Part shown: positions 1 to 64,000 of the stretch, piece after piece
Layout of the letters: the number at the start of each line of letters is the position of its first letter
How positions within the stretch are numbered: position 1 is the first letter of the stretch
Sequence record: NC_031245.1
Direction: 5' to 3' (one strand)
Length of the DNA stretch: 64,000 nt
Translations under genes and position numbers: made by a program
Notes under the pieces: generated by a model
The model's input: the letters and a program-made list of their open reading frames with translations, nothing else
Databases searched by the model: none
Told to the model about the DNA's origin: nothing

Positions 1-4
1 CAAA

Positions 5-3000
5 TTGGATATCGTTAAAGTTGAGAAGGAGTACCTAAACAGTACATTAATTATACTTGAGAGATCTGATTTAGATTCAAGCGTTGATGTCTATAAACAT
101 TCATCAATTGACAGTATAATCCGAGTAATCTCTGACGGGATTGAAGGTACTTTAATAATTCCTAGAAGATCGGACTTACCTTCTACAGTTGATGTATACA
201 AGTACATGGATGTCGATGGTATAATACGAGTAATCTCAGGTAACTTGGGATCTAAGATCAGTGTTAGACGTGATGCAGATCACGATATGGATTCAAGACT
301 CTACGTAGTCAATGTTAATGGTGACAGCTTACCTTCCTCAATGTTTATTGTTACCGAGAAGGATTACATCAAGTCACGAATTGCAGTAAGATTTGAGTCT
401 CCTCTATACGGAGAAGTTGACCTTATAGGTGTAGGAGAGTCTGACTTAGTCTCAATCCTTAGACCAGTAGTGTTCAGCGATTTACCAGCACAGTTATCAA
501 TTACGATAACTAATAAAATGACAGGTGAGGCTGACTTTATTCCAGTCGGTGACTCAGACGTCCCTGGTACTATCGACTTACAACCTGCAGCTAACTTACC
601 TGGTAGTATCACTGTTCTAATGAAAGATGAATCTGACATAGAAGGTACTATTACAGTTAGAGCTAAGGACAATCGTGATTTAATTTCTAAGCTTGACATA
701 AGATATAGAGGAACATCTGACCTAGATTCACATATCCGAATCCCTTATACCAACAAAATGACTGGCTTAGTTGACGAAATCTCCTTATTAACTACTGATG
801 AAGGTTTTGGTGACGATGTAGTCATTGAGCTGAAAACTTACCGAACAGTTATCGACGAATCTTCAGTCGAAGAAAAGTCCTATATAGCTGGAAGGATTTA
901 CTACGATGATGCTGAATTCCTAGAAGATATACAAGTCGGATCATCGACTGAAGATAGCTCCTCTGCAATATCACATTCAGTAATCCATATCGATAGGACT
1001 GACAGTGGTAATGCAAGTGACAGCTTAGTCACTAAGGAGTTCGTATCATTTGATGCAGAAACTTCAGTTGAATCAATTTCAGAAATTACCGTACCTGTAT
1101 GCGATTCTTACAAATCTACTTCATCTATAGTAGAGTTAGGTATCCTAGGATGCGATAGTTCTGAAGGAGTCGACTTTGTTCTATTCCGTGGTATTGTCTA
1201 CTATGATAGTGCTGCTGGTGAAGACTGCTATGAAATACTGATAAATCGTGAGGATAGTGTATCACATAACGAATGCTCGAATGTAGTGTTAGAATTGTGC
1301 GATTCTTCAGTGCCTAATGAACTGTTCTTATGGGATATACTCCTAGCTGACCAATCCACTGGTGAAGATTGTATCGACCTACAATTCGAAATTTGTGATA
1401 ATGCATACTCAGTTCATACGATTGTAGATGGAATTCAACTAGCTGACCATTGTGATGAAGGTAAAGGTACCGACTCAGTTCCAGTACGTGAGTTTGTAAG
1501 TCCTGACTCTGGTGTGACTGAACATAGAGTTGTCGGTATTTACATCGAACTTTGCCAAGAAGTAGTGGTTACTGAAAATCCTGTGATCTACTTAAGTACT
1601 TGTGATGATGGAGAAGGAAGTGACTGGACTCCAGTCAGAGAATTCATATCACCAGACTTAGGTTATGGTCAAGATAGCTTAGTCGAGTTAATGCTAGAAG
1701 TTGAGTACGAAATCTTAGTTAATGATCACGTAGCTGATATCGACTTACTGATCCACTGCGATAGTGGTAATGGAATCGATAGAGTTGCAGTACGTGAATT
1801 CATTACTCAAGATTCAGGTTACTCAGAAGACCAAGTATCTAACGTAAACATAGTTGTTTGTGATGACTATGAAGTTGAGTACTTGACTCAAATTGACTTA
1901 AGTTATTGTGACGAAGCTGTAGCTCAAGAGTTACTCACTAAGGAAGTAATGGTCAAGGACGAAGGTTCTTCAGATGAGCAAGTAGTTCTAATCCATCTCA
2001 AAGACATCCTAGATGACGACAGTTCTGGTAATGATTGTTATCAAACTGTAGAGGTAGTCGTATGTGAGATTAATTCAGTTACAGAGAATGTGCTCGATAT
2101 CGAACTGTTAGTATCTGATATCGGAATTGGCTTAGAAGGTCATAATGTCTTATTCAATATTGATGAAGGCTCTACTGCTGTAGAACAAGTAGTGGATATT
2201 GATGTAGTAACTTGTGATCAAGGTTCGGGAATTGATCTGATTATTGAGAGAGGAGTTCTCGTATCAGATAGCTCCGAATCGGAAGAGAACGTTGTTACGA
2301 TTCATCTAACTAATCCTTCAGATGAAGGCTCAGGAGTAGATTGCTACTTAGTTGAGGTTCTCGTAAGTGATCTAGGTCAAGGTAATGATATCATAGGCGA
2401 GCGTGGAGTGTTATCTTCAGATCCCGTATTCGGAATCGAAACTTCCATAGTTGCTATTCCTACTTGTGATACAACTAATGGTTTCGAGTCTGGAACTTAC
2501 ATTGAAAATCCAGTTTGTGATGGATCTTCAGGATTAGACGTTATCGTAGAGCGAGGAGTAGTTGTCCGAGAATTACTTGACTCTGATGAATTAGAATTCA
2601 TAGAAATTCCTGTGAGTGATACTTTCTCAGAAGATAGTAGAGTAATTCACATCGAACTTCCAGTTGTCGATGAAGGTAACGGAGAAGATATTTCTACAGA
2701 GAAAGAAGTTCTAGTCTCTGACTCTAGTGAAGCTCAAGATACAGTTAATTCAGTACACGTTATCAACTTATGTGATTCTGGTCAATCAAAAGACTCTTTA
2801 AGTAACGTTAACGTTGTAGCATGTGATAATGCTAAAGGTAGTGATCGACTAGACGAGAAGATGGTTGTTGCCACTGATAGTGCTATAGCAATCGAAACTT
2901 CTATAATCCTGATAGTCACTGAAGGAGATGCCTCTGCAGGAACTGACTCTGCATTTATGACTCCTGTACTTTGTGACGAAGGTAAAGGTCACGATTCTAC

Positions 3001-6000
3001 TAAAGAGAAGATGGTCATCTCTGTTGATGAAGGATACGGAAATAGTGAGTGTTGGATCAGCTTAGACTTAACAGACACTGCTCAGTATTTCGATACTAAG
3101 GAATTAATGCTTCCAGCCGAAGATGAAGGTAATGGCTATGATAACGTTACTTCAAGGGAATTCGTACTTGAGGATAACAGTGACGTAGTTGATATCATAG
3201 TAGATATCTTGCTTAACGTAGAGGAAAACTACACATCTGAAGATATTCTAACAGTCGGAATCAATGGCTGTGATGACGGAGCAGGTTATGACTTCATAAC
3301 TCATAGAGAGACTGTGTTGATTGATAATGGGGACTCCGATAGTCACGTGGTCGATATTCATCTTATCGATATTGAGGACAATGCGACTGTTATAGAGATA
3401 CCAGTGATTAGACCTTTAGTATGTGATAGTGGTACAATCGATATTGAAATTGCTAAAATCGATAAGTACTTGTTCTTAAGTGATAGCGGAACTGATTGTG
3501 AGTCCGTATTCATAAAGGGAACTGAAAATACTGAAGTCCGGGATCTATCTTATCCAGGTCAACGTAACCATCCTAGCGATGTGTCTCTAGGTCCAATCAT
3601 CGACGGTATTAGTCCAACTAAGCCTAACGAAACTAAGACCACTGTATGGACATCCAAACCTCGGGTAAGCTACATACTCAGTAAGTATGATAAAGCACTA
3701 GGTTTGTGGCAAGGTGACGTAAATATTAATGTTAGACTGCAAGAAACTTCTCAAGGTATTGGTGGTTATGGTCGATTCAAGGTCTTCATCGATGATGAAC
3801 TAGTTGTTAGTGCGAGTATTCCTACTGGTGGTTCTCAAGACCTAAACTTCTATTATGACGGATTGAAATCAAAGTCAGGTGGTTACAGGCTCGAGTACGA
3901 GGGTACTTTCTGTGATGAAAGACACTGCCAATGGTCAAGAGATGTCTTCTTCGAGTTCACTTATACTGGAGAGTTTCCTAGAGGAATTGGGGATAATGGA
4001 GCAGACTTTGTTCTTAATCCTGATTACCCAGCTAATCCTTTCATAGACCCTTACGGAACTTCTATACTATCTAATTCTATAAACTGTGACGATGATCCAT
4101 CCAGAATCAAACTGTATGTGTCAACTTGCGGTAAGAACTTAGATAAGTATGAATGGTCAATGTTTGATGACCCTGACTACAGAGATATTGAAGTTCTATA
4201 TCACAACTTAGCAATTGAAGCAAGAAGTAATAAACTAGACCGATGGTACGTTATCGCATCAGATTGTGCAGTATCTGATAATAATATTATCATGATAGAG
4301 TTAAATCAATCCGACGAGGGTACTTCTGTTGAAATTCCTATCATGGATAAGACTCTACTAGTTGGAGATTCTGCTGATAGTTGTGAAGCAATCTTTGTGT
4401 ATGGTCATAAGAATACAGAAGACAGAGATCTGAGCTATCCAGGTGAGTCAACTCATCCTACGGATAAGGTACTTAATCCAGAGATTATTAACGGAGAATC
4501 AGCGACAATTGTCGGTATCTCTGATTATAATGACTGGACTGCTGGTACTAACCAGACTGTTCGTCCTTCAAGATATATCGGATTGTTCAAAGGTACGATA
4601 ACTTTTGAGTTACGTGCTGGTGTGAGTAGTGATGGATCTAACTTTGCTTCTTCATCAGGTAGAGCTACTATCTACGTTGACGGTGTAGCCTACAGAATGG
4701 CTGAAGCTTCTGCTTCAAATAGAGGCGGTACTCCAACTAGAATCACAATACCATTTGATGGATGGAATTCCCCATCAGGAGGATTCTCAGCTAAAGTTAC
4801 TGCGGTACCTGCTAGTGGACATCGATGTACAGCGACTTTATCTGTTATCTCGCTGAACGGTACATTCTATCCAGAGAATTCATTAATTCCTGATGGAAGT
4901 GCATTGAATCCTAAATACCCAGGTGACTATTTCATAGATCCTTACGATAGAGACATCTTCCCGTTAGGTAAGTACTGTGGGGATAACTCTCAAGTATATT
5001 TATATGTAAATAGTTGTAAGCAAAGCTTACATGACTATAACTGGTCAATGCTGGGTCATCCGGATTATGAGAGAATCAAAGGTCTTTATCAGAATACGGT
5101 TAATCATAAGCCTTACCCTAAGTCAATCAACAAGAACTTTGTTCTAGCTGCTGATTGCGGTTATGGTGAAGATGAATCGTCACTCGCATTCGTATTGACT
5201 GATAATGGTACTCTCGATGATGAAAAGGCTATCCTTAATAAACATATAATCGTACGTGACTCTGCTGATTCAATAGAGACATTGGTTATCGATCAAGGAT
5301 TCTCAGATGAAGTGACTTCTGAAGATGGTATGACTTTCGGTTTAATCCTATGTGATAATGCTGTATTTGTCGATAGGATAACTGATAGGGAATTCGTCAT
5401 TCAGGAGTACATCAAAGTCGTCGAGTGCTTGAAAGTTCATGTTTCCTCAGATGATACATCAAGTTCTGAAGAACATGTAGCTAGCGTTCATCTATATCCG
5501 AGTGAAGATAGTGGTACAGCTTACGATAGGCAACTATCTAACGGACCAGCTACTTCAGACTATGGTTATGGAAACGACTGTTATAATAACGTTGAAGTTG
5601 TGGTTTGTGAATTATCCGACTCAATCTCTAAGGTAGTTCAATTAGACTTAAGTCTATGCGAAATTACTGAAGCTATTGACTTCTTGTCTGGTAAGGAATT
5701 CAATACTTGGGATCTGGATGGTAAAGGAACTGACTGCTTACAATTAGAAATTCCTGGATGTGAATCTCCAGTAATCGAGGAAGATCTCATCTATATCGAC
5801 CTAGGAACTCATTATGATGAAAGTGAAGGTCAAGACTCAGTAGTCTATAAAGAACTCCCAGTTGACGATGAAGCTACAGCTCTTGATGAACTATCGTTCA
5901 GTATAGAACTCTGTGATTCGGATAAATTCCTTGACGGAATTGCTCTTGAGATGTTCTATTGTGATACTGCACTTGGATTTGATAGAATAACTGACAAAGA

Positions 6001-7648
6001 ATTACCTGTTATCGATAGCTCTAGTGTAGATGAAAGTAGTCTACTCGAACTAGAGTTCTGTGAAGAGGTAGTCTCTGAGTTTAATGTTGTATTAGATCTA
6101 GTTAGTCATTGCGATACTGCTGAAGGACGTGACATACTTCCTAATAAAGAAGTTCCTGTAAATGATAATGCTGAATCGGATGAGTGCTTAGTCAATAACG
6201 TTCTAGTAAGTGACGAGTTTGGTTTCGAAGATGGCTCTCTAGAAGATGCTGCTGAAGTAGTTATCGAGCTTTGTGATACTGCTGAAGGTATCGATATAGT
6301 TCCATACAAAGAAATCCTCGTTAGTGAAGAACTACAGTCAATTGAGACTGCTCGCTTAGATCTCACTCTATGTGATATCGGTAAAGTCAAGGATGTAGTT
6401 GTTCAAATTGACTTGAACTTCACTGATGAAAGTACTGGAATTGACTTAGTACCATACAAAGAAATGCCTATCGAGGAAAGTGCAGTACTCTCAGATTGTA
6501 TCACACTTGAATCACTATTTTGTGATACTGGTACAGTCAAGGATAAAGATGAATCTGTCATAATTGACTTAAGTCAGTGTGATAGTGGTATAGGAATTGA
6601 TATCGTACCTTACAAAGAATTACCTGTAAGTGACTCTATCGTGTCAGATGATTGCTTAATTCTAGAGCTAGTTCTCTGTGAATTTGGTCATACTCGCGAT
6701 TGGGTACCTATGATGGAATTCTGTGTATGTGACTGGGGAACTGATCCTCAAGATCCAGGTCCACCTAACTTCTGGTGCTGTGGTAGATATCGTCCAGGTC
6801 ATATACCTCATCCACCGTACTTCCCAGGTGATCCAGGTTATCCTTATGACCCAGACCATCCTGATTACGGTAAGCCAGTATATCCTGATGATCCTAATTA
6901 TCCAGGACCACCTTATAATCCAGGAGATCCAGGTTATCCTGCAGATTGTGCTGACGGAGGTACAGTATATCCAGGTGACGTTTGTTATCCAGGACGTCCA
7001 CTGTATCCAGGGGATCCAGGTTATCCTTCACTACCAGGTGATCCAGATTATGGTGAACCAATATATCCAGGAGATCCAGAGTACCCTCCTATTCTAAATC
7101 CAGGAGATCCAGGTTACCCTTATGAACCAAGTGATCCAGGATATGGAGATCCAGTATATCCAGGTGATCCGGATTATCCGAAAGCTCCAGGTGATCCTAC
7201 GGATGAACCTGAGTCGATTATCGGACATCCTCCTACTCCAGATGTTGGTGTAGCAATCGACTGTATCACCATAGAGCAATTCTTGTGTGATGACGGAGAA
7301 GGTCAGGATAAGCTCGGATTTAGACGAGTACCTTATCACATAGACAATGACTGGATCGTTGATCCATTCACATGGAAATGTGGACCTAACTTCGAATGGG
7401 ATATAGAGGAGATTGAATTTGAGATCAAGCCTATAGAAATTCAAGTAGAGGTGACAGAGTACAAGTTTAACTTCCGAGAACTTGAATTTAAGTTTAGAGA
7501 GACTCCTGAGAAGTTTGAGTTCGCTGATAAGCTTATGTTTAAGGCTTGTCCTCTAGATATCTTTGAATTCCAAGAAGCAAAACCAATCGTCATCGAGATG
7601 ATTGAATGCCCATTCACAATTCAGTGTACAGAACTCGAAGAAGACTAG
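5..7648 (+). CDS. Giant acidic, Cys-rich repeat protein, putative virion fibre/adhesin (probably 5'-truncated by the window)
   Basis: 2547-aa ORF whose frame is open to the window edge; about 20-aa quasi-repeats (SDLxSxIxV, then CDxGxGxD types), two duplicated inserted domains and a PGDP repeat tail; lies upstream of an Ig-like gene and the lysis cassette. Confidence 0.6.
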   Translation: MDIVKVEKEYLNSTLIILERSDLDSSVDVYKHSSIDSIIRVISDGIEGTLIIPRRSDLPSTVDVYKYMDVDGIIRVISGNLGSKISVRRDADHDMDSRLYVVNVNGDSLPSSMFIVTEKDYIKSRIAVRFESPLYGEVDLIGVGESDLVSILRPVVFSDLPAQLSITITNKMTGEADFIPVGDSDVPGTIDLQPAANLPGSITVLMKDESDIEGTITVRAKDNRDLISKLDIRYRGTSDLDSHIRIPYTNKMTGLVDEISLLTTDEGFGDDVVIELKTYRTVIDESSVEEKSYIAGRIYYDDAEFLEDIQVGSSTEDSSSAISHSVIHIDRTDSGNASDSLVTKEFVSFDAETSVESISEITVPVCDSYKSTSSIVELGILGCDSSEGVDFVLFRGIVYYDSAAGEDCYEILINREDSVSHNECSNVVLELCDSSVPNELFLWDILLADQSTGEDCIDLQFEICDNAYSVHTIVDGIQLADHCDEGKGTDSVPVREFVSPDSGVTEHRVVGIYIELCQEVVVTENPVIYLSTCDDGEGSDWTPVREFISPDLGYGQDSLVELMLEVEYEILVNDHVADIDLLIHCDSGNGIDRVAVREFITQDSGYSEDQVSNVNIVVCDDYEVEYLTQIDLSYCDEAVAQELLTKEVMVKDEGSSDEQVVLIHLKDILDDDSSGNDCYQTVEVVVCEINSVTENVLDIELLVSDIGIGLEGHNVLFNIDEGSTAVEQVVDIDVVTCDQGSGIDLIIERGVLVSDSSESEENVVTIHLTNPSDEGSGVDCYLVEVLVSDLGQGNDIIGERGVLSSDPVFGIETSIVAIPTCDTTNGFESGTYIENPVCDGSSGLDVIVERGVVVRELLDSDELEFIEIPVSDTFSEDSRVIHIELPVVDEGNGEDISTEKEVLVSDSSEAQDTVNSVHVINLCDSGQSKDSLSNVNVVACDNAKGSDRLDEKMVVATDSAIAIETSIILIVTEGDASAGTDSAFMTPVLCDEGKGHDSTKEKMVISVDEGYGNSECWISLDLTDTAQYFDTKELMLPAEDEGNGYDNVTSREFVLEDNSDVVDIIVDILLNVEENYTSEDILTVGINGCDDGAGYDFITHRETVLIDNGDSDSHVVDIHLIDIEDNATVIEIPVIRPLVCDSGTIDIEIAKIDKYLFLSDSGTDCESVFIKGTENTEVRDLSYPGQRNHPSDVSLGPIIDGISPTKPNETKTTVWTSKPRVSYILSKYDKALGLWQGDVNINVRLQETSQGIGGYGRFKVFIDDELVVSASIPTGGSQDLNFYYDGLKSKSGGYRLEYEGTFCDERHCQWSRDVFFEFTYTGEFPRGIGDNGADFVLNPDYPANPFIDPYGTSILSNSINCDDDPSRIKLYVSTCGKNLDKYEWSMFDDPDYRDIEVLYHNLAIEARSNKLDRWYVIASDCAVSDNNIIMIELNQSDEGTSVEIPIMDKTLLVGDSADSCEAIFVYGHKNTEDRDLSYPGESTHPTDKVLNPEIINGESATIVGISDYNDWTAGTNQTVRPSRYIGLFKGTITFELRAGVSSDGSNFASSSGRATIYVDGVAYRMAEASASNRGGTPTRITIPFDGWNSPSGGFSAKVTAVPASGHRCTATLSVISLNGTFYPENSLIPDGSALNPKYPGDYFIDPYDRDIFPLGKYCGDNSQVYLYVNSCKQSLHDYNWSMLGHPDYERIKGLYQNTVNHKPYPKSINKNFVLAADCGYGEDESSLAFVLTDNGTLDDEKAILNKHIIVRDSADSIETLVIDQGFSDEVTSEDGMTFGLILCDNAVFVDRITDREFVIQEYIKVVECLKVHVSSDDTSSSEEHVASVHLYPSEDSGTAYDRQLSNGPATSDYGYGNDCYNNVEVVVCELSDSISKVVQLDLSLCEITEAIDFLSGKEFNTWDLDGKGTDCLQLEIPGCESPVIEEDLIYIDLGTHYDESEGQDSVVYKELPVDDEATALDELSFSIELCDSDKFLDGIALEMFYCDTALGFDRITDKELPVIDSSSVDESSLLELEFCEEVVSEFNVVLDLVSHCDTAEGRDILPNKEVPVNDNAESDECLVNNVLVSDEFGFEDGSLEDAAEVVIELCDTAEGIDIVPYKEILVSEELQSIETARLDLTLCDIGKVKDVVVQIDLNFTDESTGIDLVPYKEMPIEESAVLSDCITLESLFCDTGTVKDKDESVIIDLSQCDSGIGIDIVPYKELPVSDSIVSDDCLILELVLCEFGHTRDWVPMMEFCVCDWGTDPQDPGPPNFWCCGRYRPGHIPHPPYFPGDPGYPYDPDHPDYGKPVYPDDPNYPGPPYNPGDPGYPADCADGGTVYPGDVCYPGRPLYPGDPGYPSLPGDPDYGEPIYPGDPEYPPILNPGDPGYPYEPSDPGYGDPVYPGDPDYPKAPGDPTDEPESIIGHPPTPDVGVAIDCITIEQFLCDDGEGQDKLGFRRVPYHIDNDWIVDPFTWKCGPNFEWDIEEIEFEIKPIEIQVEVTEYKFNFRELEFKFRETPEKFEFADKLMFKACPLDIFEFQEAKPIVIEMIECPFTIQCTELEED
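6745..7210 (+). repeat. Coding tandem repeat (YPGDPGYP / PGDPDY)
   Basis: Recurrent CCAGGTGATCCAGGTTATCCT-like units encoding Pro-Gly-Asp-Pro-x-Tyr. Confidence 0.9.
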
Positions 7649-7660
7649 GAGGTGTCAGTT

Positions 7661-8026
7661 ATGGCTGAAGGATGCGGAGAAGGTTGTAAAGTCCATCTCA
7701 AGGGAGAGATCGTTCCAGTAATGATCGAGTTGACTTCGGAGTCCAATTCGGACTTCGAAATCCTCCCTGATGGAGCAACTTGTGAAGTTAGGACTATGGC
7801 TGGTGAGTTGATTAAATCCCATACTGTAAGATTCAAAAGTATCAGTGGTAATCAAAAGCAATTGTTCTTCTCATGGGATACTAATCCTCTGGATATAGGT
7901 TACTACATGCTAAGATTCTGGGTTAGAATAAACCTATTCGGGACTGAAGATACTGCGGGTAACTTAATAGAAGAAGCTCGTATCGTATCTTCAGAAATGA
8001 AGAGGTACATCAAGATGCCTGAATAG
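7661..8026 (+). CDS. Small Ig-like structural/baseplate-type protein
   Basis: GGAGG RBS then ATG at 7661; beta-strand pattern (FFSWDT..GYYMLRFWV) typical of Ig-like virion domains; follows the fibre gene. Confidence 0.45.
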   Translation: MAEGCGEGCKVHLKGEIVPVMIELTSESNSDFEILPDGATCEVRTMAGELIKSHTVRFKSISGNQKQLFFSWDTNPLDIGYYMLRFWVRINLFGTEDTAGNLIEEARIVSSEMKRYIKMPE

Positions 8027-8035
8027 GCATCTTTG
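8012..8035 (+). terminator. Intrinsic terminator
   Basis: AAGATGCCT-gaat-AGGCATCTT hairpin followed by a short T run. Confidence 0.55.
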
Positions 8036-8161
8036 TGACCAGAATGGGTCTAGTGATGAAGTTGATAAAGTCCATTATGCTATCAGAATAGATTACTTAA
8101 ATAATTGCAAGATTGGAGGAGTCCCTTACTCCTCCAAATTCTAAGTAAAGGAGGGAACATC

Positions 8162-8551
8162 ATGAGTAACTTACTGAATAGGATTAAAGATTATGTGAGT
8201 AAGCACTTCATCGCAGAGACATTCACGTCGTTAATCGCCATTGTATGGGGATTATCGTTATTACACCCAGATGCTACATTCACGCTCCCATCCTATAAGC
8301 CGATGCTTGACATAGCTCCTGAGTACGCTTGGGGATTGTTAGCACTAGGAATTGGCATTTTCCAATACATCGGTATGGTAGGTCGCAAGTTTTACCTACG
8401 AACTATCTCTGCATTACTAGCTACAGGATTTTGGATATTCGTTGGTGTGATGTTCTGTTTAACTCCTATTATGAATACTGCTGGAGGTACTTATATTATC
8501 ATAGGAATAATGACAGGTGTACTCTATGTTAAGGTAGGTGGTCAGCGATGA
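8162..8551 (+). CDS. Holin-like multi-pass membrane protein
   Basis: AAAGGAGG RBS; about four hydrophobic segments; located upstream of the endolysin. Confidence 0.55.
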   Translation: MSNLLNRIKDYVSKHFIAETFTSLIAIVWGLSLLHPDATFTLPSYKPMLDIAPEYAWGLLALGIGIFQYIGMVGRKFYLRTISALLATGFWIFVGVMFCLTPIMNTAGGTYIIIGIMTGVLYVKVGGQR

Positions 8552-9048
8552 AGTTCCTAGAGAGCTTACGATTACCAGAAGTACTAAGTGCGTTGGGAAT
8601 GATAGTCACTGCACTCGCAGGATACTGGACTGCAAAGTCTAGGTCTAGGAGTCAGCTGAAAATCAAGGAAGTTGATGCTCGTACAACTCTTACACTTAAA
8701 GAGCAAGAATCTATGGCTAAGCGTCAAGACCAACTATCTAAGCAGCAGAAAGATTTCATGAATCAAATGCGCGATGAAATGAGATTGCTCAGAGAAGAGT
8801 TAAATGAAGAACGTAAAAGAAGCACATCTCTCGAAGGTGAAGTACGTGATTGGAGGGATAAGTACCTAACTATACTTGAGAAGTACCAAGAGTTGGTTGC
8901 AGAGAATGGTCGACTCAGGGACAAGTTAGAAGAGTACGAACTCCGTGTATCTGAATTAGAGTTAGAGTTAAAGATAAAGCATAAAGAAGGAGATACACAA
9001 GGTTCCCATCAAGTTTCAGTCACAGTCAATACAGATCAAACTAAGTAA
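8548..9048 (+). CDS. Membrane-anchored coiled-coil protein of the lysis cassette
   Basis: N-terminal TM segment (VLSALGMIVTALAGYW) then a long heptad coiled coil; ATGA overlap with the previous gene. Confidence 0.55.
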   Translation: MKFLESLRLPEVLSALGMIVTALAGYWTAKSRSRSQLKIKEVDARTTLTLKEQESMAKRQDQLSKQQKDFMNQMRDEMRLLREELNEERKRSTSLEGEVRDWRDKYLTILEKYQELVAENGRLRDKLEEYELRVSELELELKIKHKEGDTQGSHQVSVTVNTDQTK

Positions 9049-9156
9049 ATCTTCAGATAGCTAGTGGATATTTTTAAGGGGGTGATTATCAAAATCAATT
9101 AAATTGGCAATATACACCTATTCAAGAGCTAACAAATCACAAGGAGGAAGATATTA

Positions 9157-10098
9157 ATGGCAGCAGACATCAAGAATTTACACCCAGTAGTTAAAGAGAA
9201 AACCGAGCAACTTATTAGCATCATGGACAAGAAGCTAACTAAGTATAAAATGCGAATTACTCAGGGTTATCGTTCTATTGCTGAGCAGAATGAGATCTAC
9301 GCACAAGGTAGAACTAAACCAGGTAGTATCGTTACTAATGCAAAAGGTGGTCAATCCTACCATAACTACGGACTAGCTATTGACTTCTGTCTGATTTCTC
9401 CTGATGGTAAGCAAGCCTCTTGGGATATGAACAAAGACTTCGATGGTGACGGAGTCGCTGACTGGAAAGAAGTTGTCACTGAAGCTAAGAAACTAGGTTT
9501 CGATTGGGGAGGAGATTGGAGTGGATTCAAAGACTATTCTCACTTTGAGATGACATTTGGATTGTCCATTAAAGACCTACAAAATGGTAAGCGTCCTGCT
9601 AATAGTGCGAAACCTAGTACTGGTGGCTCTAGTACTTCTACTTCTAGTAGTACTCTTAAATATGGCAGTAAGGGTTCAGCCGTAAAGACACTACAAAGTA
9701 ATCTCAAGACTTTAGGCTACAACATTGGTAAGTCAGGTGTTGATGGTATCTATGGCAATGACACTGTAACTGCAGTTAAGAAATTCCAAAAGGATAAGAA
9801 ATTAGCTGTAGATGGGATTGCTGGTTCTGCAACATTAGCTGCTATCAAGAAAGCTATTGATGCTAAGAAACCTAGTACTCCAGCTAGCAGTGGTAGTGCT
9901 ATAGTTCCATATCCAGGTCATGTTATCAAATATGGTAGCAAAGGCAAAGATGTAGAACGTATCCAACGTGCAGTAAAAGTAAACCCTGATGGAATCTATG
10001 GTCGGGACACTGAAGCTGCAGTTAAAGCTTATCAGAAACGTCATGGATTGACAGCAGATGGTATCGTTGGTCTTAAGACTTGGAATGTAATGTTCTAA
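9157..10098 (+). CDS. Endolysin: M15 L-Ala-D-Glu peptidase with two PG_binding_1 domains
   Basis: GYRSIAEQNEIYAQGRT, SYHNYGLAIDF, WGGDW..FKDYSHFE motifs (CwlK/Ply500 type); two LKYGSKG..VK..Q..DGIYG..T..AVK.FQK repeats. Confidence 0.92.
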   Translation: MAADIKNLHPVVKEKTEQLISIMDKKLTKYKMRITQGYRSIAEQNEIYAQGRTKPGSIVTNAKGGQSYHNYGLAIDFCLISPDGKQASWDMNKDFDGDGVADWKEVVTEAKKLGFDWGGDWSGFKDYSHFEMTFGLSIKDLQNGKRPANSAKPSTGGSSTSTSSSTLKYGSKGSAVKTLQSNLKTLGYNIGKSGVDGIYGNDTVTAVKKFQKDKKLAVDGIAGSATLAAIKKAIDAKKPSTPASSGSAIVPYPGHVIKYGSKGKDVERIQRAVKVNPDGIYGRDTEAAVKAYQKRHGLTADGIVGLKTWNVMF

Positions 10099-10129
10099 GT
10101 CGTAGCTACAATTGAATGGAGGTCGTCAT

Positions 10130-10446
10130 GTGAGAGGATTCTGGAATGACAACGATGGGTTTCCATCAGGGAGTTCATATACATTATGTTCTCCCTCTCC
10201 TACCTTTGTATGGTAGGACTAATGAGTTATTGCATGATTCAAGGGATTAAGATAAGCAATCAATATATCGATATCTTTCAAATCATGACTTATCCAATAC
10301 TCGTCATACTCGGCGGAGAATTCACTAACAATATCGCTGAGGTACTAAAGAATCGTCCTCGATCTCGTAAATCAAAAGCTAAAGTCAGTACTGAAGTAGT
10401 TGATACCGAAGTTACTGAAGACCAAACATCATCCAATGGATATTAA
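10130..10446 (+). pseudogene. Small membrane (holin-like) gene with an apparent 1-nt frameshift at GGGTTTCC (10157-10164)
   Basis: GGAGG RBS + GTG gives MRGFWNDNDGF, which stops at 10216; shifting -1 continues SIREFIYIMFSLSYLC... into ORF 10186-10446 with two TM segments. Confidence 0.55.
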
Positions 10447-10463
10447 ATGAAGGGACTGGTAGT

Positions 10464-10892
10464 ATGATACGTGAAATCTTAATAGCAATTGGCATAGCAA
10501 TAGTAGTGGTAGGTGCAATTATAGCTTTAATCAAGATTCCTAGCAATAGACGTAAACAGTTGATTGGAATCGGTAATGCAATCGTAGGAGCGGGAGATTT
10601 ACTTCAGTTACTAGGAGTGCCTACTGGTGTCATTAACTTAATTCGTACTTATGCTCAGGAAGTAGTTATAGCTATAGAGCAGACATCAAAAGAATTATCA
10701 GGTACAGAAAAGAAAGAGTTAGCCATGAAAGAGTTGAAAGTCATATTAAGTCAACTATCTAAAGTGGAGAAACTCGAAGGTTATGATTTCTCAGTCCTTA
10801 ATGATAAAATCCTTAGTGTAATCATCGAGTCTTGTGTATTCGTAATGAACACTGAGTATTTGAAACAAGCTGAGAAGTACATTAAGAAATAA
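10464..10892 (+). CDS. Phage holin, LL-H-like
   Basis: N-terminal TM segment; YAQEVVIAIEQ..LSGTEKKELA..IIESCVFVMN pattern resembles LL-H family holins. Confidence 0.6.
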   Translation: MIREILIAIGIAIVVVGAIIALIKIPSNRRKQLIGIGNAIVGAGDLLQLLGVPTGVINLIRTYAQEVVIAIEQTSKELSGTEKKELAMKELKVILSQLSKVEKLEGYDFSVLNDKILSVIIESCVFVMNTEYLKQAEKYIKK

Positions 10893-10896
10893 TGAT

Positions 10897-10929
10897 AAAA
10901 AGAGGTAGGTTCAATGACCTACCTCTTTT
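10897..10929. terminator. Bidirectional intrinsic terminator
   Basis: AAAAAGAGGTAGGT-tcaatg-ACCTACCTCTTTT between convergent genes. Confidence 0.85.
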
Positions 10930-10933
10930 AATG

Positions 10934-11266
10934 TTATTTATCTGAAGTCTTATTAGCAACTCCAGTAATTTCCTCAGCAGTTTCCTTAGCAACGACGTCA
11001 GAAGCTTTCTCAATCAACTTCTTAACTTTCTCGTCAATTTCCTCCTGAGTAATAATTCCCTTCTCAATTAGAAGTTCACTAACAGCAGACGTATGTAATG
11101 AAAGCATGTTAATCATATTGTATACGTTATTTACATCCATGTTGTTTTGCTCAACGATCATAATTAACTGGTTCAGCACTTTACTATCCTCAGGCAATGC
11201 CTTCTTGATAGCCTCCATTTGTAATGCTCTACGTTCTCTTTTAGTCATTCTAGGTGTTTTCTTCAA
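10934..11266 (-). CDS. Hypothetical protein
   Basis: GGAGG RBS; 110-aa helical ORF. Confidence 0.7.
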   Translation of the reverse strand: MKKTPRMTKRERRALQMEAIKKALPEDSKVLNQLIMIVEQNNMDVNNVYNMINMLSLHTSAVSELLIEKGIITQEEIDEKVKKLIEKASDVVAKETAEEITGVANKTSDK

Positions 11267-11283
11267 GTTAAGTCCTCCTAAAA

Positions 11284-11682
11284 TTATGAACCTATCATAA
11301 TGAATTTTGTGTCGAGTACAATGGTGTCATCTTCAATAATAAAATTAATAACCTCACTACCACCAGTTAGAAATGTGTTACCTAACCAAAGTGAAGGTTC
11401 GATATTTCCTGCAAATAGTTCAGGAACGATAGATATTACTCTTTTAGCTTGATTACGCTCATGCAATTCTCTCAGTTGAGAAATATGACCTATAGTGTCT
11501 GTAGTACATTGGACTGAACGACCTTCCGCATTATCTGTAGCATAAAGTCCGTTACCTGTAACTGCTAAAATTAGGTATTGCATATCGAAATATGCTGACT
11601 CGCGATAAGCTACTCGCACTTTGGTACGAGAGCCTAGTCCATTCTCGCGAGCAAAATTTAATAAGTCACTAAAGGATTTCAT
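11284..11682 (-). CDS. Hypothetical protein
   Basis: GAGAGGTG RBS before ATG (MKSFS...). Confidence 0.65.
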   Translation of the reverse strand: MKSFSDLLNFARENGLGSRTKVRVAYRESAYFDMQYLILAVTGNGLYATDNAEGRSVQCTTDTIGHISQLRELHERNQAKRVISIVPELFAGNIEPSLWLGNTFLTGGSEVINFIIEDDTIVLDTKFIMIGS

Positions 11683-11730
11683 AAAATGCACCTCTCTTAG
11701 TATGTCTGAGTTGGATCTGAGGTATGTGAA

Positions 11731-12501
11731 TTATACTCCTGCTGTTGACATGCCTTCCAATCTGCGTAGTTTCTTAACTAGCTCGACTCTACTTTCTAAG
11801 CTAGCATTTTTAGGCATAGGATAGATTTCTACTTCTAAAGTAGGTCTACCCCAATCCAATGCCTTGGATACAGTGGGCATGTATACGTCGATCTTCCCAT
11901 TATGGATAGCTCCACCTCGGTCAAGTGTAATAGTCCATCCAATACCTGGTATTCTAACTATTGTACCCATTGGGTAATCCTTACCAAGTGCGATAACTCC
12001 TTCGAATACATCGATACCTGAAGACGTCTTACCGTAATCAGGATCACCAGGAGACTTTCCTGTAGATTCAGGTCCAGCAGTATATGCTGTCACTACTTTG
12101 GTCGACTTAATAGGTTGACCTAATGATGCAGGACGTATCTCAGTCTTACCTCTGGATACAGTAACTGAATCGTCAGGTGAATTAGCTTTCACCTGCTTCT
12201 TTAATTTGATTAACTCCTGTCTACGAGATTCAATATTCTTCTTCAAGGAATCAATCTCTTCTTTAGAAGATTTCAGTTGTTTGTTAGAAGTTTTCAGATC
12301 ACCACTTAGTTTCTTGATGACTGACTTCTTTTCTTCAAGTTGAGTGTTGAGCTCAGTCTTCTTTGATTCTAGACTTTTAATTTGCTTATGGTAAGATTCA
12401 ATTTCATCATTTCTCTTCTCAAGCTCAACTAGTGATACACCTAGTCCTCCACCTAGTAAAATGCCTCCAGTTAGTCCTAGGGCTAGTAGCTTTCTATTCA
12501 C
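11731..12501 (-). CDS. Membrane-anchored coiled-coil protein with C-terminal 3D (cell-wall glycosidase-like) domain
   Basis: GAGGAG RBS + GTG; TM segment, coiled coil, then VTAYT..TSSG..GVIALG..PMGTIVRIPG..LDRGGAI..KIDVYM (3D motif). Confidence 0.8.
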   Translation of the reverse strand: MNRKLLALGLTGGILLGGGLGVSLVELEKRNDEIESYHKQIKSLESKKTELNTQLEEKKSVIKKLSGDLKTSNKQLKSSKEEIDSLKKNIESRRQELIKLKKQVKANSPDDSVTVSRGKTEIRPASLGQPIKSTKVVTAYTAGPESTGKSPGDPDYGKTSSGIDVFEGVIALGKDYPMGTIVRIPGIGWTITLDRGGAIHNGKIDVYMPTVSKALDWGRPTLEVEIYPMPKNASLESRVELVKKLRRLEGMSTAGV

Positions 12502-12684
12502 ATCATTCTCCTCTTTCGGTTTGGATTTCGTATGCAATTCTTTCTAGCAATACGATAATACATTTTCAGTAGGATAAAATATCCTATCCTGTGTATACAG
12601 TTTGCTAGCGAGCCATTAATAATAATAGTATTAATTATTAATTAATGTCTCACTATGGAATCACAATCAAATCCAACTCGAAGA

Positions 12685-12713
12685 TATAAACGTCTACTAA
12701 GCTCTAATCAAGC
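12685..12713 (-). promoter_or_regulatory. Phage promoter motif GCT-N17-ACGTTTATA
   Basis: Exact motif and spacing on the minus strand, facing the 3D gene. Confidence 0.75.
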
Positions 12714-12720
12714 TGATTAA

Positions 12721-12897
12721 TTAAGAGTAGAGAGTACTGTAGGATTGAGCTAACTGAATAACTTGTGACTCATTCAGAATTTTAGTACCCTCATTCATAA
12801 TAACTTTATAACTTCCACTATCTGGAGTTACAGTAATACCTTTTGACTGAAGAATTCTAATAGAAGTACTTAATTGTTGATCAAATGATTGTTGCAT
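12721..12897 (-). CDS. Small hypothetical protein
   Basis: GGAG RBS + ATG; about 58 aa. Confidence 0.55.
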   Translation of the reverse strand: MQQSFDQQLSTSIRILQSKGITVTPDSGSYKVIMNEGTKILNESQVIQLAQSYSTLYS

Positions 12898-12932
12898 ATC
12901 TAACACTCCATTTCAGATAAATTATAAGCATT

Positions 12933-12981
12933 AAAAAATGTAGGACTGAGAATAACTACCTAGAAACTTCTCAGTCCTACA
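12933..12981 (-). terminator. Intrinsic terminator
   Basis: 14-bp stem TGTAGGACTGAGAA/TTCTCAGTCCTACA with a T tract on the minus strand. Confidence 0.7.
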
Positions 12982-13007
12982 ATCAGCATTGAGATGAGCT
13001 CAGCAGA

Positions 13008-13292
13008 CTAATCGAATTGATTGAAATAATCACGAATGTAAGAGTCACTCCAGCACTCCTCAATTATCTCGAATCCATCTTCGAATAAAGCTGACACAAT
13101 AGTCGAACCACCAAATTCAGTATCTGGATTTGACTTAAACGAATGAGAAACTACGGCACCATGTTTCTCAAAGTATTCAGCCTTTAGGATACTAAGAATT
13201 TGGTCATCTGAGATAGGTAGTTGATAGATAGGATAAACCATCCTACCATTTTCAATTACGTATGGACGTACGTAAGAGTCTTCATGCATCAT
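13008..13292 (-). CDS. Hypothetical protein
   Basis: GGAG RBS; has its own upstream promoter motif and downstream terminator. Confidence 0.65.
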   Translation of the reverse strand: MMHEDSYVRPYVIENGRMVYPIYQLPISDDQILSILKAEYFEKHGAVVSHSFKSNPDTEFGGSTIVSALFEDGFEIIEECWSDSYIRDYFNQFD

Positions 13293-13356
13293 TAGAACAA
13301 CAACTCCGTTCCTTAGAATAATTAAACTGTCATTGAAGGAGAAAATCCCTCACGAC

Positions 13357-13385
13357 TATAGACGTCTAGCAAACGTTAGTTCAGC
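13357..13385 (-). promoter_or_regulatory. Phage promoter motif GCT-N17-ACGTCTATA
   Basis: Exact motif and spacing. Confidence 0.75.
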
Positions 13386-13395
13386 CAATTAGAAT

Positions 13396-13427
13396 AAAAA
13401 AAAGTAGGTACCTATATAGGTACCTAC
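13396..13427 (-). terminator. Intrinsic terminator
   Basis: GTAGGTACCT-atat-AGGTACCTAC hairpin plus T8 on the minus strand. Confidence 0.8.
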
Positions 13428-13439
13428 TAACGGCTGGGA

Positions 13440-13715
13440 TTAGTTTACGAGTGATAGCTTAAGATAGTATTCTGAGTTTTCATTATCGGGATTACCTAGG
13501 AATGCTACGGTTTCTGAGTCATTGTTAGCTTCTTTCAATTTAGCGAAGGCATCACCGTCAGTTGGATAAAGAAGTAGCATACCGTTACCTAATGCTCCAC
13601 CTTTGTCCATAACCATTAACTGTGTACCTGCATGGAGAGAAAGTTTATCATTCAGTTTTAACTCTTTAACCAATTCAACATTACTTCCAATTTCTAGCTC
13701 AACATAAGATGTCAT
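13440..13715 (-). CDS. Hypothetical protein
   Basis: GGGAGG RBS before ATG (MTSYVE...). Confidence 0.7.
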   Translation of the reverse strand: MTSYVELEIGSNVELVKELKLNDKLSLHAGTQLMVMDKGGALGNGMLLLYPTDGDAFAKLKEANNDSETVAFLGNPDNENSEYYLKLSLVN

Positions 13716-13772
13716 AAAAGTACCTCCCAAAAGTTGTATTATCAGTCGTAGACAGTCCCCGACCGTCAGGAG

Positions 13773-13801
13773 TATAAACGTTTAGGAAAGTTGAATAAAG
13801 C
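13773..13801 (-). promoter_or_regulatory. Phage promoter motif GCT-N17-ACGTTTATA
   Basis: Exact motif and spacing. Confidence 0.75.
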
Positions 13802-13857
13802 TACGGACACAAGAAAAGATGGCTACCTCAAATTCGAGGTAGCCATTGGGTACGGAA

Positions 13858-14106
13858 TTAAGCAGTTTTAGGAATCTGTAAAGGATGATAGAATTCAGAG
13901 CTTTTGTCGAAAGGATTAACTTGAATGAATTCAATTTTGAGTTCCTTAAACTTACGAACTGTCTTAGTTGAAACTGGCGATAGCAAATAATCATTTTGAT
14001 AAGGTTCAGATTTAAACTTAACACCTTTTGCGAAAGTATGATCTCCAACTTTCAACGGTCTAGCTAATTCAACAATTCCACCTTCAAGAACTTCTTTAAT
14101 TTCCAT
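13858..14106 (-). CDS. Hypothetical protein (possible paralog of 13440-13715)
   Basis: GGAGG RBS before ATG (MEIKEV...); similar N-terminal pattern (G..VEL...LK). Confidence 0.65.
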   Translation of the reverse strand: MEIKEVLEGGIVELARPLKVGDHTFAKGVKFKSEPYQNDYLLSPVSTKTVRKFKELKIEFIQVNPFDKSSEFYHPLQIPKTA

Positions 14107-14154
14107 AGGTACAAACCTCCAAAGAATTATTAGCGGATAAACCGCTTGCAAAAC

Positions 14155-14183
14155 TGTAAACGTTTATCGACACGGGATTAAGC
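14155..14183 (-). promoter_or_regulatory. Phage promoter motif variant GCT-N17-ACGTTTACA
   Basis: Same spacing; one mismatch in the downstream box. Confidence 0.65.
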
Positions 14184-14414
14184 TAACTTTAAGCGGAACC
14201 GTAAACGGGGCGGGGTTACGGTCAAATTTACCTTCTAGAACGTCGAAAACGGCTTATAAGAGGTTCTAAAAGTTTAGGCGAAGGGCGGTTGGCGGTGAAT
14301 CGCTACGAGCCTTCTAGGGCGTTATTAAGTTCTATCATTAGTTATTAAGTACTTAATACCAATTACTTATTCAATAAGGTAGGAATTTCTTTCAAAAATT
14401 AATTTCCATAGTTG

Positions 14415-14443
14415 GCTGGATTTACCTTTGGCGAACGTTTATA
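14415..14443 (+). promoter_or_regulatory. Phage promoter motif GCT-N17-ACGTTTATA
   Basis: Exact motif upstream of the sigma gene. Confidence 0.75.
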
Positions 14444-14604
14444 CTTGCGGTTAGGGAGGTTCTGCCCTAAAGTAAAAATTTTTGGAATAACGAAAATAAC
14501 TGTGGCTTTTTAACCGAATTAGGGGGATAATGGTCTTGTGGGGTCGAATTCGACCTTAGACTAAGCGACTTGGTTGGTTGCTAATAAAACTTGGAGGTTG
14601 AGAA

Positions 14605-15303
14605 ATGGATTTTGAAAAATCGAATATGAAGTCGAAACTTTATGACAAGGAATCTCAAGAAGAGAACGTTCCTGTAGGTGTTAATCAAATGGCGGATCTA
14701 TTTGGGGAGAAAGCTACTGAAATAGTTCGAGGTGTTGCTAGGAAGTACGGTAATCCCCAACTCGGTATCGAAGCGTGTGACTTGGAACAGGAACTTTGGT
14801 TAAAGATTCTTGAGGAAGTTGATAAAAGTGGCGGTCAAGTAATGAATGCAAGATTGACAGCTCGGACTTCATATAATAAAGCTGTGGATGTCTATCGACG
14901 TGAAAGACGAAGATGGGATAGTAAAGCTGATATGGTTTCAGATGAAAACGTATCCAAGTGGGCAATGGAAATTTGTACTCGTAAAAATCCGATGATGGCA
15001 GTTCATCCTTTTCGTCAACCTGAGAAGTTCTTGGAAATTAAGGATATGGTTGAAGAGTTTGAAGTTGGTTCAAGAGAAAGGAAATTTATCGTAATGAAGG
15101 GTTACATAGAAGGTGTCTTCGAATTAGGCGAAGCAGTCGAACTTGAACCTTCTATCGATAAGGAACGTTTAATCGGGATGGAAAGTTCTGAACATAGAAT
15201 GGCTAAGGAATTGGGTCTAAGTGGTTCAGGAAGTGGAAGTTATAGAAAGCTTAAGAGAAACGTTCGTAAGATAGTCCGTACGTATTTCGGTGATGATGAT
15301 TAA
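14605..15303 (+). CDS. Phage RNA polymerase sigma factor (sigma70/ECF-like)
   Basis: Region-2-like DLEQELWLKI...NKAVDVYRRERRR; C-terminal HTH-like RMAKELGLS. Confidence 0.7.
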   Translation: MDFEKSNMKSKLYDKESQEENVPVGVNQMADLFGEKATEIVRGVARKYGNPQLGIEACDLEQELWLKILEEVDKSGGQVMNARLTARTSYNKAVDVYRRERRRWDSKADMVSDENVSKWAMEICTRKNPMMAVHPFRQPEKFLEIKDMVEEFEVGSRERKFIVMKGYIEGVFELGEAVELEPSIDKERLIGMESSEHRMAKELGLSGSGSGSYRKLKRNVRKIVRTYFGDDD

Positions 15304-15308
15304 AACTG

Positions 15309-15340
15309 AATGGCTCCTAAGTGAGCCATTCTTTTTTTTT
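15309..15340 (+). terminator. Intrinsic terminator
   Basis: AATGGCTC/GAGCCATT stem followed by T9. Confidence 0.85.
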
Positions 15341-15375
15341 GTCATTATTAATAATCTAAGGTAGGAACCGACTTC

Positions 15376-15404
15376 GCTCGATCAAGGCTTACTAAACGTC
15401 TATA
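15376..15404 (+). promoter_or_regulatory. Phage promoter motif GCT-N17-ACGTCTATA
   Basis: Exact motif and spacing. Confidence 0.75.
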
Positions 15405-15439
15405 CTTGTGAATCGGAACTGCAAGGGAGGTCAGTCATC

Positions 15440-15823
15440 ATGGAAAATCCGAAAGTTGGAGTGGCTATTTTGGACAACGAATTGAAAGTTGTAAGTATCT
15501 CTAATAGTCACCGAGTAGGAAATCACACATACCATTCAGGTATTACTTTGAATTATTCAGAATCTTACGATACTGTAAAAGATTGTCCTATCCTTATTGA
15601 TAACTGGCAACTGCTAGCAGTTCTACCTGAACAATTCCGAGTTATAGAAATCTATAACCAGTCTGGAGTGGAGTGCTATCAGCTCCACTGTAAGATTTGC
15701 TCAGAAGCTATGATAATCAAAAATGCTTCATATCTTGTAGGACTTAAAGGAATTGAGTGTTCATGTGGCTATCGTAGAATAGGTACATCAAGAATTCAGT
15801 TTTTAGAAGAGTTGGAAGAATAA
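15440..15823 (+). CDS. Hypothetical protein with C-terminal Zn-ribbon-like motif
   Basis: GGGAGG RBS; CxxC...CxC. Confidence 0.65.
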   Translation: MENPKVGVAILDNELKVVSISNSHRVGNHTYHSGITLNYSESYDTVKDCPILIDNWQLLAVLPEQFRVIEIYNQSGVECYQLHCKICSEAMIIKNASYLVGLKGIECSCGYRRIGTSRIQFLEELEE

Positions 15824-15839
15824 GAGAGGAGTGAAATGA

Positions 15840-17813
15840 ATGGGTCAAGCAACTCAGAGTTATGATTCGAGTTCATTGAAAGTTTTAACAGATATTGACC
15901 ATATTCGTACAAGACCTGGAATGTATATCGGAGAAACCGATCATCCTAAGCATTTATTTGCTGAAGCTATTGATAATGCGTTGGATGAAACTCAATCAGG
16001 TTATTCTGAAAAGGTAGAAGTTAGGGTAGATACCAAGAAGTGTACGTATGAAATACAGGATTTTGGTCGAGGGATTCCTCACGGTGAGGTAGAAGTGAAA
16101 GACGATCAAGGTAACGTGTTACGTAAAGCTGAGGCAGTTGAAATCCTAGCGACTAAAACTAATTCAGGTGGTAAATTCGATAACGAAGCTTACAAAATCC
16201 GTTCAGGTCTTCATGGTGTAGGATTAACATGTATCAACGCATTATCAGAATTCCTTCAGATTGAAACTCGTCGTGATGGACAGGTAGTTATATTTGAGTC
16301 CGCACAAGGAGTTAAAACTTCTATATCTAAAGATAAAGTCGATAAAAACCTTCATGGGACTACTATTCGATTTAAAGGTGATGCTGAGATATTCGATTCA
16401 ATCGAAATCCCAACGGATTGGATTATAACTCGATGTAAAGTAGCCAATTCTTTAGGATTTACTGTAGAGTTGTACATCGATGGGAAACTTCAAGATTTAG
16501 GTGATAAAGGACTTCTTGAATTAGTCCCACCTAACGGTCAAGGAGTAACCACTTTGACTGATATACCTTTAGAGATTACTCTTGAGGATGGGCAAATGGT
16601 AAAGTCCGTTATCAGATACACTTCTGATACTCGTGAAGCATATCGAGGTTATACCAACCTATTATATAACTCAGGTGGCGGAACACACGTCAGAGAATTG
16701 TCAAGGGTTATTAAAGAAGCTTGGACTCCATATCGAGAAGGAACGATTATTAAATCTAACGACGTACTAATCGGACTTCGTGGTATGGTAGCTGTCTTCA
16801 TTGAAGATCCAAAATTCTCGTCTCAAACTAAAGAGAGACTCGTAGTTAAAAGTAAGCAGATTGAACCACTTTTTGATAAACTTAAGGACGAATTCTCAGA
16901 GTTCTTAAAGTCAAACGAAGATTTACGTAAAGGACTCCTCAAAAGATTTGAGGATTACCGTATGGCTCAAAATAAAATGATGGCTCAGAAGGAAATCCGT
17001 GATCTAGTTAAAGTCAGCGATTCTCTTGATGGTAAAGCTATCAGGCGTAAGTCTGTAGTTGCTGCACTTCGTGAATGTCACTCGACTGACCGAGAAGGTA
17101 CCGAGTTGTACATAGTTGAAGGTGAATCAGCGGGAGGTACAGCTATCTTAGCTCGTGATAAATACACTCAAGCGATTCTTCCACTTACAGGTAAGATTCT
17201 GAATGTAACTAAGAAGTCTATCAAAACTGCACTTAAATCTGAAGAGGTACGTAACATCGTCAATTCAGTAGGTAGTGGAGTTGGAGCTGATTCGGATGCC
17301 AATCGTTCTCGTTACGAAAAAGTAATCGTAATGTGTGATGCCGATCCAGATGGTGCCAACATAGCTGCATTAGTACTTTCAGTCTTCGTTAACATTACAC
17401 CAGATATGGTTAGACAAGGTCGAATCTACTTGGCAGTTCCTCCTCTATATGGATACCGAACTAAGGGTAAGGATAACAAAATTGTTGAGCCTGATGATAA
17501 GAGCGGACAATTCCATCCAGTTTACGATAGAAATGATCTTCCTCCAGAAGTTATCTCTAGTCGTAAGTTTGCTCGATTCAAAGGTTTGGGAGAAATGGAC
17601 GAGGACGAATTGGAAGTAGCTTGTATGTCTGAACCTACTCGCAAGTTGATCCCAATAGAATTTCCTGAAGATATTGAGGACTTCAACGAAGTTCTAAGTA
17701 GTGCAAAACGTAGATTCGTTCTTCTTCAAGGAGAAGGTGTAATCAAATCGTACCGTGATGGATATACTCTTGAGATTGAAGATGAAAGTGAAGGTGAAGA
17801 GGACTGGTCTTAA
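15840..17813 (+). CDS. Type IIA DNA topoisomerase, B subunit (GyrB/ParE-like)
   Basis: RTRPGMYIG, EAIDNALDE, GRGIP, SGLHGVG (GHKL ATPase); VEGESAGG, PLTGKILNV, CDADPDG (Toprim); RFKGLGEM. Confidence 0.95.
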   Translation: MGQATQSYDSSSLKVLTDIDHIRTRPGMYIGETDHPKHLFAEAIDNALDETQSGYSEKVEVRVDTKKCTYEIQDFGRGIPHGEVEVKDDQGNVLRKAEAVEILATKTNSGGKFDNEAYKIRSGLHGVGLTCINALSEFLQIETRRDGQVVIFESAQGVKTSISKDKVDKNLHGTTIRFKGDAEIFDSIEIPTDWIITRCKVANSLGFTVELYIDGKLQDLGDKGLLELVPPNGQGVTTLTDIPLEITLEDGQMVKSVIRYTSDTREAYRGYTNLLYNSGGGTHVRELSRVIKEAWTPYREGTIIKSNDVLIGLRGMVAVFIEDPKFSSQTKERLVVKSKQIEPLFDKLKDEFSEFLKSNEDLRKGLLKRFEDYRMAQNKMMAQKEIRDLVKVSDSLDGKAIRRKSVVAALRECHSTDREGTELYIVEGESAGGTAILARDKYTQAILPLTGKILNVTKKSIKTALKSEEVRNIVNSVGSGVGADSDANRSRYEKVIVMCDADPDGANIAALVLSVFVNITPDMVRQGRIYLAVPPLYGYRTKGKDNKIVEPDDKSGQFHPVYDRNDLPPEVISSRKFARFKGLGEMDEDELEVACMSEPTRKLIPIEFPEDIEDFNEVLSSAKRRFVLLQGEGVIKSYRDGYTLEIEDESEGEEDWS

Positions 17814-17840
17814 TCCAGTCCTCTATAAAGGAGGATAACT

Positions 17841-18197
17841 ATGTCATCATTAGAAAGTACTATCTATGATTCAGGTAAAGTTGCTCAAGTTAGCCAACAT
17901 TCTCCAGAGCTAGGTACTGTTAAGCGTTTGATAACTTTACCTCGTATTCTAGCTCAAGCCGTAGTAAGCGATTTTGATATTTACATGCAACGAGAAGGGT
18001 ATCAGTTCACTAAGCACGAAGTATCAATATTTGAGCTAGTTAGAACTGCTAACTCAACACAACTAATGACAATTGCTGAAATATTCCCTGCTGTAGTATT
18101 TGCCTACTTAGAGTGGTCAGGTTTATCACATCCAGACTTAGAATTCAAAGTAGTAGAAGGCAATTCGTTCGAAGTCAGCTCGATTGACGTTCAGTAA
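17841..18197 (+). CDS. Hypothetical protein
   Basis: AAAGGAGG RBS; lies between the two topoisomerase subunit genes. Confidence 0.7.
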   Translation: MSSLESTIYDSGKVAQVSQHSPELGTVKRLITLPRILAQAVVSDFDIYMQREGYQFTKHEVSIFELVRTANSTQLMTIAEIFPAVVFAYLEWSGLSHPDLEFKVVEGNSFEVSSIDVQ

Positions 18198-18206
18198 ACG
18201 TTTATA
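18178..18206 (+). promoter_or_regulatory. Phage promoter motif GCT-N17-ACGTTTATA
   Basis: Exact motif upstream of the topoisomerase A subunit gene. Confidence 0.75.
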
Positions 18207-18238
18207 CTTTTGGAGTTCGTGAGAAAGGAGATGGTACA

Positions 18239-20065
18239 GTGTCTAGTGTTCTTAAGCTAAGGTCTAGCGAAGCTAGTCAAGTAGCGTCTGATTTATATAC
18301 ACACTATGCCAAATACGTAATTGAAACTCGAGCACTTTCATCAGTATTCGATGGGATGAAAGCTGTTCAACGTAGGCTAATATACGTTCTGTCACAACAA
18401 CCTGATAAGTTGACTAAGTCAGCTAACGTTGTTGGTGATGCGATCAAATATCACCCTCATGGCGATAGCAGTATCTATAGTACTCTCGTTGGGATGGGTA
18501 GTCCACTAAACAATCTTAGAATTATAGCTACAAAAGGTAATTTCGGTGGAGTTGGAATAGCTCCTGCTGCAATGAGGTACACCGAATGTAAGCTATCTAG
18601 TTTAGGTCGAAAGCTATTTACTCAGCTTATCGAATATGCGGATTACGTTGACGGAGAAACTGGTCATAAAGAGCCAGCTTACATTCCAGTACTTTTACCT
18701 CTATCACTTGTAGAAGGTAGCTCAGGAATTGGGGTAGGACTTTCTGCTTCATTATTCCCACTGAATGCTCTCGAGCTAACAAAGTACTATCTAGCTAAGC
18801 TGAAAGGTGAACCTCTAGTTATTCCTCGTCCAGACCTAGGAGAGCTTATTTTGGATCAACCTCGTGAAGAAGTTGAGGCAGTTATCCTGACTGGTAGAGG
18901 TAAGCTAAAGTTCCAAGGAGTTGTCCACCAAGAAGGTGAGATGAAGTTCTCAATTAAGAACTTACCTCCAGATGTTAAGCTAAAAGGTGTAAATAAGAAA
19001 ATGCAGAAATGGATTGATGAGGATAAAGTAGACTTCATGGACGATTCCTCTAAAACTAGGAATTACGTATACAAAGTCGTATCTAATAAAGTTGATCCTA
19101 AAGCTGTAAAGAAGAAACTTACTAGTGCGGTATCTCGTTCCAAGACTTATAACTTCGTATTCTCTGAAGATGAGAATGCTGTATACTGTGGACTCGAGTA
19201 CGTTGCGGATAAATCCCTTAACTACTTGCGTAAGTGCGTATCTAGAAAGTTCGAACATCAGTACAAGAAAGCTAAGAGACTTTACAGTGTACTTGATGCT
19301 ATCGTTCAATTGAAAAAGTCAGGTAAAGTTAAAGACTTACCTACAATGTCTCGTGATGATGTTATCGAGCTTATAGTTGGATTTGGATTCTCAGAAGGTG
19401 TAGCTAAAGAGGTACTAACTAAGTCAATTTCCTACTTGACTAAAGATCACTCGGATGAGCTTACTGAACTTGAGAATAAAATCGGCAAGTACGATAACTT
19501 CAGAAATAATCCTGACTTGTATATCATCCCATTATATGAAGAGCTTCTAGAAATCCTAGAGGAACATTATACTGACAGACCTGTGACTTATTACGGTTCT
19601 GAAAGATTAGATGATCCTAGAGCTTTCATTAATGAGAACGGTCGGGTACAAATTAGTAAGGACGAGGGAGTCAAGTGGGACTCTAAGTTATACTTCGTAG
19701 ATCATACAGGTATGACGTACCCTCGTACAGTCGACACATGGACAGAAACTGAATTACAATTCGCTGATATTACTAATCCTCTAATCGGATTAGTTCCAGA
19801 TACCGATAAGTATCTTCTGTATATCATCGAGTCCGAAGGCAAGAAGAAGCACCGACTACTCGCTGTAGAGTTGGACAAAATAGGCTACTCTCGTAATTTC
19901 GTCAAGATAGGCGAAAAGGACAAAGTAGTCAAAGTTGTCGGATGTCAAAGTGACAAAGTCAAGCTTATTACTGTGGATGGTAAAGAGGTCGAAGTCAATG
20001 TTAAGTCCAATCTCAAGTCAAGGTATGCTGTACCTAATGGAGCGGATTACCGATTCCAGATCTAA
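18239..20065 (+). CDS. Type IIA DNA topoisomerase, A subunit (GyrA/ParC-like)
   Basis: DGMKAVQRR, KSANVVGD..KYHPHGDSSIY, KGNFGG, AAMRYTE (catalytic Tyr), GIGVG. Confidence 0.93.
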   Translation: MSSVLKLRSSEASQVASDLYTHYAKYVIETRALSSVFDGMKAVQRRLIYVLSQQPDKLTKSANVVGDAIKYHPHGDSSIYSTLVGMGSPLNNLRIIATKGNFGGVGIAPAAMRYTECKLSSLGRKLFTQLIEYADYVDGETGHKEPAYIPVLLPLSLVEGSSGIGVGLSASLFPLNALELTKYYLAKLKGEPLVIPRPDLGELILDQPREEVEAVILTGRGKLKFQGVVHQEGEMKFSIKNLPPDVKLKGVNKKMQKWIDEDKVDFMDDSSKTRNYVYKVVSNKVDPKAVKKKLTSAVSRSKTYNFVFSEDENAVYCGLEYVADKSLNYLRKCVSRKFEHQYKKAKRLYSVLDAIVQLKKSGKVKDLPTMSRDDVIELIVGFGFSEGVAKEVLTKSISYLTKDHSDELTELENKIGKYDNFRNNPDLYIIPLYEELLEILEEHYTDRPVTYYGSERLDDPRAFINENGRVQISKDEGVKWDSKLYFVDHTGMTYPRTVDTWTETELQFADITNPLIGLVPDTDKYLLYIIESEGKKKHRLLAVELDKIGYSRNFVKIGEKDKVVKVVGCQSDKVKLITVDGKEVEVNVKSNLKSRYAVPNGADYRFQI

Positions 20066-20079
20066 CTCCCGATAAGGAA

Positions 20080-20673
20080 TTGTATGTGGTACTAGTTGGT
20101 AGGGAGTACGTCTCTACCAACGACATGTACCAACCGATTCCTAAAGGTAGAGGTAAGGATAAATACGGTATACCGAAAGGACGTCGACGAGCTACTCTCA
20201 GAGCGACAAATAAATTGTCTAGTTATAAAAAGTGGATATCTAAAGAGCTATCCAAATTAGTCACTCCAGAAATAGTCGAATACTTTAAGACGAGGTCAGA
20301 TCATATCCTTCATAAGAAGGGGATTCTAGGATTCGATATCGAAATACACATATCTATGCCTAAGGATAAGTTTGGTTACAAGAATGGTAAACTCAAACGT
20401 AGGGATGCCACTAATGCGATCAAAGCTACCGAAGATGGATTCTTAGAGCATATGAAACTTGAGGATTCTTACACTGGTCAGTGTAAAGTTAGAAAGTATT
20501 TTAATAATGAAGGCACATGGCAGATTGAATTCATCATGAGACCAATACCACTATGGGTAGAAAGGAAGATAATGAATGAACGGCTCATCAGACATCGTTA
20601 TCCAGGAGGTAACATCAGAACTTCAGAAGCAGGGTTTTCAAATTGGGGAGATGTTAGTCAAGAACATAATTGA
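20080..20673 (+). CDS. RusA-like Holliday junction resolvase
   Basis: RRDATNAIKATEDG matches the RusA DxDNxxKxxxD motif. Confidence 0.6.
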   Translation: MYVVLVGREYVSTNDMYQPIPKGRGKDKYGIPKGRRRATLRATNKLSSYKKWISKELSKLVTPEIVEYFKTRSDHILHKKGILGFDIEIHISMPKDKFGYKNGKLKRRDATNAIKATEDGFLEHMKLEDSYTGQCKVRKYFNNEGTWQIEFIMRPIPLWVERKIMNERLIRHRYPGGNIRTSEAGFSNWGDVSQEHN

Positions 20674-20899
20674 TGTTCATAGCAGGAAGCAATTAGATAG
20701 ACTTGAGAAGGGTGATCCAGTTGAAGTACCAGGAGTTGGATTCCTAGTCCCAAGTTATCGTAAAGTAGCTCCTACTCCTGACAAGCGTGGCTATACAATC
20801 AAATTCAAAGTTGATCTTAATGCTAAGCTGAAAACTGAACTAGGTAAGAAATTAGAAACTAATGAGGAATTTAGAAGAAAGTTGGATATGAACAAGTGA
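20576..20899 (+). CDS. HU/IHF-like DNA-binding protein
   Basis: GDPVEVPGVGFLVPSYRK...IKFKV..KLK matches the HU beta-arm pattern. Confidence 0.6.
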   Translation: MNGSSDIVIQEVTSELQKQGFQIGEMLVKNIIDVHSRKQLDRLEKGDPVEVPGVGFLVPSYRKVAPTPDKRGYTIKFKVDLNAKLKTELGKKLETNEEFRRKLDMNK

Positions 20900-21357
20900 G
20901 AGACGATCGTAATCCATTTGGTCCAGTAAAAAGTCTCAATCAGTCTTCTAGTAAGATTGATCCGTTTGAAGGGCTAGTCCCTGAGAAGGGTAAAGGACAA
21001 CTTTCATCAGCAATCGAACCTTTCAATCCTATGATGAGGGAACACCAACTCTTCGATTCTCTAAATAGATTAACGCATGCTATCCACAACGTCTCCGATA
21101 GACTGGATGAACTAGCAAAAGAGAAAGAGCCTGATACAATTGCAGGACTACTTTCTGAGGATACTAAGGAATTGATCTGGCAACATATGGAAAATCAGGT
21201 CAATAAGCTAACAGAAGTAAACTATATACGTATGAGTAATATAATCTCTCGCACAATAGAAGAATTCTGTAAGTCTAGTGATGATGCATACAACTTGAGC
21301 TTAGCTTGCTACGTACATATACTAGCAGTAAGTCTCTACAGCGATAGACAACAATGA
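20896..21357 (+). CDS. Hypothetical protein
   Basis: GTGA overlap with the upstream gene; 153 aa. Confidence 0.65.
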   Translation: MRDDRNPFGPVKSLNQSSSKIDPFEGLVPEKGKGQLSSAIEPFNPMMREHQLFDSLNRLTHAIHNVSDRLDELAKEKEPDTIAGLLSEDTKELIWQHMENQVNKLTEVNYIRMSNIISRTIEEFCKSSDDAYNLSLACYVHILAVSLYSDRQQ

Positions 21358-21370
21358 GGGGGCATCTAGA

Positions 21371-22441
21371 ATGCAGGACTTCTTATCATCCAATGACATC
21401 AATTCCCAGTTACGATTCGTAGCTGGAAAACTACTACAATGGACTGAGCCTGAATCAATTAAGGACTTAGTCAACGAGAAGTACTACACTATTAGGAAAG
21501 AATCGATTAAACCAGTACATAAACTGGTAAAATTCCTAAAACCTGCAGCATCGAAAGAATTATTTAAGTTGGATCCAGAAGTATGGAGACATCTTCGGGA
21601 TAAGAAAATGAAAGACCCTACGACTCTAACAAATTGGGAGAATGCCCAATTTGTGGTAGTTGATAAAGAGGTTATCACAATTGTAGCGGAGGAAAGCGAT
21701 ATAGCTACTTCTCAGTTCCTAAACTCTCTAAGTGAGCTCGATAAGAATACTTATTCTGTAATGTACAATTACAACGACAAGAGATTCGAAGCTGTAGCCT
21801 ATAATAAGACTAAAGTTGAGAACAATGTTGTTGATGGAATTATTATAGACCTATCTATTCCTAAGCGTGATCTCAAAGTATGGGAAGTCCAGATCAATTT
21901 TGATGAATACGGTAGGTTCAGTAAACTATTGCCTGTACCTAACACTGTAGTCAAAGGTAGTCTCGATTCTGATTTATTTGAGAAAATCGGAGGTATCGAA
22001 AGACTAATCGACTCAGCGGACGCTACGGGACTAGTCAAATATATCTTAGACGACCTAGATATTAATCTATCGGTATCTGAAGCTTTTAAGTACCTTAAGA
22101 TTGCTGGACTAAATATCAAAGGTAAGGATGTACCGACAGAACTTAGTGCATTAAAGTTTGCAGTGCAGAATACTCATCTATCTCGATTCCTAGAGAAACT
22201 GGATGAAGCTAACCTCCAATATTCTCAGATTAAGAGAATGTACCCTGTAGCTCAGACTACTACATTTACTCTGACCACTTTCAGTGATATATTTGAAATG
22301 TTGACTCAGATAAATGATCATGTAGAAGGCACTAAAGTTAGGTTAGCTAAATTGCCTGACCTAATGGCTTATGTATCCTCCAACAAGATCCACAAGAAGC
22401 AATTAGATCAAGCTAACAACGCAATGATACAGGCTGACTGA
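21371..22441 (+). CDS. Hypothetical protein
   Basis: 356-aa ORF with RBS, followed by a terminator. Confidence 0.75.
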   Translation: MQDFLSSNDINSQLRFVAGKLLQWTEPESIKDLVNEKYYTIRKESIKPVHKLVKFLKPAASKELFKLDPEVWRHLRDKKMKDPTTLTNWENAQFVVVDKEVITIVAEESDIATSQFLNSLSELDKNTYSVMYNYNDKRFEAVAYNKTKVENNVVDGIIIDLSIPKRDLKVWEVQINFDEYGRFSKLLPVPNTVVKGSLDSDLFEKIGGIERLIDSADATGLVKYILDDLDINLSVSEAFKYLKIAGLNIKGKDVPTELSALKFAVQNTHLSRFLEKLDEANLQYSQIKRMYPVAQTTTFTLTTFSDIFEMLTQINDHVEGTKVRLAKLPDLMAYVSSNKIHKKQLDQANNAMIQAD

Positions 22442-22445
22442 TATA

Positions 22446-22472
22446 GTGGGAGACATTTAGTCTCCCATTTTT
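22446..22472 (+). terminator. Intrinsic terminator
   Basis: GTGGGAGAC/GTCTCCCAT stem plus T tract. Confidence 0.8.
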
Positions 22473-22497
22473 ATTTTGTTAATTTAAAAATAAGTCC

Positions 22498-22526
22498 GCT
22501 CTAATCAAGGTGCTTACACGTCTATA
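22498..22526 (+). promoter_or_regulatory. Phage promoter motif GCT-N17-ACGTCTATA
   Basis: Exact motif and spacing. Confidence 0.75.
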
Positions 22527-22593
22527 GTTGTGAAGGTTGGTTCCTTCTTGGTTGGTTACCAAATTCTTAATTAAAACTTGGAGGTAATTTGAT

Positions 22594-23145
22594 ATGTCTG
22601 AAACTGCTATGAAAATTCAAACTTTTAATGAGGAACGTGATGTTGAAAAGCGTATTTCGGAGGTAATGGCTGCTGCTCAAGCACAAATGGATCTTGCCAA
22701 TGCTTCTAAAGAAAGTAAGAAAGCTGCAAAGAAGGACAAGTCGTACTACGTGGTTCCTGCTTTGATAGAAGTTCTTGCTCGAATGATCGCTCTTGATAAC
22801 AAAACGGTCACTACAACGGAGGTCAAGCCAGTAACTCGGTTGTTAAAAGTTAATCGATACATAGCTCCTTGGGAGTTGAAATACTTCAAAGCTGACACAG
22901 TTATGCTTGAAGGATTGTACATGGCGGTGGAAGGGTATCTGTTGCCTACTGACCTAGTTCGTGAAGCTTGGGATCTTAAGAAGAACAAGTACCCTGATCC
23001 TGAAAAGTACGGACTTCCTTCAACTGATGAAGTACAGTACGGAACGATGAAAGAAATTTCAGTCGGTACATGCTTCGTGGTTAAGAAAGGTTGGATTACC
23101 AAGTATATCAACCGTCCGAACCATTGGAAATATGCATACCTGTGA
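22594..23145 (+). CDS. Hypothetical protein
   Basis: GGAGG RBS; monocistronic promoter-gene-terminator unit. Confidence 0.75.
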   Translation: MSETAMKIQTFNEERDVEKRISEVMAAAQAQMDLANASKESKKAAKKDKSYYVVPALIEVLARMIALDNKTVTTTEVKPVTRLLKVNRYIAPWELKYFKADTVMLEGLYMAVEGYLLPTDLVREAWDLKKNKYPDPEKYGLPSTDEVQYGTMKEISVGTCFVVKKGWITKYINRPNHWKYAYL

Positions 23146-23163
23146 TTTACAGTTAGTCACTCG

Positions 23164-23198
23164 TAGGGTAGTCCATTTCGGACTACCCTATCTTTTTT
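23164..23198 (+). terminator. Intrinsic terminator
   Basis: TAGGGTAGTCC/GGACTACCCTA stem plus T tract. Confidence 0.85.
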
Positions 23199-23224
23199 AA
23201 TCTACATTAGGTAGGTGAGTCAGA

Positions 23225-24793
23225 CTGGAAACAATACGTAAGATTCGGATTGAGGTTTATAACAACTATGCAAAAGTCAGCAAAGATGATGACTACTCGT
23301 TTTCAGTCGCTAGCTCCTATTACTCGTTACCTAAGGACATTCGTAAGAAAGTCTATGGTCAATGGGTCACGAGAAAGGAGATATTCAGACTTTACGAAAT
23401 CAACAAGAATGGGGACATTATACTCCCTAGAGGTCTAGTCGAACTAGTTAATCCACAATACGTTGATATCGTTTCTAAGGAAATAGTCACCTTAGACAAG
23501 ACTGACTTAAATGACATTAGCGACGAACTGATAGCTAAGATTCTCCAACCTGAATCTGGATTCGACTTAAGGTCGGATCAAATTACAGCTATTAGGAAAG
23601 CTTATTTAATCAAACGAGGTATTCTTCAATTAGCTACTGGTGCTGGAAAAACTGAGATTATGGCTGGATTAATGAAACTGTTATACTCTATCTACGGATT
23701 CTATCCTAAGACTCTCATAATCGAGCCTACGCTTCATTTAGTTAAGGATACGGTTAAGAGATTGAAGAAGTATAACATTCCAGCTTCAGCTTATACTTCC
23801 CATAGGGATATCAATAACTCAGAAGTAATCCTGACGCATCCTGTATCTCTAGGTAATGACGTTGAGAAAAATCCTGATTTATTAAATGGTATCCAAGTAA
23901 TACTGTATGACGAAGGTCATCACCTTAGAGCTGATACTTGGTTCGCATTGATGAAGAGCCTGACTAGGGTTGAGTACTCGATAGCTCTATCTGCATCCAT
24001 AGTCAGTCCTGATAAGGTAGGATGCCTAGATCTCAAACAGTACACAATAGGTGAGGCATTAGCGGTAGGGGGATCAGGTCGACTTCTATTAAGTATACCA
24101 CCTTCCTATTATATTAGGAAAGGAATCCTAGCTACTCCAGTTGTATTTCAGCTTCATAATCCTGCTAATGAACCTTGTGAAGATGAAACTAAGTGGCATC
24201 AAAAAGTCAAGTACAGATTAGAGTCTCCAACACGTAGTGGATTAGCTTCACGTACGGCTGGATTCATGGCATCTCTAGGTCGAAAGTCACTCATATTTGT
24301 ATCGACCAAAACTCATGCTAAGAGGTTGATGGAAGTAATGACTAATATGGGATTTGACTGTAGGTGCTCATTTGGAGGAGGAGTTTACTTAAAGTGGGAT
24401 CCAGTAAGTAATAAATCTGTTAATGTAACAGAGTCAGAAGATAGTATGGAGAAGTTTAAGTCAGGTGAGTTCAAAATCCTTATAGCCACAAGCCACTTGC
24501 TTGAAGGAGCAGACGTACCTAACTTAGACTGTATCATCATCCTAGATGGTGGTAAGAAACTACGTAAGATGATTCAAGAGGTAGGTAGGGGTATTCGTAA
24601 AACTAAAACTGGTAAGTACGCATACTTAATAGACTTCTCAGATCATGATGACAATGTGCTGAATCGGCACGCTCAGGAACGTCTATACTTGTACAGGGAG
24701 CTCATCCAAGTACCTGATGAATTAATCTATACTGGAGTTTCATTCCCATACTTAAAGAAGATATTCTTAGAATTGGAAGGCATAGAATTATAG
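23225..24793 (+). CDS. SF2 DEAH-type DNA helicase (UvsW-like), non-canonical CTG start
   Basis: Frame of ORF 23660 is open back to TGA at 23216-23218 and includes LRSDQ (Q motif) and ATGAGKT (Walker A); DEGH, ATSHLLEGADVP, QEVGRGIR; AGGTGA RBS 6 nt before CTG. Confidence 0.8.
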   Translation: METIRKIRIEVYNNYAKVSKDDDYSFSVASSYYSLPKDIRKKVYGQWVTRKEIFRLYEINKNGDIILPRGLVELVNPQYVDIVSKEIVTLDKTDLNDISDELIAKILQPESGFDLRSDQITAIRKAYLIKRGILQLATGAGKTEIMAGLMKLLYSIYGFYPKTLIIEPTLHLVKDTVKRLKKYNIPASAYTSHRDINNSEVILTHPVSLGNDVEKNPDLLNGIQVILYDEGHHLRADTWFALMKSLTRVEYSIALSASIVSPDKVGCLDLKQYTIGEALAVGGSGRLLLSIPPSYYIRKGILATPVVFQLHNPANEPCEDETKWHQKVKYRLESPTRSGLASRTAGFMASLGRKSLIFVSTKTHAKRLMEVMTNMGFDCRCSFGGGVYLKWDPVSNKSVNVTESEDSMEKFKSGEFKILIATSHLLEGADVPNLDCIIILDGGKKLRKMIQEVGRGIRKTKTGKYAYLIDFSDHDDNVLNRHAQERLYLYRELIQVPDELIYTGVSFPYLKKIFLELEGIEL

Positions 24794-24815
24794 TCGCATC
24801 GAGGAGGATACATCA

Positions 24816-26147
24816 ATGGCTTTACAAACGAGTGCAGAACTACAAGAGGTCGTACTAGCATCACTGATTAAGGACTCGTATCTATTATCTTCAGTTAAAT
24901 CACAAATTACAGAACAGTATTTTACAGGAGCCAACTTCAGACTTATTTACAAAGCTCTAAAAATATATCATGATAGGTACTCAAGCCTTCCTGATTTACG
25001 TTCACTGATAGTAACGATTCAAGAGTTGTATAATGAAACATTCGGTACATTGAATGAGATCCAAGAGAAAGCAGTAAGTTTATTCAATGCTCAACAAATG
25101 GATGATAACTTCGTAATGGATAGGCTCACGACATTTGTTAAACGTAATAAAGTTGAGAATGCATTAAAAAATATAATGCCTCTACTTAAGGATGGCAAGG
25201 ACTTCGGTATCGAGAAAGCAGCTGATGCCTTACTTGAATCCTTAACTGTTAACTTTACGAAGAGTACTGTTTTTACATTAGGCAATCTGGATCAACTTTC
25301 AGAAATCAGAGCTTCAGCAATTGGTGATGAAGATAAACCTATGATCATTCGGTCATGCCTAGAGCCAGTTAATCAGGCACTCCAATTTAAAGGATTCAAA
25401 CCAGGTGACCTAGTAATGGTAGTAGCTGCTCCAGGTGTAGGTAAAACAAGTTACCTTACTAATGAAGGAGCAAATGCTGCAAGACAAGGTTATAATGTAC
25501 TGAATATCTACCTAGGAGATATGACAGAGTATGACGGATTCGTACGTTATACTTCATGTTTGTCAGGAATCCCTCAGGATGAGATAGCTTTAATGTCAGT
25601 CGAGGATCAGAAGCAGGTAGTAATGCAAGCTAATATGGCTTCAAATGGAGCATTCGGTCGTATCTCATTACTGTCTTATGCTGCTCACGAGTTAACAATC
25701 GATCAAATGATTGAGAATGTGTACAAAGCTCAGGATAGATTCAATACACACTTCGATATGATTATTGTTGACTATGCGGATAACTTAATCCGTGAGTCGA
25801 GTATGATGTATGAGTCTGGAGGTATTATGTACAACAAGTTGTCCTTATTAATGAGGACTAATCGTTCAGTAGGATTAGTTGCATCTCAACCTAAGGTATC
25901 TTATTGGAACAAGGAGATTATTCCGAAGGAAGGTGCTGCAGAATCTTCTCAGAAACAGCACGTTATCGACTTAATGTTGACATTCGGTAAACCTTCAGCT
26001 GATGCGAATATCGGTACGATATTCATGCCTAAAGTACGTCGTGGTCAAGCAGGTAAGTTAGTAAGAGTAGAGACTCAATGGGAACGATGTTACTTGAGAT
26101 CTATATCTGAACCTGATTACATAAAGGCTAAAGCTCAGTACGTATAA
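24816..26147 (+). CDS. Replicative DNA helicase, DnaB-like
   Basis: AAPGVGKTS Walker A, IIVDYAD Walker B, VASQ, SSQKQHVIDLML. Confidence 0.85.
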   Translation: MALQTSAELQEVVLASLIKDSYLLSSVKSQITEQYFTGANFRLIYKALKIYHDRYSSLPDLRSLIVTIQELYNETFGTLNEIQEKAVSLFNAQQMDDNFVMDRLTTFVKRNKVENALKNIMPLLKDGKDFGIEKAADALLESLTVNFTKSTVFTLGNLDQLSEIRASAIGDEDKPMIIRSCLEPVNQALQFKGFKPGDLVMVVAAPGVGKTSYLTNEGANAARQGYNVLNIYLGDMTEYDGFVRYTSCLSGIPQDEIALMSVEDQKQVVMQANMASNGAFGRISLLSYAAHELTIDQMIENVYKAQDRFNTHFDMIIVDYADNLIRESSMMYESGGIMYNKLSLLMRTNRSVGLVASQPKVSYWNKEIIPKEGAAESSQKQHVIDLMLTFGKPSADANIGTIFMPKVRRGQAGKLVRVETQWERCYLRSISEPDYIKAKAQYV

Positions 26148-26150
26148 GAT

Positions 26151-26176
26151 AGGAGGACTAAAAGTCCTCCTTTATT
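26151..26176 (+). terminator. Intrinsic terminator
   Basis: AGGAGGACT/AGTCCTCCT stem plus TTATT. Confidence 0.65.
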
Positions 26177-26209
26177 AATTTGAGGTACTAGATACTCTCA
26201 ATAAAGTTG

Positions 26210-26238
26210 GCTCGATTGGAGCTTTTGGGACGTCTATA
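26210..26238 (+). promoter_or_regulatory. Phage promoter motif GCT-N17-ACGTCTATA
   Basis: Exact motif and spacing. Confidence 0.75.
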
Positions 26239-26323
26239 CTTGTGAGTTCGGTTGAAAGTTGACTTCTTACATTTTATAACACAAAGTTAACTTCTTAGAC
26301 ATACACATCAGGAGGAATTAATC

Positions 26324-26986
26324 ATGGGAGAATTCGTTAATCAAATTACTAGTCCGCAAATGCGTATGGATCAGGTGAGTCGCTATTCAGGTACTCGTCA
26401 AGCAGATCCAGAAAGCGTTGCAATCCACGTTACAGACGTATCAATTATGGGATATTCTTTAATCCTACGTCTTAACTCACAATACGGTGAGGATATTAAC
26501 GTTGGGGAGTTCTTAGAGAAAACTATAGTTCACGACATCGACGAAGTACTAACAGGTGATGTTCCTCGGAGTACGAAGTATTACAACACAACAATTCTTA
26601 ATGAACTGAGAGCTGTAGCAGATACTGCTATGAAGCACTTATCAACCAAATGCTTTGCTAGCGATAGAGTTTACACTGTTTGGGATGAATCCAAGCAAGG
26701 TAAAGCAGGTATCATCGTTAAATTGGCTGATATGTTATCAGTTGCTAAGAAGACAATGATCGAAATCGAAATGTTGGGTAACAACTACTTCCTTAAAGTT
26801 GCATATGAAGTACGTCAATATCTAGCTGAGTTAGTAGATTACTTAAATGAAAAGTCTCCATACAATGAAGAAGCAACCCAATATCTTATTACGATTCTTC
26901 AAGATGCAGAGTCCGAAGTAAATCGTCTCTGGACAGATCGTAAGGATATTGCTGAGCGTTACGGATTGCTGAACAATGTCTGGTAA
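26324..26986 (+). CDS. HD-domain 5'-deoxynucleotidase/dNTPase (YfbR-like)
   Basis: RM.QVSRY..ESVAIH, HDIDEVLTGDVP, KLADML. Confidence 0.8.
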   Translation: MGEFVNQITSPQMRMDQVSRYSGTRQADPESVAIHVTDVSIMGYSLILRLNSQYGEDINVGEFLEKTIVHDIDEVLTGDVPRSTKYYNTTILNELRAVADTAMKHLSTKCFASDRVYTVWDESKQGKAGIIVKLADMLSVAKKTMIEIEMLGNNYFLKVAYEVRQYLAELVDYLNEKSPYNEEATQYLITILQDAESEVNRLWTDRKDIAERYGLLNNVW

Positions 26987-27935
26987 GATTGAAGCCAATA
27001 AGAGAATAATAATCTCTGTATTTGGTGAGACTAAGTCTACTGCTCGTGCTGGTCTTGAATTACTTTACGATTGTCCTTTCTGTGAAGAGCGTAGAGGTAA
27101 GGCTGATAAAGACAAGAAACTCTATGTGAATGCTAAGACAATGAAGTATTGGTGCTTCAAGTGTGAAGCTAAAGGTAGCTTAGGGATGGATAAGTTTACT
27201 CGTTCAATCTTAGGAGAAGGTAACTCTGATGTTTATAAAGAGTTATTTGAATGGGAAAGACAATCCAGAGGTCAGAAAACTGAAGAAGAGGATGAAGGTG
27301 ATAACACATTCTTCATTCCTCATCAGAAGTTGAAACCTGGTACTTTACCTTACGATTATATGACAAGAGTTCGAGGAATAAGTCCTGAAGATATTGTCTA
27401 TTATGATATGCGTGAGGGCGACTTATTCAATCCTCGTCATTTTGGTAGGGTAGTAATACCAAATCGAGTCATTAATAATGTATTTACTGATATGTACGTA
27501 GGTCGGGGCTATTTAGGTCAAGAGCTACGTTACTCTAATCCTCCAGATAGTGCTCGTCGTCTTATAGTGTTCAACTTACATAGAATACCTAAAGGTGAGC
27601 CGATAACTATTGCAGAAGGTACTATTTCAGCTATCTTCACTGGACGTAACGGAGTCTGTACATACGGTAAGTACGTAACATCTCAACAAATGAAATCGAT
27701 ACTTGATAATAAACCTAGTGCTTTAAATATAGCACTAGATCCAGATGCTCAAGAGCAAGCTGTTAAGTTATGTTCTCAATTAGTATCGATTACTGACATA
27801 CCTATAAATCTAGTTCAGATGCCTGAGGAAACTGATCCAGCTGATCTAGGGTATGAAGGATTTCAAGAATATCTTAAATCTGCTCATCGCTACAAGTCAA
27901 AGTTATACTTTGATTTGATGAATATATTTAAATAA
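26976..27935 (+). CDS. DNA primase (Zn-binding domain + Toprim)
   Basis: CPFC...YWCFKC Zn finger; GRVVIP; AEGTISA; ALDPDA; DPADLG. Confidence 0.85.
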   Translation: MSGKIEANKRIIISVFGETKSTARAGLELLYDCPFCEERRGKADKDKKLYVNAKTMKYWCFKCEAKGSLGMDKFTRSILGEGNSDVYKELFEWERQSRGQKTEEEDEGDNTFFIPHQKLKPGTLPYDYMTRVRGISPEDIVYYDMREGDLFNPRHFGRVVIPNRVINNVFTDMYVGRGYLGQELRYSNPPDSARRLIVFNLHRIPKGEPITIAEGTISAIFTGRNGVCTYGKYVTSQQMKSILDNKPSALNIALDPDAQEQAVKLCSQLVSITDIPINLVQMPEETDPADLGYEGFQEYLKSAHRYKSKLYFDLMNIFK

Positions 27936-27954
27936 CATCTAGGAGGAAACATCA

Positions 27955-28614
27955 ATGAATCCAAAATGGGATGAAGTAATTATCGTTGCACCAAGACTCG
28001 AGGTATTCGAGGACGAAAAACTAACTTTCGAGGGAGTAATTACTGATCAAGCTAAGGTAAGTAAAATTGTCGGTAATATCTCTAAATATTATACTACAAT
28101 ACGTAGAGGTCATCCCGACGATTCAACTCCTAAGGAGAATAATGCTGAGATCAACTTCGATTATAAGCAACCTATTCCTTATGCAGTAATCCGTCGAGCT
28201 AATCAAGTATTCCTATATCGTCGATTAGCTGGTGGAGGAGAAAGTCGACTTCAGGATAAGTTGTCACTTGGAGTTGGTGGTCATATGAATCAAATAGGAT
28301 TACCTACTTTTGAGCAAGAACTATCTGAGAATCTCAACCGTGAACTCAATGAAGAAGTAGATCTAAAAGCTGCAGAAGTACAAATCGTACCTTACGGATT
28401 AATCAATGATGAATCCGATGATGTTAATAAGGTACATATCGGTATTTTGTACGGAATCGAAGTTGATTCAGATGCGACTGTAGAAGTCAAAGAAACTGAT
28501 CAGTTACAAGGTGAGTGGGTAGATATTAATGAACTACATTCATCCAGTGACTTCAATCGACTTGAAAACTGGTCGCAAATTGCAATCGAGTATCTAGTTA
28601 ACCTCAAGAAGTAA
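27955..28614 (+). CDS. Nudix-fold phosphoesterase (YmaB/COG4112-like)
   Basis: YKQPIPYAVI, GESRL..KLSLGVGGHMN, RELNEEV, GLINDE..V..VHIG. Confidence 0.75.
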   Translation: MNPKWDEVIIVAPRLEVFEDEKLTFEGVITDQAKVSKIVGNISKYYTTIRRGHPDDSTPKENNAEINFDYKQPIPYAVIRRANQVFLYRRLAGGGESRLQDKLSLGVGGHMNQIGLPTFEQELSENLNRELNEEVDLKAAEVQIVPYGLINDESDDVNKVHIGILYGIEVDSDATVEVKETDQLQGEWVDINELHSSSDFNRLENWSQIAIEYLVNLKK

Positions 28615-28626
28615 TTCTTGAGGTTG

Positions 28627-28655
28627 GCTCATTTAAGCTTGTCCAAACGTTTATA
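28627..28655 (+). promoter_or_regulatory. Phage promoter motif GCT-N17-ACGTTTATA
   Basis: Exact motif and spacing. Confidence 0.75.
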
Positions 28656-28839
28656 CCTTTGAGTCGGGTTGATTCCGATGTTGCTTGCTAAGTTGGTGAA
28701 GTCCGTGCTCTCAAATTTTGTGACAAGGTTCTAGCTTACATCATAGTAGTCACATCAAGAATTCTAGAGCTGAACTTTAATGATTGAAAATGCAACTAGA
28801 GGATCATGGCTCCAAATTACATCAGGAGGTACAGCACAC

Positions 28840-30273
28840 ATGTCTAATATGTTCGATTTATCTAACGTACTTAACAGTGCTCAACAAGTCAAGGAGCAGA
28901 AAGATCAACAACAGAAGAATAACGGTAATCGCAGAAAGTTAATTTACCCAGCAGATGGTACCGTAAGAATGAAGCTATTGTTCAATCCGAAGTCAGGTAT
29001 AGCACTTCGTAAGATTGGTCGCCATCACGTTCAAGGAGTTAAAGTACCGTGCCTTGAATTATTCGGTAAGGAATGTCCGATTTGTAAGACACTAACTAAC
29101 ATTAAGAATGTTAAAGGTAATGATCTTTGGGAGTTCAAACGTAAGGAGCGAGGATTATCTTACGCTCAGTACATTGACGATAACTACAATCGTCCACCTA
29201 ATGAGAAACCTGAAAACATTCCGACTCAAGGTGAAACTATTATAGCAATGTATCCTTGGTCAGTTTATCGTGATCTACAATCCATCATTGCTGAAGCTGG
29301 AGCTAATGCTGCATCGATCTTAGCTACAAATCATGGTAAAATCATCAAAATAACTCGTACTCGTGGTAAGAATAATCGAGTTGAGTACAGAGTAGAACTT
29401 GATGCTTTCGGTGAGTATCAAACTGCTCCAACTGATGAAGAATACATGAAGGTTCTGAATGAACTTCCTAACTTGAATGATGAAATCGTTCCTAGTGAGT
29501 TGACTGAAGATATCATGAATTCAGTTAAGGAAGTTGATCGTAAGTTGAATGAAGCTTATCTATCACCTGCGGTATTAGGTGGAGGAAATAACCAAGGAGT
29601 AGGTAACCTAGGTCAGTTTGTTGGAGGAACTGGTGATCAAGGAGGTAATTTACCTCAGTGGGCACAAGGACAAGCTCAAGGCATGCCTAATCAATTCCAA
29701 CAACCTGGAATGAATCCACAATTCCAACAACCTAATCCAAATCAGTTTGCTCAGAATCCTAATCAATTCCAGCAACCTAATATGGGTCAAGGTGGTCAAT
29801 TTAACCAACAAGGTCAGTTTGATCCAAATCAGGGTCAATTCAATCAGAACCAAGGTCAGTTTAATCCGAACCAAGGTCAATTTAACCAAGGTCAGTTTAA
29901 TCAGAACCAAGGTCAATTCAATCAGCAAGCTAATGTTCAGCAACCTGGATTCACACAAAACCAACAATTCTCTACTCCCAGTGTAGATAATCAACAAGGT
30001 ATGAATCCTAATCAGCAAATGGGTAATCCAACGGATCAGCAAGCTAATCAGGGTATGAATCAAACTCAGACTCAACAACCCGATTTCAGTCAATCGACTC
30101 CCAGTAGTGATTCAGTAGGAGGACAGGCTCCATCTACCGATTCGAATCCAGTGGATCCAAGTGCTCCTAGAGCAGATGGTAAACCAGGATGTTTCGGTAA
30201 GCATGGATCTGTTGATGCAAATCAATGTCTGATTTGCCCATTCGAAGTTGAATGTACTGGTGTGACTAACTAA
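28840..30273 (+). CDS. ssDNA-binding protein (gp32-like) with Q/N-rich low-complexity region and C-terminal 4-Cys motif
   Basis: GGAGG RBS + ATG 28840; CLELFGKECPIC Zn motif and GKIIKITRT..VEYRV pattern resemble gp32-type SSBs; lies directly before recA. Confidence 0.55.
   Translation: MSNMFDLSNVLNSAQQVKEQKDQQQKNNGNRRKLIYPADGTVRMKLLFNPKSGIALRKIGRHHVQGVKVPCLELFGKECPICKTLTNIKNVKGNDLWEFKRKERGLSYAQYIDDNYNRPPNEKPENIPTQGETIIAMYPWSVYRDLQSIIAEAGANAASILATNHGKIIKITRTRGKNNRVEYRVELDAFGEYQTAPTDEEYMKVLNELPNLNDEIVPSELTEDIMNSVKEVDRKLNEAYLSPAVLGGGNNQGVGNLGQFVGGTGDQGGNLPQWAQGQAQGMPNQFQQPGMNPQFQQPNPNQFAQNPNQFQQPNMGQGGQFNQQGQFDPNQGQFNQNQGQFNPNQGQFNQGQFNQNQGQFNQQANVQQPGFTQNQQFSTPSVDNQQGMNPNQQMGNPTDQQANQGMNQTQTQQPDFSQSTPSSDSVGGQAPSTDSNPVDPSAPRADGKPGCFGKHGSVDANQCLICPFEVECTGVTN
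29809..29925 (+). repeat. About 21-bp coding tandem repeat (QGQFNQN)
   Basis: CAAGGTCA(G/A)TT(T/C)AAT... units, about six copies. Confidence 0.85.
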
Positions 30274-30319
30274 TTCTAGAATATACATCGAGATAAACAT
30301 CAAGGGAGAGGGTAGTCGT

Positions 30320-31000
30320 ATGGCTAAGAAAGATAAAAATAAGGCTACCGCTACAGTCAATGAGGAGTTCGATTTAGTCGGACTTCTCGATGATCTGTCG
30401 GCAGGTAGTAAGTTTAAACGTGTAAGTGAAGTAGAAATGTTGCATTCAAGACCTAAGGTTCCTACTCCGTTACCACACCTTAACGCTATTTTCGGTGGAG
30501 GTATACCATTTGGAGTAATCGCAGAAGGATTTGGTCCACCACGTGCTGGTAAAAGTACATTTTGGTATGAAACTCTAGCCGAGTTCCAGAAAGCATTCCC
30601 TCATGGAGTTCCAATTATCGTAGATACAGAAATGTCTGTTGATGATTTACGTATGAGATATATGGGAGTCCAGACTGATAAGGTTCTTAGACTTCCCGCT
30701 CTAACATTAGAGGATGGATTTGATCAAGTAACCAAAATCCTTAAGAAGAAAGCTGCTAATGAAAAGGCTAAGGATCTACCGCTATTTATCATGTGGGACA
30801 CAATCGCAGTCGCTCCTTCTAAAGCTCAGCATGAGGAAGGTCGTCTGAATGCAGGTGGTATGTCTCAAAAGCCACGTCTTATCAAGCAGTTCCTATCAGA
30901 CATCTTAGTCTACATAGAGGAACAACCAACTATCCTAGTTCTACTGAATCAAGTATTTACAGATTTCAGTGGTTTCAAGCCTAAGTTAGTTAGTGGTGGT
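30320..31000 (+). CDS. recA: RecA/UvsX recombinase, exon 1
   Basis: IFGGGIPFG, GPPRAGKST Walker A, VDTEMS, MWDTIA Walker B, LLNQVF; similarity breaks after VSGG. Confidence 0.88.
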
Positions 31001-31291
31001 TTTGAGCTCCCATTTAGCCACCTATCTATAGCAATATAGATACAACAAATTCGGTGAACCTATTTAGGGTGTGTAGCTGAGCTATGCTAACGGTGAACGC
31101 TGAGATGCCAATACCGTGCCAAGCTAGAGATAGCTGAAGAAGTCTCTAGAAGGTGTAACGACTAGACGGTGAGTAAGCTAACGATAATCCGTCCACGAGT
31201 GCCGAACATCCCACGTGGATGAAGAGATAGTCTGAGCTAGTAGGAAATGAACTACTAGGTGTTAGATTAAACGCTGACACATAACGTACTG
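31001..31291 (+). ncRNA. Group I self-splicing intron without ORF
   Basis: P (AAATTCGGTGAAC), Q (AATACCGTGCCAAG), R (AACGACTAG 31157-65) and S (GAAGAGATAGTCTG 31221-34) elements; IGS CTCCCATTTAGCCACC pairs with GGTGGT|GGAATGGGG; terminal G at 31291; alternative 5' site after 30997. Confidence 0.88.
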
Positions 31292-32107
31292 GGAATGGGG
31301 TTGAAACACGACATCCATCTACAGTTACAGTTCCAAGCTTCTAAGTCGTCTTATGATAGTGATGGACGTGAGATCAAGCAGTCATCCAAGATTGATATTG
31401 GTAAGTCTAAGATATCTCCTAAGTTTAAAGATATCTCAATGACTATCGATAACACGACTGGAGGAACTATTGACAGACTCCGTTCGTTCATGAACTACAT
31501 TCGGGATTATACTAAAATCCTGGAAGATAACAGAGGATGGATCCAGTTAAATCCTGAATTCTTCCAAGAAGGTTCTCATTACCTTGAGTACGAGCCAATT
31601 ATTGACAAGTCAAGTAAGAAGTGGAGATGGGACGAGTTAGTCGATGCAGTTAAAGCTGATCCTAACTGGACTCGATTCCTTCAGATGCTAATGGTCGATG
31701 AAATCGCTAAGCATTACAAGTACTACCACGATATCTCTCGTGATTATCGTAAGAACTTGTACCTTCACCTTCAAGAGACTATTATAACTCATGGAGTTAC
31801 CAAAGAGCTTAATGAGCAATTTGGAGTAGATAGCCATCTTGAGCTTACTGATGATCAAATTGCTCAGTTGACTGAATACCAAGCTAAGGTAGTCAACTAC
31901 ATGAGCGGTGATCAGGATTTAGAGGTTATCGAGGAATTGGTACATGAGAAACTCGATAAGGAAATGGCTGAACTAGAAGCTGAACGTGAAGCTATTGCAG
32001 AAGAAGCTCAGAAATCAGGTGACGAAGAATTAGATCATGTTGATTCTGAAAAGATGGAGTACGCTGAAAGTTATGATGATACTCCAATGGACGATTCTGA
32101 GGAGTAA
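31292..32107 (+). CDS. recA: RecA/UvsX recombinase, exon 2
   Basis: In-frame splice gives VSGG(G)MGLKHD, equivalent to RecA GGNALKF; KSKISP motif; acidic tail. Confidence 0.85.
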   Translation, partial: GMGLKHDIHLQLQFQASKSSYDSDGREIKQSSKIDIGKSKISPKFKDISMTIDNTTGGTIDRLRSFMNYIRDYTKILEDNRGWIQLNPEFFQEGSHYLEYEPIIDKSSKKWRWDELVDAVKADPNWTRFLQMLMVDEIAKHYKYYHDISRDYRKNLYLHLQETIITHGVTKELNEQFGVDSHLELTDDQIAQLTEYQAKVVNYMSGDQDLEVIEELVHEKLDKEMAELEAEREAIAEEAQKSGDEELDHVDSEKMEYAESYDDTPMDDSEE

Positions 32108-32114
32108 TAAGGTT

Positions 32115-32140
32115 GCTGGACTAGTTTCTAGTCCAGCTTT
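32115..32140 (+). terminator. Intrinsic terminator
   Basis: GCTGGACTAG/CTAGTCCAGC stem plus TTT. Confidence 0.7.
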
Positions 32141-32160
32141 ACTTATAAGGGGGATGCTGG

Positions 32161-32547
32161 ATGATTATACATATAAGCCATCTACTGCCAAATGATATAA
32201 ATAATATCTTAAATTCGGAAAATGTTAGCGGTAGTGTACCTTTTCATAGAGAAGTATTCCATTATACAGAAAGTGAAGGCAGATACGTAGCTGAACAAAT
32301 ACAAGACCTCATGCATGGTATGGAAGTCAAAGGTTACCGTCCAGATACCGTTATCTTAGGTGAGGTTGAGTACAAGAAATTGATCAATCACTTGACTTAC
32401 ATATCAGGAGGAGTCGTATTCCCTACCCAGTATATGGGACTTAATATTATGGTCATAGGGGAGTCACGGATCGAGGTAATTATCTCTGAACCTACTAAAA
32501 TGCTAACCTGGATATATCAGAACAAATTGGAGTCTAATAACCATTAG
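32161..32547 (+). CDS. Hypothetical protein
   Basis: AAGGGGG RBS; 128 aa. Confidence 0.65.
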   Translation: MIIHISHLLPNDINNILNSENVSGSVPFHREVFHYTESEGRYVAEQIQDLMHGMEVKGYRPDTVILGEVEYKKLINHLTYISGGVVFPTQYMGLNIMVIGESRIEVIISEPTKMLTWIYQNKLESNNH

Positions 32548-32576
32548 GCTCTTTTCCAGTGTCTGGGACGTTTATA
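32548..32576 (+). promoter_or_regulatory. Phage promoter motif GCT-N17-ACGTTTATA
   Basis: Exact motif and spacing. Confidence 0.75.
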
Positions 32577-32615
32577 TAGGTGAGCTCGTTTAAGTTGAGC
32601 TAATTATATTGAGGA

Positions 32616-32867
32616 GTGATATTAATGGCTGAGAAAACTATTGAATTGGACTGTGCACCACTAACTCCAAGACCTGATACTTATATCGAAGGAGTTATCA
32701 AAGATACGGGATTAGAATTGAGGAAGCCAGTTAGTACCCTCTTCGGAAACTGGACATGGGATTACTCAGACGTATCTGATGAGGTATGGGAGAAGGCTCA
32801 GCCGATTCTTGAGGAAAGAATCACTAAACTCCACAATCAAGGATCAATTCGGTACGGTTCTTGGTAA
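32616..32867 (+). CDS. Hypothetical protein
   Basis: GAGGAG RBS; 83 aa. Confidence 0.7.
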   Translation: MILMAEKTIELDCAPLTPRPDTYIEGVIKDTGLELRKPVSTLFGNWTWDYSDVSDEVWEKAQPILEERITKLHNQGSIRYGSW

Positions 32868-32924
32868 ATCAATGGCAGGGACTTGGAGCTACTTCCGAGT
32901 CCCTATTATAAAGGAGAAGTCATC

Positions 32925-33224
32925 ATGGATTCTAGTAAAACTTTGAAGGTAGGAACTCATTGGTACCACAAATCAACTAGTATGGCAATCCATCAAGCTG
33001 ATTTGGTATTCAAACAGTCCATTGAAAATCCTAACGAATATAAGGTAGTCAAGAATGTTAATATGCTAGGCAAATACGAAGCTAATAAGACTTTTGATGT
33101 TGAATCAGTTAATACTATACTTAGTGTTGCAACTCATCGAGTTCTAGTATGTACTGATGATAAAAGAGTTTTAGCTAAAAATTGGATTAACGAGGTGATA
33201 GAAGATCATGGTAATGACAAATAA
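32925..33224 (+). CDS. Hypothetical protein
   Basis: AAAGGAG RBS before ATG (MDSSK...). Confidence 0.6.
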   Translation: MDSSKTLKVGTHWYHKSTSMAIHQADLVFKQSIENPNEYKVVKNVNMLGKYEANKTFDVESVNTILSVATHRVLVCTDDKRVLAKNWINEVIEDHGNDK

Positions 33225-34131
33225 TTTGGCAATATTTACTCATGTAGATTTAGATGGAGCAGGTTCTCCTGTAGTAGCTAAATACCTTTACGGAGATAGA
33301 GTTAAAGAGGTATTTCGGGTGGATAATAAAGACGTAACAGAGAAGGTTCAATATCTTATCGACAATAAAGAAAATTATAAGGACTCCACAATATTCATAT
33401 GTGACCATAGTCCAACATTCGAAATGTACAATAAATTGGTGGAGTCGGGATTAGATTTCTACATATTCGATCACCACAAGTCCTCCGAGCTTCAGGAATT
33501 AAATGATTATCGAGTCGAAATCAATACGGATTTCTGTGGTACTTACTTATTCTTCGACTGGTTAGTTATGAATGATCCTGAATTGACTCCTGAGCAAATC
33601 AATAGCACTCAGGACTTTGTATATCACGTTAACGATTATGATATGTGGATTCATGAGTCTCCTAAATCTAAACAACTCCATCAGTTATTATACGAATTAG
33701 GATGGAATAGATTCTTAGATAGATTCTCAAGTAACATCAAAGTTGAATTTAATGAAGGCGAAAAACTGATATTGGAACTAGCTAGGGAGCGAGTGCAGGA
33801 CTACGTTGAGTCTTATAGAGATAAGGTAACAGTTCTCACGGATAATTTAGGTGATACCTATATTGCCGTATTTGCTGAGAGGAATCAATCCGAGCTAGGT
33901 CACTACCTACTAGAAACTTTCGGAGTCAAATACGTATGTATGATCAATCCTAAATCTCTTGGATGTTCACTTCGAGGAAATGGAGAAGTAGACGTATCGG
34001 AGATAGCTCGTAATAAAGCTAAGTTATATAGTAGTCAATCGGGTGGTCATAAGTCAGCTGCAGGATTCTCCTACACGTTGGATGACTTATCTGATATAAT
34101 CGAAAGACTATTCAGACTGAATGTATTGTAA
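33208..34131 (+). CDS. DHH/DHHA1-family phosphoesterase
   Basis: THVDLDGAG, ICDH, FDHHK, GGHKSAAG. Confidence 0.88.
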   Translation: MVMTNNLAIFTHVDLDGAGSPVVAKYLYGDRVKEVFRVDNKDVTEKVQYLIDNKENYKDSTIFICDHSPTFEMYNKLVESGLDFYIFDHHKSSELQELNDYRVEINTDFCGTYLFFDWLVMNDPELTPEQINSTQDFVYHVNDYDMWIHESPKSKQLHQLLYELGWNRFLDRFSSNIKVEFNEGEKLILELARERVQDYVESYRDKVTVLTDNLGDTYIAVFAERNQSELGHYLLETFGVKYVCMINPKSLGCSLRGNGEVDVSEIARNKAKLYSSQSGGHKSAAGFSYTLDDLSDIIERLFRLNVL

Positions 34132-34135
34132 GTCC

Positions 34136-34167
34136 AAAGAAGGTAGATATCTACCTTCTTTTTTTTT
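34136..34167 (+). terminator. Intrinsic terminator
   Basis: AAAGAAGGTAG-atat-CTACCTTCTTT plus T tract. Confidence 0.85.
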
Positions 34168-34176
34168 GCTATTAAT

Positions 34177-34205
34177 GCTCATTTAGAGTTTCGCTAACGT
34201 TTATA
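34177..34205 (+). promoter_or_regulatory. Phage promoter motif GCT-N17-ACGTTTATA
   Basis: Exact motif and spacing. Confidence 0.75.
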
Positions 34206-34241
34206 CTTCTGAGGGAGTTGGAGAACATATTCTAATACGAG

Positions 34242-34829
34242 GTGATCGTGATGAATTGTTCTGAATTATGCAAAGGTAAAACTATAGTATACCCTAGAGG
34301 TACAGAGAATCCTATATTCTATGTAGTAGGAGAAGCTCCAGGATTTACAGAGAATAAGGTAGGAAAGCCATTTGTAGGTAGATCAGGTAAACTGCTAGAG
34401 AAATTAATGTCTGAGGTAGGTCTTGATGAAACTAATACAAGGATTAGTTCAGTCCTTCCATGCATACCTTTAAATGATAAAGGAGTTATCAGACCTCCTA
34501 GTCAAGAAGAAGCTGATCATTGTAGCGGAATCTTAGTTAACGATTTAATTAAGACTAAACCTAAAGTGATTATAGCTCTAGGAGCGACTGCTGCTAGATT
34601 CTTTATAAGAGGTAACTTTACTAAGATCAGTAGGGTTAGAGGAATGATATATGGAGTAAAGATTAAAGACATGACAGCTCTAGTTGTACCTACCTATCAT
34701 CCAGCTTACCTTCTAAGGAGAAAGTCTGAAGATACTAATAAATTAGTTATTGAGGACTTTCAAGTAGCATTAAATTTGGTAGACAACAAGAGAGGGGAAC
34801 ATCATGAAACTAAATCAACAAATGCCTGA
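34242..34829 (+). CDS. Uracil-DNA glycosylase, family 4
   Basis: VGEAPG..E...GKPFVGRSG, C.P....IRPP..EE..HC, IIALGATAA, PTYHPAYLLR; N-terminal CxxxC. Confidence 0.9.
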   Translation: MIVMNCSELCKGKTIVYPRGTENPIFYVVGEAPGFTENKVGKPFVGRSGKLLEKLMSEVGLDETNTRISSVLPCIPLNDKGVIRPPSQEEADHCSGILVNDLIKTKPKVIIALGATAARFFIRGNFTKISRVRGMIYGVKIKDMTALVVPTYHPAYLLRRKSEDTNKLVIEDFQVALNLVDNKRGEHHETKSTNA

Positions 34830-35232
34830 ATTAGATGGAACAGCTACATGGTTCAATCGAATACACACAAGAGAGGAATTGCTAGGTAAGCCTACAGTAT
34901 TCTATTTCTGGTCAATCAGCTGTATGGTCTGTAAGCAAGCAATGCCTGAACTAGTTAAGACTCTTAAGGAGTATGGTGACAAGATCAACGTTATCTCAGT
35001 ACATATGCCACGTTCTCAGAAGGATCAAGATATGGTTGAGGTAGAGAAAGTCGTACAAGGATACGGTATTGACCAACCTTGGATTCATGACGACCACCAT
35101 ACGATCACTGAAAAGTTCGAGAATGAATACATCCCAGCACATTATGTATTCAACCCTGCTGGTGAATTGTGTCATTTTGGTACGAGCCTTAAACTTCTTG
35201 ATAAACGTATAACAAGATTACTTGAGAATTAA
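34804..35232 (+). CDS. Thiol-disulfide oxidoreductase (YkuV/TlpA-like)
   Basis: FWSISCMVCKQAMP (CxxC), VHMPRS, FENEYIPAHYVFN. Confidence 0.85.
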   Translation: MKLNQQMPELDGTATWFNRIHTREELLGKPTVFYFWSISCMVCKQAMPELVKTLKEYGDKINVISVHMPRSQKDQDMVEVEKVVQGYGIDQPWIHDDHHTITEKFENEYIPAHYVFNPAGELCHFGTSLKLLDKRITRLLEN

Positions 35233-35257
35233 GGGAGTCTATATGACTCCCTATTTT
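35232..35257 (+). terminator. Intrinsic terminator
   Basis: AGGGAGTC/GACTCCCT stem plus ATTTT. Confidence 0.7.
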
Positions 35258-35262
35258 AATTG

Positions 35263-35291
35263 GCTGAATTGAGCCTCCTAGAACGTCTATA
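35263..35291 (+). promoter_or_regulatory. Phage promoter motif GCT-N17-ACGTCTATA
   Basis: Exact motif and spacing. Confidence 0.75.
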
Positions 35292-35364
35292 GTTCTGAAG
35301 GGGAAGTTTATAGTCTAACCTTGTACCTTACATCTTAGTCAGACATCGGAGAGGAGAAACATCA

Positions 35365-35502
35365 ATGACGAGTAAGTGCCCTATGACTGCTAGTGGTGAA
35401 CATGACTGGTTACCGATTAAACACATGAATGGTCGTCCAACAGCAGTTAGGTGTCTTCAATGCAATAAGGAAGAACCTATTGGTAATAAGGAGGATAAAT
35501 GA
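35365..35502 (+). CDS. 45-aa Zn-binding mini-protein (not in ORF track)
   Basis: GAGAGGAG RBS; MTSKCPMTASGEHDW...RCLQCNKEE (C/H/CxxC). Confidence 0.55.
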   Translation: MTSKCPMTASGEHDWLPIKHMNGRPTAVRCLQCNKEEPIGNKEDK

Positions 35503-35604
35503 GTCGAAGAGGTAGTCAACGTGCGAGGTTGTTACACGTAGGCTATCTCTTTGATAATGTATAAGGTACGGCTTAACCTCTGTAATCTTTGGGAGGTGGA
35601 CATC

Positions 35605-36939
35605 ATAGAGTGGAACATCGAAGAATTAAGTCGTGATCCTGAGTACGGTAAAAGCTATGTGGTATGTCCTGTATGTGGACTAAGAGGTAAGAGAATAGCG
35701 AATCATATCAGAGCAGTACATGGATTGTCAGGGGATGAAGCTAAGGGTAAGTATCCAGGACTACTGACAATAACATCAAGTTCTCGTACGAAACAAGCTA
35801 GTACTCGTAAAACAACCACTGCTAAGAAGAATGAGAAGAAGATAAAGAATAAATTTATAAGTCTGGATGAAGCTAAGCTTGATCCTCAGTACGGTAAGAA
35901 GTATGTCGTATGTCCTATATGCAATCAAAAGTGCAAGTCTGTATCAGCTCATGCTCCTAAGAAGCATGGAGTTAAATTAAAAGATATCCGTAAAGAGTAT
36001 CCAGGTATCTTAGTAGAGACTGAAGCTATGTTCAACCGTAGGTCTAAGATACTAGCTAAGAGATGGGAAGAGGATGATGAGTACAGAGCGATGATGATCA
36101 ACATGATGACTAATCGAGAAGTCAGTGAAGATACTCGTAGAAAGATCAGTGAAAGAGTAAGTATTCAGATGAAAGAGAGATGGAGAGATCCAGTTTATCG
36201 TGAATACTACTCCGAACGATTAAGACAATTTAATAGAGATAATTGGAACAATCCAGAGTATCGAGAATTGATGGCTCAAGCACTGAGTGATCGATGGGAT
36301 GACCCTGAATACCGTGAGTTGATGATTTCTAATCTCCATGCAGGTCGTAATAAGTCCTGGTTGGAGAATAAAGAAGCTCGACTAGAAGCACTCCGTGAAG
36401 GCGGATTCTTTGATAAAAGTTCTCCAGAAGTACGTCAAAAGATATCAGAGATTATGCTAGAGAAGTGGGCTGATGAGGAGTACGCTTCTAGTCAGATTGA
36501 TGCTATAGCTAATGGAAATTACGGAGCTCATCAGCAAGGACTGCATGGTCGTAAGTGCTACTACATTGACCGTAAAGGAGATACTCACAAATTCCAATCC
36601 TTAAGAGAACTTCAGTACGCTATCTATCTCGACTCAGTTGGTATCGAGTGGAAGTCCTCAAAAGATATTAAGAAACTTCCCTACAAGGATCAGAGTGGAG
36701 GTTCTCATCGTTATACTGCTGACTTCTACCATGGAGGTCATTACATTGATATCAAGGGATGGAGAAGTTCTGCAGTTAATCATAAAATGGAGGATGCTGC
36801 TCGACGTAATGGTGTTATAGTCATACCTATTGATGCGGATAGACTAGACGAATTCTGTCCAGTTAAGTACTTCAGTCTTATCAGTCGGGTTAGACATAAT
36901 GATACAGTAAACTATGTCAGCTGTATTAAATGGTCTTGA
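35605..36939 (+). CDS. Freestanding putative homing endonuclease: two C2H2-type Zn fingers, WxDPEYR repeats, C-terminal PD-(D/E)xK nuclease
   Basis: CPVC..HIRAVH and CPIC..HAPKKH; five W.D/NPEYR-like repeats; FQS..E..YA..LD...YTADFY....IDIKG; GGGAGG RBS favours ATA start at 35605 (track start 35551). Confidence 0.6.
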   Translation: MEWNIEELSRDPEYGKSYVVCPVCGLRGKRIANHIRAVHGLSGDEAKGKYPGLLTITSSSRTKQASTRKTTTAKKNEKKIKNKFISLDEAKLDPQYGKKYVVCPICNQKCKSVSAHAPKKHGVKLKDIRKEYPGILVETEAMFNRRSKILAKRWEEDDEYRAMMINMMTNREVSEDTRRKISERVSIQMKERWRDPVYREYYSERLRQFNRDNWNNPEYRELMAQALSDRWDDPEYRELMISNLHAGRNKSWLENKEARLEALREGGFFDKSSPEVRQKISEIMLEKWADEEYASSQIDAIANGNYGAHQQGLHGRKCYYIDRKGDTHKFQSLRELQYAIYLDSVGIEWKSSKDIKKLPYKDQSGGSHRYTADFYHGGHYIDIKGWRSSAVNHKMEDAARRNGVIVIPIDADRLDEFCPVKYFSLISRVRHNDTVNYVSCIKWS

Positions 36940-36948
36940 ACGTTTATA
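36920..36948 (+). promoter_or_regulatory. Phage promoter motif GCT-N17-ACGTTTATA
   Basis: Exact motif overlapping the end of the upstream ORF. Confidence 0.75.
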
Positions 36949-36996
36949 CATTTGAAGGGGAAGTTTATACCTATTACACCGAGAGGAGAGACAAAT

Positions 36997-38091
36997 ATGC
37001 ATTTGAAGAAAGCTTTAGTAATAGATGGATCCTATATGCTTCATAGATCGCTCAAAAGTAGTGATCATATTTTCGAGCTAAGATCCCATAACGGTGAGGG
37101 ACCTCGTACCGGAGGAATTTTTATGTTCTTTCGATTACTCGGTCATGAAATGAAAAAGTTTGATTTCTATCCTATAGTATGTTGGGATGCAGGATTGGCT
37201 CAGCGAAGACTCGATGCCTATCCTAATTATAAGAGACATCTGGATAGATTAATCGAAGCTAATGGCAGACTGGATATTGAAGGTAAGTCTGAAGAGCCTG
37301 ATGAGTACCTAGAAGAATACCGTAGACAACGTGGAGAGATTATCAAGATTCTTGATAAATTGGGAGTACCTTCTTTGCGATTCCATGGTTGGGAAGGTGA
37401 CGATTTAATGAAATTAGTCACTATGATGGCTGAAGAGTCCATCGTTGTTACAGACGATAGAGACTTAATGCAATTATTAGGCGATAAGATATCTATCCGT
37501 CGAGCTCTCAATGATGAGATTATAGCAGGTCGAGGTCATGAAAATGAACTATGGTATACTTCACTAGGTGGTAATACGAAATGCCGTACTATGCAGGAGT
37601 ACTTCGATAAAAATGGATATGAAGATATCTTCGAAATGGTTATGGTTAAGGCAATCGTAGGTGACGGTTCAGATAACATACCTGCAGTTACTGCTGGACT
37701 AGAACGTAAGTTCGGAGTTGGTGATACTCGAGCTAAGGTTATCGCTAAGGTAATCTATCATAATCCTAAGAATTATATGGAGATTCTGAAAGAGATGGCT
37801 GAGAATCCTAAGCATCTTCGTGATGTTTACGGTAAGCTACCTGTTAATCCTATTAAAGGATTCCTACAACGTCAAGCAGACTTCATGCGTAATATGGAGT
37901 TAGTTGACTTAGGTCGAGTAGAATTTCCTGATGACATCAAGATTCAGGTAGCTCAGGAGATTGTCTCTTCAGTAGGTAGAACTGACTACTTCGGTACTCT
38001 AGCTCTACTAGGGGATCACCAAATTAATAACATAGAAACTGATGCAATCGTTGGAAAATTGAATATGCTATCGATGAGTGCTATTTCTTAA
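36997..38091 (+). CDS. 5'-3' exonuclease / flap endonuclease (T4 RNase H-like)
   Basis: VIDGSYMLHRS, CWD, YPNYKRH, WEGDDL, TDDRDLMQL, GDGSDNIP. Confidence 0.88.
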   Translation: MHLKKALVIDGSYMLHRSLKSSDHIFELRSHNGEGPRTGGIFMFFRLLGHEMKKFDFYPIVCWDAGLAQRRLDAYPNYKRHLDRLIEANGRLDIEGKSEEPDEYLEEYRRQRGEIIKILDKLGVPSLRFHGWEGDDLMKLVTMMAEESIVVTDDRDLMQLLGDKISIRRALNDEIIAGRGHENELWYTSLGGNTKCRTMQEYFDKNGYEDIFEMVMVKAIVGDGSDNIPAVTAGLERKFGVGDTRAKVIAKVIYHNPKNYMEILKEMAENPKHLRDVYGKLPVNPIKGFLQRQADFMRNMELVDLGRVEFPDDIKIQVAQEIVSSVGRTDYFGTLALLGDHQINNIETDAIVGKLNMLSMSAIS

Positions 38092-38108
38092 GAAAGAGGA
38101 GAACTACA

Positions 38109-38594
38109 ATGCCAGAAATAAATCTACAACAGTACGACGTACTTGGTCAAGTCAACAAGGTCATTGAAGTTATTAAGACTCTCAGTGGATTCGAGGACTA
38201 TGAATTACAAATCGTCAGAGACGTAAACATAGCAGTCAGTAAAGCCTATCCTACAGGTCGTACAGCTTGTCAGGAGAGATTATCAGCACTGGATACGTTA
38301 CGTGGTCGACTAAATACCCTGATCCTTCTGTTAAAAGATCATCGTTCTAAAGAGAAGCGATTCCATCAAAGTAAACATGATAAAGAATACGTGAGGTTAA
38401 CTAGATTAGGTCGTCCTAACTCACAAGCAATCAATTCAGAGATACGTAGCTCATTTCCTGATTTAGCTGAGAATGAGTCTAAGTTAGAAAGACTCAAACA
38501 GATCATCGATTATCTGGATCAACTACTTTGGGATATGGATAAGGTACGTGGAGATCTATTAGATCGAGCTGGAGATTCTGCTCGTAGAGATTAA
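38109..38594 (+). CDS. Helical protein, possibly a UvsY-like recombination mediator
   Basis: All-helical 161 aa, AINSEIR..PDL..E..L..IIDYLD pattern; replication context. Confidence 0.35.
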   Translation: MPEINLQQYDVLGQVNKVIEVIKTLSGFEDYELQIVRDVNIAVSKAYPTGRTACQERLSALDTLRGRLNTLILLLKDHRSKEKRFHQSKHDKEYVRLTRLGRPNSQAINSEIRSSFPDLAENESKLERLKQIIDYLDQLLWDMDKVRGDLLDRAGDSARRD

Positions 38595-38605
38595 GGAGGA
38601 TTATT

Positions 38606-38845
38606 ATGGCTCAACCACCTATTCGGATTACAGAAGATGCTGTACTTAAACGAGTACAAGTTTTATTAAAACGTAAACTAACTAAGAATGAACAGCAAAT
38701 GGTAAAATTAGCTGTAGCAACTAATTCAGCTATTAACTCATTAATTCAAGAACAACGTAATGCTCCAGTAGTACCTAAAAGTCCAGGATCAACTTCAGCT
38801 GATAGGTCTACTTCAATTGAAGGAGCTAAAATCGAGAAATTCTAG
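38606..38845 (+). CDS. Hypothetical protein
   Basis: AAGGAGG RBS; 79 aa. Confidence 0.65.
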   Translation: MAQPPIRITEDAVLKRVQVLLKRKLTKNEQQMVKLAVATNSAINSLIQEQRNAPVVPKSPGSTSADRSTSIEGAKIEKF

Positions 38846-38867
38846 TAGAAAGGAATGGGACTCAGAG

Positions 38868-39842
38868 ATGATCAGCTTAGGTTATGCATGTGTGAATACT
38901 AGTCTCGGAGTTTCTCCAAATCGTAAGACTACAATAGCTAGACTCAAGAGGACTTCTTCTGAAGAGAAGAAAATCAATATCCTTAGATCCAAAATGGAAG
39001 CAAACATAAAGAACTTAGAGTCAATACTTATCTGGAATGCTCAGAACGGTATCCATCTGTATAGGATACCTTCTGAGTTTGTACCCCTAGCTAGCCTAGA
39101 ATGGGCACGTAATATCTGGAATCCTTATGAGACTTATAAGGAAGAATTCAAGAGACTCGGTCAGTTGGCTAATGAACTTGATCAAAGACTATCATTCCAT
39201 CCAGGTCAGTTCGTGGTACTATCTTCTAAGAGGGATAGTGTTACTCATAATTCTATCGCTGAAATCGACTATCATGCTAAAGTCTTGACCATGATGAATC
39301 TTAAGTACCAACCTATAATCAATATACATGGTGGAGGTCATTATGGGGATAAGGAGTCAGCGTTAGCTAGGTTTAAGGAGAACTACCGTAAGCTATCGGA
39401 TGAAGCTCAGATGTACTTGACAGTTGAGAATGATCAGAACACTTATACTCCTGACGAACTGTATGAACTTTACTACGATCTTAAGATACCTATTCTGTAC
39501 GATTGGACTCACCACCATTGGAATCGTGGTCAGTGGGATCCCCAATATGCTTTGAATATGTGTATCGACACATTCGTTCAACTAGGATGGAAACGTCCTC
39601 CTAAAGTTCACATATCTTCAGATGTACCAGACAGTAGACGTCACAAACATGATCTCTTTGTCAAACCATCAGATTTCATGGAGATGTATCTTTCATTAGA
39701 GTATGAAGGACTCATAGATGTAATGTTAGAGGTCAAGATGAAGGACAAAGCAGTATTGAGGTTGAGGGATCAGTTGGTACGTATATCTGGAAATATGGAT
39801 CAATACGAGGAGGTACAGTCTAGTGGTCAAGATCACCAATGA
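38868..39842 (+). CDS. uvsE: UV-damage endonuclease (UvsE/UVDE)
   Basis: LGYACVN, GIHLYRIPSE, RLSFHPGQF, INIHGGG, LTVEND, YDWTHH, KVHISS, MLEVKMKD. Confidence 0.92.
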   Translation: MISLGYACVNTSLGVSPNRKTTIARLKRTSSEEKKINILRSKMEANIKNLESILIWNAQNGIHLYRIPSEFVPLASLEWARNIWNPYETYKEEFKRLGQLANELDQRLSFHPGQFVVLSSKRDSVTHNSIAEIDYHAKVLTMMNLKYQPIINIHGGGHYGDKESALARFKENYRKLSDEAQMYLTVENDQNTYTPDELYELYYDLKIPILYDWTHHHWNRGQWDPQYALNMCIDTFVQLGWKRPPKVHISSDVPDSRRHKHDLFVKPSDFMEMYLSLEYEGLIDVMLEVKMKDKAVLRLRDQLVRISGNMDQYEEVQSSGQDHQ

Positions 39843-40287
39843 AAACATTGATGAAATATTCGATGCCATACCAGGAGCTAAATATAGTAACATGCTAGGC
39901 TATAAAATATGGATAGATCAAGACGAGAGAATGCGGAGAAGGGTCAATGCATTCTCTCCTAAAATCGGTCACTCTTACTGTACAGTACCTACTGGTAAGT
40001 GGAATTACGACGGATTTCTTCAGCTAGGTATAGTTACAAGTAATAGATTTACTGATAAGGTATGTCTTAATGTCAACATGGAGGATTGTGGTTATCAAGG
40101 AACTTGGGTACTACTTGACACTAGCAAGTTTGTAGAGATGTTTGGATTCGAACCTCGACTTGCTAGACCATTCGAGCTTAAGTCCTTCATCGATGTTCAG
40201 AATGGGGCATCAGATATAAGGTACCTAGGTAGACGTGACTACGACTCTAAAAGTACCATCAAAGGCTTTATAAGGGTTCGTAAGTAA
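39823..40287 (+). CDS. Hypothetical protein
   Basis: GAGGAGG RBS + GTG; 154 aa. Confidence 0.65.
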   Translation: MVKITNENIDEIFDAIPGAKYSNMLGYKIWIDQDERMRRRVNAFSPKIGHSYCTVPTGKWNYDGFLQLGIVTSNRFTDKVCLNVNMEDCGYQGTWVLLDTSKFVEMFGFEPRLARPFELKSFIDVQNGASDIRYLGRRDYDSKSTIKGFIRVRK

Positions 40288-40289
40288 AT

Positions 40290-40318
40290 GCTCTTAACAA
40301 GGTTCATAGACGTTTATA
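40290..40318 (+). promoter_or_regulatory. Phage promoter motif GCT-N17-ACGTTTATA
   Basis: Exact motif upstream of polA. Confidence 0.75.
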
Positions 40319-40352
40319 CTTGTGAGGAAGTTCTTAACGGAGGAGGAACATC

Positions 40353-43300
40353 ATGGCGGATACATCAACTAGTAAAGAAATATTCCCTATAGGAACCTTG
40401 AATCCTACAGTTTATATTGTAGGAGAATCACCTGGAGCTATTATGGGACAGGCAGGTACATATCTTCAAAAGATTACTCGTAGTTTAGGACTCGACACTG
40501 AGATCAATTTAAGAATGTTCTCGATTTCTCGTAAGTTTGGAGAAGTTGATGCTTCTTATATGACACAGTCAAGTCGATTCGTATTGGCGGATTTGGCAAA
40601 AACTAAGCCTAAAGTAATCATAGGATTAGGAGCTACACCTGCAGGACTTCTAACTGGATCTATGGGTCGAGTTAGTGATATTCGAGGTAATGTCGAGAAG
40701 ATTACTGTAGGGGATCATGAGTGTTATTTTATCACAACTTTCCATCCAGGTTACATTCTGAATAATGCTGGTAATACGGCTATAATGAAGACATTCCTAG
40801 GAGACTTCAGGAAAGCGATAGCTGCATCTGAGGGTAAGGTTGATGCGAATAGCGATAAGGACTTAAGGATAGCTCTTACTGCACAAGAATTTGAAACATT
40901 TTTAAAGAACGAGTATACAGCTGATGGTGAGACATCTTACGATATTGAGACCAATGGTGCTGACGAACTTAGTAACAAGGCTAAGGTAGTCGGATTTTCC
41001 ATAGCTCCAGACGAAGTTAAAGGTATATACGTTATCTTTGAGGCACTTGAGTACAAAATGCCTGAGGAAGATGTAGAAAGATGTAAGACATTACTCAGAG
41101 ACTTCTTGAAAGAGAGACGAGTAATCATACACAACCAAATGTATGAGCGACCTTATACATTAAATGAGAACTGGCTTGGATATGACCTTCATGACAATAT
41201 AGACGACACACTAGTTATGTCTCGTTTGATGTTAGGAGGTAAAACTGGTGCTGGTTTGAAGGATCAATGTCGACTCAACTTAGGATATACGAAGTGGTCT
41301 GAAGACTTGGATAAGTATCTCCATAGATTCAACGAACTTCAAAATAACTTGGCTCCAACGAATGCAGGTTCACTTCGTGAAGAACACAAGGTATTAATTC
41401 AAGAGAAGTCAGTTAAAGCTCTGGCTGATTATATGATTCTTCAAGTTGAGGAGTCTTTGAATAGACCGACAAAAGAAGGGCATGCTAAGACGAAAGACAT
41501 TCCAGGAACTTTAGAGCTTATCAGATCAACTTTAAGTAACGACAACATAGCTTGGTCAGATATGAAAGAAGTCATGGAGAACTTCAAGGTATTTGATAAT
41601 CGTCAACGTAACGTAGCGATAGCTGCTTGGAAGATGGTCAAATTAATTGAAAGATTCTATACTACTGAAGAGGAATTTAATTTAATAGATGGACTTGTAG
41701 CTAAGGCGATCAATGATCGACTAGAAAAGGACGATTACTCGTTCGTTTCATACGGATTAGTTCCAATGAAAATAATAGCTCCATACGGTGCACTGGATGC
41801 TGTAGCTACAGTCGACTTGAAGAAGTATTACTACAAACGTATGAAAGAGGAGTCTGAGACATTAGGACTTGATCTACTTCAAGGTTATTCAAACTGGATG
41901 AAGCATTTCAAGATGGCTTACGTTATGGAACGTAACGGAGCATTCTGGAATGAAGAGTTAGTTAAGAAGGAACGTAAGTTCTTAGAAGGTACAGCAGTTG
42001 AAGCAACTCGTACTCTTCACAAGTCTCCACTAATGGCTGACTTCCTAGCTGAGAAGAAATCTGGAAGTTTTGCTACTTTCGTAGTAACTAAGATGCCTGA
42101 TGCGATTTCCCGTTCACGTGAAATCTTTATATCTGACATTAGAACTAAGAAACGTAGTAAAAAGAAGAAGGAAGTAGTTTTCTCTGACGGTAGCGTAATT
42201 GAAATGACGAGTACAGCTATCTTGGATCTACTTACTCCTGAGGAACTAGAAAATGCTAAACAGGCATGGATCAAAGATATGAATGATACTATCTTCAGTG
42301 AATTCACGAAGATTAGTGAGTTCAAGGAATACTTCAATCCAGGTTCTCCAGCGAATAAGACTTACTTGAATAAAATATTGGTCAATGACGAAGTTCGTGC
42401 TGCTAGATTCTTATCAAAAGTTAAGAACGAGTTATTCACTCAAGATAACTTCTCAGTGGACAATTATCCTGCTTCTGATAGAATGTTCCTGAAAGCTGTT
42501 CAGTCAATTCTGGATAGAATGTCTGGTATCAAGAAAGCAGTAGCTGATCTTGAAGAGGATGAGATTATTGACAATCCTGAGTGGGCAGATTTGGATGAAG
42601 AGGAAGAAGTAACTGTAGATAAGATTACAGCTAAGGAAGGATTCGCTGAATATATCGAAGTTCTTCGAACTGCTAGGTTAGAGTCTCCTGATTTGGTCAA
42701 TATGTTTGCTGAGTGTTTGAATTGGGACTTACCTGGTACTAAGGAAATGGACATGATTCGTCTACACGAAACTTACCAATTAATGGGTATTGATATTGAG
42801 GACGAATCTTTATGGAATGAAGAGTACAGATTCTTGTACAACTTCCGTTTATACAAGAAGTGTATGAAACTTGTATCTTCTTATATTACTGGTAAGTTAG
42901 GCTACGAAAATGCTTGGATAGTTGATGGTGAGAAACTAGCGTCTGGTGAGAAGTTCGTACCACGTGAAGTTAAGTATAAAGCTCAAGGACTAAAGACTAA
43001 TCCTGGACAAGTAGTTTTACTTCAGACTAGCTTTGCTCCATGTTCAGCAGAAACTGGTCGTTGGAGAGCAGGGATTCATACGATTCCGTTCGGTTCATCC
43101 ATTAAGGAATTGTATACTTCTAGATTCCCTGGAGGTACAATAGCTGCACCTGACTTCTCCCAGATGGAGATTCGTGCGATGGCTGGTGCTGCAAATGATA
43201 AGAAATTGTTGGATGCCTTCTTGCGTGGAGAAGATATTCATAAGTTCAACGCTCAACAGATATTCAAACGTGAAGATGTTACAGAAGTTGAGCGTCGATT

Positions 43301-43576
43301 CTCGAAGATGGCATCGTTCGCTATCTTGTACGGATCATCCGAATACTCAGTTGCTCAAAGTTACTTCAAAGGTGATATAAAAGCAGCTGAGGAGCTATTC
43401 TACAACTTCTATTCAGCGTTCCCTGATGTTAAGAAGTTTATTGAAGAACGTCATAAAGAGATGGAGCAAACTGGTAAAGTTAAGCTTCTTACAAATCGTT
43501 TCTTAAATGTTACTCCTAAGACAATGGATCCTAAGGACATAGGTAAAGCTAAGCGTAATGCTCAGAACTATCCGAT
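40353..43576 (+). CDS. polA: Family A DNA polymerase with N-terminal UDG-like domain and 3'-5' exonuclease, exon 1
   Basis: GESPG/FHPGY UDG fold; YDIET, HNQMYE, YGALD exonuclease motifs; TGRW, PDFSQMEIR (motif A), RRFSKMASFAILYG (motif B); ends RNAQNYP-AT. Confidence 0.9.
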
Positions 43577-44674
43577 TAATTGTAGTCGCCTTGCATCGTA
43601 AGGTGCATTGAATAACTCCCTTAACTGCAAGAAAGTCCTAGCTAGAACCGTCCTATAGGATAGTTCCACCTAAGTGACAACTTGCATCCAAGCTTATCCT
43701 TTAAAGACTTGGAAAGGTGGAGTAACTATGTTCCATAAAAACAGATTCATATATGTATTAAAAGATGGTCGAGATGGAGTTCCATTCTATGTCGGTTCAG
43801 GAGTATATGGTGACCGACCGACTCAACATGTAGAGTTAGCTCTAGGTAAGAGTACATTCAGAAGAAATGCTGAGCATGAGTCGATGTACAAGTTCATCCA
43901 AGAAATAGCTGAAAGTGGTAATGAGGTTAAAGTTGAGATACCACATGAGGACTTACCTTATGAAGAAGCTATGGAAGTTGAGGAGAACTTAACTAGAGAA
44001 ATTGGAACTCGATATGATGGAAATGGACCTCTATTCAATGTGAAGTACGGTAATAAGTTCCCTGAAGGATTTAGAGCAGGAGAGCGTAATTCATTCTACG
44101 GTAAGTCACATTCAAGTGAAGCTCTTGAGAAGATGAAAACTAAGCGTAGTAAGACATGGACTTGTAGTGAGGAAACTAAAGCTAAGAGAAGTAAGAACCA
44201 TCGAGGACCTACTTCAGTCAAGCTGTATGATAAAGATATGAATCTCGTATCAGAGTTTACTCAAATCAAGAAATGTGCTGAATACCTTAGAGACACTCAT
44301 CCAGAGTTGCCATTCTCGAACACTATGGTCAATGCATATTCAAAGTCTGGTAAATTAATGAACGAGTTATACCACATAGTCCGACAAGGAAAAGAAGGTT
44401 CAACGACTATCGAAAGCTAGACATCCTCATTCGTTGAGATTACGTAAATAGACGTGAGTCTAGGAGGGTTGAAGATAAGGTACCTATGGTACACGAAGCA
44501 AGTAGAGTACAGCCTAAGTGATTGAGGTAGGGTAAACCGTGATAAGGTTTATAATTCCCTTTAAATGGAAATGGGGAGCATCCTATTGGTAGAACCTCTA
44601 GGATGGTGACATAGTCTGCTCTATATGGTGACATATAGAAGGATGAATTAGCGAATTCATTCGTAACATAAAGG
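43577..44674 (+). mobile_element. Group I intron carrying a GIY-YIG homing endonuclease
   Basis: Splicing CCG AT|T CAA restores NYPIQGAASD; exon 1 ends in U and intron ends in G; P (TAACTGCAAGAAA), Q (AACTTGCATCCAAG), R (TTCAACGACTATC) and S (GACATAGTCTG) elements. Confidence 0.9.
43728..44420 (+). CDS. Intron-encoded GIY-YIG homing endonuclease with NUMOD3/NUMOD1-like motifs
   Basis: FIY...FYVG, R..H, EVEE, LFN; NSFYGKSHS.E; VKLYD.D.NLV.EF; AAAGGTGGAG RBS. Confidence 0.85.
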   Translation: MFHKNRFIYVLKDGRDGVPFYVGSGVYGDRPTQHVELALGKSTFRRNAEHESMYKFIQEIAESGNEVKVEIPHEDLPYEEAMEVEENLTREIGTRYDGNGPLFNVKYGNKFPEGFRAGERNSFYGKSHSSEALEKMKTKRSKTWTCSEETKAKRSKNHRGPTSVKLYDKDMNLVSEFTQIKKCAEYLRDTHPELPFSNTMVNAYSKSGKLMNELYHIVRQGKEGSTTIES

Positions 44675-45194
44675 TCAAGGTGCTGCATCAGATATTGCGG
44701 GAGTGGTACTTTATAAAGTTCAAGAGTTCATCGAAGAGAACAACTTTATCTCTAAGCCGTTCTGTTTCATCCATGACTCTATTGAAATTGATCTACACCC
44801 TATGGAAATGATTCAAATCTCTAAACAAATCATACCTTTAATGAACAACTTCCCATATGAAGAGTTTGGAGTTCCTTGTAAAGCAGGACTTACAATTGGA
44901 CCTTCAATGGGTGAGGAAATCGAAGTAGAAGAAATCGTATCTAATGACGACTTCTCCGAAGCAACTTTCCACTTAGTAGGTTATATTAATGAAATCGAAC
45001 ACTTAGCAGATGTTTGGAAGGTTGCATATCCTAAGGTTGTAATGGAAGATGTATATGACGATGCAGGTAATCCTAAGATTGAGGATCAATATATCTCTCG
45101 TCACGAGTTGTTCTTCCCTAAGAGAGCATTCTCTCGTTATACAGGTACAACTCGTAAGTTTGGTCATAAGAAAATTCACATCACGATCAAATAA
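44675..45194 (+). CDS. polA: Family A DNA polymerase, exon 2
   Basis: QGAASDIAG and FIHDSIEID (motif C); spliced CDS is 3744 nt (1247 aa). Confidence 0.9.
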
Positions 45195-45232
45195 GGTGAG
45201 GCTAGTCCTCACCCTCCTTAGGAGGAAGTAGA

Positions 45233-45448
45233 ATGGCAAAAGTCAGTATTCTGAAACATAAGATTGATTTGCTCGAATTAGAGCATAAGCATAAACTTGA
45301 AATACTCCAAATCCAGCACGAAGCTGAGTTGGACGCACTAAAAAGTCAATGTACTCATACGTACGAAGATGGATCTTCTTCTTACGAGTTCTTTGGTACT
45401 CAAAGGGATTCAGTCGATAGATGTTCTATATGTGGACGTATTAGATAG
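45233..45448 (+). CDS. Small protein with Zn-binding motif
   Basis: AGGAGG RBS; CTH...CSICG. Confidence 0.65.
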   Translation: MAKVSILKHKIDLLELEHKHKLEILQIQHEAELDALKSQCTHTYEDGSSSYEFFGTQRDSVDRCSICGRIR

Positions 45449-45460
45449 GAGTGAAGTAAT

Positions 45461-45754
45461 ATGAAGGATTACTTTTATGACTCACTTGCACGTGGATTCG
45501 GTAACGTGATAGTTACTAGATTTGGTTCAGTCGCGATTAATATGTATGGAGATCAGAAAGACTCAGCAGTTAGATTGGTCGCATACGACCTAAATACTGA
45601 GAGTCTCAATTTGCTTAGTAAAGAGGATCAGAGGACTCACATTATTGTTGATAAAACATTTGATCTCTCCGACGTGAATTTTAATGTAGAGATAACTGTT
45701 TTTGAGAAATTGAATAAGATCATATCTTCTTTAGAGCAAGAATTATACAAATAA
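45461..45754 (+). CDS. Hypothetical protein
   Basis: AGGAG RBS; 97 aa. Confidence 0.65.
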   Translation: MKDYFYDSLARGFGNVIVTRFGSVAINMYGDQKDSAVRLVAYDLNTESLNLLSKEDQRTHIIVDKTFDLSDVNFNVEITVFEKLNKIISSLEQELYK

Positions 45755-45782
45755 ACACTTTCATCTTAGGGGAGAGGCATCA

Positions 45783-46520
45783 ATGATTGGTATATACGAT
45801 ACTGTTAAAGAAGATAAGAATCACTATGTGATTTGGTCAGGGGGATGTGATTCAACTTTACTTCTATATGAGGTAGCGTCGAAGTACGGTACTAAAGAGA
45901 AGCCTATTAAAACTATCTCATTTGAGAGCCAATTTCTTCAGTCGAATAAGGTCAAGACTGAAAGATACCGTAGAACTAGATTGCTCATGGAGTTTAAGAA
46001 GAGAGGATTACATATCCAAAATACCACCGTAGTTACTAGTGATAAAGGTGAGAAGTATTATCCTCAACAAAAAGGACTAGCTCAAGCCTTCCTGTGGGTA
46101 ACTCAGTCGTTAATCTACGTAGGTAGTGATAATCTGTATTTCGGTTACATAAAAGGTGATGATTTCTGGCAAAGCTATTCCGACTTCTACTATGCCTGTG
46201 AATATTTAGGTAGGCTATTAGGTCACGAACCTAATTTATGTATACCTTTCCGATATGACAAAAAGTCAACTATTTTGAATGAGTTACATGAACACGATTT
46301 ATATGATCTAACTTGGTACTGCGAATTGCCTGATGAGATAAATCAACCATGCGGTCGTTGTAATCCTTGTAGTACCCACCTAAAAGCTCTATTTGAACTA
46401 GCTCATATCAAAGATAAAGATTGGGCTAAGAAATTACTGGATGATAAGGTGTCGATTCTAGAGAAATTAAGAGCTAAGGATAAGACTATCAATGGTAAGA
46501 AGGTGGTTATCGATATATGA
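45783..46520 (+). CDS. QueC-like (7-cyano-7-deazaguanine synthase family) PP-loop ATPase
   Basis: WSGGCDST PP-loop; TWYC-x8-PCGRCNPC Zn site. Confidence 0.75.
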   Translation: MIGIYDTVKEDKNHYVIWSGGCDSTLLLYEVASKYGTKEKPIKTISFESQFLQSNKVKTERYRRTRLLMEFKKRGLHIQNTTVVTSDKGEKYYPQQKGLAQAFLWVTQSLIYVGSDNLYFGYIKGDDFWQSYSDFYYACEYLGRLLGHEPNLCIPFRYDKKSTILNELHEHDLYDLTWYCELPDEINQPCGRCNPCSTHLKALFELAHIKDKDWAKKLLDDKVSILEKLRAKDKTINGKKVVIDI

Positions 46521-46753
46521 GCCAGTCCATTTTTGACTTAAATCAATACCTTCGTAGATTCATGACTCCTACATTAGTAGATCGGTATGAACGTCGATGT
46601 TCCGATATAGTAGATAAATATGGAGGTCTAGCTCCTACCAAAGATACAATCAATTCTATGTTCAGCGAATTAAATGAAGCTCTAGTAAAATTAGCTAATG
46701 AATTTGAAGACTTCAAGAAAGAGGTCGAGTCAGCAGGTGATAGGAATGATTGA
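46517..46753 (+). CDS. Hypothetical protein
   Basis: ATGA overlap with the upstream gene; 78 aa. Confidence 0.6.
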   Translation: MSQSIFDLNQYLRRFMTPTLVDRYERRCSDIVDKYGGLAPTKDTINSMFSELNEALVKLANEFEDFKKEVESAGDRND

Positions 46754-47216
46754 AGTCTATGGTGACGCTTGGAGTCTAGCTAAAGGTTCAGTCCTATGTA
46801 TTACTTCCAATTTTACTATTAAAAGGGATGGATCTGCAGTACTAGGTGCAGGAATAGCTAAGCAAGCTAGGGACTTCCATGCTAAAGGAATCGATCGTAA
46901 GTTAGGTGCATTAATGCAATTACCTGGAGGTAAACGTACCCAGCTAGTCGGATACTATTTCCCACTAGGAGTTAGAACAGCAGTAGTATCATTTCCAGTC
47001 AAACACCATTGGAAGCATAATGCCGATATTGATTTAATTCAGAAGTCGTCCTATGAATTAGTACAATTGGCTAATGAATTTGGATGGAGTGAAGTTTATC
47101 TACCTCGTCCTGGATGCGGCAATGGTAAATTAGAGTGGTCTTACGTTAAATCACATATAGAAGAAATCCTGGATGACAGATTCAGAGTAGTAGCCTACAA
47201 CCGAGAGAAGGAGTAA
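46746..47216 (+). CDS. Macrodomain (DarG-like ADP-ribose glycohydrolase)
   Basis: YGDAW, N....G.AVLGAGIAKQ, FPVKHHW, LPRPGCGNGKLEW. Confidence 0.8.
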   Translation: MIEVYGDAWSLAKGSVLCITSNFTIKRDGSAVLGAGIAKQARDFHAKGIDRKLGALMQLPGGKRTQLVGYYFPLGVRTAVVSFPVKHHWKHNADIDLIQKSSYELVQLANEFGWSEVYLPRPGCGNGKLEWSYVKSHIEEILDDRFRVVAYNREKE

Positions 47217-47221
47217 CATCT

Positions 47222-47479
47222 ATGAAGAGAATATTAATGTTTTTATCATGTTTGGTAGCTTTAGTTGTCGTAGGATGTGGAGGTACAGCATTAGATAAAA
47301 CTGGAGCTGAGACTAAAGTAACTGTCGATCCTACTAAGTTTGATGTATACGATACTGAATTCGGAGGTATTCTAGTGGATAAAGAGACTGGATGCCAGTA
47401 CCTATCTAAAGGTGTTCGGAGTGCATGGACTCCTAGATTGACTAGCAAAGGTCAACCGATGTGTAATGATAATAAGTAA
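47222..47479 (+). CDS. Small lipoprotein
   Basis: Signal peptide with lipobox VVGC; LVDKETGCQYL motif. Confidence 0.7.
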   Translation: MKRILMFLSCLVALVVVGCGGTALDKTGAETKVTVDPTKFDVYDTEFGGILVDKETGCQYLSKGVRSAWTPRLTSKGQPMCNDNK

Positions 47480-47493
47480 AGAGGTGTTTATCT

Positions 47494-47781
47494 TTGAAAA
47501 TATATGAGATTTATAGAATAGAGAATGATGGGACTATGAAGTTCATGATGTACACTAAGTCAGATAGTCGTTCAGAACTCTATAAATTTATCAAAAATGA
47601 GAAAGTCATATTCCCTGATAGTCACAAGTACAAGATAGTAGAGAGCAGTGATGATATCTTAGATATCAGTAAGCCTTACGAGTACGTAAGAGGATGTCCT
47701 CGCCATAGAATACCTACTCCTGAGGAAAATTGTCCTATATGCGATGGAAAGGGAGAACTCATGATACGTAACATAGGCTAG
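47494..47781 (+). CDS. Hypothetical protein
   Basis: GAGGTG RBS + TTG; C-terminal C..H..CPIC. Confidence 0.6.
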   Translation: MKIYEIYRIENDGTMKFMMYTKSDSRSELYKFIKNEKVIFPDSHKYKIVESSDDILDISKPYEYVRGCPRHRIPTPEENCPICDGKGELMIRNIG

Positions 47782-47802
47782 TCAGCTTGACTAGCCTTCT
47801 TT
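47775..47802 (+). terminator. Hairpin/terminator overlapping a promoter motif
   Basis: AGGCTAGTCA-gct-TGACTAGCCT plus TCTTT; the loop is the GCT box of the promoter. Confidence 0.6.
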
Positions 47803-47813
47803 AAACGTTTATA
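47785..47813 (+). promoter_or_regulatory. Phage promoter motif GCT-N17-ACGTTTATA
   Basis: Exact motif and spacing. Confidence 0.7.
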
Positions 47814-47841
47814 TTGGTGTCAATTGGAGAGGAGAGTTAAT

Positions 47842-48786
47842 ATGCAAATAGCTCAATTAAGTAAGTTGGATAATGGATCACAAGTTGAATTTAAAGCATT
47901 AATAGGTGATCCTGAGGAAAGACCTAGTAAGGGTAATCCTTTTATAGTTGTAGGATTCAATGACCAGACTGGAAGGGTCGAAGGTAAAATATTCAGTACT
48001 ACTTTAGATCAATTTTACGCTCGATATAATGTTTACAATGGCGACTTAGTCAAAGTTTATGGTCGAGCTAATCACTGGAATAATACTTTCCAGATAGTAA
48101 TCGATAATTTAGAAGTGCTGGCTGATTCGAGTCAAGTTAATCCTTTGGATTATGTGCCATCTTATCCTAAGATCTATGTAGGTAAGGCTAGACATGGACT
48201 TATCAATTTAGCAGAGTCCATTGAGGATGAAAGATACAAGAAATTAACTAAATTCGTCATGGGTATTGATGGGGAGAAGTCTGATTTCTCGCAATTCATG
48301 AACTCCATAGGGTCAGTTAACTTTCATCATAATAAAGGTGGAGGACTTGCAATCCATACATACGGAGTGGCTCGCATAGCTGATAGAGTATGTAAACTCT
48401 ATAATTTCCAAGGTCTAATTCGATCTAGATTGATCTTCTTAGCACTAGTCCACGATATTCAGAAACGTGAGGAGTATATATCCTTTCCTGTAGCTAAGAG
48501 AAGTGACTTATTGCTAACTCATGTTCCTCGAGGAGCTTCATTTGTTGAAGCAATCAATATGTACTTCGGTGATCTGTTACCTGCCAATGAGTTGGTTCTG
48601 TGTCAGAAGGCTCTATTACTTCACCATGGTGAGTGGAGTAATTACAAAGTAAATGAACTATACCGTGAAGAGTACCCTCTAGAAGCTAAGCTACTACATT
48701 CCTTCGATCAAATCGAAGCATGTTCTTTCGATTTATATGAAGGAAATGAGCAAGCTTATCTCGAAGCAGTATTTTCAGACTTCTAA
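47842..48786 (+). CDS. OB-fold + HD-domain nuclease (YhaM/Cbf1-like 3'-5' exoribonuclease)
   Basis: N-terminal OB fold (DQTGRVEGKIF..VKVYG); FHHNKGGGLAIHT, LVHDIQK, LLHHGE, LHSFD. Confidence 0.82.
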   Translation: MQIAQLSKLDNGSQVEFKALIGDPEERPSKGNPFIVVGFNDQTGRVEGKIFSTTLDQFYARYNVYNGDLVKVYGRANHWNNTFQIVIDNLEVLADSSQVNPLDYVPSYPKIYVGKARHGLINLAESIEDERYKKLTKFVMGIDGEKSDFSQFMNSIGSVNFHHNKGGGLAIHTYGVARIADRVCKLYNFQGLIRSRLIFLALVHDIQKREEYISFPVAKRSDLLLTHVPRGASFVEAINMYFGDLLPANELVLCQKALLLHHGEWSNYKVNELYREEYPLEAKLLHSFDQIEACSFDLYEGNEQAYLEAVFSDF

Positions 48787-48793
48787 TTAGTTG

Positions 48794-48822
48794 GCTCATT
48801 TCAACTTCGCTAGACGTTTATA
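48794..48822 (+). promoter_or_regulatory. Phage promoter motif GCT-N17-ACGTTTATA
   Basis: Exact motif and spacing. Confidence 0.75.
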
Positions 48823-48877
48823 CTGGTGGAACTGGTTGTCAGTCCCACTGGTATAACTCTCTAGGAGGTACACATCA

Positions 48878-49297
48878 ATGGCAAAGCGTAATAGACCTGA
48901 ATATGTTCAAAGAACTGAGATCGACTATGTAAATTTCAAGTCTAAGAAATTCTCCACTGAAGATGTTGTTTTTCGTAAGATGGAGGCAGAAGCTCGTGCT
49001 GCACGTCGTAAGAAGAACAAGGATAAAGGTAAGTCAGGAGCAGAGGAATTCAAGTCTACATTGGTTAATGGCAGATGGGTCGAGATTGACGGTATCGTAC
49101 GAGAGTGTAGAGATACTGGAGTTCTCGCATACTTGAATGACAAAACTTCTGAATGGGTCATTGTTGAAGATATTGAGGACTTACCTCTAAGTCGTTACAA
49201 TGCACTTATGAAATACCGTAATAGTCGGAGCAACTCTAAGTTTTCAGTTATGGACTCCGCTAATATAAAAGGTGATCTATCAAAGATAACCGAATAA
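48878..49297 (+). CDS. Hypothetical basic protein
   Basis: AGGAGG RBS; Lys/Arg-rich. Confidence 0.7.
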   Translation: MAKRNRPEYVQRTEIDYVNFKSKKFSTEDVVFRKMEAEARAARRKKNKDKGKSGAEEFKSTLVNGRWVEIDGIVRECRDTGVLAYLNDKTSEWVIVEDIEDLPLSRYNALMKYRNSRSNSKFSVMDSANIKGDLSKITE

Positions 49298-49337
49298 GTC
49301 AGCAATCGTTGACTAATAACACTAAGGAGGTAAAGTT

Positions 49338-49577
49338 ATGAGTGAAGTAGAACAATTCTCGGAGATTCTTGAGAAGGATCAAGTGGGTTACTCGACGAAT
49401 GTTGAATTCTATTTCAATTTGGATAAGTTAGTAGGACTGTCTAAGAAAGTTAGTCCTAGCGAAGCAGAGCAAGTATTTGTTCAGTACCGTCACGGTTATT
49501 TAAATAATCGTTCCTTATTCAATAAGTTGGTCGATGTAACTGAAACTTCTCTAGGAAACTCCAAAAGACTACATTAA
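49338..49577 (+). CDS. Hypothetical protein
   Basis: AAGGAGG RBS. Confidence 0.7.
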   Translation: MSEVEQFSEILEKDQVGYSTNVEFYFNLDKLVGLSKKVSPSEAEQVFVQYRHGYLNNRSLFNKLVDVTETSLGNSKRLH

Positions 49578-49592
49578 TTTGGAGGGATTAAC

Positions 49593-49967
49593 ATGCTAGA
49601 GAAATTCATCACAGGTTGGACGGAAGATACTCCATTGGAGGTAACTAAGAATCTAGCTTATTGGGAAAGAAATATGCTAGCCTTGTTACTAGGAAAGGTA
49701 ATGAATCAGCTACATCAAACTCAAGGTGAAAATGATCCTAATTACGTAGGAGTCTGCGGATGGTACTACGATACGGATAATAACTGGGATGGATGGAAAC
49801 GTGTTGTGTCACTTGATGATGGACGTATAGGATTCCATGTTCCAGATGAGTTTGATGTAGGTGATCTACCTTTAATCGAAGCCAACTGGGACGGTCACAC
49901 AACTAAGGATAAATGGCTATACGTAATGAATAAAGTCGGAGCTAAAATTCCTGACACTCTAATCTAA
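49593..49967 (+). CDS. Hypothetical protein (WDGHT motif)
   Basis: GGAGG RBS; IGFHVP...WDGHTT. Confidence 0.7.
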   Translation: MLEKFITGWTEDTPLEVTKNLAYWERNMLALLLGKVMNQLHQTQGENDPNYVGVCGWYYDTDNNWDGWKRVVSLDDGRIGFHVPDEFDVGDLPLIEANWDGHTTKDKWLYVMNKVGAKIPDTLI

Positions 49968-49989
49968 TCATACTCTAGGAGGACTCAAT

Positions 49990-50523
49990 ATGAACACTAA
50001 TAATTCTAACCACAAACAGATGAAAGCACAAGCAATGCTTGGTATAATCGCATCAGCGATGCTGGATGGTGATAACGAGGATAGATACCTACCTTCAGAT
50101 GAAGGATTTAATGAACTACCGTTTGCCTACCAAGTTGTAGCTAAGAAGTTAGAAGCTTTCGAAGTCAAGACTAAATTCACCCATCTAGCTACCATGCTGA
50201 TAGCTCTTTATTCAGAGAACAATCCTGGTATGGTTCAGTTACTAGCTGCTCAATGTATTGAGTCCAATAGAGATAAAGTCGATGTAAATCTAATCGTGAA
50301 TAGATTTCCTGAGGAAGTACCTTCGCCTTCTGATAGATCTTTCTCCAAGTTATGGGATAGTCAAAAGATTGCGATACCTGTTGATAGTAAAGGTAACACT
50401 AAACTTATTAATGCGGTAGATACTCCAGCATTCTGGATTCACTTGAGTGAAGGTAAGAATATTGAAGAGTCAATCCAAGCTATCAAATCTAAGTTGGATG
50501 AAACTGTATCTGATATTATGTAG
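49990..50523 (+). CDS. Hypothetical protein
   Basis: AGGAGG RBS. Confidence 0.7.
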   Translation: MNTNNSNHKQMKAQAMLGIIASAMLDGDNEDRYLPSDEGFNELPFAYQVVAKKLEAFEVKTKFTHLATMLIALYSENNPGMVQLLAAQCIESNRDKVDVNLIVNRFPEEVPSPSDRSFSKLWDSQKIAIPVDSKGNTKLINAVDTPAFWIHLSEGKNIEESIQAIKSKLDETVSDIM

Positions 50524-50757
50524 GTGACTCTTATGAAAAGGGTAATTATATCACTGGAACAAGATAATGAACAAGGAGAAGTTCTGGAGTCTAAGTACCA
50601 ATTAGTGTTAGAGTCTCCAGAACGGGATCCAGTAACGTCTCCTTGGACTAATGAAGCTATAACTGAAGAAAAAGCCAGAAGTGTAGCTAAACTACTAGGA
50701 TTCTCAACTTTCAGAATCTATGAGGAGAAGTTACAAGTAAAAGAATATCAAGTTTAA
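50524..50757 (+). CDS. Hypothetical protein
   Basis: 77-aa ORF; ATG at 50533 is an alternative start. Confidence 0.6.
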   Translation: MTLMKRVIISLEQDNEQGEVLESKYQLVLESPERDPVTSPWTNEAITEEKARSVAKLLGFSTFRIYEEKLQVKEYQV

Positions 50758-50768
50758 TAAAATAGTTA

Positions 50769-50797
50769 GCTGGATTCAACGCTCTCATACGTCTATA
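50769..50797 (+). promoter_or_regulatory. Phage promoter motif GCT-N17-ACGTCTATA
   Basis: Exact motif and spacing. Confidence 0.75.
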
Positions 50798-50836
50798 CTT
50801 GTGAAGTGAGCCGTGGTGCTCTAGTAATTCAAAGGA

Positions 50837-51331
50837 GTGATAGTTATGGGAGCTACTTCAATTCCCGAACACTTTAATATACAATATGATAAAACTACTG
50901 AAAGTGGTACTCATTTATTCAAAGTACGTAATGAAAAGTCTGGTGGGAGTTACCTTGTAGCAGTGGAAGTCGGAACCAATCACGTAGAAGATTGTTCTTG
51001 CCCTCATCATATCTATCGTAAGCAGTACTGCAAACACATGAAGCATGTGAATACCTTCTTATCTGAAAATCCTCGATTCTTAACTCAAGTTACTCCGAGT
51101 AAAGTCTTACCTTCCGTATCTGCTTATGATAATAAAGTAATAGATAAGATAGTAAGTATTTATAAGGATAGGATCAAAACTGATGATAAGATGCATCTTT
51201 ACCTAACTAGATGTATAAGGACTTGGAGTAAGTTCCAAACTCCAATTTATATTGAGGATGTAAAGTATAGGTTTGATGATCCATTCAGTTCTTCTGAAAT
51301 ATTGGCTTATCAATTAGGAATGGAGGATTAA
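50837..51331 (+). CDS. SWIM zinc-finger protein
   Basis: CSCPHHIYRKQYCKH (CxC..CxH). Confidence 0.75.
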   Translation: MIVMGATSIPEHFNIQYDKTTESGTHLFKVRNEKSGGSYLVAVEVGTNHVEDCSCPHHIYRKQYCKHMKHVNTFLSENPRFLTQVTPSKVLPSVSAYDNKVIDKIVSIYKDRIKTDDKMHLYLTRCIRTWSKFQTPIYIEDVKYRFDDPFSSSEILAYQLGMED

Positions 51332-51332
51332 G

Positions 51333-51656
51333 TTGTACAATTTCAGTTCTCATCATGATTCAATAGTCAAGTCTGAATCTATTGATTGTAAGACTCACTT
51401 AACTGAAGAGCAAATTCGTACCTTAATAGGTAAGAGAGTTGCTCTACGTAATACTGTACCAATTGCTGACGATTCAGCACCTGATGGAGTTAAAGAAGAA
51501 ACTCTTCAAGCTGAATACTTAGTAGCTGCGTACGACAAAACAGTGATGGTTAATTCCTCAGGTGAAGAAGTTGTTACCTGGACAATTTACGGTGACAATG
51601 GTCAGGGTCAAAAGTTATACAACTACTTGACTCTAGTACTTCTTGATGAGGATTAA
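51333..51656 (+). CDS. Hypothetical protein
   Basis: GGAGG RBS + TTG. Confidence 0.6.
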   Translation: MYNFSSHHDSIVKSESIDCKTHLTEEQIRTLIGKRVALRNTVPIADDSAPDGVKEETLQAEYLVAAYDKTVMVNSSGEEVVTWTIYGDNGQGQKLYNYLTLVLLDED

Positions 51657-51685
51657 GCTCTATTCAGGCTTACTAAACGTTTATA
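51657..51685 (+). promoter_or_regulatory. Phage promoter motif GCT-N17-ACGTTTATA
   Basis: Exact motif and spacing. Confidence 0.75.
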
Positions 51686-51728
51686 ACTGTGAAGTCGTTG
51701 AAATTCAAAATTTTGGGAGGAATATTAA

Positions 51729-52679
51729 ATGAAAAAGCCTAACATCTATCTTGCAAGTCCGTGGTTCTCTAAATACGGATCTTTAGTAGAAGAGACATTA
51801 TACAATTTCTTGAAATCGGATGATCGTATTTCAGTTTACTCACCACGTCGTGATGGAACTAAACTTGAACCTGGTCAATTCCACGATCATGGATTACGTG
51901 CTAAAGTTTTTGCTGACAATGTTAATAATATCGTTAATGCTAACGTAGTCGTTGCTAACGTTGACTCTTTCGAAGGTCATTTAGATACAGGTACGGTTTG
52001 GGAAATCGGGTACGCTATTAACAATAAAGTTCCTGTTATTATCTATACAGGACTTGATAGTGCTAATATTAAAACCGAGGATATCTTAGAAAAGGTTTAC
52101 AAGGTAACCGCTGATGAGTTGTTTGGATTCGATCTATCCGCCGAGTTAGTTACAGTAAGTTCGCTTGATGCACTTAAGGTAAGCTATGAGTCAGTACTTC
52201 AACTTAGTGTTGAGGAAGAGTCGTTATCGCTATTCGTTGTAGGTCCAACTCAAACTCCAGAGAACCTTAAAGTGATTGCTGGGATAAAGGAACTTCTACA
52301 TAGTAAAGGTATTGCTTATGTTGGAGTAGATGAGCTCATGGTTGAATCTGAAAATGAGTTCGATAAGCAATTGAATGATATGTTTAATACGAATCCAGTT
52401 AGTACTATCGAGGAATATGTTAAGGAGTCTGATGGTGTAATCGCAATCATCGATGACCGTAATCCTCTAGTTAGTATGACAATGGGTATGGCATACGGTA
52501 TGAAGAAACCAATGATCTCCTTTACTAATTTTGACTACGGTGTAAACTTAATGTTAATGTTAAGTATTGCTCGTCACGTTAAAGGACTTGGGGAATTAGG
52601 TGAAGCACTAGATGTAGTCGTCAACGAAGGATTTGATGCTTTAGGTGAGAATAACTCTGAAGGAGTTAAAGTTATCTAG
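51729..52679 (+). CDS. Nucleoside 2-deoxyribosyltransferase / dNMP N-glycosidase family, tandem domains
   Basis: IYLASPWFS, YSPRR, VFADNV..I, DTGTVWEIGYA (catalytic Glu); second degenerate copy with MTMGMAYGMKKP lacking the Glu. Confidence 0.82.
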   Translation: MKKPNIYLASPWFSKYGSLVEETLYNFLKSDDRISVYSPRRDGTKLEPGQFHDHGLRAKVFADNVNNIVNANVVVANVDSFEGHLDTGTVWEIGYAINNKVPVIIYTGLDSANIKTEDILEKVYKVTADELFGFDLSAELVTVSSLDALKVSYESVLQLSVEEESLSLFVVGPTQTPENLKVIAGIKELLHSKGIAYVGVDELMVESENEFDKQLNDMFNTNPVSTIEEYVKESDGVIAIIDDRNPLVSMTMGMAYGMKKPMISFTNFDYGVNLMLMLSIARHVKGLGELGEALDVVVNEGFDALGENNSEGVKVI

Positions 52680-52709
52680 ATCAGCTCGATAGTCCAGCTA
52701 TGAATAACC

Positions 52710-52735
52710 GCCTAGGGAACTTCCCTAGGCAATTT
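52710..52735 (+). terminator. Possible terminator
   Basis: GCCTAGGGA/TCCCTAGGC stem with a weak T tract. Confidence 0.45.
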
Positions 52736-52752
52736 AAAATGGAGGTTATCTT

Positions 52753-52941
52753 ATGAGAATTCCTGAACTACACTGGATATTTAATAATAAAGATAAATTG
52801 ACTCAAGAGGAAGTTACTAAACTTGAAACTGAGTATGACTTCTTTAAGCAATACAAAAATGGTGAATTAGATTTACCTGCAGTCAAAATGCTGGATGCAA
52901 TGAATAACTGTATTGCTATCTATAATAAGTACAATAAGTAA
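52753..52941 (+). CDS. Small hypothetical protein
   Basis: GGAGG RBS; 62 aa. Confidence 0.65.
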   Translation: MRIPELHWIFNNKDKLTQEEVTKLETEYDFFKQYKNGELDLPAVKMLDAMNNCIAIYNKYNK

Positions 52942-52944
52942 GTC

Positions 52945-52973
52945 GCTCGATTCAGGTTTTCTAAACGTCTATA
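52945..52973 (+). promoter_or_regulatory. Phage promoter motif GCT-N17-ACGTCTATA
   Basis: Exact motif and spacing. Confidence 0.75.
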
Positions 52974-53024
52974 CTTGTGAAGTTGGTTCCGACACTTTCG
53001 GAATTGCAAAAGGGAGTGAAGTAA

Positions 53025-53669
53025 TTGGGATTCAAAGTTATCTATGGGGCAAATTCTTACATAGCTAAGAACGTACTCCATATGAGCGATAGTGATTACA
53101 TAACTGTAGGTAATCAAGATTGCGACTACACTTATGAGGAGTTCAGGAAACTAAAGAATATTCCTGGGATAAGTCAGGTCTTGTATGCTACTGGTAGACC
53201 TCAACCTCCTAATTCTAAGTTGTCTGAAAATCCTGACCTATTTAGTAAGAATGCTTTTGACTTTTTCAAATTAATGGAGCATCTAGAGGAGTTCTTAATG
53301 AAAGATGCAAGCATAGTCTATCTCTCTTCAGGTCATTCTGTGAGAGCAAGTGATATCAATCCTTATTATGCTGCAAGTAAGGCATCCGTGAATTCTTACG
53401 TCGTATCTATGAGTAAGAAATTCGCTAAGATGAACCTTAAGGATGGAGGTCATCGTAGGATAAATGCAGTTGCTCCTGAAGCAATTGATTCTCCTATGAT
53501 TGATTCCATGTTAGAGTTAGATAATGTACCAAGGGATGTTTATATCAATACACGTCCTAATATGAGACTGCTGTCAATCGAAGAAGTAGTCCATCCTATC
53601 TTGTTCCTGCTTAGTAATAAATCTACAGGAATCAATGGACAAATTTTAATTCTTGGAGGAGTAAAGTAA
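53025..53669 (+). CDS. Short-chain dehydrogenase/reductase (SDR)
   Basis: YGANSYIA nucleotide loop, VYLSSG, YAASK (YxxxK), RINAVAP..IDSPM, FLLS..STGINGQ. Confidence 0.85.
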   Translation: MGFKVIYGANSYIAKNVLHMSDSDYITVGNQDCDYTYEEFRKLKNIPGISQVLYATGRPQPPNSKLSENPDLFSKNAFDFFKLMEHLEEFLMKDASIVYLSSGHSVRASDINPYYAASKASVNSYVVSMSKKFAKMNLKDGGHRRINAVAPEAIDSPMIDSMLELDNVPRDVYINTRPNMRLLSIEEVVHPILFLLSNKSTGINGQILILGGVK

Positions 53670-54910
53670 TGAAAAGAACTGAGTACAAACAACCTAGCGT
53701 AGAGTTAATTAGGGATTTCAATGCTAAGAAAGAAGCATGGATGATTAGTCGTCCTCACTTAGATCATAGCAATATCGATAAGGATATCCTTGGAGTAGAA
53801 GCTATGGACTTACCACTTAATGGATTCGCTCAGTACGTATTCCATGTTAATTCAAGCTTGTTATTCCGTGACTTGATGTTCACGATTCGTCCATTAGTCG
53901 TATGGGCTAAGTCAAATCGTACAACTCCAATCAACAATAAAAATATGTTCTGCTCTGGTGAGTATGAAGGTATTTATGAAAATGAAATTCAAGCAATGTT
54001 CAATGAGGTTTACGAAGAAATCGAGTCAGGAGTTCCTCAGGACTTTGCTAAGAAGAAGTTGCCAATGGCTGCTAATACAGAATTCACTATGAGTATCGAT
54101 GACCGTACTCTAATTGCCTTCATTAAAGTACTTAAGCTTCACAATAAGGACTTATACGAAATCTACGGTAAGAAGTTCCTTGAAGCTATTGGTCGTGATG
54201 AGGACTACGTAGAGAATCGCCACATGGTTGATATCTATCCTAAGATTTCATTGTCCCAACAAGAAATCGAAGCTGTAGGTACAACCCATGAGCACCTTGA
54301 ACAATTCATTGGAGTATACAGTATCAGCAACAACTTAATGGCTCAATTCATTCGTCAGCATTTCTCTACAATCAAGAACGGATTATACAACAAAATTGAG
54401 CATAAGTCTGTTAGTGATAAGGAAGTTGCTCTTCAACGTTGTGATGACGAGACAGTAGTTGCACTTTATGCTGATCGCTCGTCTTTCAGAAAGGTATTAA
54501 GTGTACGTGCTCAATGGTTCGGTCAATGGGATCATAAAGGTAACGATAGCTGGAGTGCAATTCTAGATCCATACGTTAAGGATATGACTCCTGAGGAGTT
54601 CATGGAATTACTCCCTCACGGTAACGCTGAAAGTACTATGTTAGAGGATATGAAACCTCGTATTCGTGCAGGTAAGGTAGAAATAACTGAAGATGGTCGT
54701 ACCTTAACTGGTGAGGTAAATCCTCCTTGTCCGTTACTTCTTGAGAAACCTGATTTAATTGACTTCAGAAAGCAGAAGTACGGATCTAACAGTGAAGTAT
54801 TCAAGGCATGGGAGCGTATACGTGATGCTGGTCTAATCAACGACAATCCAGATAACCCATGGCGTAAGGAATATGAACACAATGTAAAAACTTACGGACT
54901 ACCTGAGTAA
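53669..54910 (+). CDS. Divergent ThyX-like (flavin-dependent thymidylate synthase fold) protein
   Basis: TIR-x7-SNR equals a degenerate RHR-x7-SxR motif; QDFAKKKLPMAANTEFTMSIDDRTL matches ThyX EDAR..LP....T.....N.R.L; second partial copy AQFIRQH; TAATG coupling to the SDR gene. Confidence 0.55.
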   Translation: MKRTEYKQPSVELIRDFNAKKEAWMISRPHLDHSNIDKDILGVEAMDLPLNGFAQYVFHVNSSLLFRDLMFTIRPLVVWAKSNRTTPINNKNMFCSGEYEGIYENEIQAMFNEVYEEIESGVPQDFAKKKLPMAANTEFTMSIDDRTLIAFIKVLKLHNKDLYEIYGKKFLEAIGRDEDYVENRHMVDIYPKISLSQQEIEAVGTTHEHLEQFIGVYSISNNLMAQFIRQHFSTIKNGLYNKIEHKSVSDKEVALQRCDDETVVALYADRSSFRKVLSVRAQWFGQWDHKGNDSWSAILDPYVKDMTPEEFMELLPHGNAESTMLEDMKPRIRAGKVEITEDGRTLTGEVNPPCPLLLEKPDLIDFRKQKYGSNSEVFKAWERIRDAGLINDNPDNPWRKEYEHNVKTYGLPE

Positions 54911-54968
54911 TTCTCAGGTATCTGTTACATAGCAATATATTAGCTTAATACACCTAGGAGGGATTTTT

Positions 54969-57044
54969 GTGAAGAATGAAGAATTGTTAACTGATACTTA
55001 CAACAACGATGGTGACCAATACCCTGATTTTGAACAAGTAGTTGCTGATAGATTTAATTGGGTCATAGGTCTGAACGAGCATCTATTTACTACAAACGTG
55101 GATCCTCAAGCTATGTGGGATGCATACCTTAACAATTTACCAGCTGAAGCTCAGCAACACTATAACTGCCATGCTTGTAGACACTTTATCCAAAGATTCG
55201 GTGGATTAGTCTTCATCGATGGAGTTGGTGATAAGCACTCAGCTATCTGGGAGGAAACTAAAACTCCTGCATTCTTCGCTAATTCCGTGAGAGCTATGAA
55301 GGAGTTAGTACAAAGTGCTACAGTCAATGGAGTATTCATACCTGAAAATGCAGTATTAGGTCAACCTAAGACTGGTGAGTGGACTCACTTGGCAGTTAGG
55401 TTACCTAAGACTAGAGTTCATAAAAATAGAATCAAAACAGCTCATCAGGTATATGCTGAGAAGATTCATAACTTTGAAACTCTGATCAATGCGATTCTAT
55501 CTTTTGAGCCAGCTACTGTAGATACAGCAGTTCAATTGCTAGAGTCCGATACTTTATACCGTGCTGACAAAGTAATGGATAAGGCTAGATGGTTCCAGAA
55601 AGTAATTAAATTAAGAAATCAGGCAAGTACTTCTGAGCGTAAACGTAACGTAGTTTACATGATGGTAGCCCTAGCACCTACAGGATTCACTTCTATCAGA
55701 AGTGGTAGCTTAGGTAGATTGCTTGAAGTTATCGAATCAGGTGCAACTTACGAGGCAGTAAAGGCTGATTTCCGTAAGATTATGGATCCAGATAACTATC
55801 AACGTTCTCAATCAGCTCCAACTGCTACTGCTATCTTTAATGCTGAGAAGTTTATAGAGAAGCACGGACTAGGTGAGTCATTAGACAGACGATATGCTAC
55901 TATTGAGGAAATACCTGAGTTCTTATGGCAACCTAAAGGTCAACCTAAGGAATTAGCCGAGAAGAAATCTACTGGAGGAGTATTCAGCCATCTGACTCCT
56001 AAACAAACGTCAACAACGACTGCATCAGTAACAGGTCAAAATATTCCAGCTAAGTTGATGACCTTCGAGAAGTTCAAGAATACAGTACTACCAAGTGCTG
56101 ATGCTATCGAAGTACTTGTCGACAATCCTAATCGAATCATGGCTATGGTAACTGCTAACATTCCAACTGCTGAGAATATTCTTCAGTGGGACAATCCTTT
56201 CTCTTGGTACTACCATGGAGGAGTTGATGCTAGCATCAGAGAACGTCTGGAGGAGTATGGTGGACGTTATGAAGGCAATGAAATTCGTGCATCCTTAATT
56301 TGGGAAGGATTAACTGACTTAGACCTTCACTGTATCAGTCCTACTGGTGAGCATATTTACTATTCCACTGGTAGTCGACGTGACCGATTCGGAGGTTATC
56401 TTGACTTAGATATGAACGGAATGGACAAATCTAGTCATAAACCTGTAGAAAATATTAGATGGACTAATGCTCCTGAGGGTCGTTATAAATTCTATGTCCA
56501 CAACTACCAAGAAAGAGAGAATGGACGAAATGGTACTCCATTCAGAGTTGAGTTAGAGATCAACGGTCAGGTTTATCATTATGACGGTAAAGCATTAAGA
56601 AATAATCAGCAGGTTACTGTATTTGAGTTTGACTATAGAAAAGGTCAACAGCCAAATATCCAATCTGCAGGAGTTTCTTCTAGTGCGGAGGACTGGACTG
56701 TTGAAACTAATAAGTTCGTGAAGGTCAATGGTATCACGACTTCACCTAACTTATGGGGAGATAAACCAGTAACACATGCTGGGACTCATGTATTCTTCTT
56801 ACTTGATGGAGTCAAAGATACGTCTGAAGGTAAAGGACGAGGATTCTTTAATGAAATGCTTAAGTCCGACCTACGTGAAATCAGGAAGACTCTTGAGCTT
56901 TATACGGCAAGTACTCCGATCAAAGGTGCTGAAGAAGCAACTGCATGTGGAGTTGGTTACAATAAAGATACAGAGTGGAACTTGACAGTCAAAGTGACCT
57001 CAGGTGGTTCTTCTCGTTTAATTAAGATTGACCGATGGGATTAA
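54969..57044 (+). CDS. Large hypothetical protein with C-terminal DUF2135/YfaP-like beta-sandwich
   Basis: HYNCHACRHF motif; RASLIWE..TDLDLH..SPTGEHIYY..GGYLDLDMN..VENIRW. Confidence 0.6.
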   Translation: MKNEELLTDTYNNDGDQYPDFEQVVADRFNWVIGLNEHLFTTNVDPQAMWDAYLNNLPAEAQQHYNCHACRHFIQRFGGLVFIDGVGDKHSAIWEETKTPAFFANSVRAMKELVQSATVNGVFIPENAVLGQPKTGEWTHLAVRLPKTRVHKNRIKTAHQVYAEKIHNFETLINAILSFEPATVDTAVQLLESDTLYRADKVMDKARWFQKVIKLRNQASTSERKRNVVYMMVALAPTGFTSIRSGSLGRLLEVIESGATYEAVKADFRKIMDPDNYQRSQSAPTATAIFNAEKFIEKHGLGESLDRRYATIEEIPEFLWQPKGQPKELAEKKSTGGVFSHLTPKQTSTTTASVTGQNIPAKLMTFEKFKNTVLPSADAIEVLVDNPNRIMAMVTANIPTAENILQWDNPFSWYYHGGVDASIRERLEEYGGRYEGNEIRASLIWEGLTDLDLHCISPTGEHIYYSTGSRRDRFGGYLDLDMNGMDKSSHKPVENIRWTNAPEGRYKFYVHNYQERENGRNGTPFRVELEINGQVYHYDGKALRNNQQVTVFEFDYRKGQQPNIQSAGVSSSAEDWTVETNKFVKVNGITTSPNLWGDKPVTHAGTHVFFLLDGVKDTSEGKGRGFFNEMLKSDLREIRKTLELYTASTPIKGAEEATACGVGYNKDTEWNLTVKVTSGGSSRLIKIDRWD

Positions 57045-57070
57045 TTCTAAATAAAAATAGATAAATAAAG

Positions 57071-57096
57071 GAGCTAGGGAAACCTAGCTCTATTTT
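57071..57096 (+). terminator. Intrinsic terminator
   Basis: GAGCTAGG-GAAA-CCTAGCTC plus TATTTT. Confidence 0.8.
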
Positions 57097-57120
57097 AGTC
57101 TAAGGGAGAGATAATACATC

Positions 57121-57645
57121 ATGTTTGTTAACTACAATTACCCTAACTGGAAAACTGCTCACATAATGATACCTGACCTAATTAACAAAGCATTCGAAGT
57201 AACAGCATTCGGCTCAGGGACTCAAGGTTATATAACATGGTTTGGTTCTGACTTCACTCAATACGTACCTAAGGAAGAGAACTACCGAGAAATCGTGGGG
57301 ATGATTACTCAAGCATTCATCGTTAGAATGATAGAAAAACTTGATCTTGAGAAACAGTTGACTAGCGAATTCACATTCAGTCCAAACGATGAAGTAGTAC
57401 GTGCTCGAATTCAGGATAGAATATACACTATACTCAATAAATTTCACTATGATACAGGCTTCACTATTCAGGATGAAATGAGTAGATTTGTGTTAGGAAT
57501 GCCTACGGATTTTGGTAGTTTCAAACTAGAACCTAAGTCAAAGTATTATAGTCCTAAATACAAAGAATTTGTTAGATTTGTTACTAAATTAGATATAGTT
57601 AAAGCACAATTGGAAGCTGAATACAGCGGTCTCAAACGTCTATAG
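57121..57645 (+). CDS. Hypothetical protein
   Basis: AAGGGAG RBS; 174 aa. Confidence 0.7.
   Translation: MFVNYNYPNWKTAHIMIPDLINKAFEVTAFGSGTQGYITWFGSDFTQYVPKEENYREIVGMITQAFIVRMIEKLDLEKQLTSEFTFSPNDEVVRARIQDRIYTILNKFHYDTGFTIQDEMSRFVLGMPTDFGSFKLEPKSKYYSPKYKEFVRFVTKLDIVKAQLEAEYSGLKRL
57616..57644 (+). promoter_or_regulatory. Phage promoter motif GCT-N17-ACGTCTATA
   Basis: Exact motif inside the 3' end of the upstream ORF. Confidence 0.72.
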
Positions 57646-57666
57646 TCTTGAAAGGGAGGTCATCTC

Positions 57667-57891
57667 GTGGAAATACATCAAATACTATCTGGTCGTCAAC
57701 AAATGCGTCACGAAGCTAAATTCATTTTGGAACAAACTGATAAAGGTGACTTCAAGATAGTTAAGGACGCTGATATGTTCAATCATTCTGTTGGACTTAA
57801 AGTTAAGACTCCTCTAACTTACTTGAAGAAACAAGAAAAGACATTAGTATTTTACAACGACAATAGAGTTGAAGCTAATTTCACTCTATAA
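57667..57891 (+). CDS. Hypothetical protein
   Basis: GGGAGG RBS + GTG. Confidence 0.65.
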   Translation: MEIHQILSGRQQMRHEAKFILEQTDKGDFKIVKDADMFNHSVGLKVKTPLTYLKKQEKTLVFYNDNRVEANFTL

Positions 57892-57923
57892 CATCATGAA
57901 TTGACAACAAGGAGTAATGCATC

Positions 57924-58529
57924 ATGAATGACATCAATGGGACAGTACATCCTCGACTGTACGTCTTGGAGGGGTACGAAATGGTAGGTAAGACTGAATT
58001 CATTGATTCTTATCTACAACATGCTTTCAAGTTCCGACCTTCATATGAGGATCTCAATCTAAGAGAATTCATACCTGGTAATTCAAGGAGTCTTCTTGGA
58101 GTTACGGTACTTGACTTCCTCTCTCAGAATCCAGTTCTAATCAATCGGGATATGGTATTCGATAGAGGGTTATTAAGTGGACTGCTCTATGCTAAGTTGT
58201 ATCCTCAAAACGGTACCAACATAGAGCAGGATATTGATAGATTTCTTGGAATGTATCGTATGATGGATACCAAGGTAGTCTATCTATATCACACTGACAA
58301 GGAGTATGCTCGAGATATGTTCGAGTCCAGTAAAAGTCGGACAACTAACGATGCGTCATTTGATCCACCGACTTTCGATAAGTACTGGGACGAGTTCTCT
58401 CGTACGCATGAATGGGCAATAGAGATATTGGAGAAGTACTTTGCGTCATCAGGAGTTTCGTATACTATGATACCAACGATACAAGCTCGTGATGAACAGT
58501 ACGTAAAAACTAAATTAGATCTACTGTAA
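57924..58529 (+). CDS. dNMP kinase (thymidylate kinase-like P-loop)
   Basis: VLEGYEMVGKTEF P-loop; VFDRG. Confidence 0.7.
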   Translation: MNDINGTVHPRLYVLEGYEMVGKTEFIDSYLQHAFKFRPSYEDLNLREFIPGNSRSLLGVTVLDFLSQNPVLINRDMVFDRGLLSGLLYAKLYPQNGTNIEQDIDRFLGMYRMMDTKVVYLYHTDKEYARDMFESSKSRTTNDASFDPPTFDKYWDEFSRTHEWAIEILEKYFASSGVSYTMIPTIQARDEQYVKTKLDLL

Positions 58530-58553
58530 TTTGTAGTTTAGGGGGAAATTGAT

Positions 58554-59105
58554 TTGACTAAGAGAGTTGCATTTGACATTGATGATACACTAAGTAAAAG
58601 TATGCCTAAGTTTGTTAGCGAACTTAACCTATTAACAGGTAAGAACATTCAGTTCGAAAGTATCCCTGAACTGATCAAGGACTTACCAATTTACTCTAAT
58701 CCATTGTTTTCATTATACAGTGAAGTTGGGGATGAGGTACTCTCATCCCATTTCAGAGAAAATGAAGCATCCTGGATCCTCAATATGGAAGTAATGAAGG
58801 ACGGACTAGCTAAGGCTAAGGAACATGCTGAGCTTGGTCATGAAATCTTCTATATTACTGCTAGACCTATTGCGGTAAAATTTGAGACAGTTCAGTGGTT
58901 AATGCTTCATGGATTTCCTGTCGGAGAAGTATTTCATAACTGGGACAAACTGAAGATGGCTAGAAATTATAACATTGACATATTTTACGAGGACAATCTC
59001 CACAATGCTAAGCTGCTAGCTGATGCAGGTATCGAGACTTACTTGATTGACGGAGTACATAATCGTCAGATTGATCTCGGAATTGAACGACTCTATTGGA
59101 AATAA
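58554..59105 (+). CDS. HAD-family 5'(3')-deoxyribonucleotidase (NT5C-like)
   Basis: FDIDDTL, YITAR, FYEDNLHN. Confidence 0.82.
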   Translation: MTKRVAFDIDDTLSKSMPKFVSELNLLTGKNIQFESIPELIKDLPIYSNPLFSLYSEVGDEVLSSHFRENEASWILNMEVMKDGLAKAKEHAELGHEIFYITARPIAVKFETVQWLMLHGFPVGEVFHNWDKLKMARNYNIDIFYEDNLHNAKLLADAGIETYLIDGVHNRQIDLGIERLYWK

Positions 59106-59130
59106 TATTTTCCAAATTTAGAAAATAAAG

Positions 59131-59159
59131 GCTGTATTTGGAAGCTACGAACGTTTATA
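59131..59159 (+). promoter_or_regulatory. Phage promoter motif GCT-N17-ACGTTTATA
   Basis: Exact motif and spacing. Confidence 0.75.
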
Positions 59160-59183
59160 AGTTCGAAGGGAGAAGGTTACTAA

Positions 59184-60218
59184 ATGTTAATAGGTTATTA
59201 CACTGATCCGCATTGGACAATGGCATCCTCAATTTTAAAGGCAACAAGTGGAAAGTTAGGACCTAGACTTGAGTCTATGATCGAGTCCTATCGTTGGATG
59301 TATGATCGACTCGGTAAAGATGTGGATGCGATAGTCGATGGTGGGGACTTGACTGATAACGCATTCCTAAGAGCTGAAGAGATAAGTGCTATGTCGACAG
59401 CCTTGTCCTTCAATAAAGGAATACCTGAGTATCACTTGCTAGGAAATCATGAAAAGTTGACCGAATCCAGTGAGTATCACTCGCTATCAATGCTTGGTCT
59501 ATTGCCTCATATCAAGATAATAGACAAACCACAAAGAATGGATATCAATCCTGATGTCTCATTCCTGCCTTATTCTCACAATCCTGACTTGTCAACGATT
59601 CGTGAGTTATCTGGCAAAGTACTGTTTTCACATGTTACAGTGTTAGGCTCATTACTAACTTCAGTATTCCGAGCTAGTCATGGAGTTGATGCTCAATTTC
59701 TTGATGACTGTTTTGATTTAGTACTTAACGGACATATCCATTCTTCTCAATGGGTAAGTAAGAAAGTTCTAAACTTCGGAGTTATGACTGGAGTATCTTT
59801 TGGTGATAACTATCAGCTTCACTACCCTTCAATCGGGATACTTGATACTGATACGATGAAAGTTGAGGTTATCGAGAATCCTCATGCAATTAGATTCAAG
59901 AAGTTCGAATGCGATACTATCGCTGGACTTTCTACGTATCTAAATGGACTCAAACCAGGAAATTATGCCCTTCAAGTAAAAGTTCCATTTGAGTTGCGTG
60001 ATGAGGCACGTAGAATAGTTAACTCAGATCCTAAGGTAGTATCAAGTCGGGTAAGTAGCAAGATCGATACCCATACAGTCCTCAAAACTGTAGAGGTCGA
60101 TAAGATATCAAATCGAGCTACTGGTCGTGAATCTTTAGTCGAGTTCGTGAAAACTAAGAAGAAACTATCTCACGAAGCATCTGATATTTTCAGAGTCATC
60201 GACAGTCTGTATGAATAG
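59184..60218 (+). CDS. Mre11/SbcD-like nuclease (T4 gp47-like)
   Basis: TDPH, GGDLTD, LGNHE, FSH, NGHIH metallophosphoesterase motifs; upstream of the SbcC-like gene. Confidence 0.88.
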   Translation: MLIGYYTDPHWTMASSILKATSGKLGPRLESMIESYRWMYDRLGKDVDAIVDGGDLTDNAFLRAEEISAMSTALSFNKGIPEYHLLGNHEKLTESSEYHSLSMLGLLPHIKIIDKPQRMDINPDVSFLPYSHNPDLSTIRELSGKVLFSHVTVLGSLLTSVFRASHGVDAQFLDDCFDLVLNGHIHSSQWVSKKVLNFGVMTGVSFGDNYQLHYPSIGILDTDTMKVEVIENPHAIRFKKFECDTIAGLSTYLNGLKPGNYALQVKVPFELRDEARRIVNSDPKVVSSRVSSKIDTHTVLKTVEVDKISNRATGRESLVEFVKTKKKLSHEASDIFRVIDSLYE

Positions 60219-60232
60219 GGTGGTGATATTGA

Positions 60233-62101
60233 ATGTATGTTAATTTCAAGTATTTGAAACTAGAAGGATTCCTTTCAATTGGTGAAGCCGAAGTCGTACT
60301 TAATGATCGAGGTATGACTCGTATCCACGGTATCAATAATTACGATGAAGGTTCCAAGTCAAATGGATCAGGCAAGTCTTCTTTACTAGAGGGTATCATC
60401 TGGACTCTTACTGAAGAAACTGCTCGTGGTACTAAAGACGTAATTAACGATACTTGGAAAGGATGGGTACTTAGTGAGCTAATATTCGACGTAGATAAAG
60501 TTGAGTATAAACTTACACGTACTAGAAAACATCCAGATCATGGGACTAATTTGAAGATTGAAAAGAATGGAGAAGACATCTCTGGTAACACTTACACTAA
60601 GTCGAAAGAGATATTGGCTCAGGAACTACCATTCTTGGATAAGGATATGATAATCTCAATCCTCTTGATCTCTCAAGGAATGCCTGGACGATTCTCAGGT
60701 ATGAAAGCTAAAAGACGTAAAGAACGTCTTGAGGAGCTATCTAACTCAACAGGTTTCATTAACGAGCTTCAAGGTCGGATAAACCGTAAGTCAAAGTCAT
60801 TGACAAAGCTTATAACTGAAGACGAAAAAGTTTTAGCTACAGCTAGATCGTCTATCCAGATCCATCGCTCGAGTATTGAGACTAAGAAAGAATACCTAGA
60901 ACGTCAGCAGCAAGTCCAATCCCAAGGATTAACTCAACAAGAGTATGATAAGCTTCATGCTGAATTGGATCAGCTCCAAATTAGCAGTAATGAGGTAAGT
61001 GAAGCTGTTCAGAAATTGGATGAAAAATTGAGTATCAAGGTTGCAGAAAGTAATCACTTGCGTAACCAATTGTCTCAGTTTGACAGTCAAATAGCTCAAG
61101 CTAAGATGCAAATCCAACATACTGAGAACTTAGTTAACTCAGCTAGGAACAACGTGATTAGCTTGGGACAAGAATTACAACTGATTTCCCATGCTCAGTG
61201 TTATGCTTGTAAACAGGACATAGTGGATCAAAATCGAGTGGAGCAAATGAAAGCTGATATCACTAACAAGATTAAAGCTGAAAAGCAAACAATGTTCGAT
61301 GGTGATAACGCTATCAAGATAGCTAATCAGACAATTCTCTCTACTGAGAAGGCTAAGCAAGGTGCTCAATCAGCACTTAACCTAGTTGACGAAGAGATCA
61401 AATCTATCACTGCTAGCAAGCAAGAGTTGGTAATCAATGCAAATCAGATTTACGCTCAAATGCAACCTATTAATGAAAGGTTGAAGTTAGGTATTAAGTC
61501 TGATACATCTTTTGATTTTATTGAATCGGAAATATCACAACTAGAACTCGACATCTCAGAATTGCAAAAACAGATTGATGAAGTTGAAGCTAGGCTACTG
61601 GTCAATAAGAAAGATGCTGATATTCTTAATTGGTTAGGTCGTCAGTCATCCAGAGATTTTAGAAGTTATCTACTGAAGGGTGTAGTCGATTACTTGAACC
61701 ACCGACTAGGTAACTACTCTGAAATGCTCTACAACGATAAATCTAAAGTCTATCTGAAACTTGATGGAAATGATTTAGATTTGTACTACGTTACTAAACC
61801 TTATGAAAACTTATCTGGTGGTGAACGTAGACGAGTTGACTTATGTATGCAGTTAGCTTTGAGGGATTTATGTAGAAATGAAACTGACTTGGTATTTAAT
61901 ATCTTAGCTCTTGATGAAATATTCGACAATCTCGATGCGGAAGGTATAACACGTGTACTTGAAATGATTAAAGTCGTATCTTCAGAGGTGGATTCACTTC
62001 TAATCATAACACATAGCGAAAACTTGTCCATGCCGTATGATTCTCAAATTCTAGTTGAGAAAACTCACGAAGGATTCAGTCGGGTAGTTGAGAGCTACTA
62101 A
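60233..62101 (+). CDS. Rad50/SbcC-like ATPase (T4 gp46-like)
   Basis: NGSGKSS Walker A, coiled coil with CYAC Zn hook, LSGGE signature, LDEIFDNLD, IITH. Confidence 0.93.
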   Translation: MYVNFKYLKLEGFLSIGEAEVVLNDRGMTRIHGINNYDEGSKSNGSGKSSLLEGIIWTLTEETARGTKDVINDTWKGWVLSELIFDVDKVEYKLTRTRKHPDHGTNLKIEKNGEDISGNTYTKSKEILAQELPFLDKDMIISILLISQGMPGRFSGMKAKRRKERLEELSNSTGFINELQGRINRKSKSLTKLITEDEKVLATARSSIQIHRSSIETKKEYLERQQQVQSQGLTQQEYDKLHAELDQLQISSNEVSEAVQKLDEKLSIKVAESNHLRNQLSQFDSQIAQAKMQIQHTENLVNSARNNVISLGQELQLISHAQCYACKQDIVDQNRVEQMKADITNKIKAEKQTMFDGDNAIKIANQTILSTEKAKQGAQSALNLVDEEIKSITASKQELVINANQIYAQMQPINERLKLGIKSDTSFDFIESEISQLELDISELQKQIDEVEARLLVNKKDADILNWLGRQSSRDFRSYLLKGVVDYLNHRLGNYSEMLYNDKSKVYLKLDGNDLDLYYVTKPYENLSGGERRRVDLCMQLALRDLCRNETDLVFNILALDEIFDNLDAEGITRVLEMIKVVSSEVDSLLIITHSENLSMPYDSQILVEKTHEGFSRVVESY

Positions 62102-62116
62102 GGAGGAAGAAGTTAA

Positions 62117-62365
62117 ATGGATTACTTCGAGTTAAATTTTAATGATTTTGATACAAATCGACTCGAGAGATTAATCAATCTTTATCTTAGAGAGAACTTT
62201 AATTATCTAGAAGGAATCACAATTGATGAGAATGTAGGGGAAGATCATCAATTTGGAGTACATTTAGTAAGACCTATCGAAGTAGCATCTCGTTACATAT
62301 TCGAGGAAAGACTTCAGGATTACTTACTAGAGTCCATTAGAAATCAGGGTACTGGGCTACTCTAA
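62117..62365 (+). CDS. Hypothetical protein
   Basis: AAGGAGG RBS; 82 aa. Confidence 0.7.
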   Translation: MDYFELNFNDFDTNRLERLINLYLRENFNYLEGITIDENVGEDHQFGVHLVRPIEVASRYIFEERLQDYLLESIRNQGTGLL

Positions 62366-62380
62366 GGGGGTAGGAAGTAC

Positions 62381-63058
62381 ATGGCTGGAGTTTACGAATT
62401 GGAAGCTAAGGTAAAAGCAATATACAATAAGGATCCTGACAATCCAGATCCTGATTTGTACTTAGCTATCCGAAATCTAGCTGAGAAGATTCTGGTAGTG
62501 AAACACATTGCTGGAAATCGTGAAGAAGTAGAGTCCATATCGCATAACCTAGCTGCTGATCTTTATATGAGCATAGCCTCAGGAAAGCTCAGGGTTAGTA
62601 GTTGGACTAAATACGTGTGGTTACGACTCTACAAATATAGAGAATTATATCTGAAGGAAAAGGGTAAACAGTTCTTCAAGGCTAAGGACTGGGCTCAGGT
62701 CGATACATTGAAGAACTTGCATAGCGGTTCTAAGCATTACTTCAATAGTATGGCAGATATTGAGTATGAGGATCTTATCGATAGGATACCTCAAGTGTTC
62801 AAAGAGAAATATGAGGAATTTAGTAGATATACTCCACAGCATTGTGACTATGAAAATATCTTACTTTCAGTTGTACTAACTATTGTCAGAGGGGATTTGA
62901 CTTTGTACAACGTTCCATCACATAGCTCAGGTTACGTGAGAATGATGAGTAGAGTTATTATTCAAGAATGCTATAAGTATATCAAAAAGTACTCAGGTGG
63001 CGATAACACCAAGGTTCATGAATTTACTAGTTACTTCGAGGTGGTATATAATGACTAA
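62381..63058 (+). CDS. Putative second (late) sigma-like factor, gp55-like
   Basis: LYLAIRNLAEKI...EEV..I..NLAADLY...WTKYVWLRL resembles sigma region 2 as in T4 gp55; adjacent to gp46/47-like genes. Confidence 0.4.
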   Translation: MAGVYELEAKVKAIYNKDPDNPDPDLYLAIRNLAEKILVVKHIAGNREEVESISHNLAADLYMSIASGKLRVSSWTKYVWLRLYKYRELYLKEKGKQFFKAKDWAQVDTLKNLHSGSKHYFNSMADIEYEDLIDRIPQVFKEKYEEFSRYTPQHCDYENILLSVVLTIVRGDLTLYNVPSHSSGYVRMMSRVIIQECYKYIKKYSGGDNTKVHEFTSYFEVVYND

Positions 63059-63470
63059 TCAATCCGCTGTAACACCTGATGACTTGCTGAATCAAATGTC
63101 AGAAACTAATGACTTGTATTTCGTATCGATGATGCTATTATATCTTCAAAAGGAAGATAGTCGCTACAGTACATTGTCAGAGTTGTCTTTCATACTTGAT
63201 CAGTCAAGTTTCTTGAACCTGATTTGGTTCTATGAAGGTCAGACGATTAAGATTCCTACTAAGAAAGAGTTGAGTGAGTCACTTCGTCTAATTCTATGTT
63301 ACTATTATTATGATGTTCAGAAGTTGCCATGGGAGGAAGTATTCCATAAGATCGGACTGGAGTATGATGTTAAGACTTCTAGGCACCTGAAAGCTAAGAT
63401 GTCATGGTTCAGAAAAAATCTCAAAAACATTAAACTACCTAAAAGCTTGAAGCCTGAGACTGAACAGTAA
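63051..63470 (+). CDS. Putative DNA-binding/transcription protein (Mor-like)
   Basis: FLNLIWFYEGQTIKIP resembles the Mor-family L...YGG..IYIP motif; GAGGTG RBS. Confidence 0.4.
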   Translation: MTNQSAVTPDDLLNQMSETNDLYFVSMMLLYLQKEDSRYSTLSELSFILDQSSFLNLIWFYEGQTIKIPTKKELSESLRLILCYYYYDVQKLPWEEVFHKIGLEYDVKTSRHLKAKMSWFRKNLKNIKLPKSLKPETEQ

Positions 63471-63586
63471 TTGATAATACAAAAAGAGGGCAAAATTAAA
63501 TCTAAAATACATCAAGGGTACGCATCTGAGTAGATAAATATAACAAGCTAAGACGTACATCTAGAGAAACTAATGGGGGAATTTAA

Positions 63587-64000
63587 ATGATCATCAAAGT
63601 ATTCGGAATTGGAAATCATTCTACAGGATTTGACTCTAAGCAACCACCTATGATGGGGATCATAAATCGTGCTTATTGTTCTAGCGGAACTAGTAAAAAG
63701 TCTAAGTCATGGGGTAATGGGTTCATCTCATTCTCACCTGGTATCAAGTTATATTCAGCACCTGAGTCTGGAGAAACAATTAAAGCTTCTAAGCTAACTA
63801 AGACAATCTCTCCTCTAGTTAAAGGACTAGAGTTCGAAGGAGAATTCAGAACTACTGAAAGTCAGCAAGAGTTCTTAGCTATCTTCCGTCGCTCTATCGA
63901 AGAGCCAACTCATTACTTGATTACAGTGAAATCTAAAATCCGTGAAGGTGACGGTCAAACAGAAATAGAAAGACTGTTACCAGATAGTCAAGGTAAGATA
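63587..64000 (+). CDS. Hypothetical protein (3'-truncated by the window)
   Basis: GGGGG RBS; ATG at 63587 with frame open to the window end (MIIKVFGIGNH...). Confidence 0.65.
   Translation, partial: MIIKVFGIGNHSTGFDSKQPPMMGIINRAYCSSGTSKKSKSWGNGFISFSPGIKLYSAPESGETIKASKLTKTISPLVKGLEFEGEFRTTESQQEFLAIFRRSIEEPTHYLITVKSKIREGDGQTEIERLLPDSQGKI

Follow-up and report, generated by a model that had tools for sequence, protein, structure and literature searches.

Bacillus phage SP-15 (NC_031245.1) carries repeated copies of a bipartite element, GCT-N17-ACGTYTATA, which raises the question of whether this element is a promoter and, if so, what reads it. The window analyzed here is a stretch of 64,000 nucleotides corresponding to bases 62001-126000 of the SP-15 genome. 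That the element is a phage promoter of SP-15 is strongly supported by where its copies lie and which way they point, by the constant spacing of its blocks, by a phylogenetic footprint, and by its distribution over the whole genome. Judged from sequence, its most likely reader is a divergent ECF-like sigma factor encoded by the phage itself and not the main sigma factor of the host, an assignment based on the co-occurrence of sigma and motif in every relative, clade-level co-variation of the upstream block, and the host-type promoter of the sigma gene. The motif probably defines a phage-specific promoter class that extends to every non-structural gene, those for replication, nucleotide metabolism, and DNA modification as well as many small ones, and is read by this sigma factor. 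The promoter is undescribed, and the SP-15 genome paper and GenBank record list no promoters beyond three weak SigA look-alikes. A phage sigma factor with cognate promoters is a kind of system already known.

Distribution and Placement of the Motif

The full pattern occurs as 21 exact matches in the window against 0.02 expected, with at most 1 in dinucleotide shuffles. The core ACGTYTATA by itself has 22 window matches (1.38 expected), and the sole one without GCT, at 24679, falls within a helicase ORF with a score of less than 12 bits. The original prediction counted 22 copies of an invariant element; 21 are exact where it placed them, and the remaining one, at 14155-14183 on the minus strand, keeps GCT but has the variant core ACGTTTACA. 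A position weight matrix (PWM) trained on the 55 strict sites of the whole SP-15 genome recovers the same 22 window sites and no others. True sites score 22-51 bits, compared with 2.9 for the best match in the shuffled genome. As predicted, every copy (22/22) points at a same-strand gene, with the start 22-184 nt downstream, and copies often follow terminators: in eight cases an annotated terminator directly precedes or overlaps the site. The late block, said to lack the motif over 1-10.9 kb, is part of a longer site-free stretch of late and lysis genes spanning window positions 1-12684. Neither an Rfam scan nor a tRNA scan of the window returned anything.

Four copies lie on the minus strand. 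The copy at 12685-12713 (38.3 bits) precedes the lytic transglycosylase gene SP15_073, which starts 183 nt downstream. Those at 13357-13385 and 13773-13801 precede SP15_075 and SP15_076 directly after terminators at 13393-13427 and 13814-13845, respectively. The variant copy (22.0 bits) precedes SP15_077 and points away from the sigma promoter.

The plus-strand series begins with a putatively autoregulatory copy at 14415-14443, upstream of the sigma gene SP15_078. It continues with the phylogenetically footprinted copy at 15376-15404, which follows the terminator at 15308-15340 and precedes SP15_079 and the topoisomerase operon. SP15_082, which encodes a topoisomerase II subunit, is preceded by the copy at 18178-18206; this copy is conserved in four phages and overlaps SP15_081 at its 3' end. 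Copies placed after terminators precede SP15_087 (22498-22526), the dNTP hydrolase gene SP15_090 with the primase gene (26210-26238), the UDG gene SP15_100 (34177-34205), and SP15_102/103 (35263-35291). Two more lie before SP15_093 (28627-28655) and SP15_097 (32548-32576), while those at 36920-36948 and 57616-57644 overlap the ends of SP15_103 and SP15_132 ahead of SP15_104 (RNase H) and SP15_133. The DNA polymerase gene SP15_109 is preceded by the copy at 40290-40318, and SP15_119 by that at 47785-47813, whose GCT half is within a terminator hairpin (47776-47802). The last copies precede SP15_120 (48794-48822), SP15_125 (50769-50797), the nucleoside deoxyribosyltransferase gene SP15_127 (51657-51685), the reductase and Thy1-like synthase genes SP15_129/130 (52945-52973, the top PWM score of the window at 50.1 bits), and the exonuclease genes SP15_136/137 (59131-59159).

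The original prediction proposed a genome-wide motif scan as a check, and the PWM finds 65 sites of at least 22 bits in SP-15, all co-oriented with genes. Among the strict sites, 52/55 are intergenic, with a median of 55 nt to the next same-strand start. Minus-strand sites number only four and stand ahead of the only local minus-strand genes. The motif is placed before almost every non-structural SP-15 gene, and the structural block (19.5-74.6 kb of the SP-15 genome) has no motif site. A late promoter search of the SP-15 and HSE3 structural blocks found no convincing shared element and identified no late factor. The segment AATACAAT precedes three late ribosome-binding sites.

Motif Architecture

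The element is longer than the 29 bp that the original prediction implied. Conservation runs over about 38-40 bp, as T-GCT(c/g)nATT-aaGtT-N-AAACGTYTATA-nTtGTGAAG, and the 17-nt spacer between the blocks is fixed in length and variable in sequence. Outside the search pattern, G35 is conserved in 54/55 strict sites genome-wide, T34 in 49/55, and T at -3 in 42/55, so this conservation is not a product of how the sites were selected.

The claim that the motif does not match the SigA consensus (TTGACA/TATAAT, 17 nt apart) holds for the -35 part, where TsnATT occupies the position and an invariant GC lies just upstream. It fails for the -10 part, since TATAnT (motif positions 26-31) resembles the SigA hexamer and matches TATAAT at T-12, A-11, T-10, A-9, and T-7. 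Set against the ECF promoter pattern AAC-N16-17-CGT, the motif contains CGT with a fitting GCTC-N17-CGT spacing and lacks AAC.

Just downstream is a purine-rich, Shine-Dalgarno-like segment with a mean duplex energy of -6.6 kcal/mol, compared with -2.8 kcal/mol at random positions. Leader RNA structure was rejected as a conserved feature, as six tested leaders fold no better than shuffles. A GCTC/GAGC dyad in the upstream half was also discarded: it occurs at some SP-15 sites only, and phages with GAG in the upstream block keep AGnT there without a dyad.

Conservation and Co-variation in Related Phages

The same bipartite motif with exact 17-nt spacing is found in LIS04 (Listeria host), HSE3 (B. 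cereus host), and metagenomic Logan contigs. HSE3 has 37 motif sites, none of them between 36 and 89 kb. In the orthologous spacer that separates the sigma gene from its downstream neighbor, GCT, ACGT, TATA, TT, and T are the only invariant columns across five phages. Relatives were found through the sigma protein, an exact-motif scan of IMG/VR being of no use: multiple matches occurred only in SP-15, and other contigs had single, chance-level ones. A tblastn search of SP15_078 against 50,697 phage records returned only SP-15, LIS04, and HSE3, and a string search of the literature with the 9-mer yielded nothing but primers and unrelated sequences.

Every motif-bearing genome encodes an SP15_078-type sigma in one conserved gene order, after the lysis genes and ahead of topoisomerase. 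A motif copy ahead of the sigma's own gene, as the original prediction held, is present at 14415, and the arrangement recurs in LIS04, HSE3, the Logan696 contig, L127, and L131.

In a more distant sigma clade, ACGTTTATA is kept and GAG(T) replaces GCT. Sigmas with the last-helix pattern SG[SAG]Y[RQ] pair with GCT (58/68, 35/40, 9/11, and 8/10 core sites), and those with P[AG]SW pair with GAG (11/14 core sites). The two clades differ in the C-terminal helix-turn-helix of the sigma, whereas region 2, including the segment YNKAVDxYRxxRRR, is constant, as is the ACGTTTATA block. With only two clades to compare, the same co-variation would be expected of whatever clade-specific factor reads the upstream block.

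The SP15_078 Sigma Family

SP15_078 (14605-15303, plus strand) is a divergent ECF-like sigma of 232 aa and the proposed reader of the motif. The original prediction assigned it this role, and co-occurrence, co-variation, and its own host-type promoter all point in that direction. Members of the family are 202-232 aa long, belong to the small two-domain type without regions 1.1 and 3, and form about 200 clusters at 50% identity. The AF2 model has helical blocks at 27-127 and 139-228 with a low-confidence linker between them.

The region 2 motif resembles ECF region 2.3-2.4. SP15_078 scores 17.6 bits against PF04542 (Sigma70_r2; cut-off 24) and matches TIGR02937 weakly (18.4 vs cut-off 42.9). 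Among relatives, 14/18 and 10/46 match PF04542 (best E 1.5e-5). Searched against the PDB, the profile of the family matches ECF sigmas alone (E 0.018 and 0.028). ECF sigmas also rank top, albeit weakly (E 0.2-3), when the whole model is searched with Foldseek against the PDB and a viral library, where nothing usable beyond the paralog was found. A phmmer search with a Pfam-positive family member gave no signal in the PDB.

Region 4 resemblance is at the level of pattern: the C-terminus reads GSRERKxVV...ExxxAxxLG...SGSYRxxKxxxRK and forms a helical domain in the AF2 model. No region 4 model (PF04545 or PF08281) was matched by any of 46 relatives, and hhalign of the family against the genuine region-4 sigma of a Logan contig returned a probability of 0.2.

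SP15_217, encoded outside the window, is a 70%-identical paralog of SP15_078. The two are nearly identical in their DNA-reading segments, so either could act at the motif. A cascade that assigns the motif to SP15_217 and late promoters to SP15_078 was rejected because region 2.4 and the last helix hardly differ between the two. The downstream ORF SP15_079 (127 aa) is kept in close relatives, has its own motif promoter, and matches nothing in Pfam or PHROG; examination of this ORF identified no co-transcribed anti-sigma partner for SP15_078.

A Host-Type Promoter with a Proposed Role in Start-Up

Between the motif copy at 14415 and the sigma gene lies a sigma-A-type promoter, TGGCTT-N17-GATAAT, at 14503-14531 (plus strand), followed by GTGGGG. 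This module occurs only three times in SP-15; generic SigA-like matches are no more frequent than chance and fall mostly within coding DNA, on both strands. A homologous element precedes the sigma genes of relatives and reaches a perfect TTGACA-N17-TATAAT in L127. The sigma-A-type promoter is separate from the motif and usually in tandem with it, which indicates host-driven start-up followed by positive feedback. This predicted promoter would solve the start-up problem of a self-dependent sigma. The only other SP-15 gene with the module, SP15_272, is absent from relatives and was therefore rejected as an alternative activator, which makes the sigma gene the only conserved gene bearing its own host-type promoter.

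Just downstream of the sigma-A-type -10 is a 14-bp perfect palindrome, GGTCGAATTCGACC (14542-14555). Its core CGAATTCG is kept in relatives while the flanks change, and it is possibly an operator or a 5' hairpin.

Proposed Mechanism and Alternative Readers

After injection, the host sigma-A RNA polymerase would use the three sigma-A-type promoters, two of which would drive SP15_078 and SP15_217. The resulting two-domain ECF-like sigma (~200-230 aa) would then bind host core RNA polymerase. Its C-terminal helix-turn-helix domain would read the upstream GCT(C)nATT around -35, and region 2 would read the downstream CGT-containing block ACGTYTATA around -10. Initiation would fall within the conserved T-G-A-A-G, 6-9 nt past TATA, and the motif copy ahead of SP15_078 would add positive feedback. 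The timing of these events is presumptive.

An alternative is sigma appropriation, in which the sigma-A holoenzyme uses TATAnT as its -10, a phage activator or co-factor reads GCT/GAG, and the sigma-like protein serves another class, such as late genes. The five-position match of TATAnT to TATAAT is in its favor, and with a 17-nt spacer the -35 element TsnATT would be a weak sigma-A match that needs an activator. The two-clade co-variation fits it too, and because the structural-block searches identified neither a late-gene promoter nor its factor, the sigma could serve late genes instead. However, the invariant ACG upstream and TG downstream of this hexamer play no part in sigma-A recognition, and canonical sigma-A promoters do occur in these phages, only before sigma genes. 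The sigma is the only conserved product of an early promoter, SP15_272 not being conserved. ECF promoters have CGT about 17 nt from an upstream block, a geometry that the motif shares. Taken together, this alternative seems unlikely.

Recognition by a phage-encoded or virion-delivered RNA polymerase (T7-like, N4-like, or of the jumbo-phage kind) is highly improbable. Dozens of near-invariant copies conserved through the presumed start site would suit T7-type promoters, and many SP-15 ORFs have no assigned function. However, no such polymerase is annotated genome-wide, and scans of ten large unknown ORFs found no polymerase domain. The bipartite form, variable 17-nt spacer, and ~38-bp span fit the footprint of a multisubunit holoenzyme, and HSE3 (124 kb) has the same system with a smaller proteome that lacks a polymerase. 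There is similarly little to be said for the motif as a regulator operator, an RNA processing or stability signal, or a site for a host alternative sigma such as a host ECF. The Shine-Dalgarno-like segment could act at the RNA level, but blocks at fixed spacing around a variable spacer argue for protein-DNA recognition, the six leaders show no excess folding, and sites come after terminators and ahead of operons. The motif is also kept across phages of B. subtilis, B. cereus, and Listeria, hosts with very different sets of alternative sigmas, which speaks against the host alternative sigma. Recognition by the phage sigma accordingly remains the preferred reading.

Comparison with Known Systems

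SPO1, like SP-15, is a large thymine-replaced Bacillus phage with small sigma factors, gp28 (middle) and gp33/34 (late). SPO1 gp28 is hydroxymethyluracil-dependent, and SPO1 middle promoters have the form AGGAGA-N17-18-TTTNTTT. In both phages, by our proposal for SP-15, host core polymerase would be redirected to bipartite promoters with ~17-nt spacing after a sigma-A phase. However, the promoter consensus is a different one, the SPO1 sigmas have no detectable sequence similarity to SP15_078, and SP-15 has one class for all non-structural genes, with no second, late-sigma tier found.

Bacterial ECF sigmas (group 4; SigW, SigM, and SigX of B. subtilis) share with SP15_078 a two-domain build of ~200 aa and a resemblance in region 2. 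Their promoters (AAC-N16-17-CGT) likewise have CGT in the -10 block and 17-nt spacing, and ECF sigma genes likewise have their own promoter upstream. In contrast, the SP-15 family has GCT(C) or GAG(T) in place of AAC and a much longer -10 block, AACGTYTATA; SP15_078 also falls below curated thresholds, and its region 4 is matched by no model. The ECF reclassification paper left such phage sigmas out, namely HSE3 Gp01, Gp17, and Gp103 (bioRxiv 10.1101/2019.12.11.873521).

T4 middle promoters (MotA box plus sigma-70 -10, with AsiA) resemble the motif in combining a non-canonical upstream element with a TATAnT-like -10 and in serving replication and nucleotide-metabolism genes. The SP-15 motif differs in its extra invariant bases flanking the -10 and in having a candidate cognate sigma, and no homologue of MotA or AsiA came to notice. 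T7-type promoters are similarly present in dozens of nearly identical copies conserved through the start region, but they span 23 bp compared with ~38 bp, whereas the SP-15 motif is bipartite with a variable spacer and SP-15 has no annotated phage RNA polymerase gene.

Significance and Relation to Modified DNA

These results amount to a first map of regulation in SP-15 and related phages, whose exotic DNA chemistry is the only aspect studied so far. The circuit would be simple: three host-type promoters start it, and one sigma family drives ~65 near-identical promoters. The unclassified sigma family, with its natural specificity classes GCT and GAG, offers a pair for dissecting DNA reading by a divergent region 4 and could be a source of orthogonal expression parts for use in Bacillus and Listeria.

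In SP-15 DNA, about half of the thymines give way to a hypermodified base that is bulky and negatively charged, a dihydroxypentyluracil with glucose and phosphoglucuronolactone attached (PMC5977210). The promoter map makes it directly testable how RNA polymerase deals with hypermodified DNA. The SP-15 promoter motif has five invariant T positions. It is conceivable, though quite doubtful, that the sigma family evolved to read or require hypermodified promoter DNA, or that the invariant Ts are selectively kept unmodified. Such a system would represent a natural coupling of base hypermodification to promoter recognition, well beyond SPO1 gp28.

A Probable Promoter Motif in the SP-15 Genome

By megablast, the window is 100% identical to bases 62001-126000 of Bacillus phage SP-15 (NC_031245/KT624200), a 221,908-bp genome in the genus Thornevirus. 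Terminators and three weak SigA look-alike promoters are among the features of the SP-15 record, which has no annotation at the motif sites. The words promoter, sigma, and transcription are absent from the SP-15 genome paper (PMC5977210), and no published description of the motif was found in the literature searched.

The motif GCT-N17-ACGTYTATA has 21 exact matches in the window against 0.02 expected, each at a position listed in the original prediction, and the core 9-mer occurs 22 times where chance would give 1.38. A PWM trained on 55 strict sites from the whole SP-15 genome recovers exactly the 22 window sites first proposed. Among these, the minus-strand copy at 14155-14183 has GCT with the core variant ACGTTTACA. 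Genome-wide, the PWM identifies 65 sites of at least 22 bits and nothing between 12 and 22 bits; a shuffled genome reaches 2.9 bits at most. An isolated ACGTCTATA at 24679-24687, within the helicase gene SP15_088, lacks GCT, scores below 12 PWM bits, and is most likely a chance occurrence.

Aligned copies show a longer motif than originally described, spanning ~38 bp. With the G of GCT numbered 1, the motif contains T at position -3, GCT followed by (c/g)nATT from position 1, a weaker aaGtT at approximately positions 10-15, AA at positions 19-20, ACGTYTATA at positions 21-29, and nTtGTGAAG at positions 30-38, where G35 is present in 54/55 sites and T34 in 49/55. Because the flanking positions lay outside the search pattern, their conservation constitutes independent evidence.

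Under a crude gene model that leaves 19% of the genome non-coding, 52 of the 55 strict sites are intergenic, and TATA lies a median of 55 nt, and never less than 17 nt, ahead of the next start codon on its strand. The proposal that each copy points to a downstream gene, often after a terminator, is borne out in the window: every copy has a gene start 22-184 nt downstream, and eight come straight after an annotated terminator or overlap one. The minus strand carries only four of the sites, which precede SP15_073 and SP15_075-077, minus-strand genes in the window. The GCT half of the 47785 promoter shares sequence with the annotated terminator hairpin at 47776-47802, and termination and re-initiation signals are physically interleaved over 47776-47813.

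Late and structural genes lack the motif. There is no copy at window positions 1-10900, as originally noted for the late block, and none at genome 19.5-74.6 kb, which holds the virion and lysis genes; the site at genome 19.4 kb precedes SP15_028 and ribonucleotide reductase genes that are embedded in that block. None of six leader segments tested folds better than shuffles, so the conserved feature is a DNA signal and not an RNA structure. The ~15 nt after the motif (+4 to +19 past TATA; e.g., 15408-15423 and 52977-52992) are purine-rich and Shine-Dalgarno-like. Their mean anti-SD duplex energy, -6.6 kcal/mol, falls between the values for random windows (-2.8) and true ribosome-binding sites (-10.5). 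The segment may serve as a 5'-proximal stabiliser or may simply reflect an initial-transcribed-sequence preference. Stabilisers of this kind are known from Bacillus mRNAs.

Probable Sigma Factor SP15_078 and Its Relatives

SP15_078 (14605-15303, plus strand), annotated as a sigma factor and probably a divergent ECF-like one, is the proposed reader of the motif. In a tblastn search of 50,697 phage records, its only matches besides SP-15 itself are in Listeria phage LIS04 (51% identity) and in B. cereus phage vB_BceM-HSE3 (39%), and it has no similarity to other phage sigmas. LIS04 and HSE3 share with SP-15 the order lysis genes, sigma, small ORF, and topoisomerase, and both carry intergenic GCT-N17-ACGTTTATA at the exact spacing. 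HSE3 contains 37 motif sites genome-wide and none in its structural block at 36-89 kb. Metagenomic relatives found via the sigma protein have the same pattern, and an exact-motif scan of IMG/VR gave multiple matches nowhere except in SP-15 itself. The orthologous spacer that separates the sigma gene from its downstream neighbour has a mean identity of 49%, and its only invariant columns in five phages are GCT, ACGT, TATA, TT, and T; the orthologous site before the topoisomerase subunit gene has the same footprint.

SP15_078 matches Pfam Sigma70_r2 and TIGR02937, both under the curated cut-offs, and Sigma70_r2 is matched by 14/18 close relatives and 10/46 broader relatives. Against the PDB, a 46-member family profile matches only ECF sigmas (E 0.018 and 0.028), over regions 2.1-2.4. 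The AF2 model (pLDDT 76.6) has two helical domains, and its top Foldseek neighbours are ECF sigmas with weak global scores. Since no region 4 model matches SP15_078 or its relatives in the 46-member set, we infer region 4 from pattern and position. PHROGs places the protein in a two-member family whose function is unknown there, and among 1.84 billion proteins the family comprises ~207 representative clusters. According to the ECF reclassification paper (bioRxiv 10.1101/2019.12.11.873521), the sigmas of HSE3 diverge too far to have been included.

SP15_217 (genome 169402-170010, minus strand; L005:43402-44010), annotated as hypothetical, is a sigma paralog outside the window. It is 70% identical to SP15_078, with both predicted DNA-reading segments nearly the same, and its transcription direction opposes that of its neighbours. 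Further sigma-like genes are present in HSE3 (L118:62-670, minus strand, and L118:9483-10091) and in a Logan contig (L122:7243-8034). HSE3 gp001 joins an unrelated 82-aa N-terminus to a region-2-only segment. The gene on the Logan contig encodes 263 aa and has a genuine Sigma70_r4_2 domain; tblastn finds no SP-15 counterpart for it.

Distant sigma homologues (30-39% identity; contigs L125, L126, L127, L130, and L131) keep the synteny, the ACGTTTATA-nTnnTG block, and its spacing, with GCT replaced by GAG, usually as GAGTaAAT. When sites are anchored on the 9-mer core alone and the triplet is read 20 nt upstream, GCT is found at 58/68 sites in SP-15, 35/40 in HSE3, 9/11 in LIS04, and 8/10 in the metagenomic contig Logan696, and GAG at 11/14 sites in the distant clade. 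All aligned sigmas share an unchanged region 2 segment, YNKAVDxYRxxRRR. Their last helix carries SG[SAG]Y[RQ] in members of the GCT clade and P[AG]SW in those of the GAG clade. This pattern, seen in two clades only, would be expected with region 2 recognising the constant downstream block and the C-terminal domain the variable upstream one.

Host-Type Promoters and Proposed Start-Up

As originally noted, the sigma gene has a motif copy upstream (14415-14443). Between this copy and SP15_078 lies a sigma-A-type promoter, TGGCTT-N17-GATAAT (14503-14531, plus strand), followed by GTGGGG and the palindrome GGTCGAATTCGACC. Exactly three such conserved early-promoter modules are present in SP-15, before SP15_078 (14503-14555), SP15_217 (genome ~170132-170070, minus strand), and SP15_272 (genome 201723-201790). 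Their shared layout is GTGCTT/TGGCTT-N17-[GC]ATA[AC]T, followed by GTCTTGTGGGG and a palindrome centred on CGAATTCG. The copy before SP15_217 falls within the annotated small ORF SP15_217A and another within SP15_271A; for this reason neither ORF is likely to be a real gene. The palindrome flanks vary in compensatory fashion among relatives, which suggests that the element is an operator or forms a 5' hairpin.

Counterparts of this promoter stand before the sigma genes in LIS04, where two copies flank the motif, in Logan contigs, and in the distant clade, where that of L127 is a perfect TTGACA-N17-TATAAT. Evidence is weaker for the HSE3 sigma genes, which have only AT-rich 9-of-12 matches. Elsewhere in SP-15, generic SigA-like matches are at chance level. 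No homologue of SP15_272 was found in any other phage, so among the products of the host-type promoters the sigma alone is conserved. A host-type promoter before the sigma gene answers the start-up problem of pure positive feedback.

The 161-nt leader from the motif promoter to the sigma start codon (14444-14604) folds better than shuffles (z = -2.8). In the predicted fold, the ribosome-binding region pairs with sequence missing from the shorter sigma-A-promoter transcript; thus, more speculatively, the two SP15_078 transcripts may differ in translation. The elements TTGGTTGGTT...ACTTGGAGGT are common to the sigma leaders of relatives and the SP15_087 leader.

Proposed Mechanism and Alternatives

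In the proposed mechanism, host sigma-A polymerase would produce the phage sigma, which with host core polymerase would read the ~38-bp promoter. Motif-driven transcription would then cover all non-structural genes, including that of the sigma itself. In a possible ECF register, CGTY is the -10 element, GCTC lies 17 nt upstream, and T34/G35 are -1/+1; in the other possible register, TATAnT is the -10 hexamer and transcription starts near position 38. Functionally, the system resembles SPO1 gp28 or an autoregulated ECF sigma, with membership in either not demonstrable: SP15_078 has no similarity to other phage sigmas, the motif has no AAC in its -35 block, and the protein scores below family thresholds with region 4 unrecognised.

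The motif was originally judged not to match SigA, and the separate sigma-A promoters before the sigma genes agree: because these phages write proper sigma-A promoters where needed, the motif itself is argued not to be one. Host sigma-A could instead be appropriated by a phage activator that reads GCT, an unlikely arrangement. Reading by an unrecognised phage polymerase is less probable still; the annotation lists no such enzyme, and a scan of ten large ORFs of unknown function turned up none. Conservation of the motif across Bacillus and Listeria hosts makes a non-promoter signal or a host-alternative-sigma site unlikely.

Late Genes and the DNA Polymerase Locus

No convincing late promoter common to SP-15 and HSE3 was found. 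One candidate regulator of late genes is SpoIIID-like (SP15_284; HSE3 gp024). The sequence AATACAAT lies immediately 5' of the ribosome-binding site where three late operons begin (genome ~34975, ~49185, and ~56425; segments L003/L004). The window contains no tRNAs, and no group I or II intron model from Rfam matches at the gathering threshold anywhere in it. The DNA polymerase gene (40353-45194) is annotated as split, and its insert holds an endonuclease ORF at 43728-44420.

Follow-up and report, generated by a model that had tools for sequence, protein, structure and literature searches.

A candidate phage gene module for the five-carbon side chain of dihydroxypentyluracil in Bacillus phage SP-15

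The SP-15 locus and its genes

The DNA analysed here (a stretch of 64,000 nucleotides, hereafter the window) corresponds to bases 62001-126000 of Bacillus phage SP-15, record NC_031245.1. An earlier note on this sequence had proposed that three of its genes, encoding a nucleoside 2-deoxyribosyltransferase (NDT)-family protein, a short-chain dehydrogenase/reductase (SDR) and a ThyX-like protein, make a modified base of the kind present in SP-15, and the window proves to be SP-15 itself. The DNA of this phage contains 5-(4',5'-dihydroxypentyl)uracil (DHPU), which in infected cells was also present as a nucleoside triphosphate and which incorporated a ribose label (Walker & Mandel 1978, as related in PMC5977210). 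Our literature search found no publication that assigns enzymes to the DHPU side chain; the locus provides a gene-level, testable hypothesis for a five-carbon chain whose enzymes have been unassigned since the 1970s. The elements that the note described all lie where it had placed them, and the locus has the following features:

51663-51695, + strand: promoter-like element, copy 1, 5' of the NDT unit (33-nt pattern)
51729-52679, + strand: gp127, tandem NDT-family protein of 316 aa (PF05014, phrog_7995, residue alignments)
52707-52730, + strand: perfect inverted repeat CCTAGGGAA-C-TTCCCTAGG between gp127 and gp128 (read from the sequence)
52753-52941, + strand: gp128, 62-aa ORF (ORF list)
52951-52983, + strand: promoter-like element, copy 2, 5' of the SDR/ThyX-like unit (33-nt pattern)
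53025-53669, + strand: gp129, short classical-type SDR of 214 aa (PF13561, phrog_3142, alignment)
53669-54910, + strand: gp130, divergent ThyX-fold protein of 413 aa with a degenerate second repeat (fold and family searches)

The 64 kb contain exactly two copies of the 33-nt element TTCAGGnTTnCTAAACGTnTATAnnTGTGAAGT, one at 51663 and one at 52951, each just 5' of one of the two units, where chance predicts 0; this is in keeping with the earlier description of the units as promoter-driven. The core of the element is an instance of a motif class that occurs 10 times (0.06 occurrences expected), mostly ahead of replication genes. The inverted repeat is possibly a terminator or attenuator dividing the two units; it escaped the terminator scan, as its loop is short and a T-run is lacking. 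The small gp128 has no Pfam or PHROG match, and tblastn against the related loci found nothing.

With respect to gp127, the family assignment is straightforward (74 bits against PF05014, where the cut-off is 28.8, and 2.9e-146 against phrog_7995). In the alignments its first NDT copy (residues 1-107) keeps Y7, D86 and E92, this Glu lying within DTGTVWEIGYA, whereas the second NDT-like copy (residues 169-295) has lost the Tyr (FVVGP) and has SMTMG at the Glu position, but retains the Asn-x-Met segment as GVNLML; an intact catalytic Glu followed by a tandem inactive copy is what the earlier note had read. Listeria phage LIS04 has a syntenic copy of gp127 that is 49.5% identical.

The SDR gp129 (64 bits against PF13561, with a further match to phrog_3142) has an intact catalytic tetrad, N76-S102-Y115-K119, in the alignment. 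Its Gly motif, YGANSYIA, is degenerate and is followed by a deletion of about 35 residues, which shortens the dinucleotide-binding region; this deletion is common to gp129 and its 57%-identical orthologue in locus L007, a gene that likewise lies directly 5' of a gp130 homologue. Among solved structures, those of glucose/ribitol dehydrogenase and FabG type come nearest. In GGAGGAGTAAAGTAATG the gp129 stop codon overlaps the gp130 start codon (TAATG), the translational coupling already noted for this pair, and the L007 orthologues overlap by ATGA.

A divergent ThyX-fold family

The AlphaFold model of gp130 (pLDDT 91.9, pTM 0.89) has as its best Foldseek matches ThyX structures exclusively, at probability 1.0 and with a target TM-score near 0.6, and hhalign pairs it with Thermotoga maritima ThyX at 90% probability; the ThyX fold foreseen for this protein is thus borne out. 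In the hhalign comparison, for which the T. maritima sequence was checked over residues 121-185, T72-I73-R74 of gp130 align with R78-H79-R80 of ThyX, S82/R84 with S88/R90, and K128 with R147. The signature RHR-x7-SxR has become TIR-x7-SNR, so the earlier reading that the Arg-His is lost and the Ser/Arg kept is correct. Of the positions that contact the flavin, two are kept (R74 matching R80 and R146 matching R165); gp130 lacks the H53-E58 loop of ThyX, and no equivalent of R174 is conserved in the first repeat. In the T. maritima enzyme S88, R90 and R147 bind the dUMP phosphate, R80 and R165 contact the flavin, and the H53-E58 loop stacks on folate and flavin. The fold, the Ser/Arg pair and a basic residue at the dUMP phosphate site are shared with ThyX (PF02511; T. 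maritima TM0449); gp130 probably also acts on dUMP and activates its C5 with no cysteine as nucleophile.

Unlike ThyX, gp130 is of double length; its second repeat is degenerate and its C-terminus extended. When residues 196-413 were folded alone, ThyX structures came first but weakly (E = 0.027, probability 0.99, TM 0.30-0.35), and sequence comparison of this region with ThyX was not significant; the second partial domain described previously is therefore recovered, weakly, by fold and not by sequence. The whole protein passes the PF02511 cut-off marginally (26.2 against 24.8) and at 26.7 falls below the 87.9 cut-off of the ThyX equivalog model TIGR02170. A profile of the gp130 family gathered about 350 clusters from 1.84 billion proteins and did not merge with canonical ThyX. 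Among the 172 family members of at least 300 residues that were inspected (out of 182 sequences retrieved), none keeps the RHR: it is replaced by T/S-hydrophobic-R or the motif is lost entirely, and a fused subfamily loses even the equivalent of R74. Judged by sequence, gp130 is the founder of a distinct phage family.

Linkage to NDT genes and to hypermodified DNA

All 10 of the phage records with a gp130 homologue (9 phages) also have an NDT, which lies within 3 kb of that homologue in eight of the nine sequenced phages, while an NDT of the SP-15 type is matched by only 34 of 50,697 phage records. The probability of such co-occurrence by chance is about 4e-33 when the records are treated as independent and about 6e-20 when 6 lineages are counted. 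The NDT directly adjoins the gp130-like gene in Va2, 1.031.O, 150E35-1 and phiXF1, and in phage GXN1 the order is NDT-HD-gp130-like. In the metagenomic loci L010, L013, L018 and L007 the NDT overlaps or neighbours the gp130-like gene (that of L007 being fused to MazG), and in L014 and L016 it lies within 6 kb; in L009, L011, L012 and L015 there was none within the stretch analysed. Finally, in six representative proteins of about 800 aa, gp130-like, ApbE-like and NDT domains are fused into one chain, and their NDT domains retain the Tyr, Asp, Glu and Asn-x-Met. There is thus strong comparative support for the view that an NDT and a ThyX-like enzyme would jointly build a pentose-derived C5 side chain.

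The chemistry of the carriers points in the same direction. SP-15, Carin-5 and YerA41 are known by chemistry or MS to have a pentyl-type thymine linker with phosphate and sugars (PMC12686479, PMC13697223). The gp130 family is present in these phages, that is, in 3/3 with such a linker, and at the thresholds used we found no homologue in RP13, phiLo, TM30 or EP_H11; for RP13 and EP_H11 a route through 5hmdU and the enzyme aGPT-Pplase has been inferred (PMC12686479, PMC13697223). In YerA41 the linker weighs 16 Da more (PMC13697223), which is what retention of the 3'-OH would give.

The SDR is a less constant companion. Clear orthologues of gp129 were found in L007 only, with more distant relatives in YerA41 and Va2; the gene is missing near many gp130 homologues, and the "FabG-like" gene of Carin-5 is unrelated to it. 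The neighbouring reductases are instead varied: a gp129-type SDR in L007, an extended SDR in L020, an Fe-ADH in L009 and L014, an FNR-like protein adjoining the Carin-5 NDT and a radical SAM/SPASM protein in L016. Of the trio proposed earlier, the pairing of NDT with the ThyX-like protein holds, and the SDR as a universal member does not.

Genes for YfbR-like HD proteins recur as well, next to or near gp130-like genes in L007, L013, L018, L020 and phage GXN1, and MazG also recurs near the module. SP-15 has its own:

26324-26986, + strand: YfbR-like HD 5'-deoxynucleotidase, candidate supplier of deoxynucleosides for the NDT (PF12917 at 1.1e-23)

Homologues of this gene lie beside the gp130-like gene in L007 and elsewhere on the contigs of L012 and L013.

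A proposed route and its alternatives

We propose, with a probability of about one half, that gp127, gp129 and gp130 represent, in SP-15, a conserved phage module that would make the five-carbon C5 chain of 5-(4',5'-dihydroxypentyl)-dUMP from 2-deoxyribose at the nucleotide level. This sugar suits the side chain because its number of carbons is correct, its C2 is a CH2, and its C4 and C5 bear oxygens. MazG (in the relatives) would take dNTPs to dNMPs, and the YfbR-like HD protein would take these to deoxynucleosides, whose N-glycosidic bond Glu92 of the NDT would cut to give a C1'-activated deoxyribosyl-enzyme or free 2-deoxyribose. In the next step gp130 would hold dUMP through its Ser82/Arg84/Lys128 phosphate site and make C5 nucleophilic in the manner of ThyX, so that C5 could join C1' of the sugar. 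The C-linked sugar would then open, losing its 1'- and 3'-oxygens by dehydration and gaining two hydride equivalents, supplied by gp129 with NAD(P)H and possibly a flavin, with the 4' and 5' hydroxyls kept. For its reductive half the scheme depends on neighbours that are not orthologous, given the patchy occurrence of the gp129-type SDR and the unrelated Carin-5 gene. A kinase (possibly gp134) and the host NDP kinase would yield DHP-dUTP for insertion by the UDG-fused polymerase, after which the gp146-155 cluster would attach glucose and phosphoglucuronate.

The earlier note had a DNPH1/MilB-like NDT release a pentose phosphate, and this part of it is disfavoured. The phage NDTs of the module are closest to bona fide nucleoside 2-deoxyribosyltransferases (6evs, E = 1e-23) and match DNPH1 at 8e-4 and MilB at 1e-3, a closeness that fits deoxynucleoside donors coming from the recurrent HD protein. 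Since these NDTs accompany YfbR-like 5'-deoxynucleotidases and MazG, the sugar donor is more likely to be an unphosphorylated, deoxynucleoside-derived deoxyribosyl unit than a pentose phosphate; the cooperation of NDT and ThyX-like protein that the note had put forward is supported by co-occurrence in 9/9 phages, adjacency and fusions. In its NDT linkage, and in drawing its carbon from a pentose and not from CH2-THF, the proposed gp130 reaction departs from that of ThyX. A chemical precedent for the C5-C1 bond does exist: pseudouridine-5'-phosphate glycosidase YeiN and the C-nucleoside synthases reversibly form a C-C bond between uracil C5 and pentose C1, although YeiN has an unrelated fold and mechanism (a Lys Schiff base), its acceptor is free uracil and not dUMP, and the sugar is not later reduced. 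To our knowledge there is no precedent for the formation of a C-C bond by an NDT/ThyX-like pair.

The NDT could act after gp130 instead of before it, a sequence of events that we regard as unlikely. Here gp130 would build the chain on free uracil or on a nucleotide that loses its sugar, and the NDT, in its ordinary chemistry, would move a 2-deoxyribosyl group from a deoxynucleoside to N1 of the modified base, ahead of the kinases; as a variant, the NDT would hydrolyse or exchange unwanted nucleotides, as MilB does after MilA. The similarity of the module NDTs to true base-exchanging transferases speaks for such a role, MazG, the YfbR-like HD protein and the NDT would form a plausible supply chain for the deoxyribosyl donor, SP-15 and YerA41 encode deoxynucleoside kinases (dNK), and the fusions and adjacency fit this order of steps equally. 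There are also parallels elsewhere. In nucleoside antibiotic pathways (MilA/MilB, BlsM) a TS-like CMP hydroxymethylase is paired with an NDT-superfamily N-glycosidase, which in mildiomycin acts downstream; this resembles the SP-15 module as a TS-type and NDT-superfamily gene pair for a C5-modified pyrimidine, but the fold of MilA is that of ThyA, and MilB hydrolyses nucleotides to free the base, whereas the phage product must keep its N-glycosidic bond. Enterococcus and Lactobacillus phages (e.g. VPE25, vipetofem) use an NDT of the same family, with the same catalytic residues, beside an adjacent dNK for salvage; they have no gp130-like gene, whereas in the gp130 group the partners of the NDT are the gp130-like gene and often the HD nucleotidase, not a dNK. 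Moreover, gp130 keeps the residues with which ThyX binds the dUMP phosphate, and if dUMP is the substrate re-glycosylation is needless, while the activated five-carbon unit would still be without a source.

The published view assigns gp130 a different reaction: it would be a dUMP hydroxymethylase using methylene-tetrahydrofolate to make 5-hydroxymethyl-dUMP, with four carbons added later by other enzymes and the NDT and HD proteins managing pools only. Kropinski et al. (2018, PMC5977210) propose that gp130 is the hydroxymethyluridylate synthase and that gp9 is the genuine thymidylate synthase, the Carin-5 paper places the same proteins at the thymidylate-synthase step towards 5hmdUMP, and 5hmdU is the start of all other known thymidine hypermodifications (PMC8989533). 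The ThyA-family dUMP/dCMP hydroxymethylases of SPO1, PhiW-14 and T4 likewise modify C5 of a pyrimidine dNMP before replication with a TS-type enzyme, and the product is then phosphorylated by kinases, incorporated into DNA and decorated further (PMC8989533, PMC5889632); they differ from gp130 in fold, and their one-carbon unit is extended later through a heteroatom, whereas the SP-15 chain has five carbons and is all-carbon. Because R74 and R146 survive on the ThyX fold and the fusions carry an ApbE-like flavin-transferase domain, gp130 may indeed perform flavin- and folate-type one-carbon chemistry. Nevertheless, gp130 has other residues in place of R78/H79 and no H53-E58 loop, the fused subfamily does without R74, and the invariable linkage or fusion to an NDT is left unexplained. 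The all-carbon DHPU chain takes up ribose label, at least as the 1978 work is related, no enzyme that extends 5hmdU by four carbons is known or proposed, and no gp130 homologue turned up in RP13 or EP_H11, two SP15-like phages for which the 5hmdU-processing aGPT-Pplase is reported (PMC13697223). This reading strikes us as improbable. That gp130 is no more than another thymidylate synthase, divergent and producing dTMP amid unrelated nucleotide salvage genes, as its GenBank annotation ("thymidylate synthetase") and the marginal Pfam Thy1 match above the gathering score might suggest, is very hard to reconcile with the presence of the ThyX gp9, the low equivalog score, the family-wide absence of the RHR, the failure of the profile to merge with canonical ThyX and a distribution that tracks hypermodified-DNA phages and the NDT.

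Returning to the proposed deoxyribose-based route, two further genes are candidates for its later or accessory steps:

57924-58529, + strand: gp134, P-loop protein, candidate modified-dNMP kinase on weak evidence (Walker A GYEMVGKT)
58554-59105, + strand: gp135, HAD-superfamily phosphatase (NT5C-like), possible accessory enzyme (Pfam HAD-type matches)

The kinase role of gp134 and the "pool-policing" roles of other genes are conjecture. Family and solved-structure (PDB) searches with gp134 gave no match, and a scan of the + strand ORFs of 60 aa or more gave no strict Nudix box. A weak homologue of gp134 occurs in L013, P-loop genes of AAA_18/AAA_28-like type flank the gp130-like genes of Va2, L009 and L016, and L012 has one of AAA_28-like type some 6 kb downstream. 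In that same locus, a homologue of gp135 (NT5C) overlaps the gp130-like gene.

Gene linkage and the type of NDT

GenBank labels SP15_127 to SP15_130 as nucleoside 2-deoxyribosyltransferase (NDT), hypothetical protein, acyl carrier protein reductase and thymidylate synthetase, respectively; window base 51600 corresponds to base 113600 of KT624200.1, and a 3.4-kb query was 100% identical, which makes the window bases 62001-126000 of Bacillus phage SP-15. The features discussed here are:

51729-52679, + strand: gp127, tandem NDT (PF05014, 74 bits against a gathering cut-off of 28.8; best PDB match 6evs, an N-deoxyribosyltransferase)
53025-53669, + strand: gp129, SDR of 214 aa (PF13561, 64 bits against a cut-off of 27)
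53669-54910, + strand: gp130, ThyX-like protein of 413 aa (AlphaFold model, pLDDT 91.9)
54614-54736: Cys-cluster region of gp130 (residues ~316-356; columns ~385-430 of alignment A1)
26324-26986: SP-15 copy of the YfbR-like HD 5'-deoxynucleotidase (HD)
L024:8514-9629, in phage LIS04: LIS04_124, 371-aa ThyX-like protein with VRSK...ASY...TSR (Pfam Thy1, 47 bits), in place of gp130

With gp127 itself as query, the sole match was in LIS04. A single-domain NDT that neighbours a metagenomic gp130-like gene matched 34 of 50,697 phage records, and among these 34 are all ten records (nine phages) with a gp130 homologue; the probability of such an overlap by chance is ~4e-33 if the records are treated as independent and ~6e-20 for six lineages. 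In Va2, 1.031.O, 150E35-1 and phiXF1 the NDT gene is found 130-150 bp downstream of its gp130-like partner, and in YerA41 and GN1 2.3-2.5 kb downstream; in SP-15 it is 1 kb upstream, in Carin-5 it is 10.8 kb distant, and GXN1 has the order NDT-HD-gp130-like. Among the metagenomic loci, L010 and L018 have the two genes overlapping, L013 and L007 have the NDT one gene away (fused to MazG in L007), and L014 and L016 have it at 4-6 kb; no NDT was found within the available DNA of four metagenomic loci. This neighbourhood sample comprises nine phage genomes and ~13 metagenomic loci, drawn from ~350 clusters.

The two functions are also found in one polypeptide. Six representative proteins of ~800 aa fuse a gp130-like part, which aligns to the family with E = 1.6e-31, to a partial ApbE-like segment (flavin transferase family) and an NDT. 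The ApbE-like segment sits between the other two domains (proteins P0100, P0110, P0118 and P0133; loci L019, L020 and L021); BLAST detected no counterpart of it, either in SP-15 or in the unfused loci. In L020, glycosyltransferases lie upstream of the fusion, and a YfbR-like HD and an extended SDR (epimerase/dehydratase type) come after it. In LIS04, which is closely related to SP-15, a syntenic tandem NDT is present, an SDR is absent, and the NDT is followed by the different ThyX-like gene LIS04_124.

The residue alignment bears out the earlier note's description of gp127 as an NDT with its catalytic Glu intact and a tandem inactive copy: copy 1 keeps Y7, D86 and E92, and copy 2 (residues 169-295) has lost the Tyr and Glu and supplies the Asn-x-Met segment (N273, M275). 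The Tyr, Asp, Glu and Asn-x-Met are invariant in six module-linked NDTs and are kept in the fusion proteins; we take the catalytic set to be Y7/D92/E98/N123 by L. leichmannii numbering. Both profile and catalytic residues place gp127 in the NDT family by prediction. The gene labelled 'mannosyltransferase' in YerA41 and GN1 (YerA41_086, L004:11380-11916) is likewise an NDT-family gene with the catalytic Tyr, Asp and Glu.

A DNPH1/Rcl-type role, that of a dNMP N-glycosidase, had also been proposed, and sequence comparison does not favour it: a profile built from seven module-linked NDT domains finds as its best match the true NDT 6evs (1e-23), as opposed to 8e-4 for DNPH1 (4fyh) and 1.2e-3 for a CMP N-glycosidase (4jen), so that these enzymes are nearer to the nucleoside transferases. 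Members of the YfbR family convert dNMPs to deoxynucleosides. Together, the NDT profile and the YfbR-like nucleotidase point to deoxynucleosides as substrates, and the module NDTs would appear to form the classical covalent deoxyribosyl-Glu intermediate rather than release deoxyribose 5-phosphate. A nucleotide-derived donor nevertheless stays plausible because of the MazG::NDT fusion in L007.

A ThyX fold apart from ThyX

ThyX structures alone top the Foldseek list for the gp130 model (probability 1.0, target TM ~0.6), and a 29-member family alignment matches T. maritima ThyX with 90% hhalign probability, in agreement with the ThyX fold claimed earlier for the gene at 53669. The T. maritima protein, whose query sequence agrees with the PDB alignment over residues 121-185, was chosen as reference because SP-15 gp9 is itself atypical; between the gp130 family and gp9 the hhalign probability is only 1%. 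The latter (L006:5512-6348, outside the window), presumed to be the genuine SP-15 ThyX, has KYR for RHR (KYR...SRR), carries an insert of ~50 residues ahead of the S-R-R segment and lacks an Arg at the 'NARSL' position.

In the hhalign pairing, T72-I73-R74 of gp130 fall on R78-H79-R80 of ThyX and S82/R84 on S88/R90, which confirms the change of signature from RHR-x7-SxR to TIR-x7-SNR. Further, K128 pairs with R147, D125 with E144 and R146 with R165, N169 is replaced by Ala, the H53-E58 loop is deleted and R174 has no conserved partner in the N-terminal half. R78, H79, the H53-E58 loop and N169 are presumably the FAD/folate contacts of ThyX; judged by this alignment gp130 does not retain the contact set, R80 and R165 being kept as R74 and R146. 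The protein scores barely above the PF02511 cut-off (26.2 against 24.8) and well short of the ThyX equivalog TIGR02170 (26.7 against 87.9). Because both the defining motif and the equivalog threshold fail, we do not class gp130 as a ThyX on sequence criteria. The second partial domain that had been described stands in part: the C-terminal half, folded alone, has ThyX as its first, weak match (E = 0.027, TM 0.30-0.35), but sequence comparison of this half with ThyX and with the N-terminal half of gp130 gave no significant similarity. From the model, a degenerate second ThyX-like repeat is plausible.

A word-indexed search returned 45 homologues of 28-61% identity, all metagenomic, and when a profile was run against 1.84 billion representatives it matched 350 clusters with E <= 1e-3, 300 with E <= 1e-10 and 142 with E <= 1e-30. 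By this 350-cluster result, gp130 belongs to a sizeable family separate from the very large canonical ThyX family. W24, R67, D68, R74, P75, W79, R84, R146, Q226, R229, R280, D288, W295, R367, S375 and W381 are invariant in the 29-sequence alignment; RHR is kept in none of 172 members, and the fused subfamily lacks even its last Arg. Homologues in annotated phages are those of Carin-5 (43%), Streptococcus phage GXN1 (41%), Vibrio phages Va2, 1.031.O and 150E35-1, Xanthomonas phage phiXF1 and Yersinia phages YerA41 and GN1. The family is thus present in all three phages with a proven pentyl linker (SP-15, Carin-5 and YerA41); the homologue search gave no match in RP13, phiLo, TM30 or EP_H11. Narrow patterns drawn from a closer alignment added one new locus from IMG/VR and none from 185,579 reference genomes, and the family looks, from these searches, confined to phages and metagenomes. 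A search of the DNA-modification literature for phiXF1, GXN1, GN1 and 150E35-1 found nothing.

A Cys cluster is found in most homologues: LPCKGxCxxC, in many cases as CX3CX2C, together with NPPCP and, frequently, SVRSCWF. By its appearance it would be a metal or Fe-S site with which some lineages can dispense. In SP-15 gp130, three of these positions are taken by H, A and S, and C354 alone is kept. An essential Fe-S site (CX3CX2C plus PPCP) was considered for the mechanism and dropped, as the cluster is variable and SP-15 has lost it.

Possible origin of the five-carbon side chain

In the DNA of SP-15, 5-(4',5'-dihydroxypentyl)uracil (DHPU), bearing glucose and phosphoglucuronate, takes the place of roughly half of the thymine. 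The structure of DHPU reportedly dates from 1972-73, and two 1978 papers by Walker & Mandel are said, going by their titles, to have placed DHPU synthesis at the nucleotide level and to have traced ribose label into DHPU. The DHPU side chain consists of five carbons, hydroxylated at 4' and 5', and 2-deoxyribose is also a five-carbon unit, in which C2 is a methylene and C4 and C5 carry oxygens. NDTs render C1' of deoxyribose electrophilic.

The SP-15 genome paper hypothesised that gp9 is the real thymidylate synthase and gp130 a hydroxymethyl-dUMP synthase; it counted gp129 among genes with a suspected role, stated that gp130 'has no homologs' and did not mention gp127 (PMC5977210). The 5hmdUMP route is still assumed in the later Carin-5 and YerA41 papers (PMC12686479, PMC13697223). 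Chemistry or MS has demonstrated a pentyl-type linker on thymidine, together with phosphate and sugars, in SP-15, Carin-5 and YerA41 (PMC12686479, PMC13697223), the YerA41 linker being 16 Da heavier (PMC13697223). A 5hmdU/aGPT-Pplase route has been inferred for RP13 and EP_H11 (PMC12686479, PMC13697223), and aGPT-Pplase is present in RP13, EP_H11 and IME92 (PMC13697223). Our literature search found no enzyme assignment for the five-carbon DHPU chain. DHPU, the genes and a role for gp130 and gp129 are thus already published; the pairing, the fusions and the carbon donor proposed below are undescribed in the literature searched, and there is a substantial chance that the chemistry of the module is new.

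ThyX makes C5 of dUMP nucleophilic without an enzyme thiol (PMC8989533). We would give a little over one chance in three to the following reading: the gp130 family and its obligate NDT form a two-component C-alkylating system, in which the 2-deoxyribosyl-glutamate of the NDT would be captured by C5 of dUMP within a flavin-poor ThyX scaffold, instead of by a base nitrogen, and the C-deoxyribosyl-dUMP would then be reductively opened to tri- or dihydroxypentyl-dUMP. In the mechanism that we propose, at about even odds, the deoxyribosyl unit would be handed over by the NDT, still bound to the enzyme or as a free aldehyde, and gp130 would couple it to C5; the ring would open, the 1'- and 3'-oxygens would be lost and two hydrides, supplied by gp129, perhaps together with flavin, would be transferred, giving DHP-dUMP, which kinases would convert to DHP-dUTP for incorporation by the polymerase. 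We propose this scheme because the carbons of DHPU and deoxyribose match, ThyX activates C5 and NDT activates C1'. The heavier YerA41 linker fits, since retention of the 3'-hydroxyl would add the 16 Da, and so does the ribose label, as far as that title goes, since deoxyribose derives from ribose. The variant put forward in the earlier note, with a DNPH1-like enzyme freeing deoxyribose 5-phosphate, is a possible version of the same idea and would also account for the side-chain phosphate. The module would operate like other pre-replicative pyrimidine C5 modification pathways.

The published view of gp130 as a hydroxymethylase retains some weight, given the survival of two flavin-contacting arginines and the ApbE-like domain of the fusions. 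It offers no explanation, however, for why an NDT is obligatory, why R78/H79 and the H53 loop have been lost or, to the extent that a title can convey it, why ribose label enters DHPU. The genes that mark 5hmdU-based hypermodification are a ThyA-type hydroxymethylase, the DNA kinase 5-HMUDK and aGPT-Pplase; gp130 has the ThyX fold. Another alternative is that the NDT may act downstream, either placing deoxyribose on N1 of a pre-formed DHPU base or in a MilB-like manner. The fusions and the adjacency fit either order of steps, but the partners of the NDT in gp130-bearing phages are the gp130-like gene and HD, whereas in Enterococcus phages it is paired with dNK. That gp130 is a plain second thymidylate synthase is unlikely in view of the equivalog score (26.7 against 87.9), the retention of RHR in 0/172 members and the separation of the family from canonical ThyX.

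The linkage of the NDT and ThyX-like genes (co-occurrence in 9/9 phages, adjacency and fusions) reduces the question of the DHPU chain to a reconstitution with three or four proteins and predicted masses. Should gp130 and the NDT indeed alkylate C5 of dUMP together, this would be a new C-C bond-forming reaction, and a new reaction class, for two well-studied enzyme superfamilies. It would explain where the bulky linkers, obstacles to commercial polymerases and restriction enzymes, come from, and give a common origin to the 'linker' of SP-15, Carin-5, YerA41 and at least 300 uncultured phage lineages. The gp130-like/NDT combination would then also serve as a sequence marker predicting such hypermodified DNA in metagenomes, and the enzymes could be used to produce C5-alkylated nucleotides.

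The SDR, promoters and other neighbouring genes

The catalytic tetrad N76/S102/Y115/K119 is invariant in the gp129 alignment. Its Gly motif is degenerate (YGANSYIA in place of TGxxxGxG) and is followed by a deletion of ~35 residues, shared with the closest orthologue, that of L007, which is 57% identical and overlaps its gp130-like gene by ATGA. In SP-15 the translational coupling noticed earlier can be read directly: the gp129 stop overlaps the gp130 start as TAATG, with a GGAGGAG site upstream. Related SDRs occur in YerA41 and Va2, elsewhere in the genome. A reductase is usually found near the gp130-like gene; examples are the Fe-ADH of L009 and L014, the FNR-like gene that adjoins the NDT of Carin-5 and the radical SAM/SPASM protein of L016. 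Since these nearby reductases are non-orthologous across loci, the SDR is accessory and not a core member of the module; the trio of the earlier note therefore keeps an SDR with an intact tetrad and an orthologue beside the gp130-like gene in L007, but not as a general component.

Three candidate relationships were discarded. YerA41 had been expected, from its heavier linker, to be without an SDR, yet it carries gp129-like SDRs; the 'FabG-like' gene close to the gp130 homologue of Carin-5 is unrelated to gp129 (BLASTP E = 23); and the flavoprotein-like neighbours found in Carin-5 and in L012 share no homology. The gp129-like gene of YerA41 is one of two tandem SDRs in a cluster adjoining the DNA polymerase (L022, 5749-9309), together with dNK, KpsC-like transferases, a carbohydrate esterase, an IspD/TarI-like cytidylyltransferase and a glycerophosphodiesterase. 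This gene content may reflect teichoic-acid-like chemistry that builds the phosphate-sugar part of the modification.

The two promoter-driven units proposed for this region are supported by a promoter-like 33-nt element that has only two copies in the window, one ahead of each unit. Its core motif, nTAAACGTnTATAcTTGTGAAG, occurs at 10 sites against 0.06 expected (window 13348-52982), mostly on the + strand and just upstream of replication and nucleotide-metabolism genes (e.g. 15392, 18194, 36936, 40306 and 50785), and probably represents a phage-specific promoter class.

A YfbR-like HD adjoins or lies near the gp130-like gene in L007, L013, L018, L020 and GXN1, and MazG is nearby in both L009 and L014. 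In Va2, L009 and L016 the gp130-like gene has P-loop kinase-like genes on its flanks, and another is ~6 kb downstream in L012; family and structure searches gave no kinase-family assignment for gp134. In L018 (4920-5702, 6589-9441) the gp130-like/NDT/HD module accompanies a Pol III alpha-type polymerase instead of a UDG-fused PolA, with a sulfotransferase nearby; because this phage uses the Pol III alpha-type enzyme, the module is evidently not tied to an SP15-like polymerase.

Immediately upstream of the gp130-like gene in L009 (4006-4497) and L014 (9501-9947) is a LuxS homologue. In L009 it overlaps the start of the gp130-like gene and, with HTIEH, GCLTG and SCG retained, has all its catalytic and metal residues intact; the L014 copy is degenerate. 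The LuxS product, 4,5-dihydroxy-2,3-pentanedione, is also a five-carbon 4,5-diol. L015 has an AdoHcy hydrolase 2.4 kb upstream. In Va2 (L005), a thiamine-pyrophosphate enzyme (11407-12507) and a phosphoenolpyruvate mutase (16208-17113) are encoded a few kb downstream of the pair of gp130-like and NDT genes; they are predicted to form the start of a phosphonate pathway, so that the decoration of Va2 DNA might include phosphonate. Finally, SP-15 has a lone QueC-like gene (7-cyano-7-deazaguanine synthase family; PF06508, 27.7 bits) at window 45783-46520, right after the DNA polymerase.
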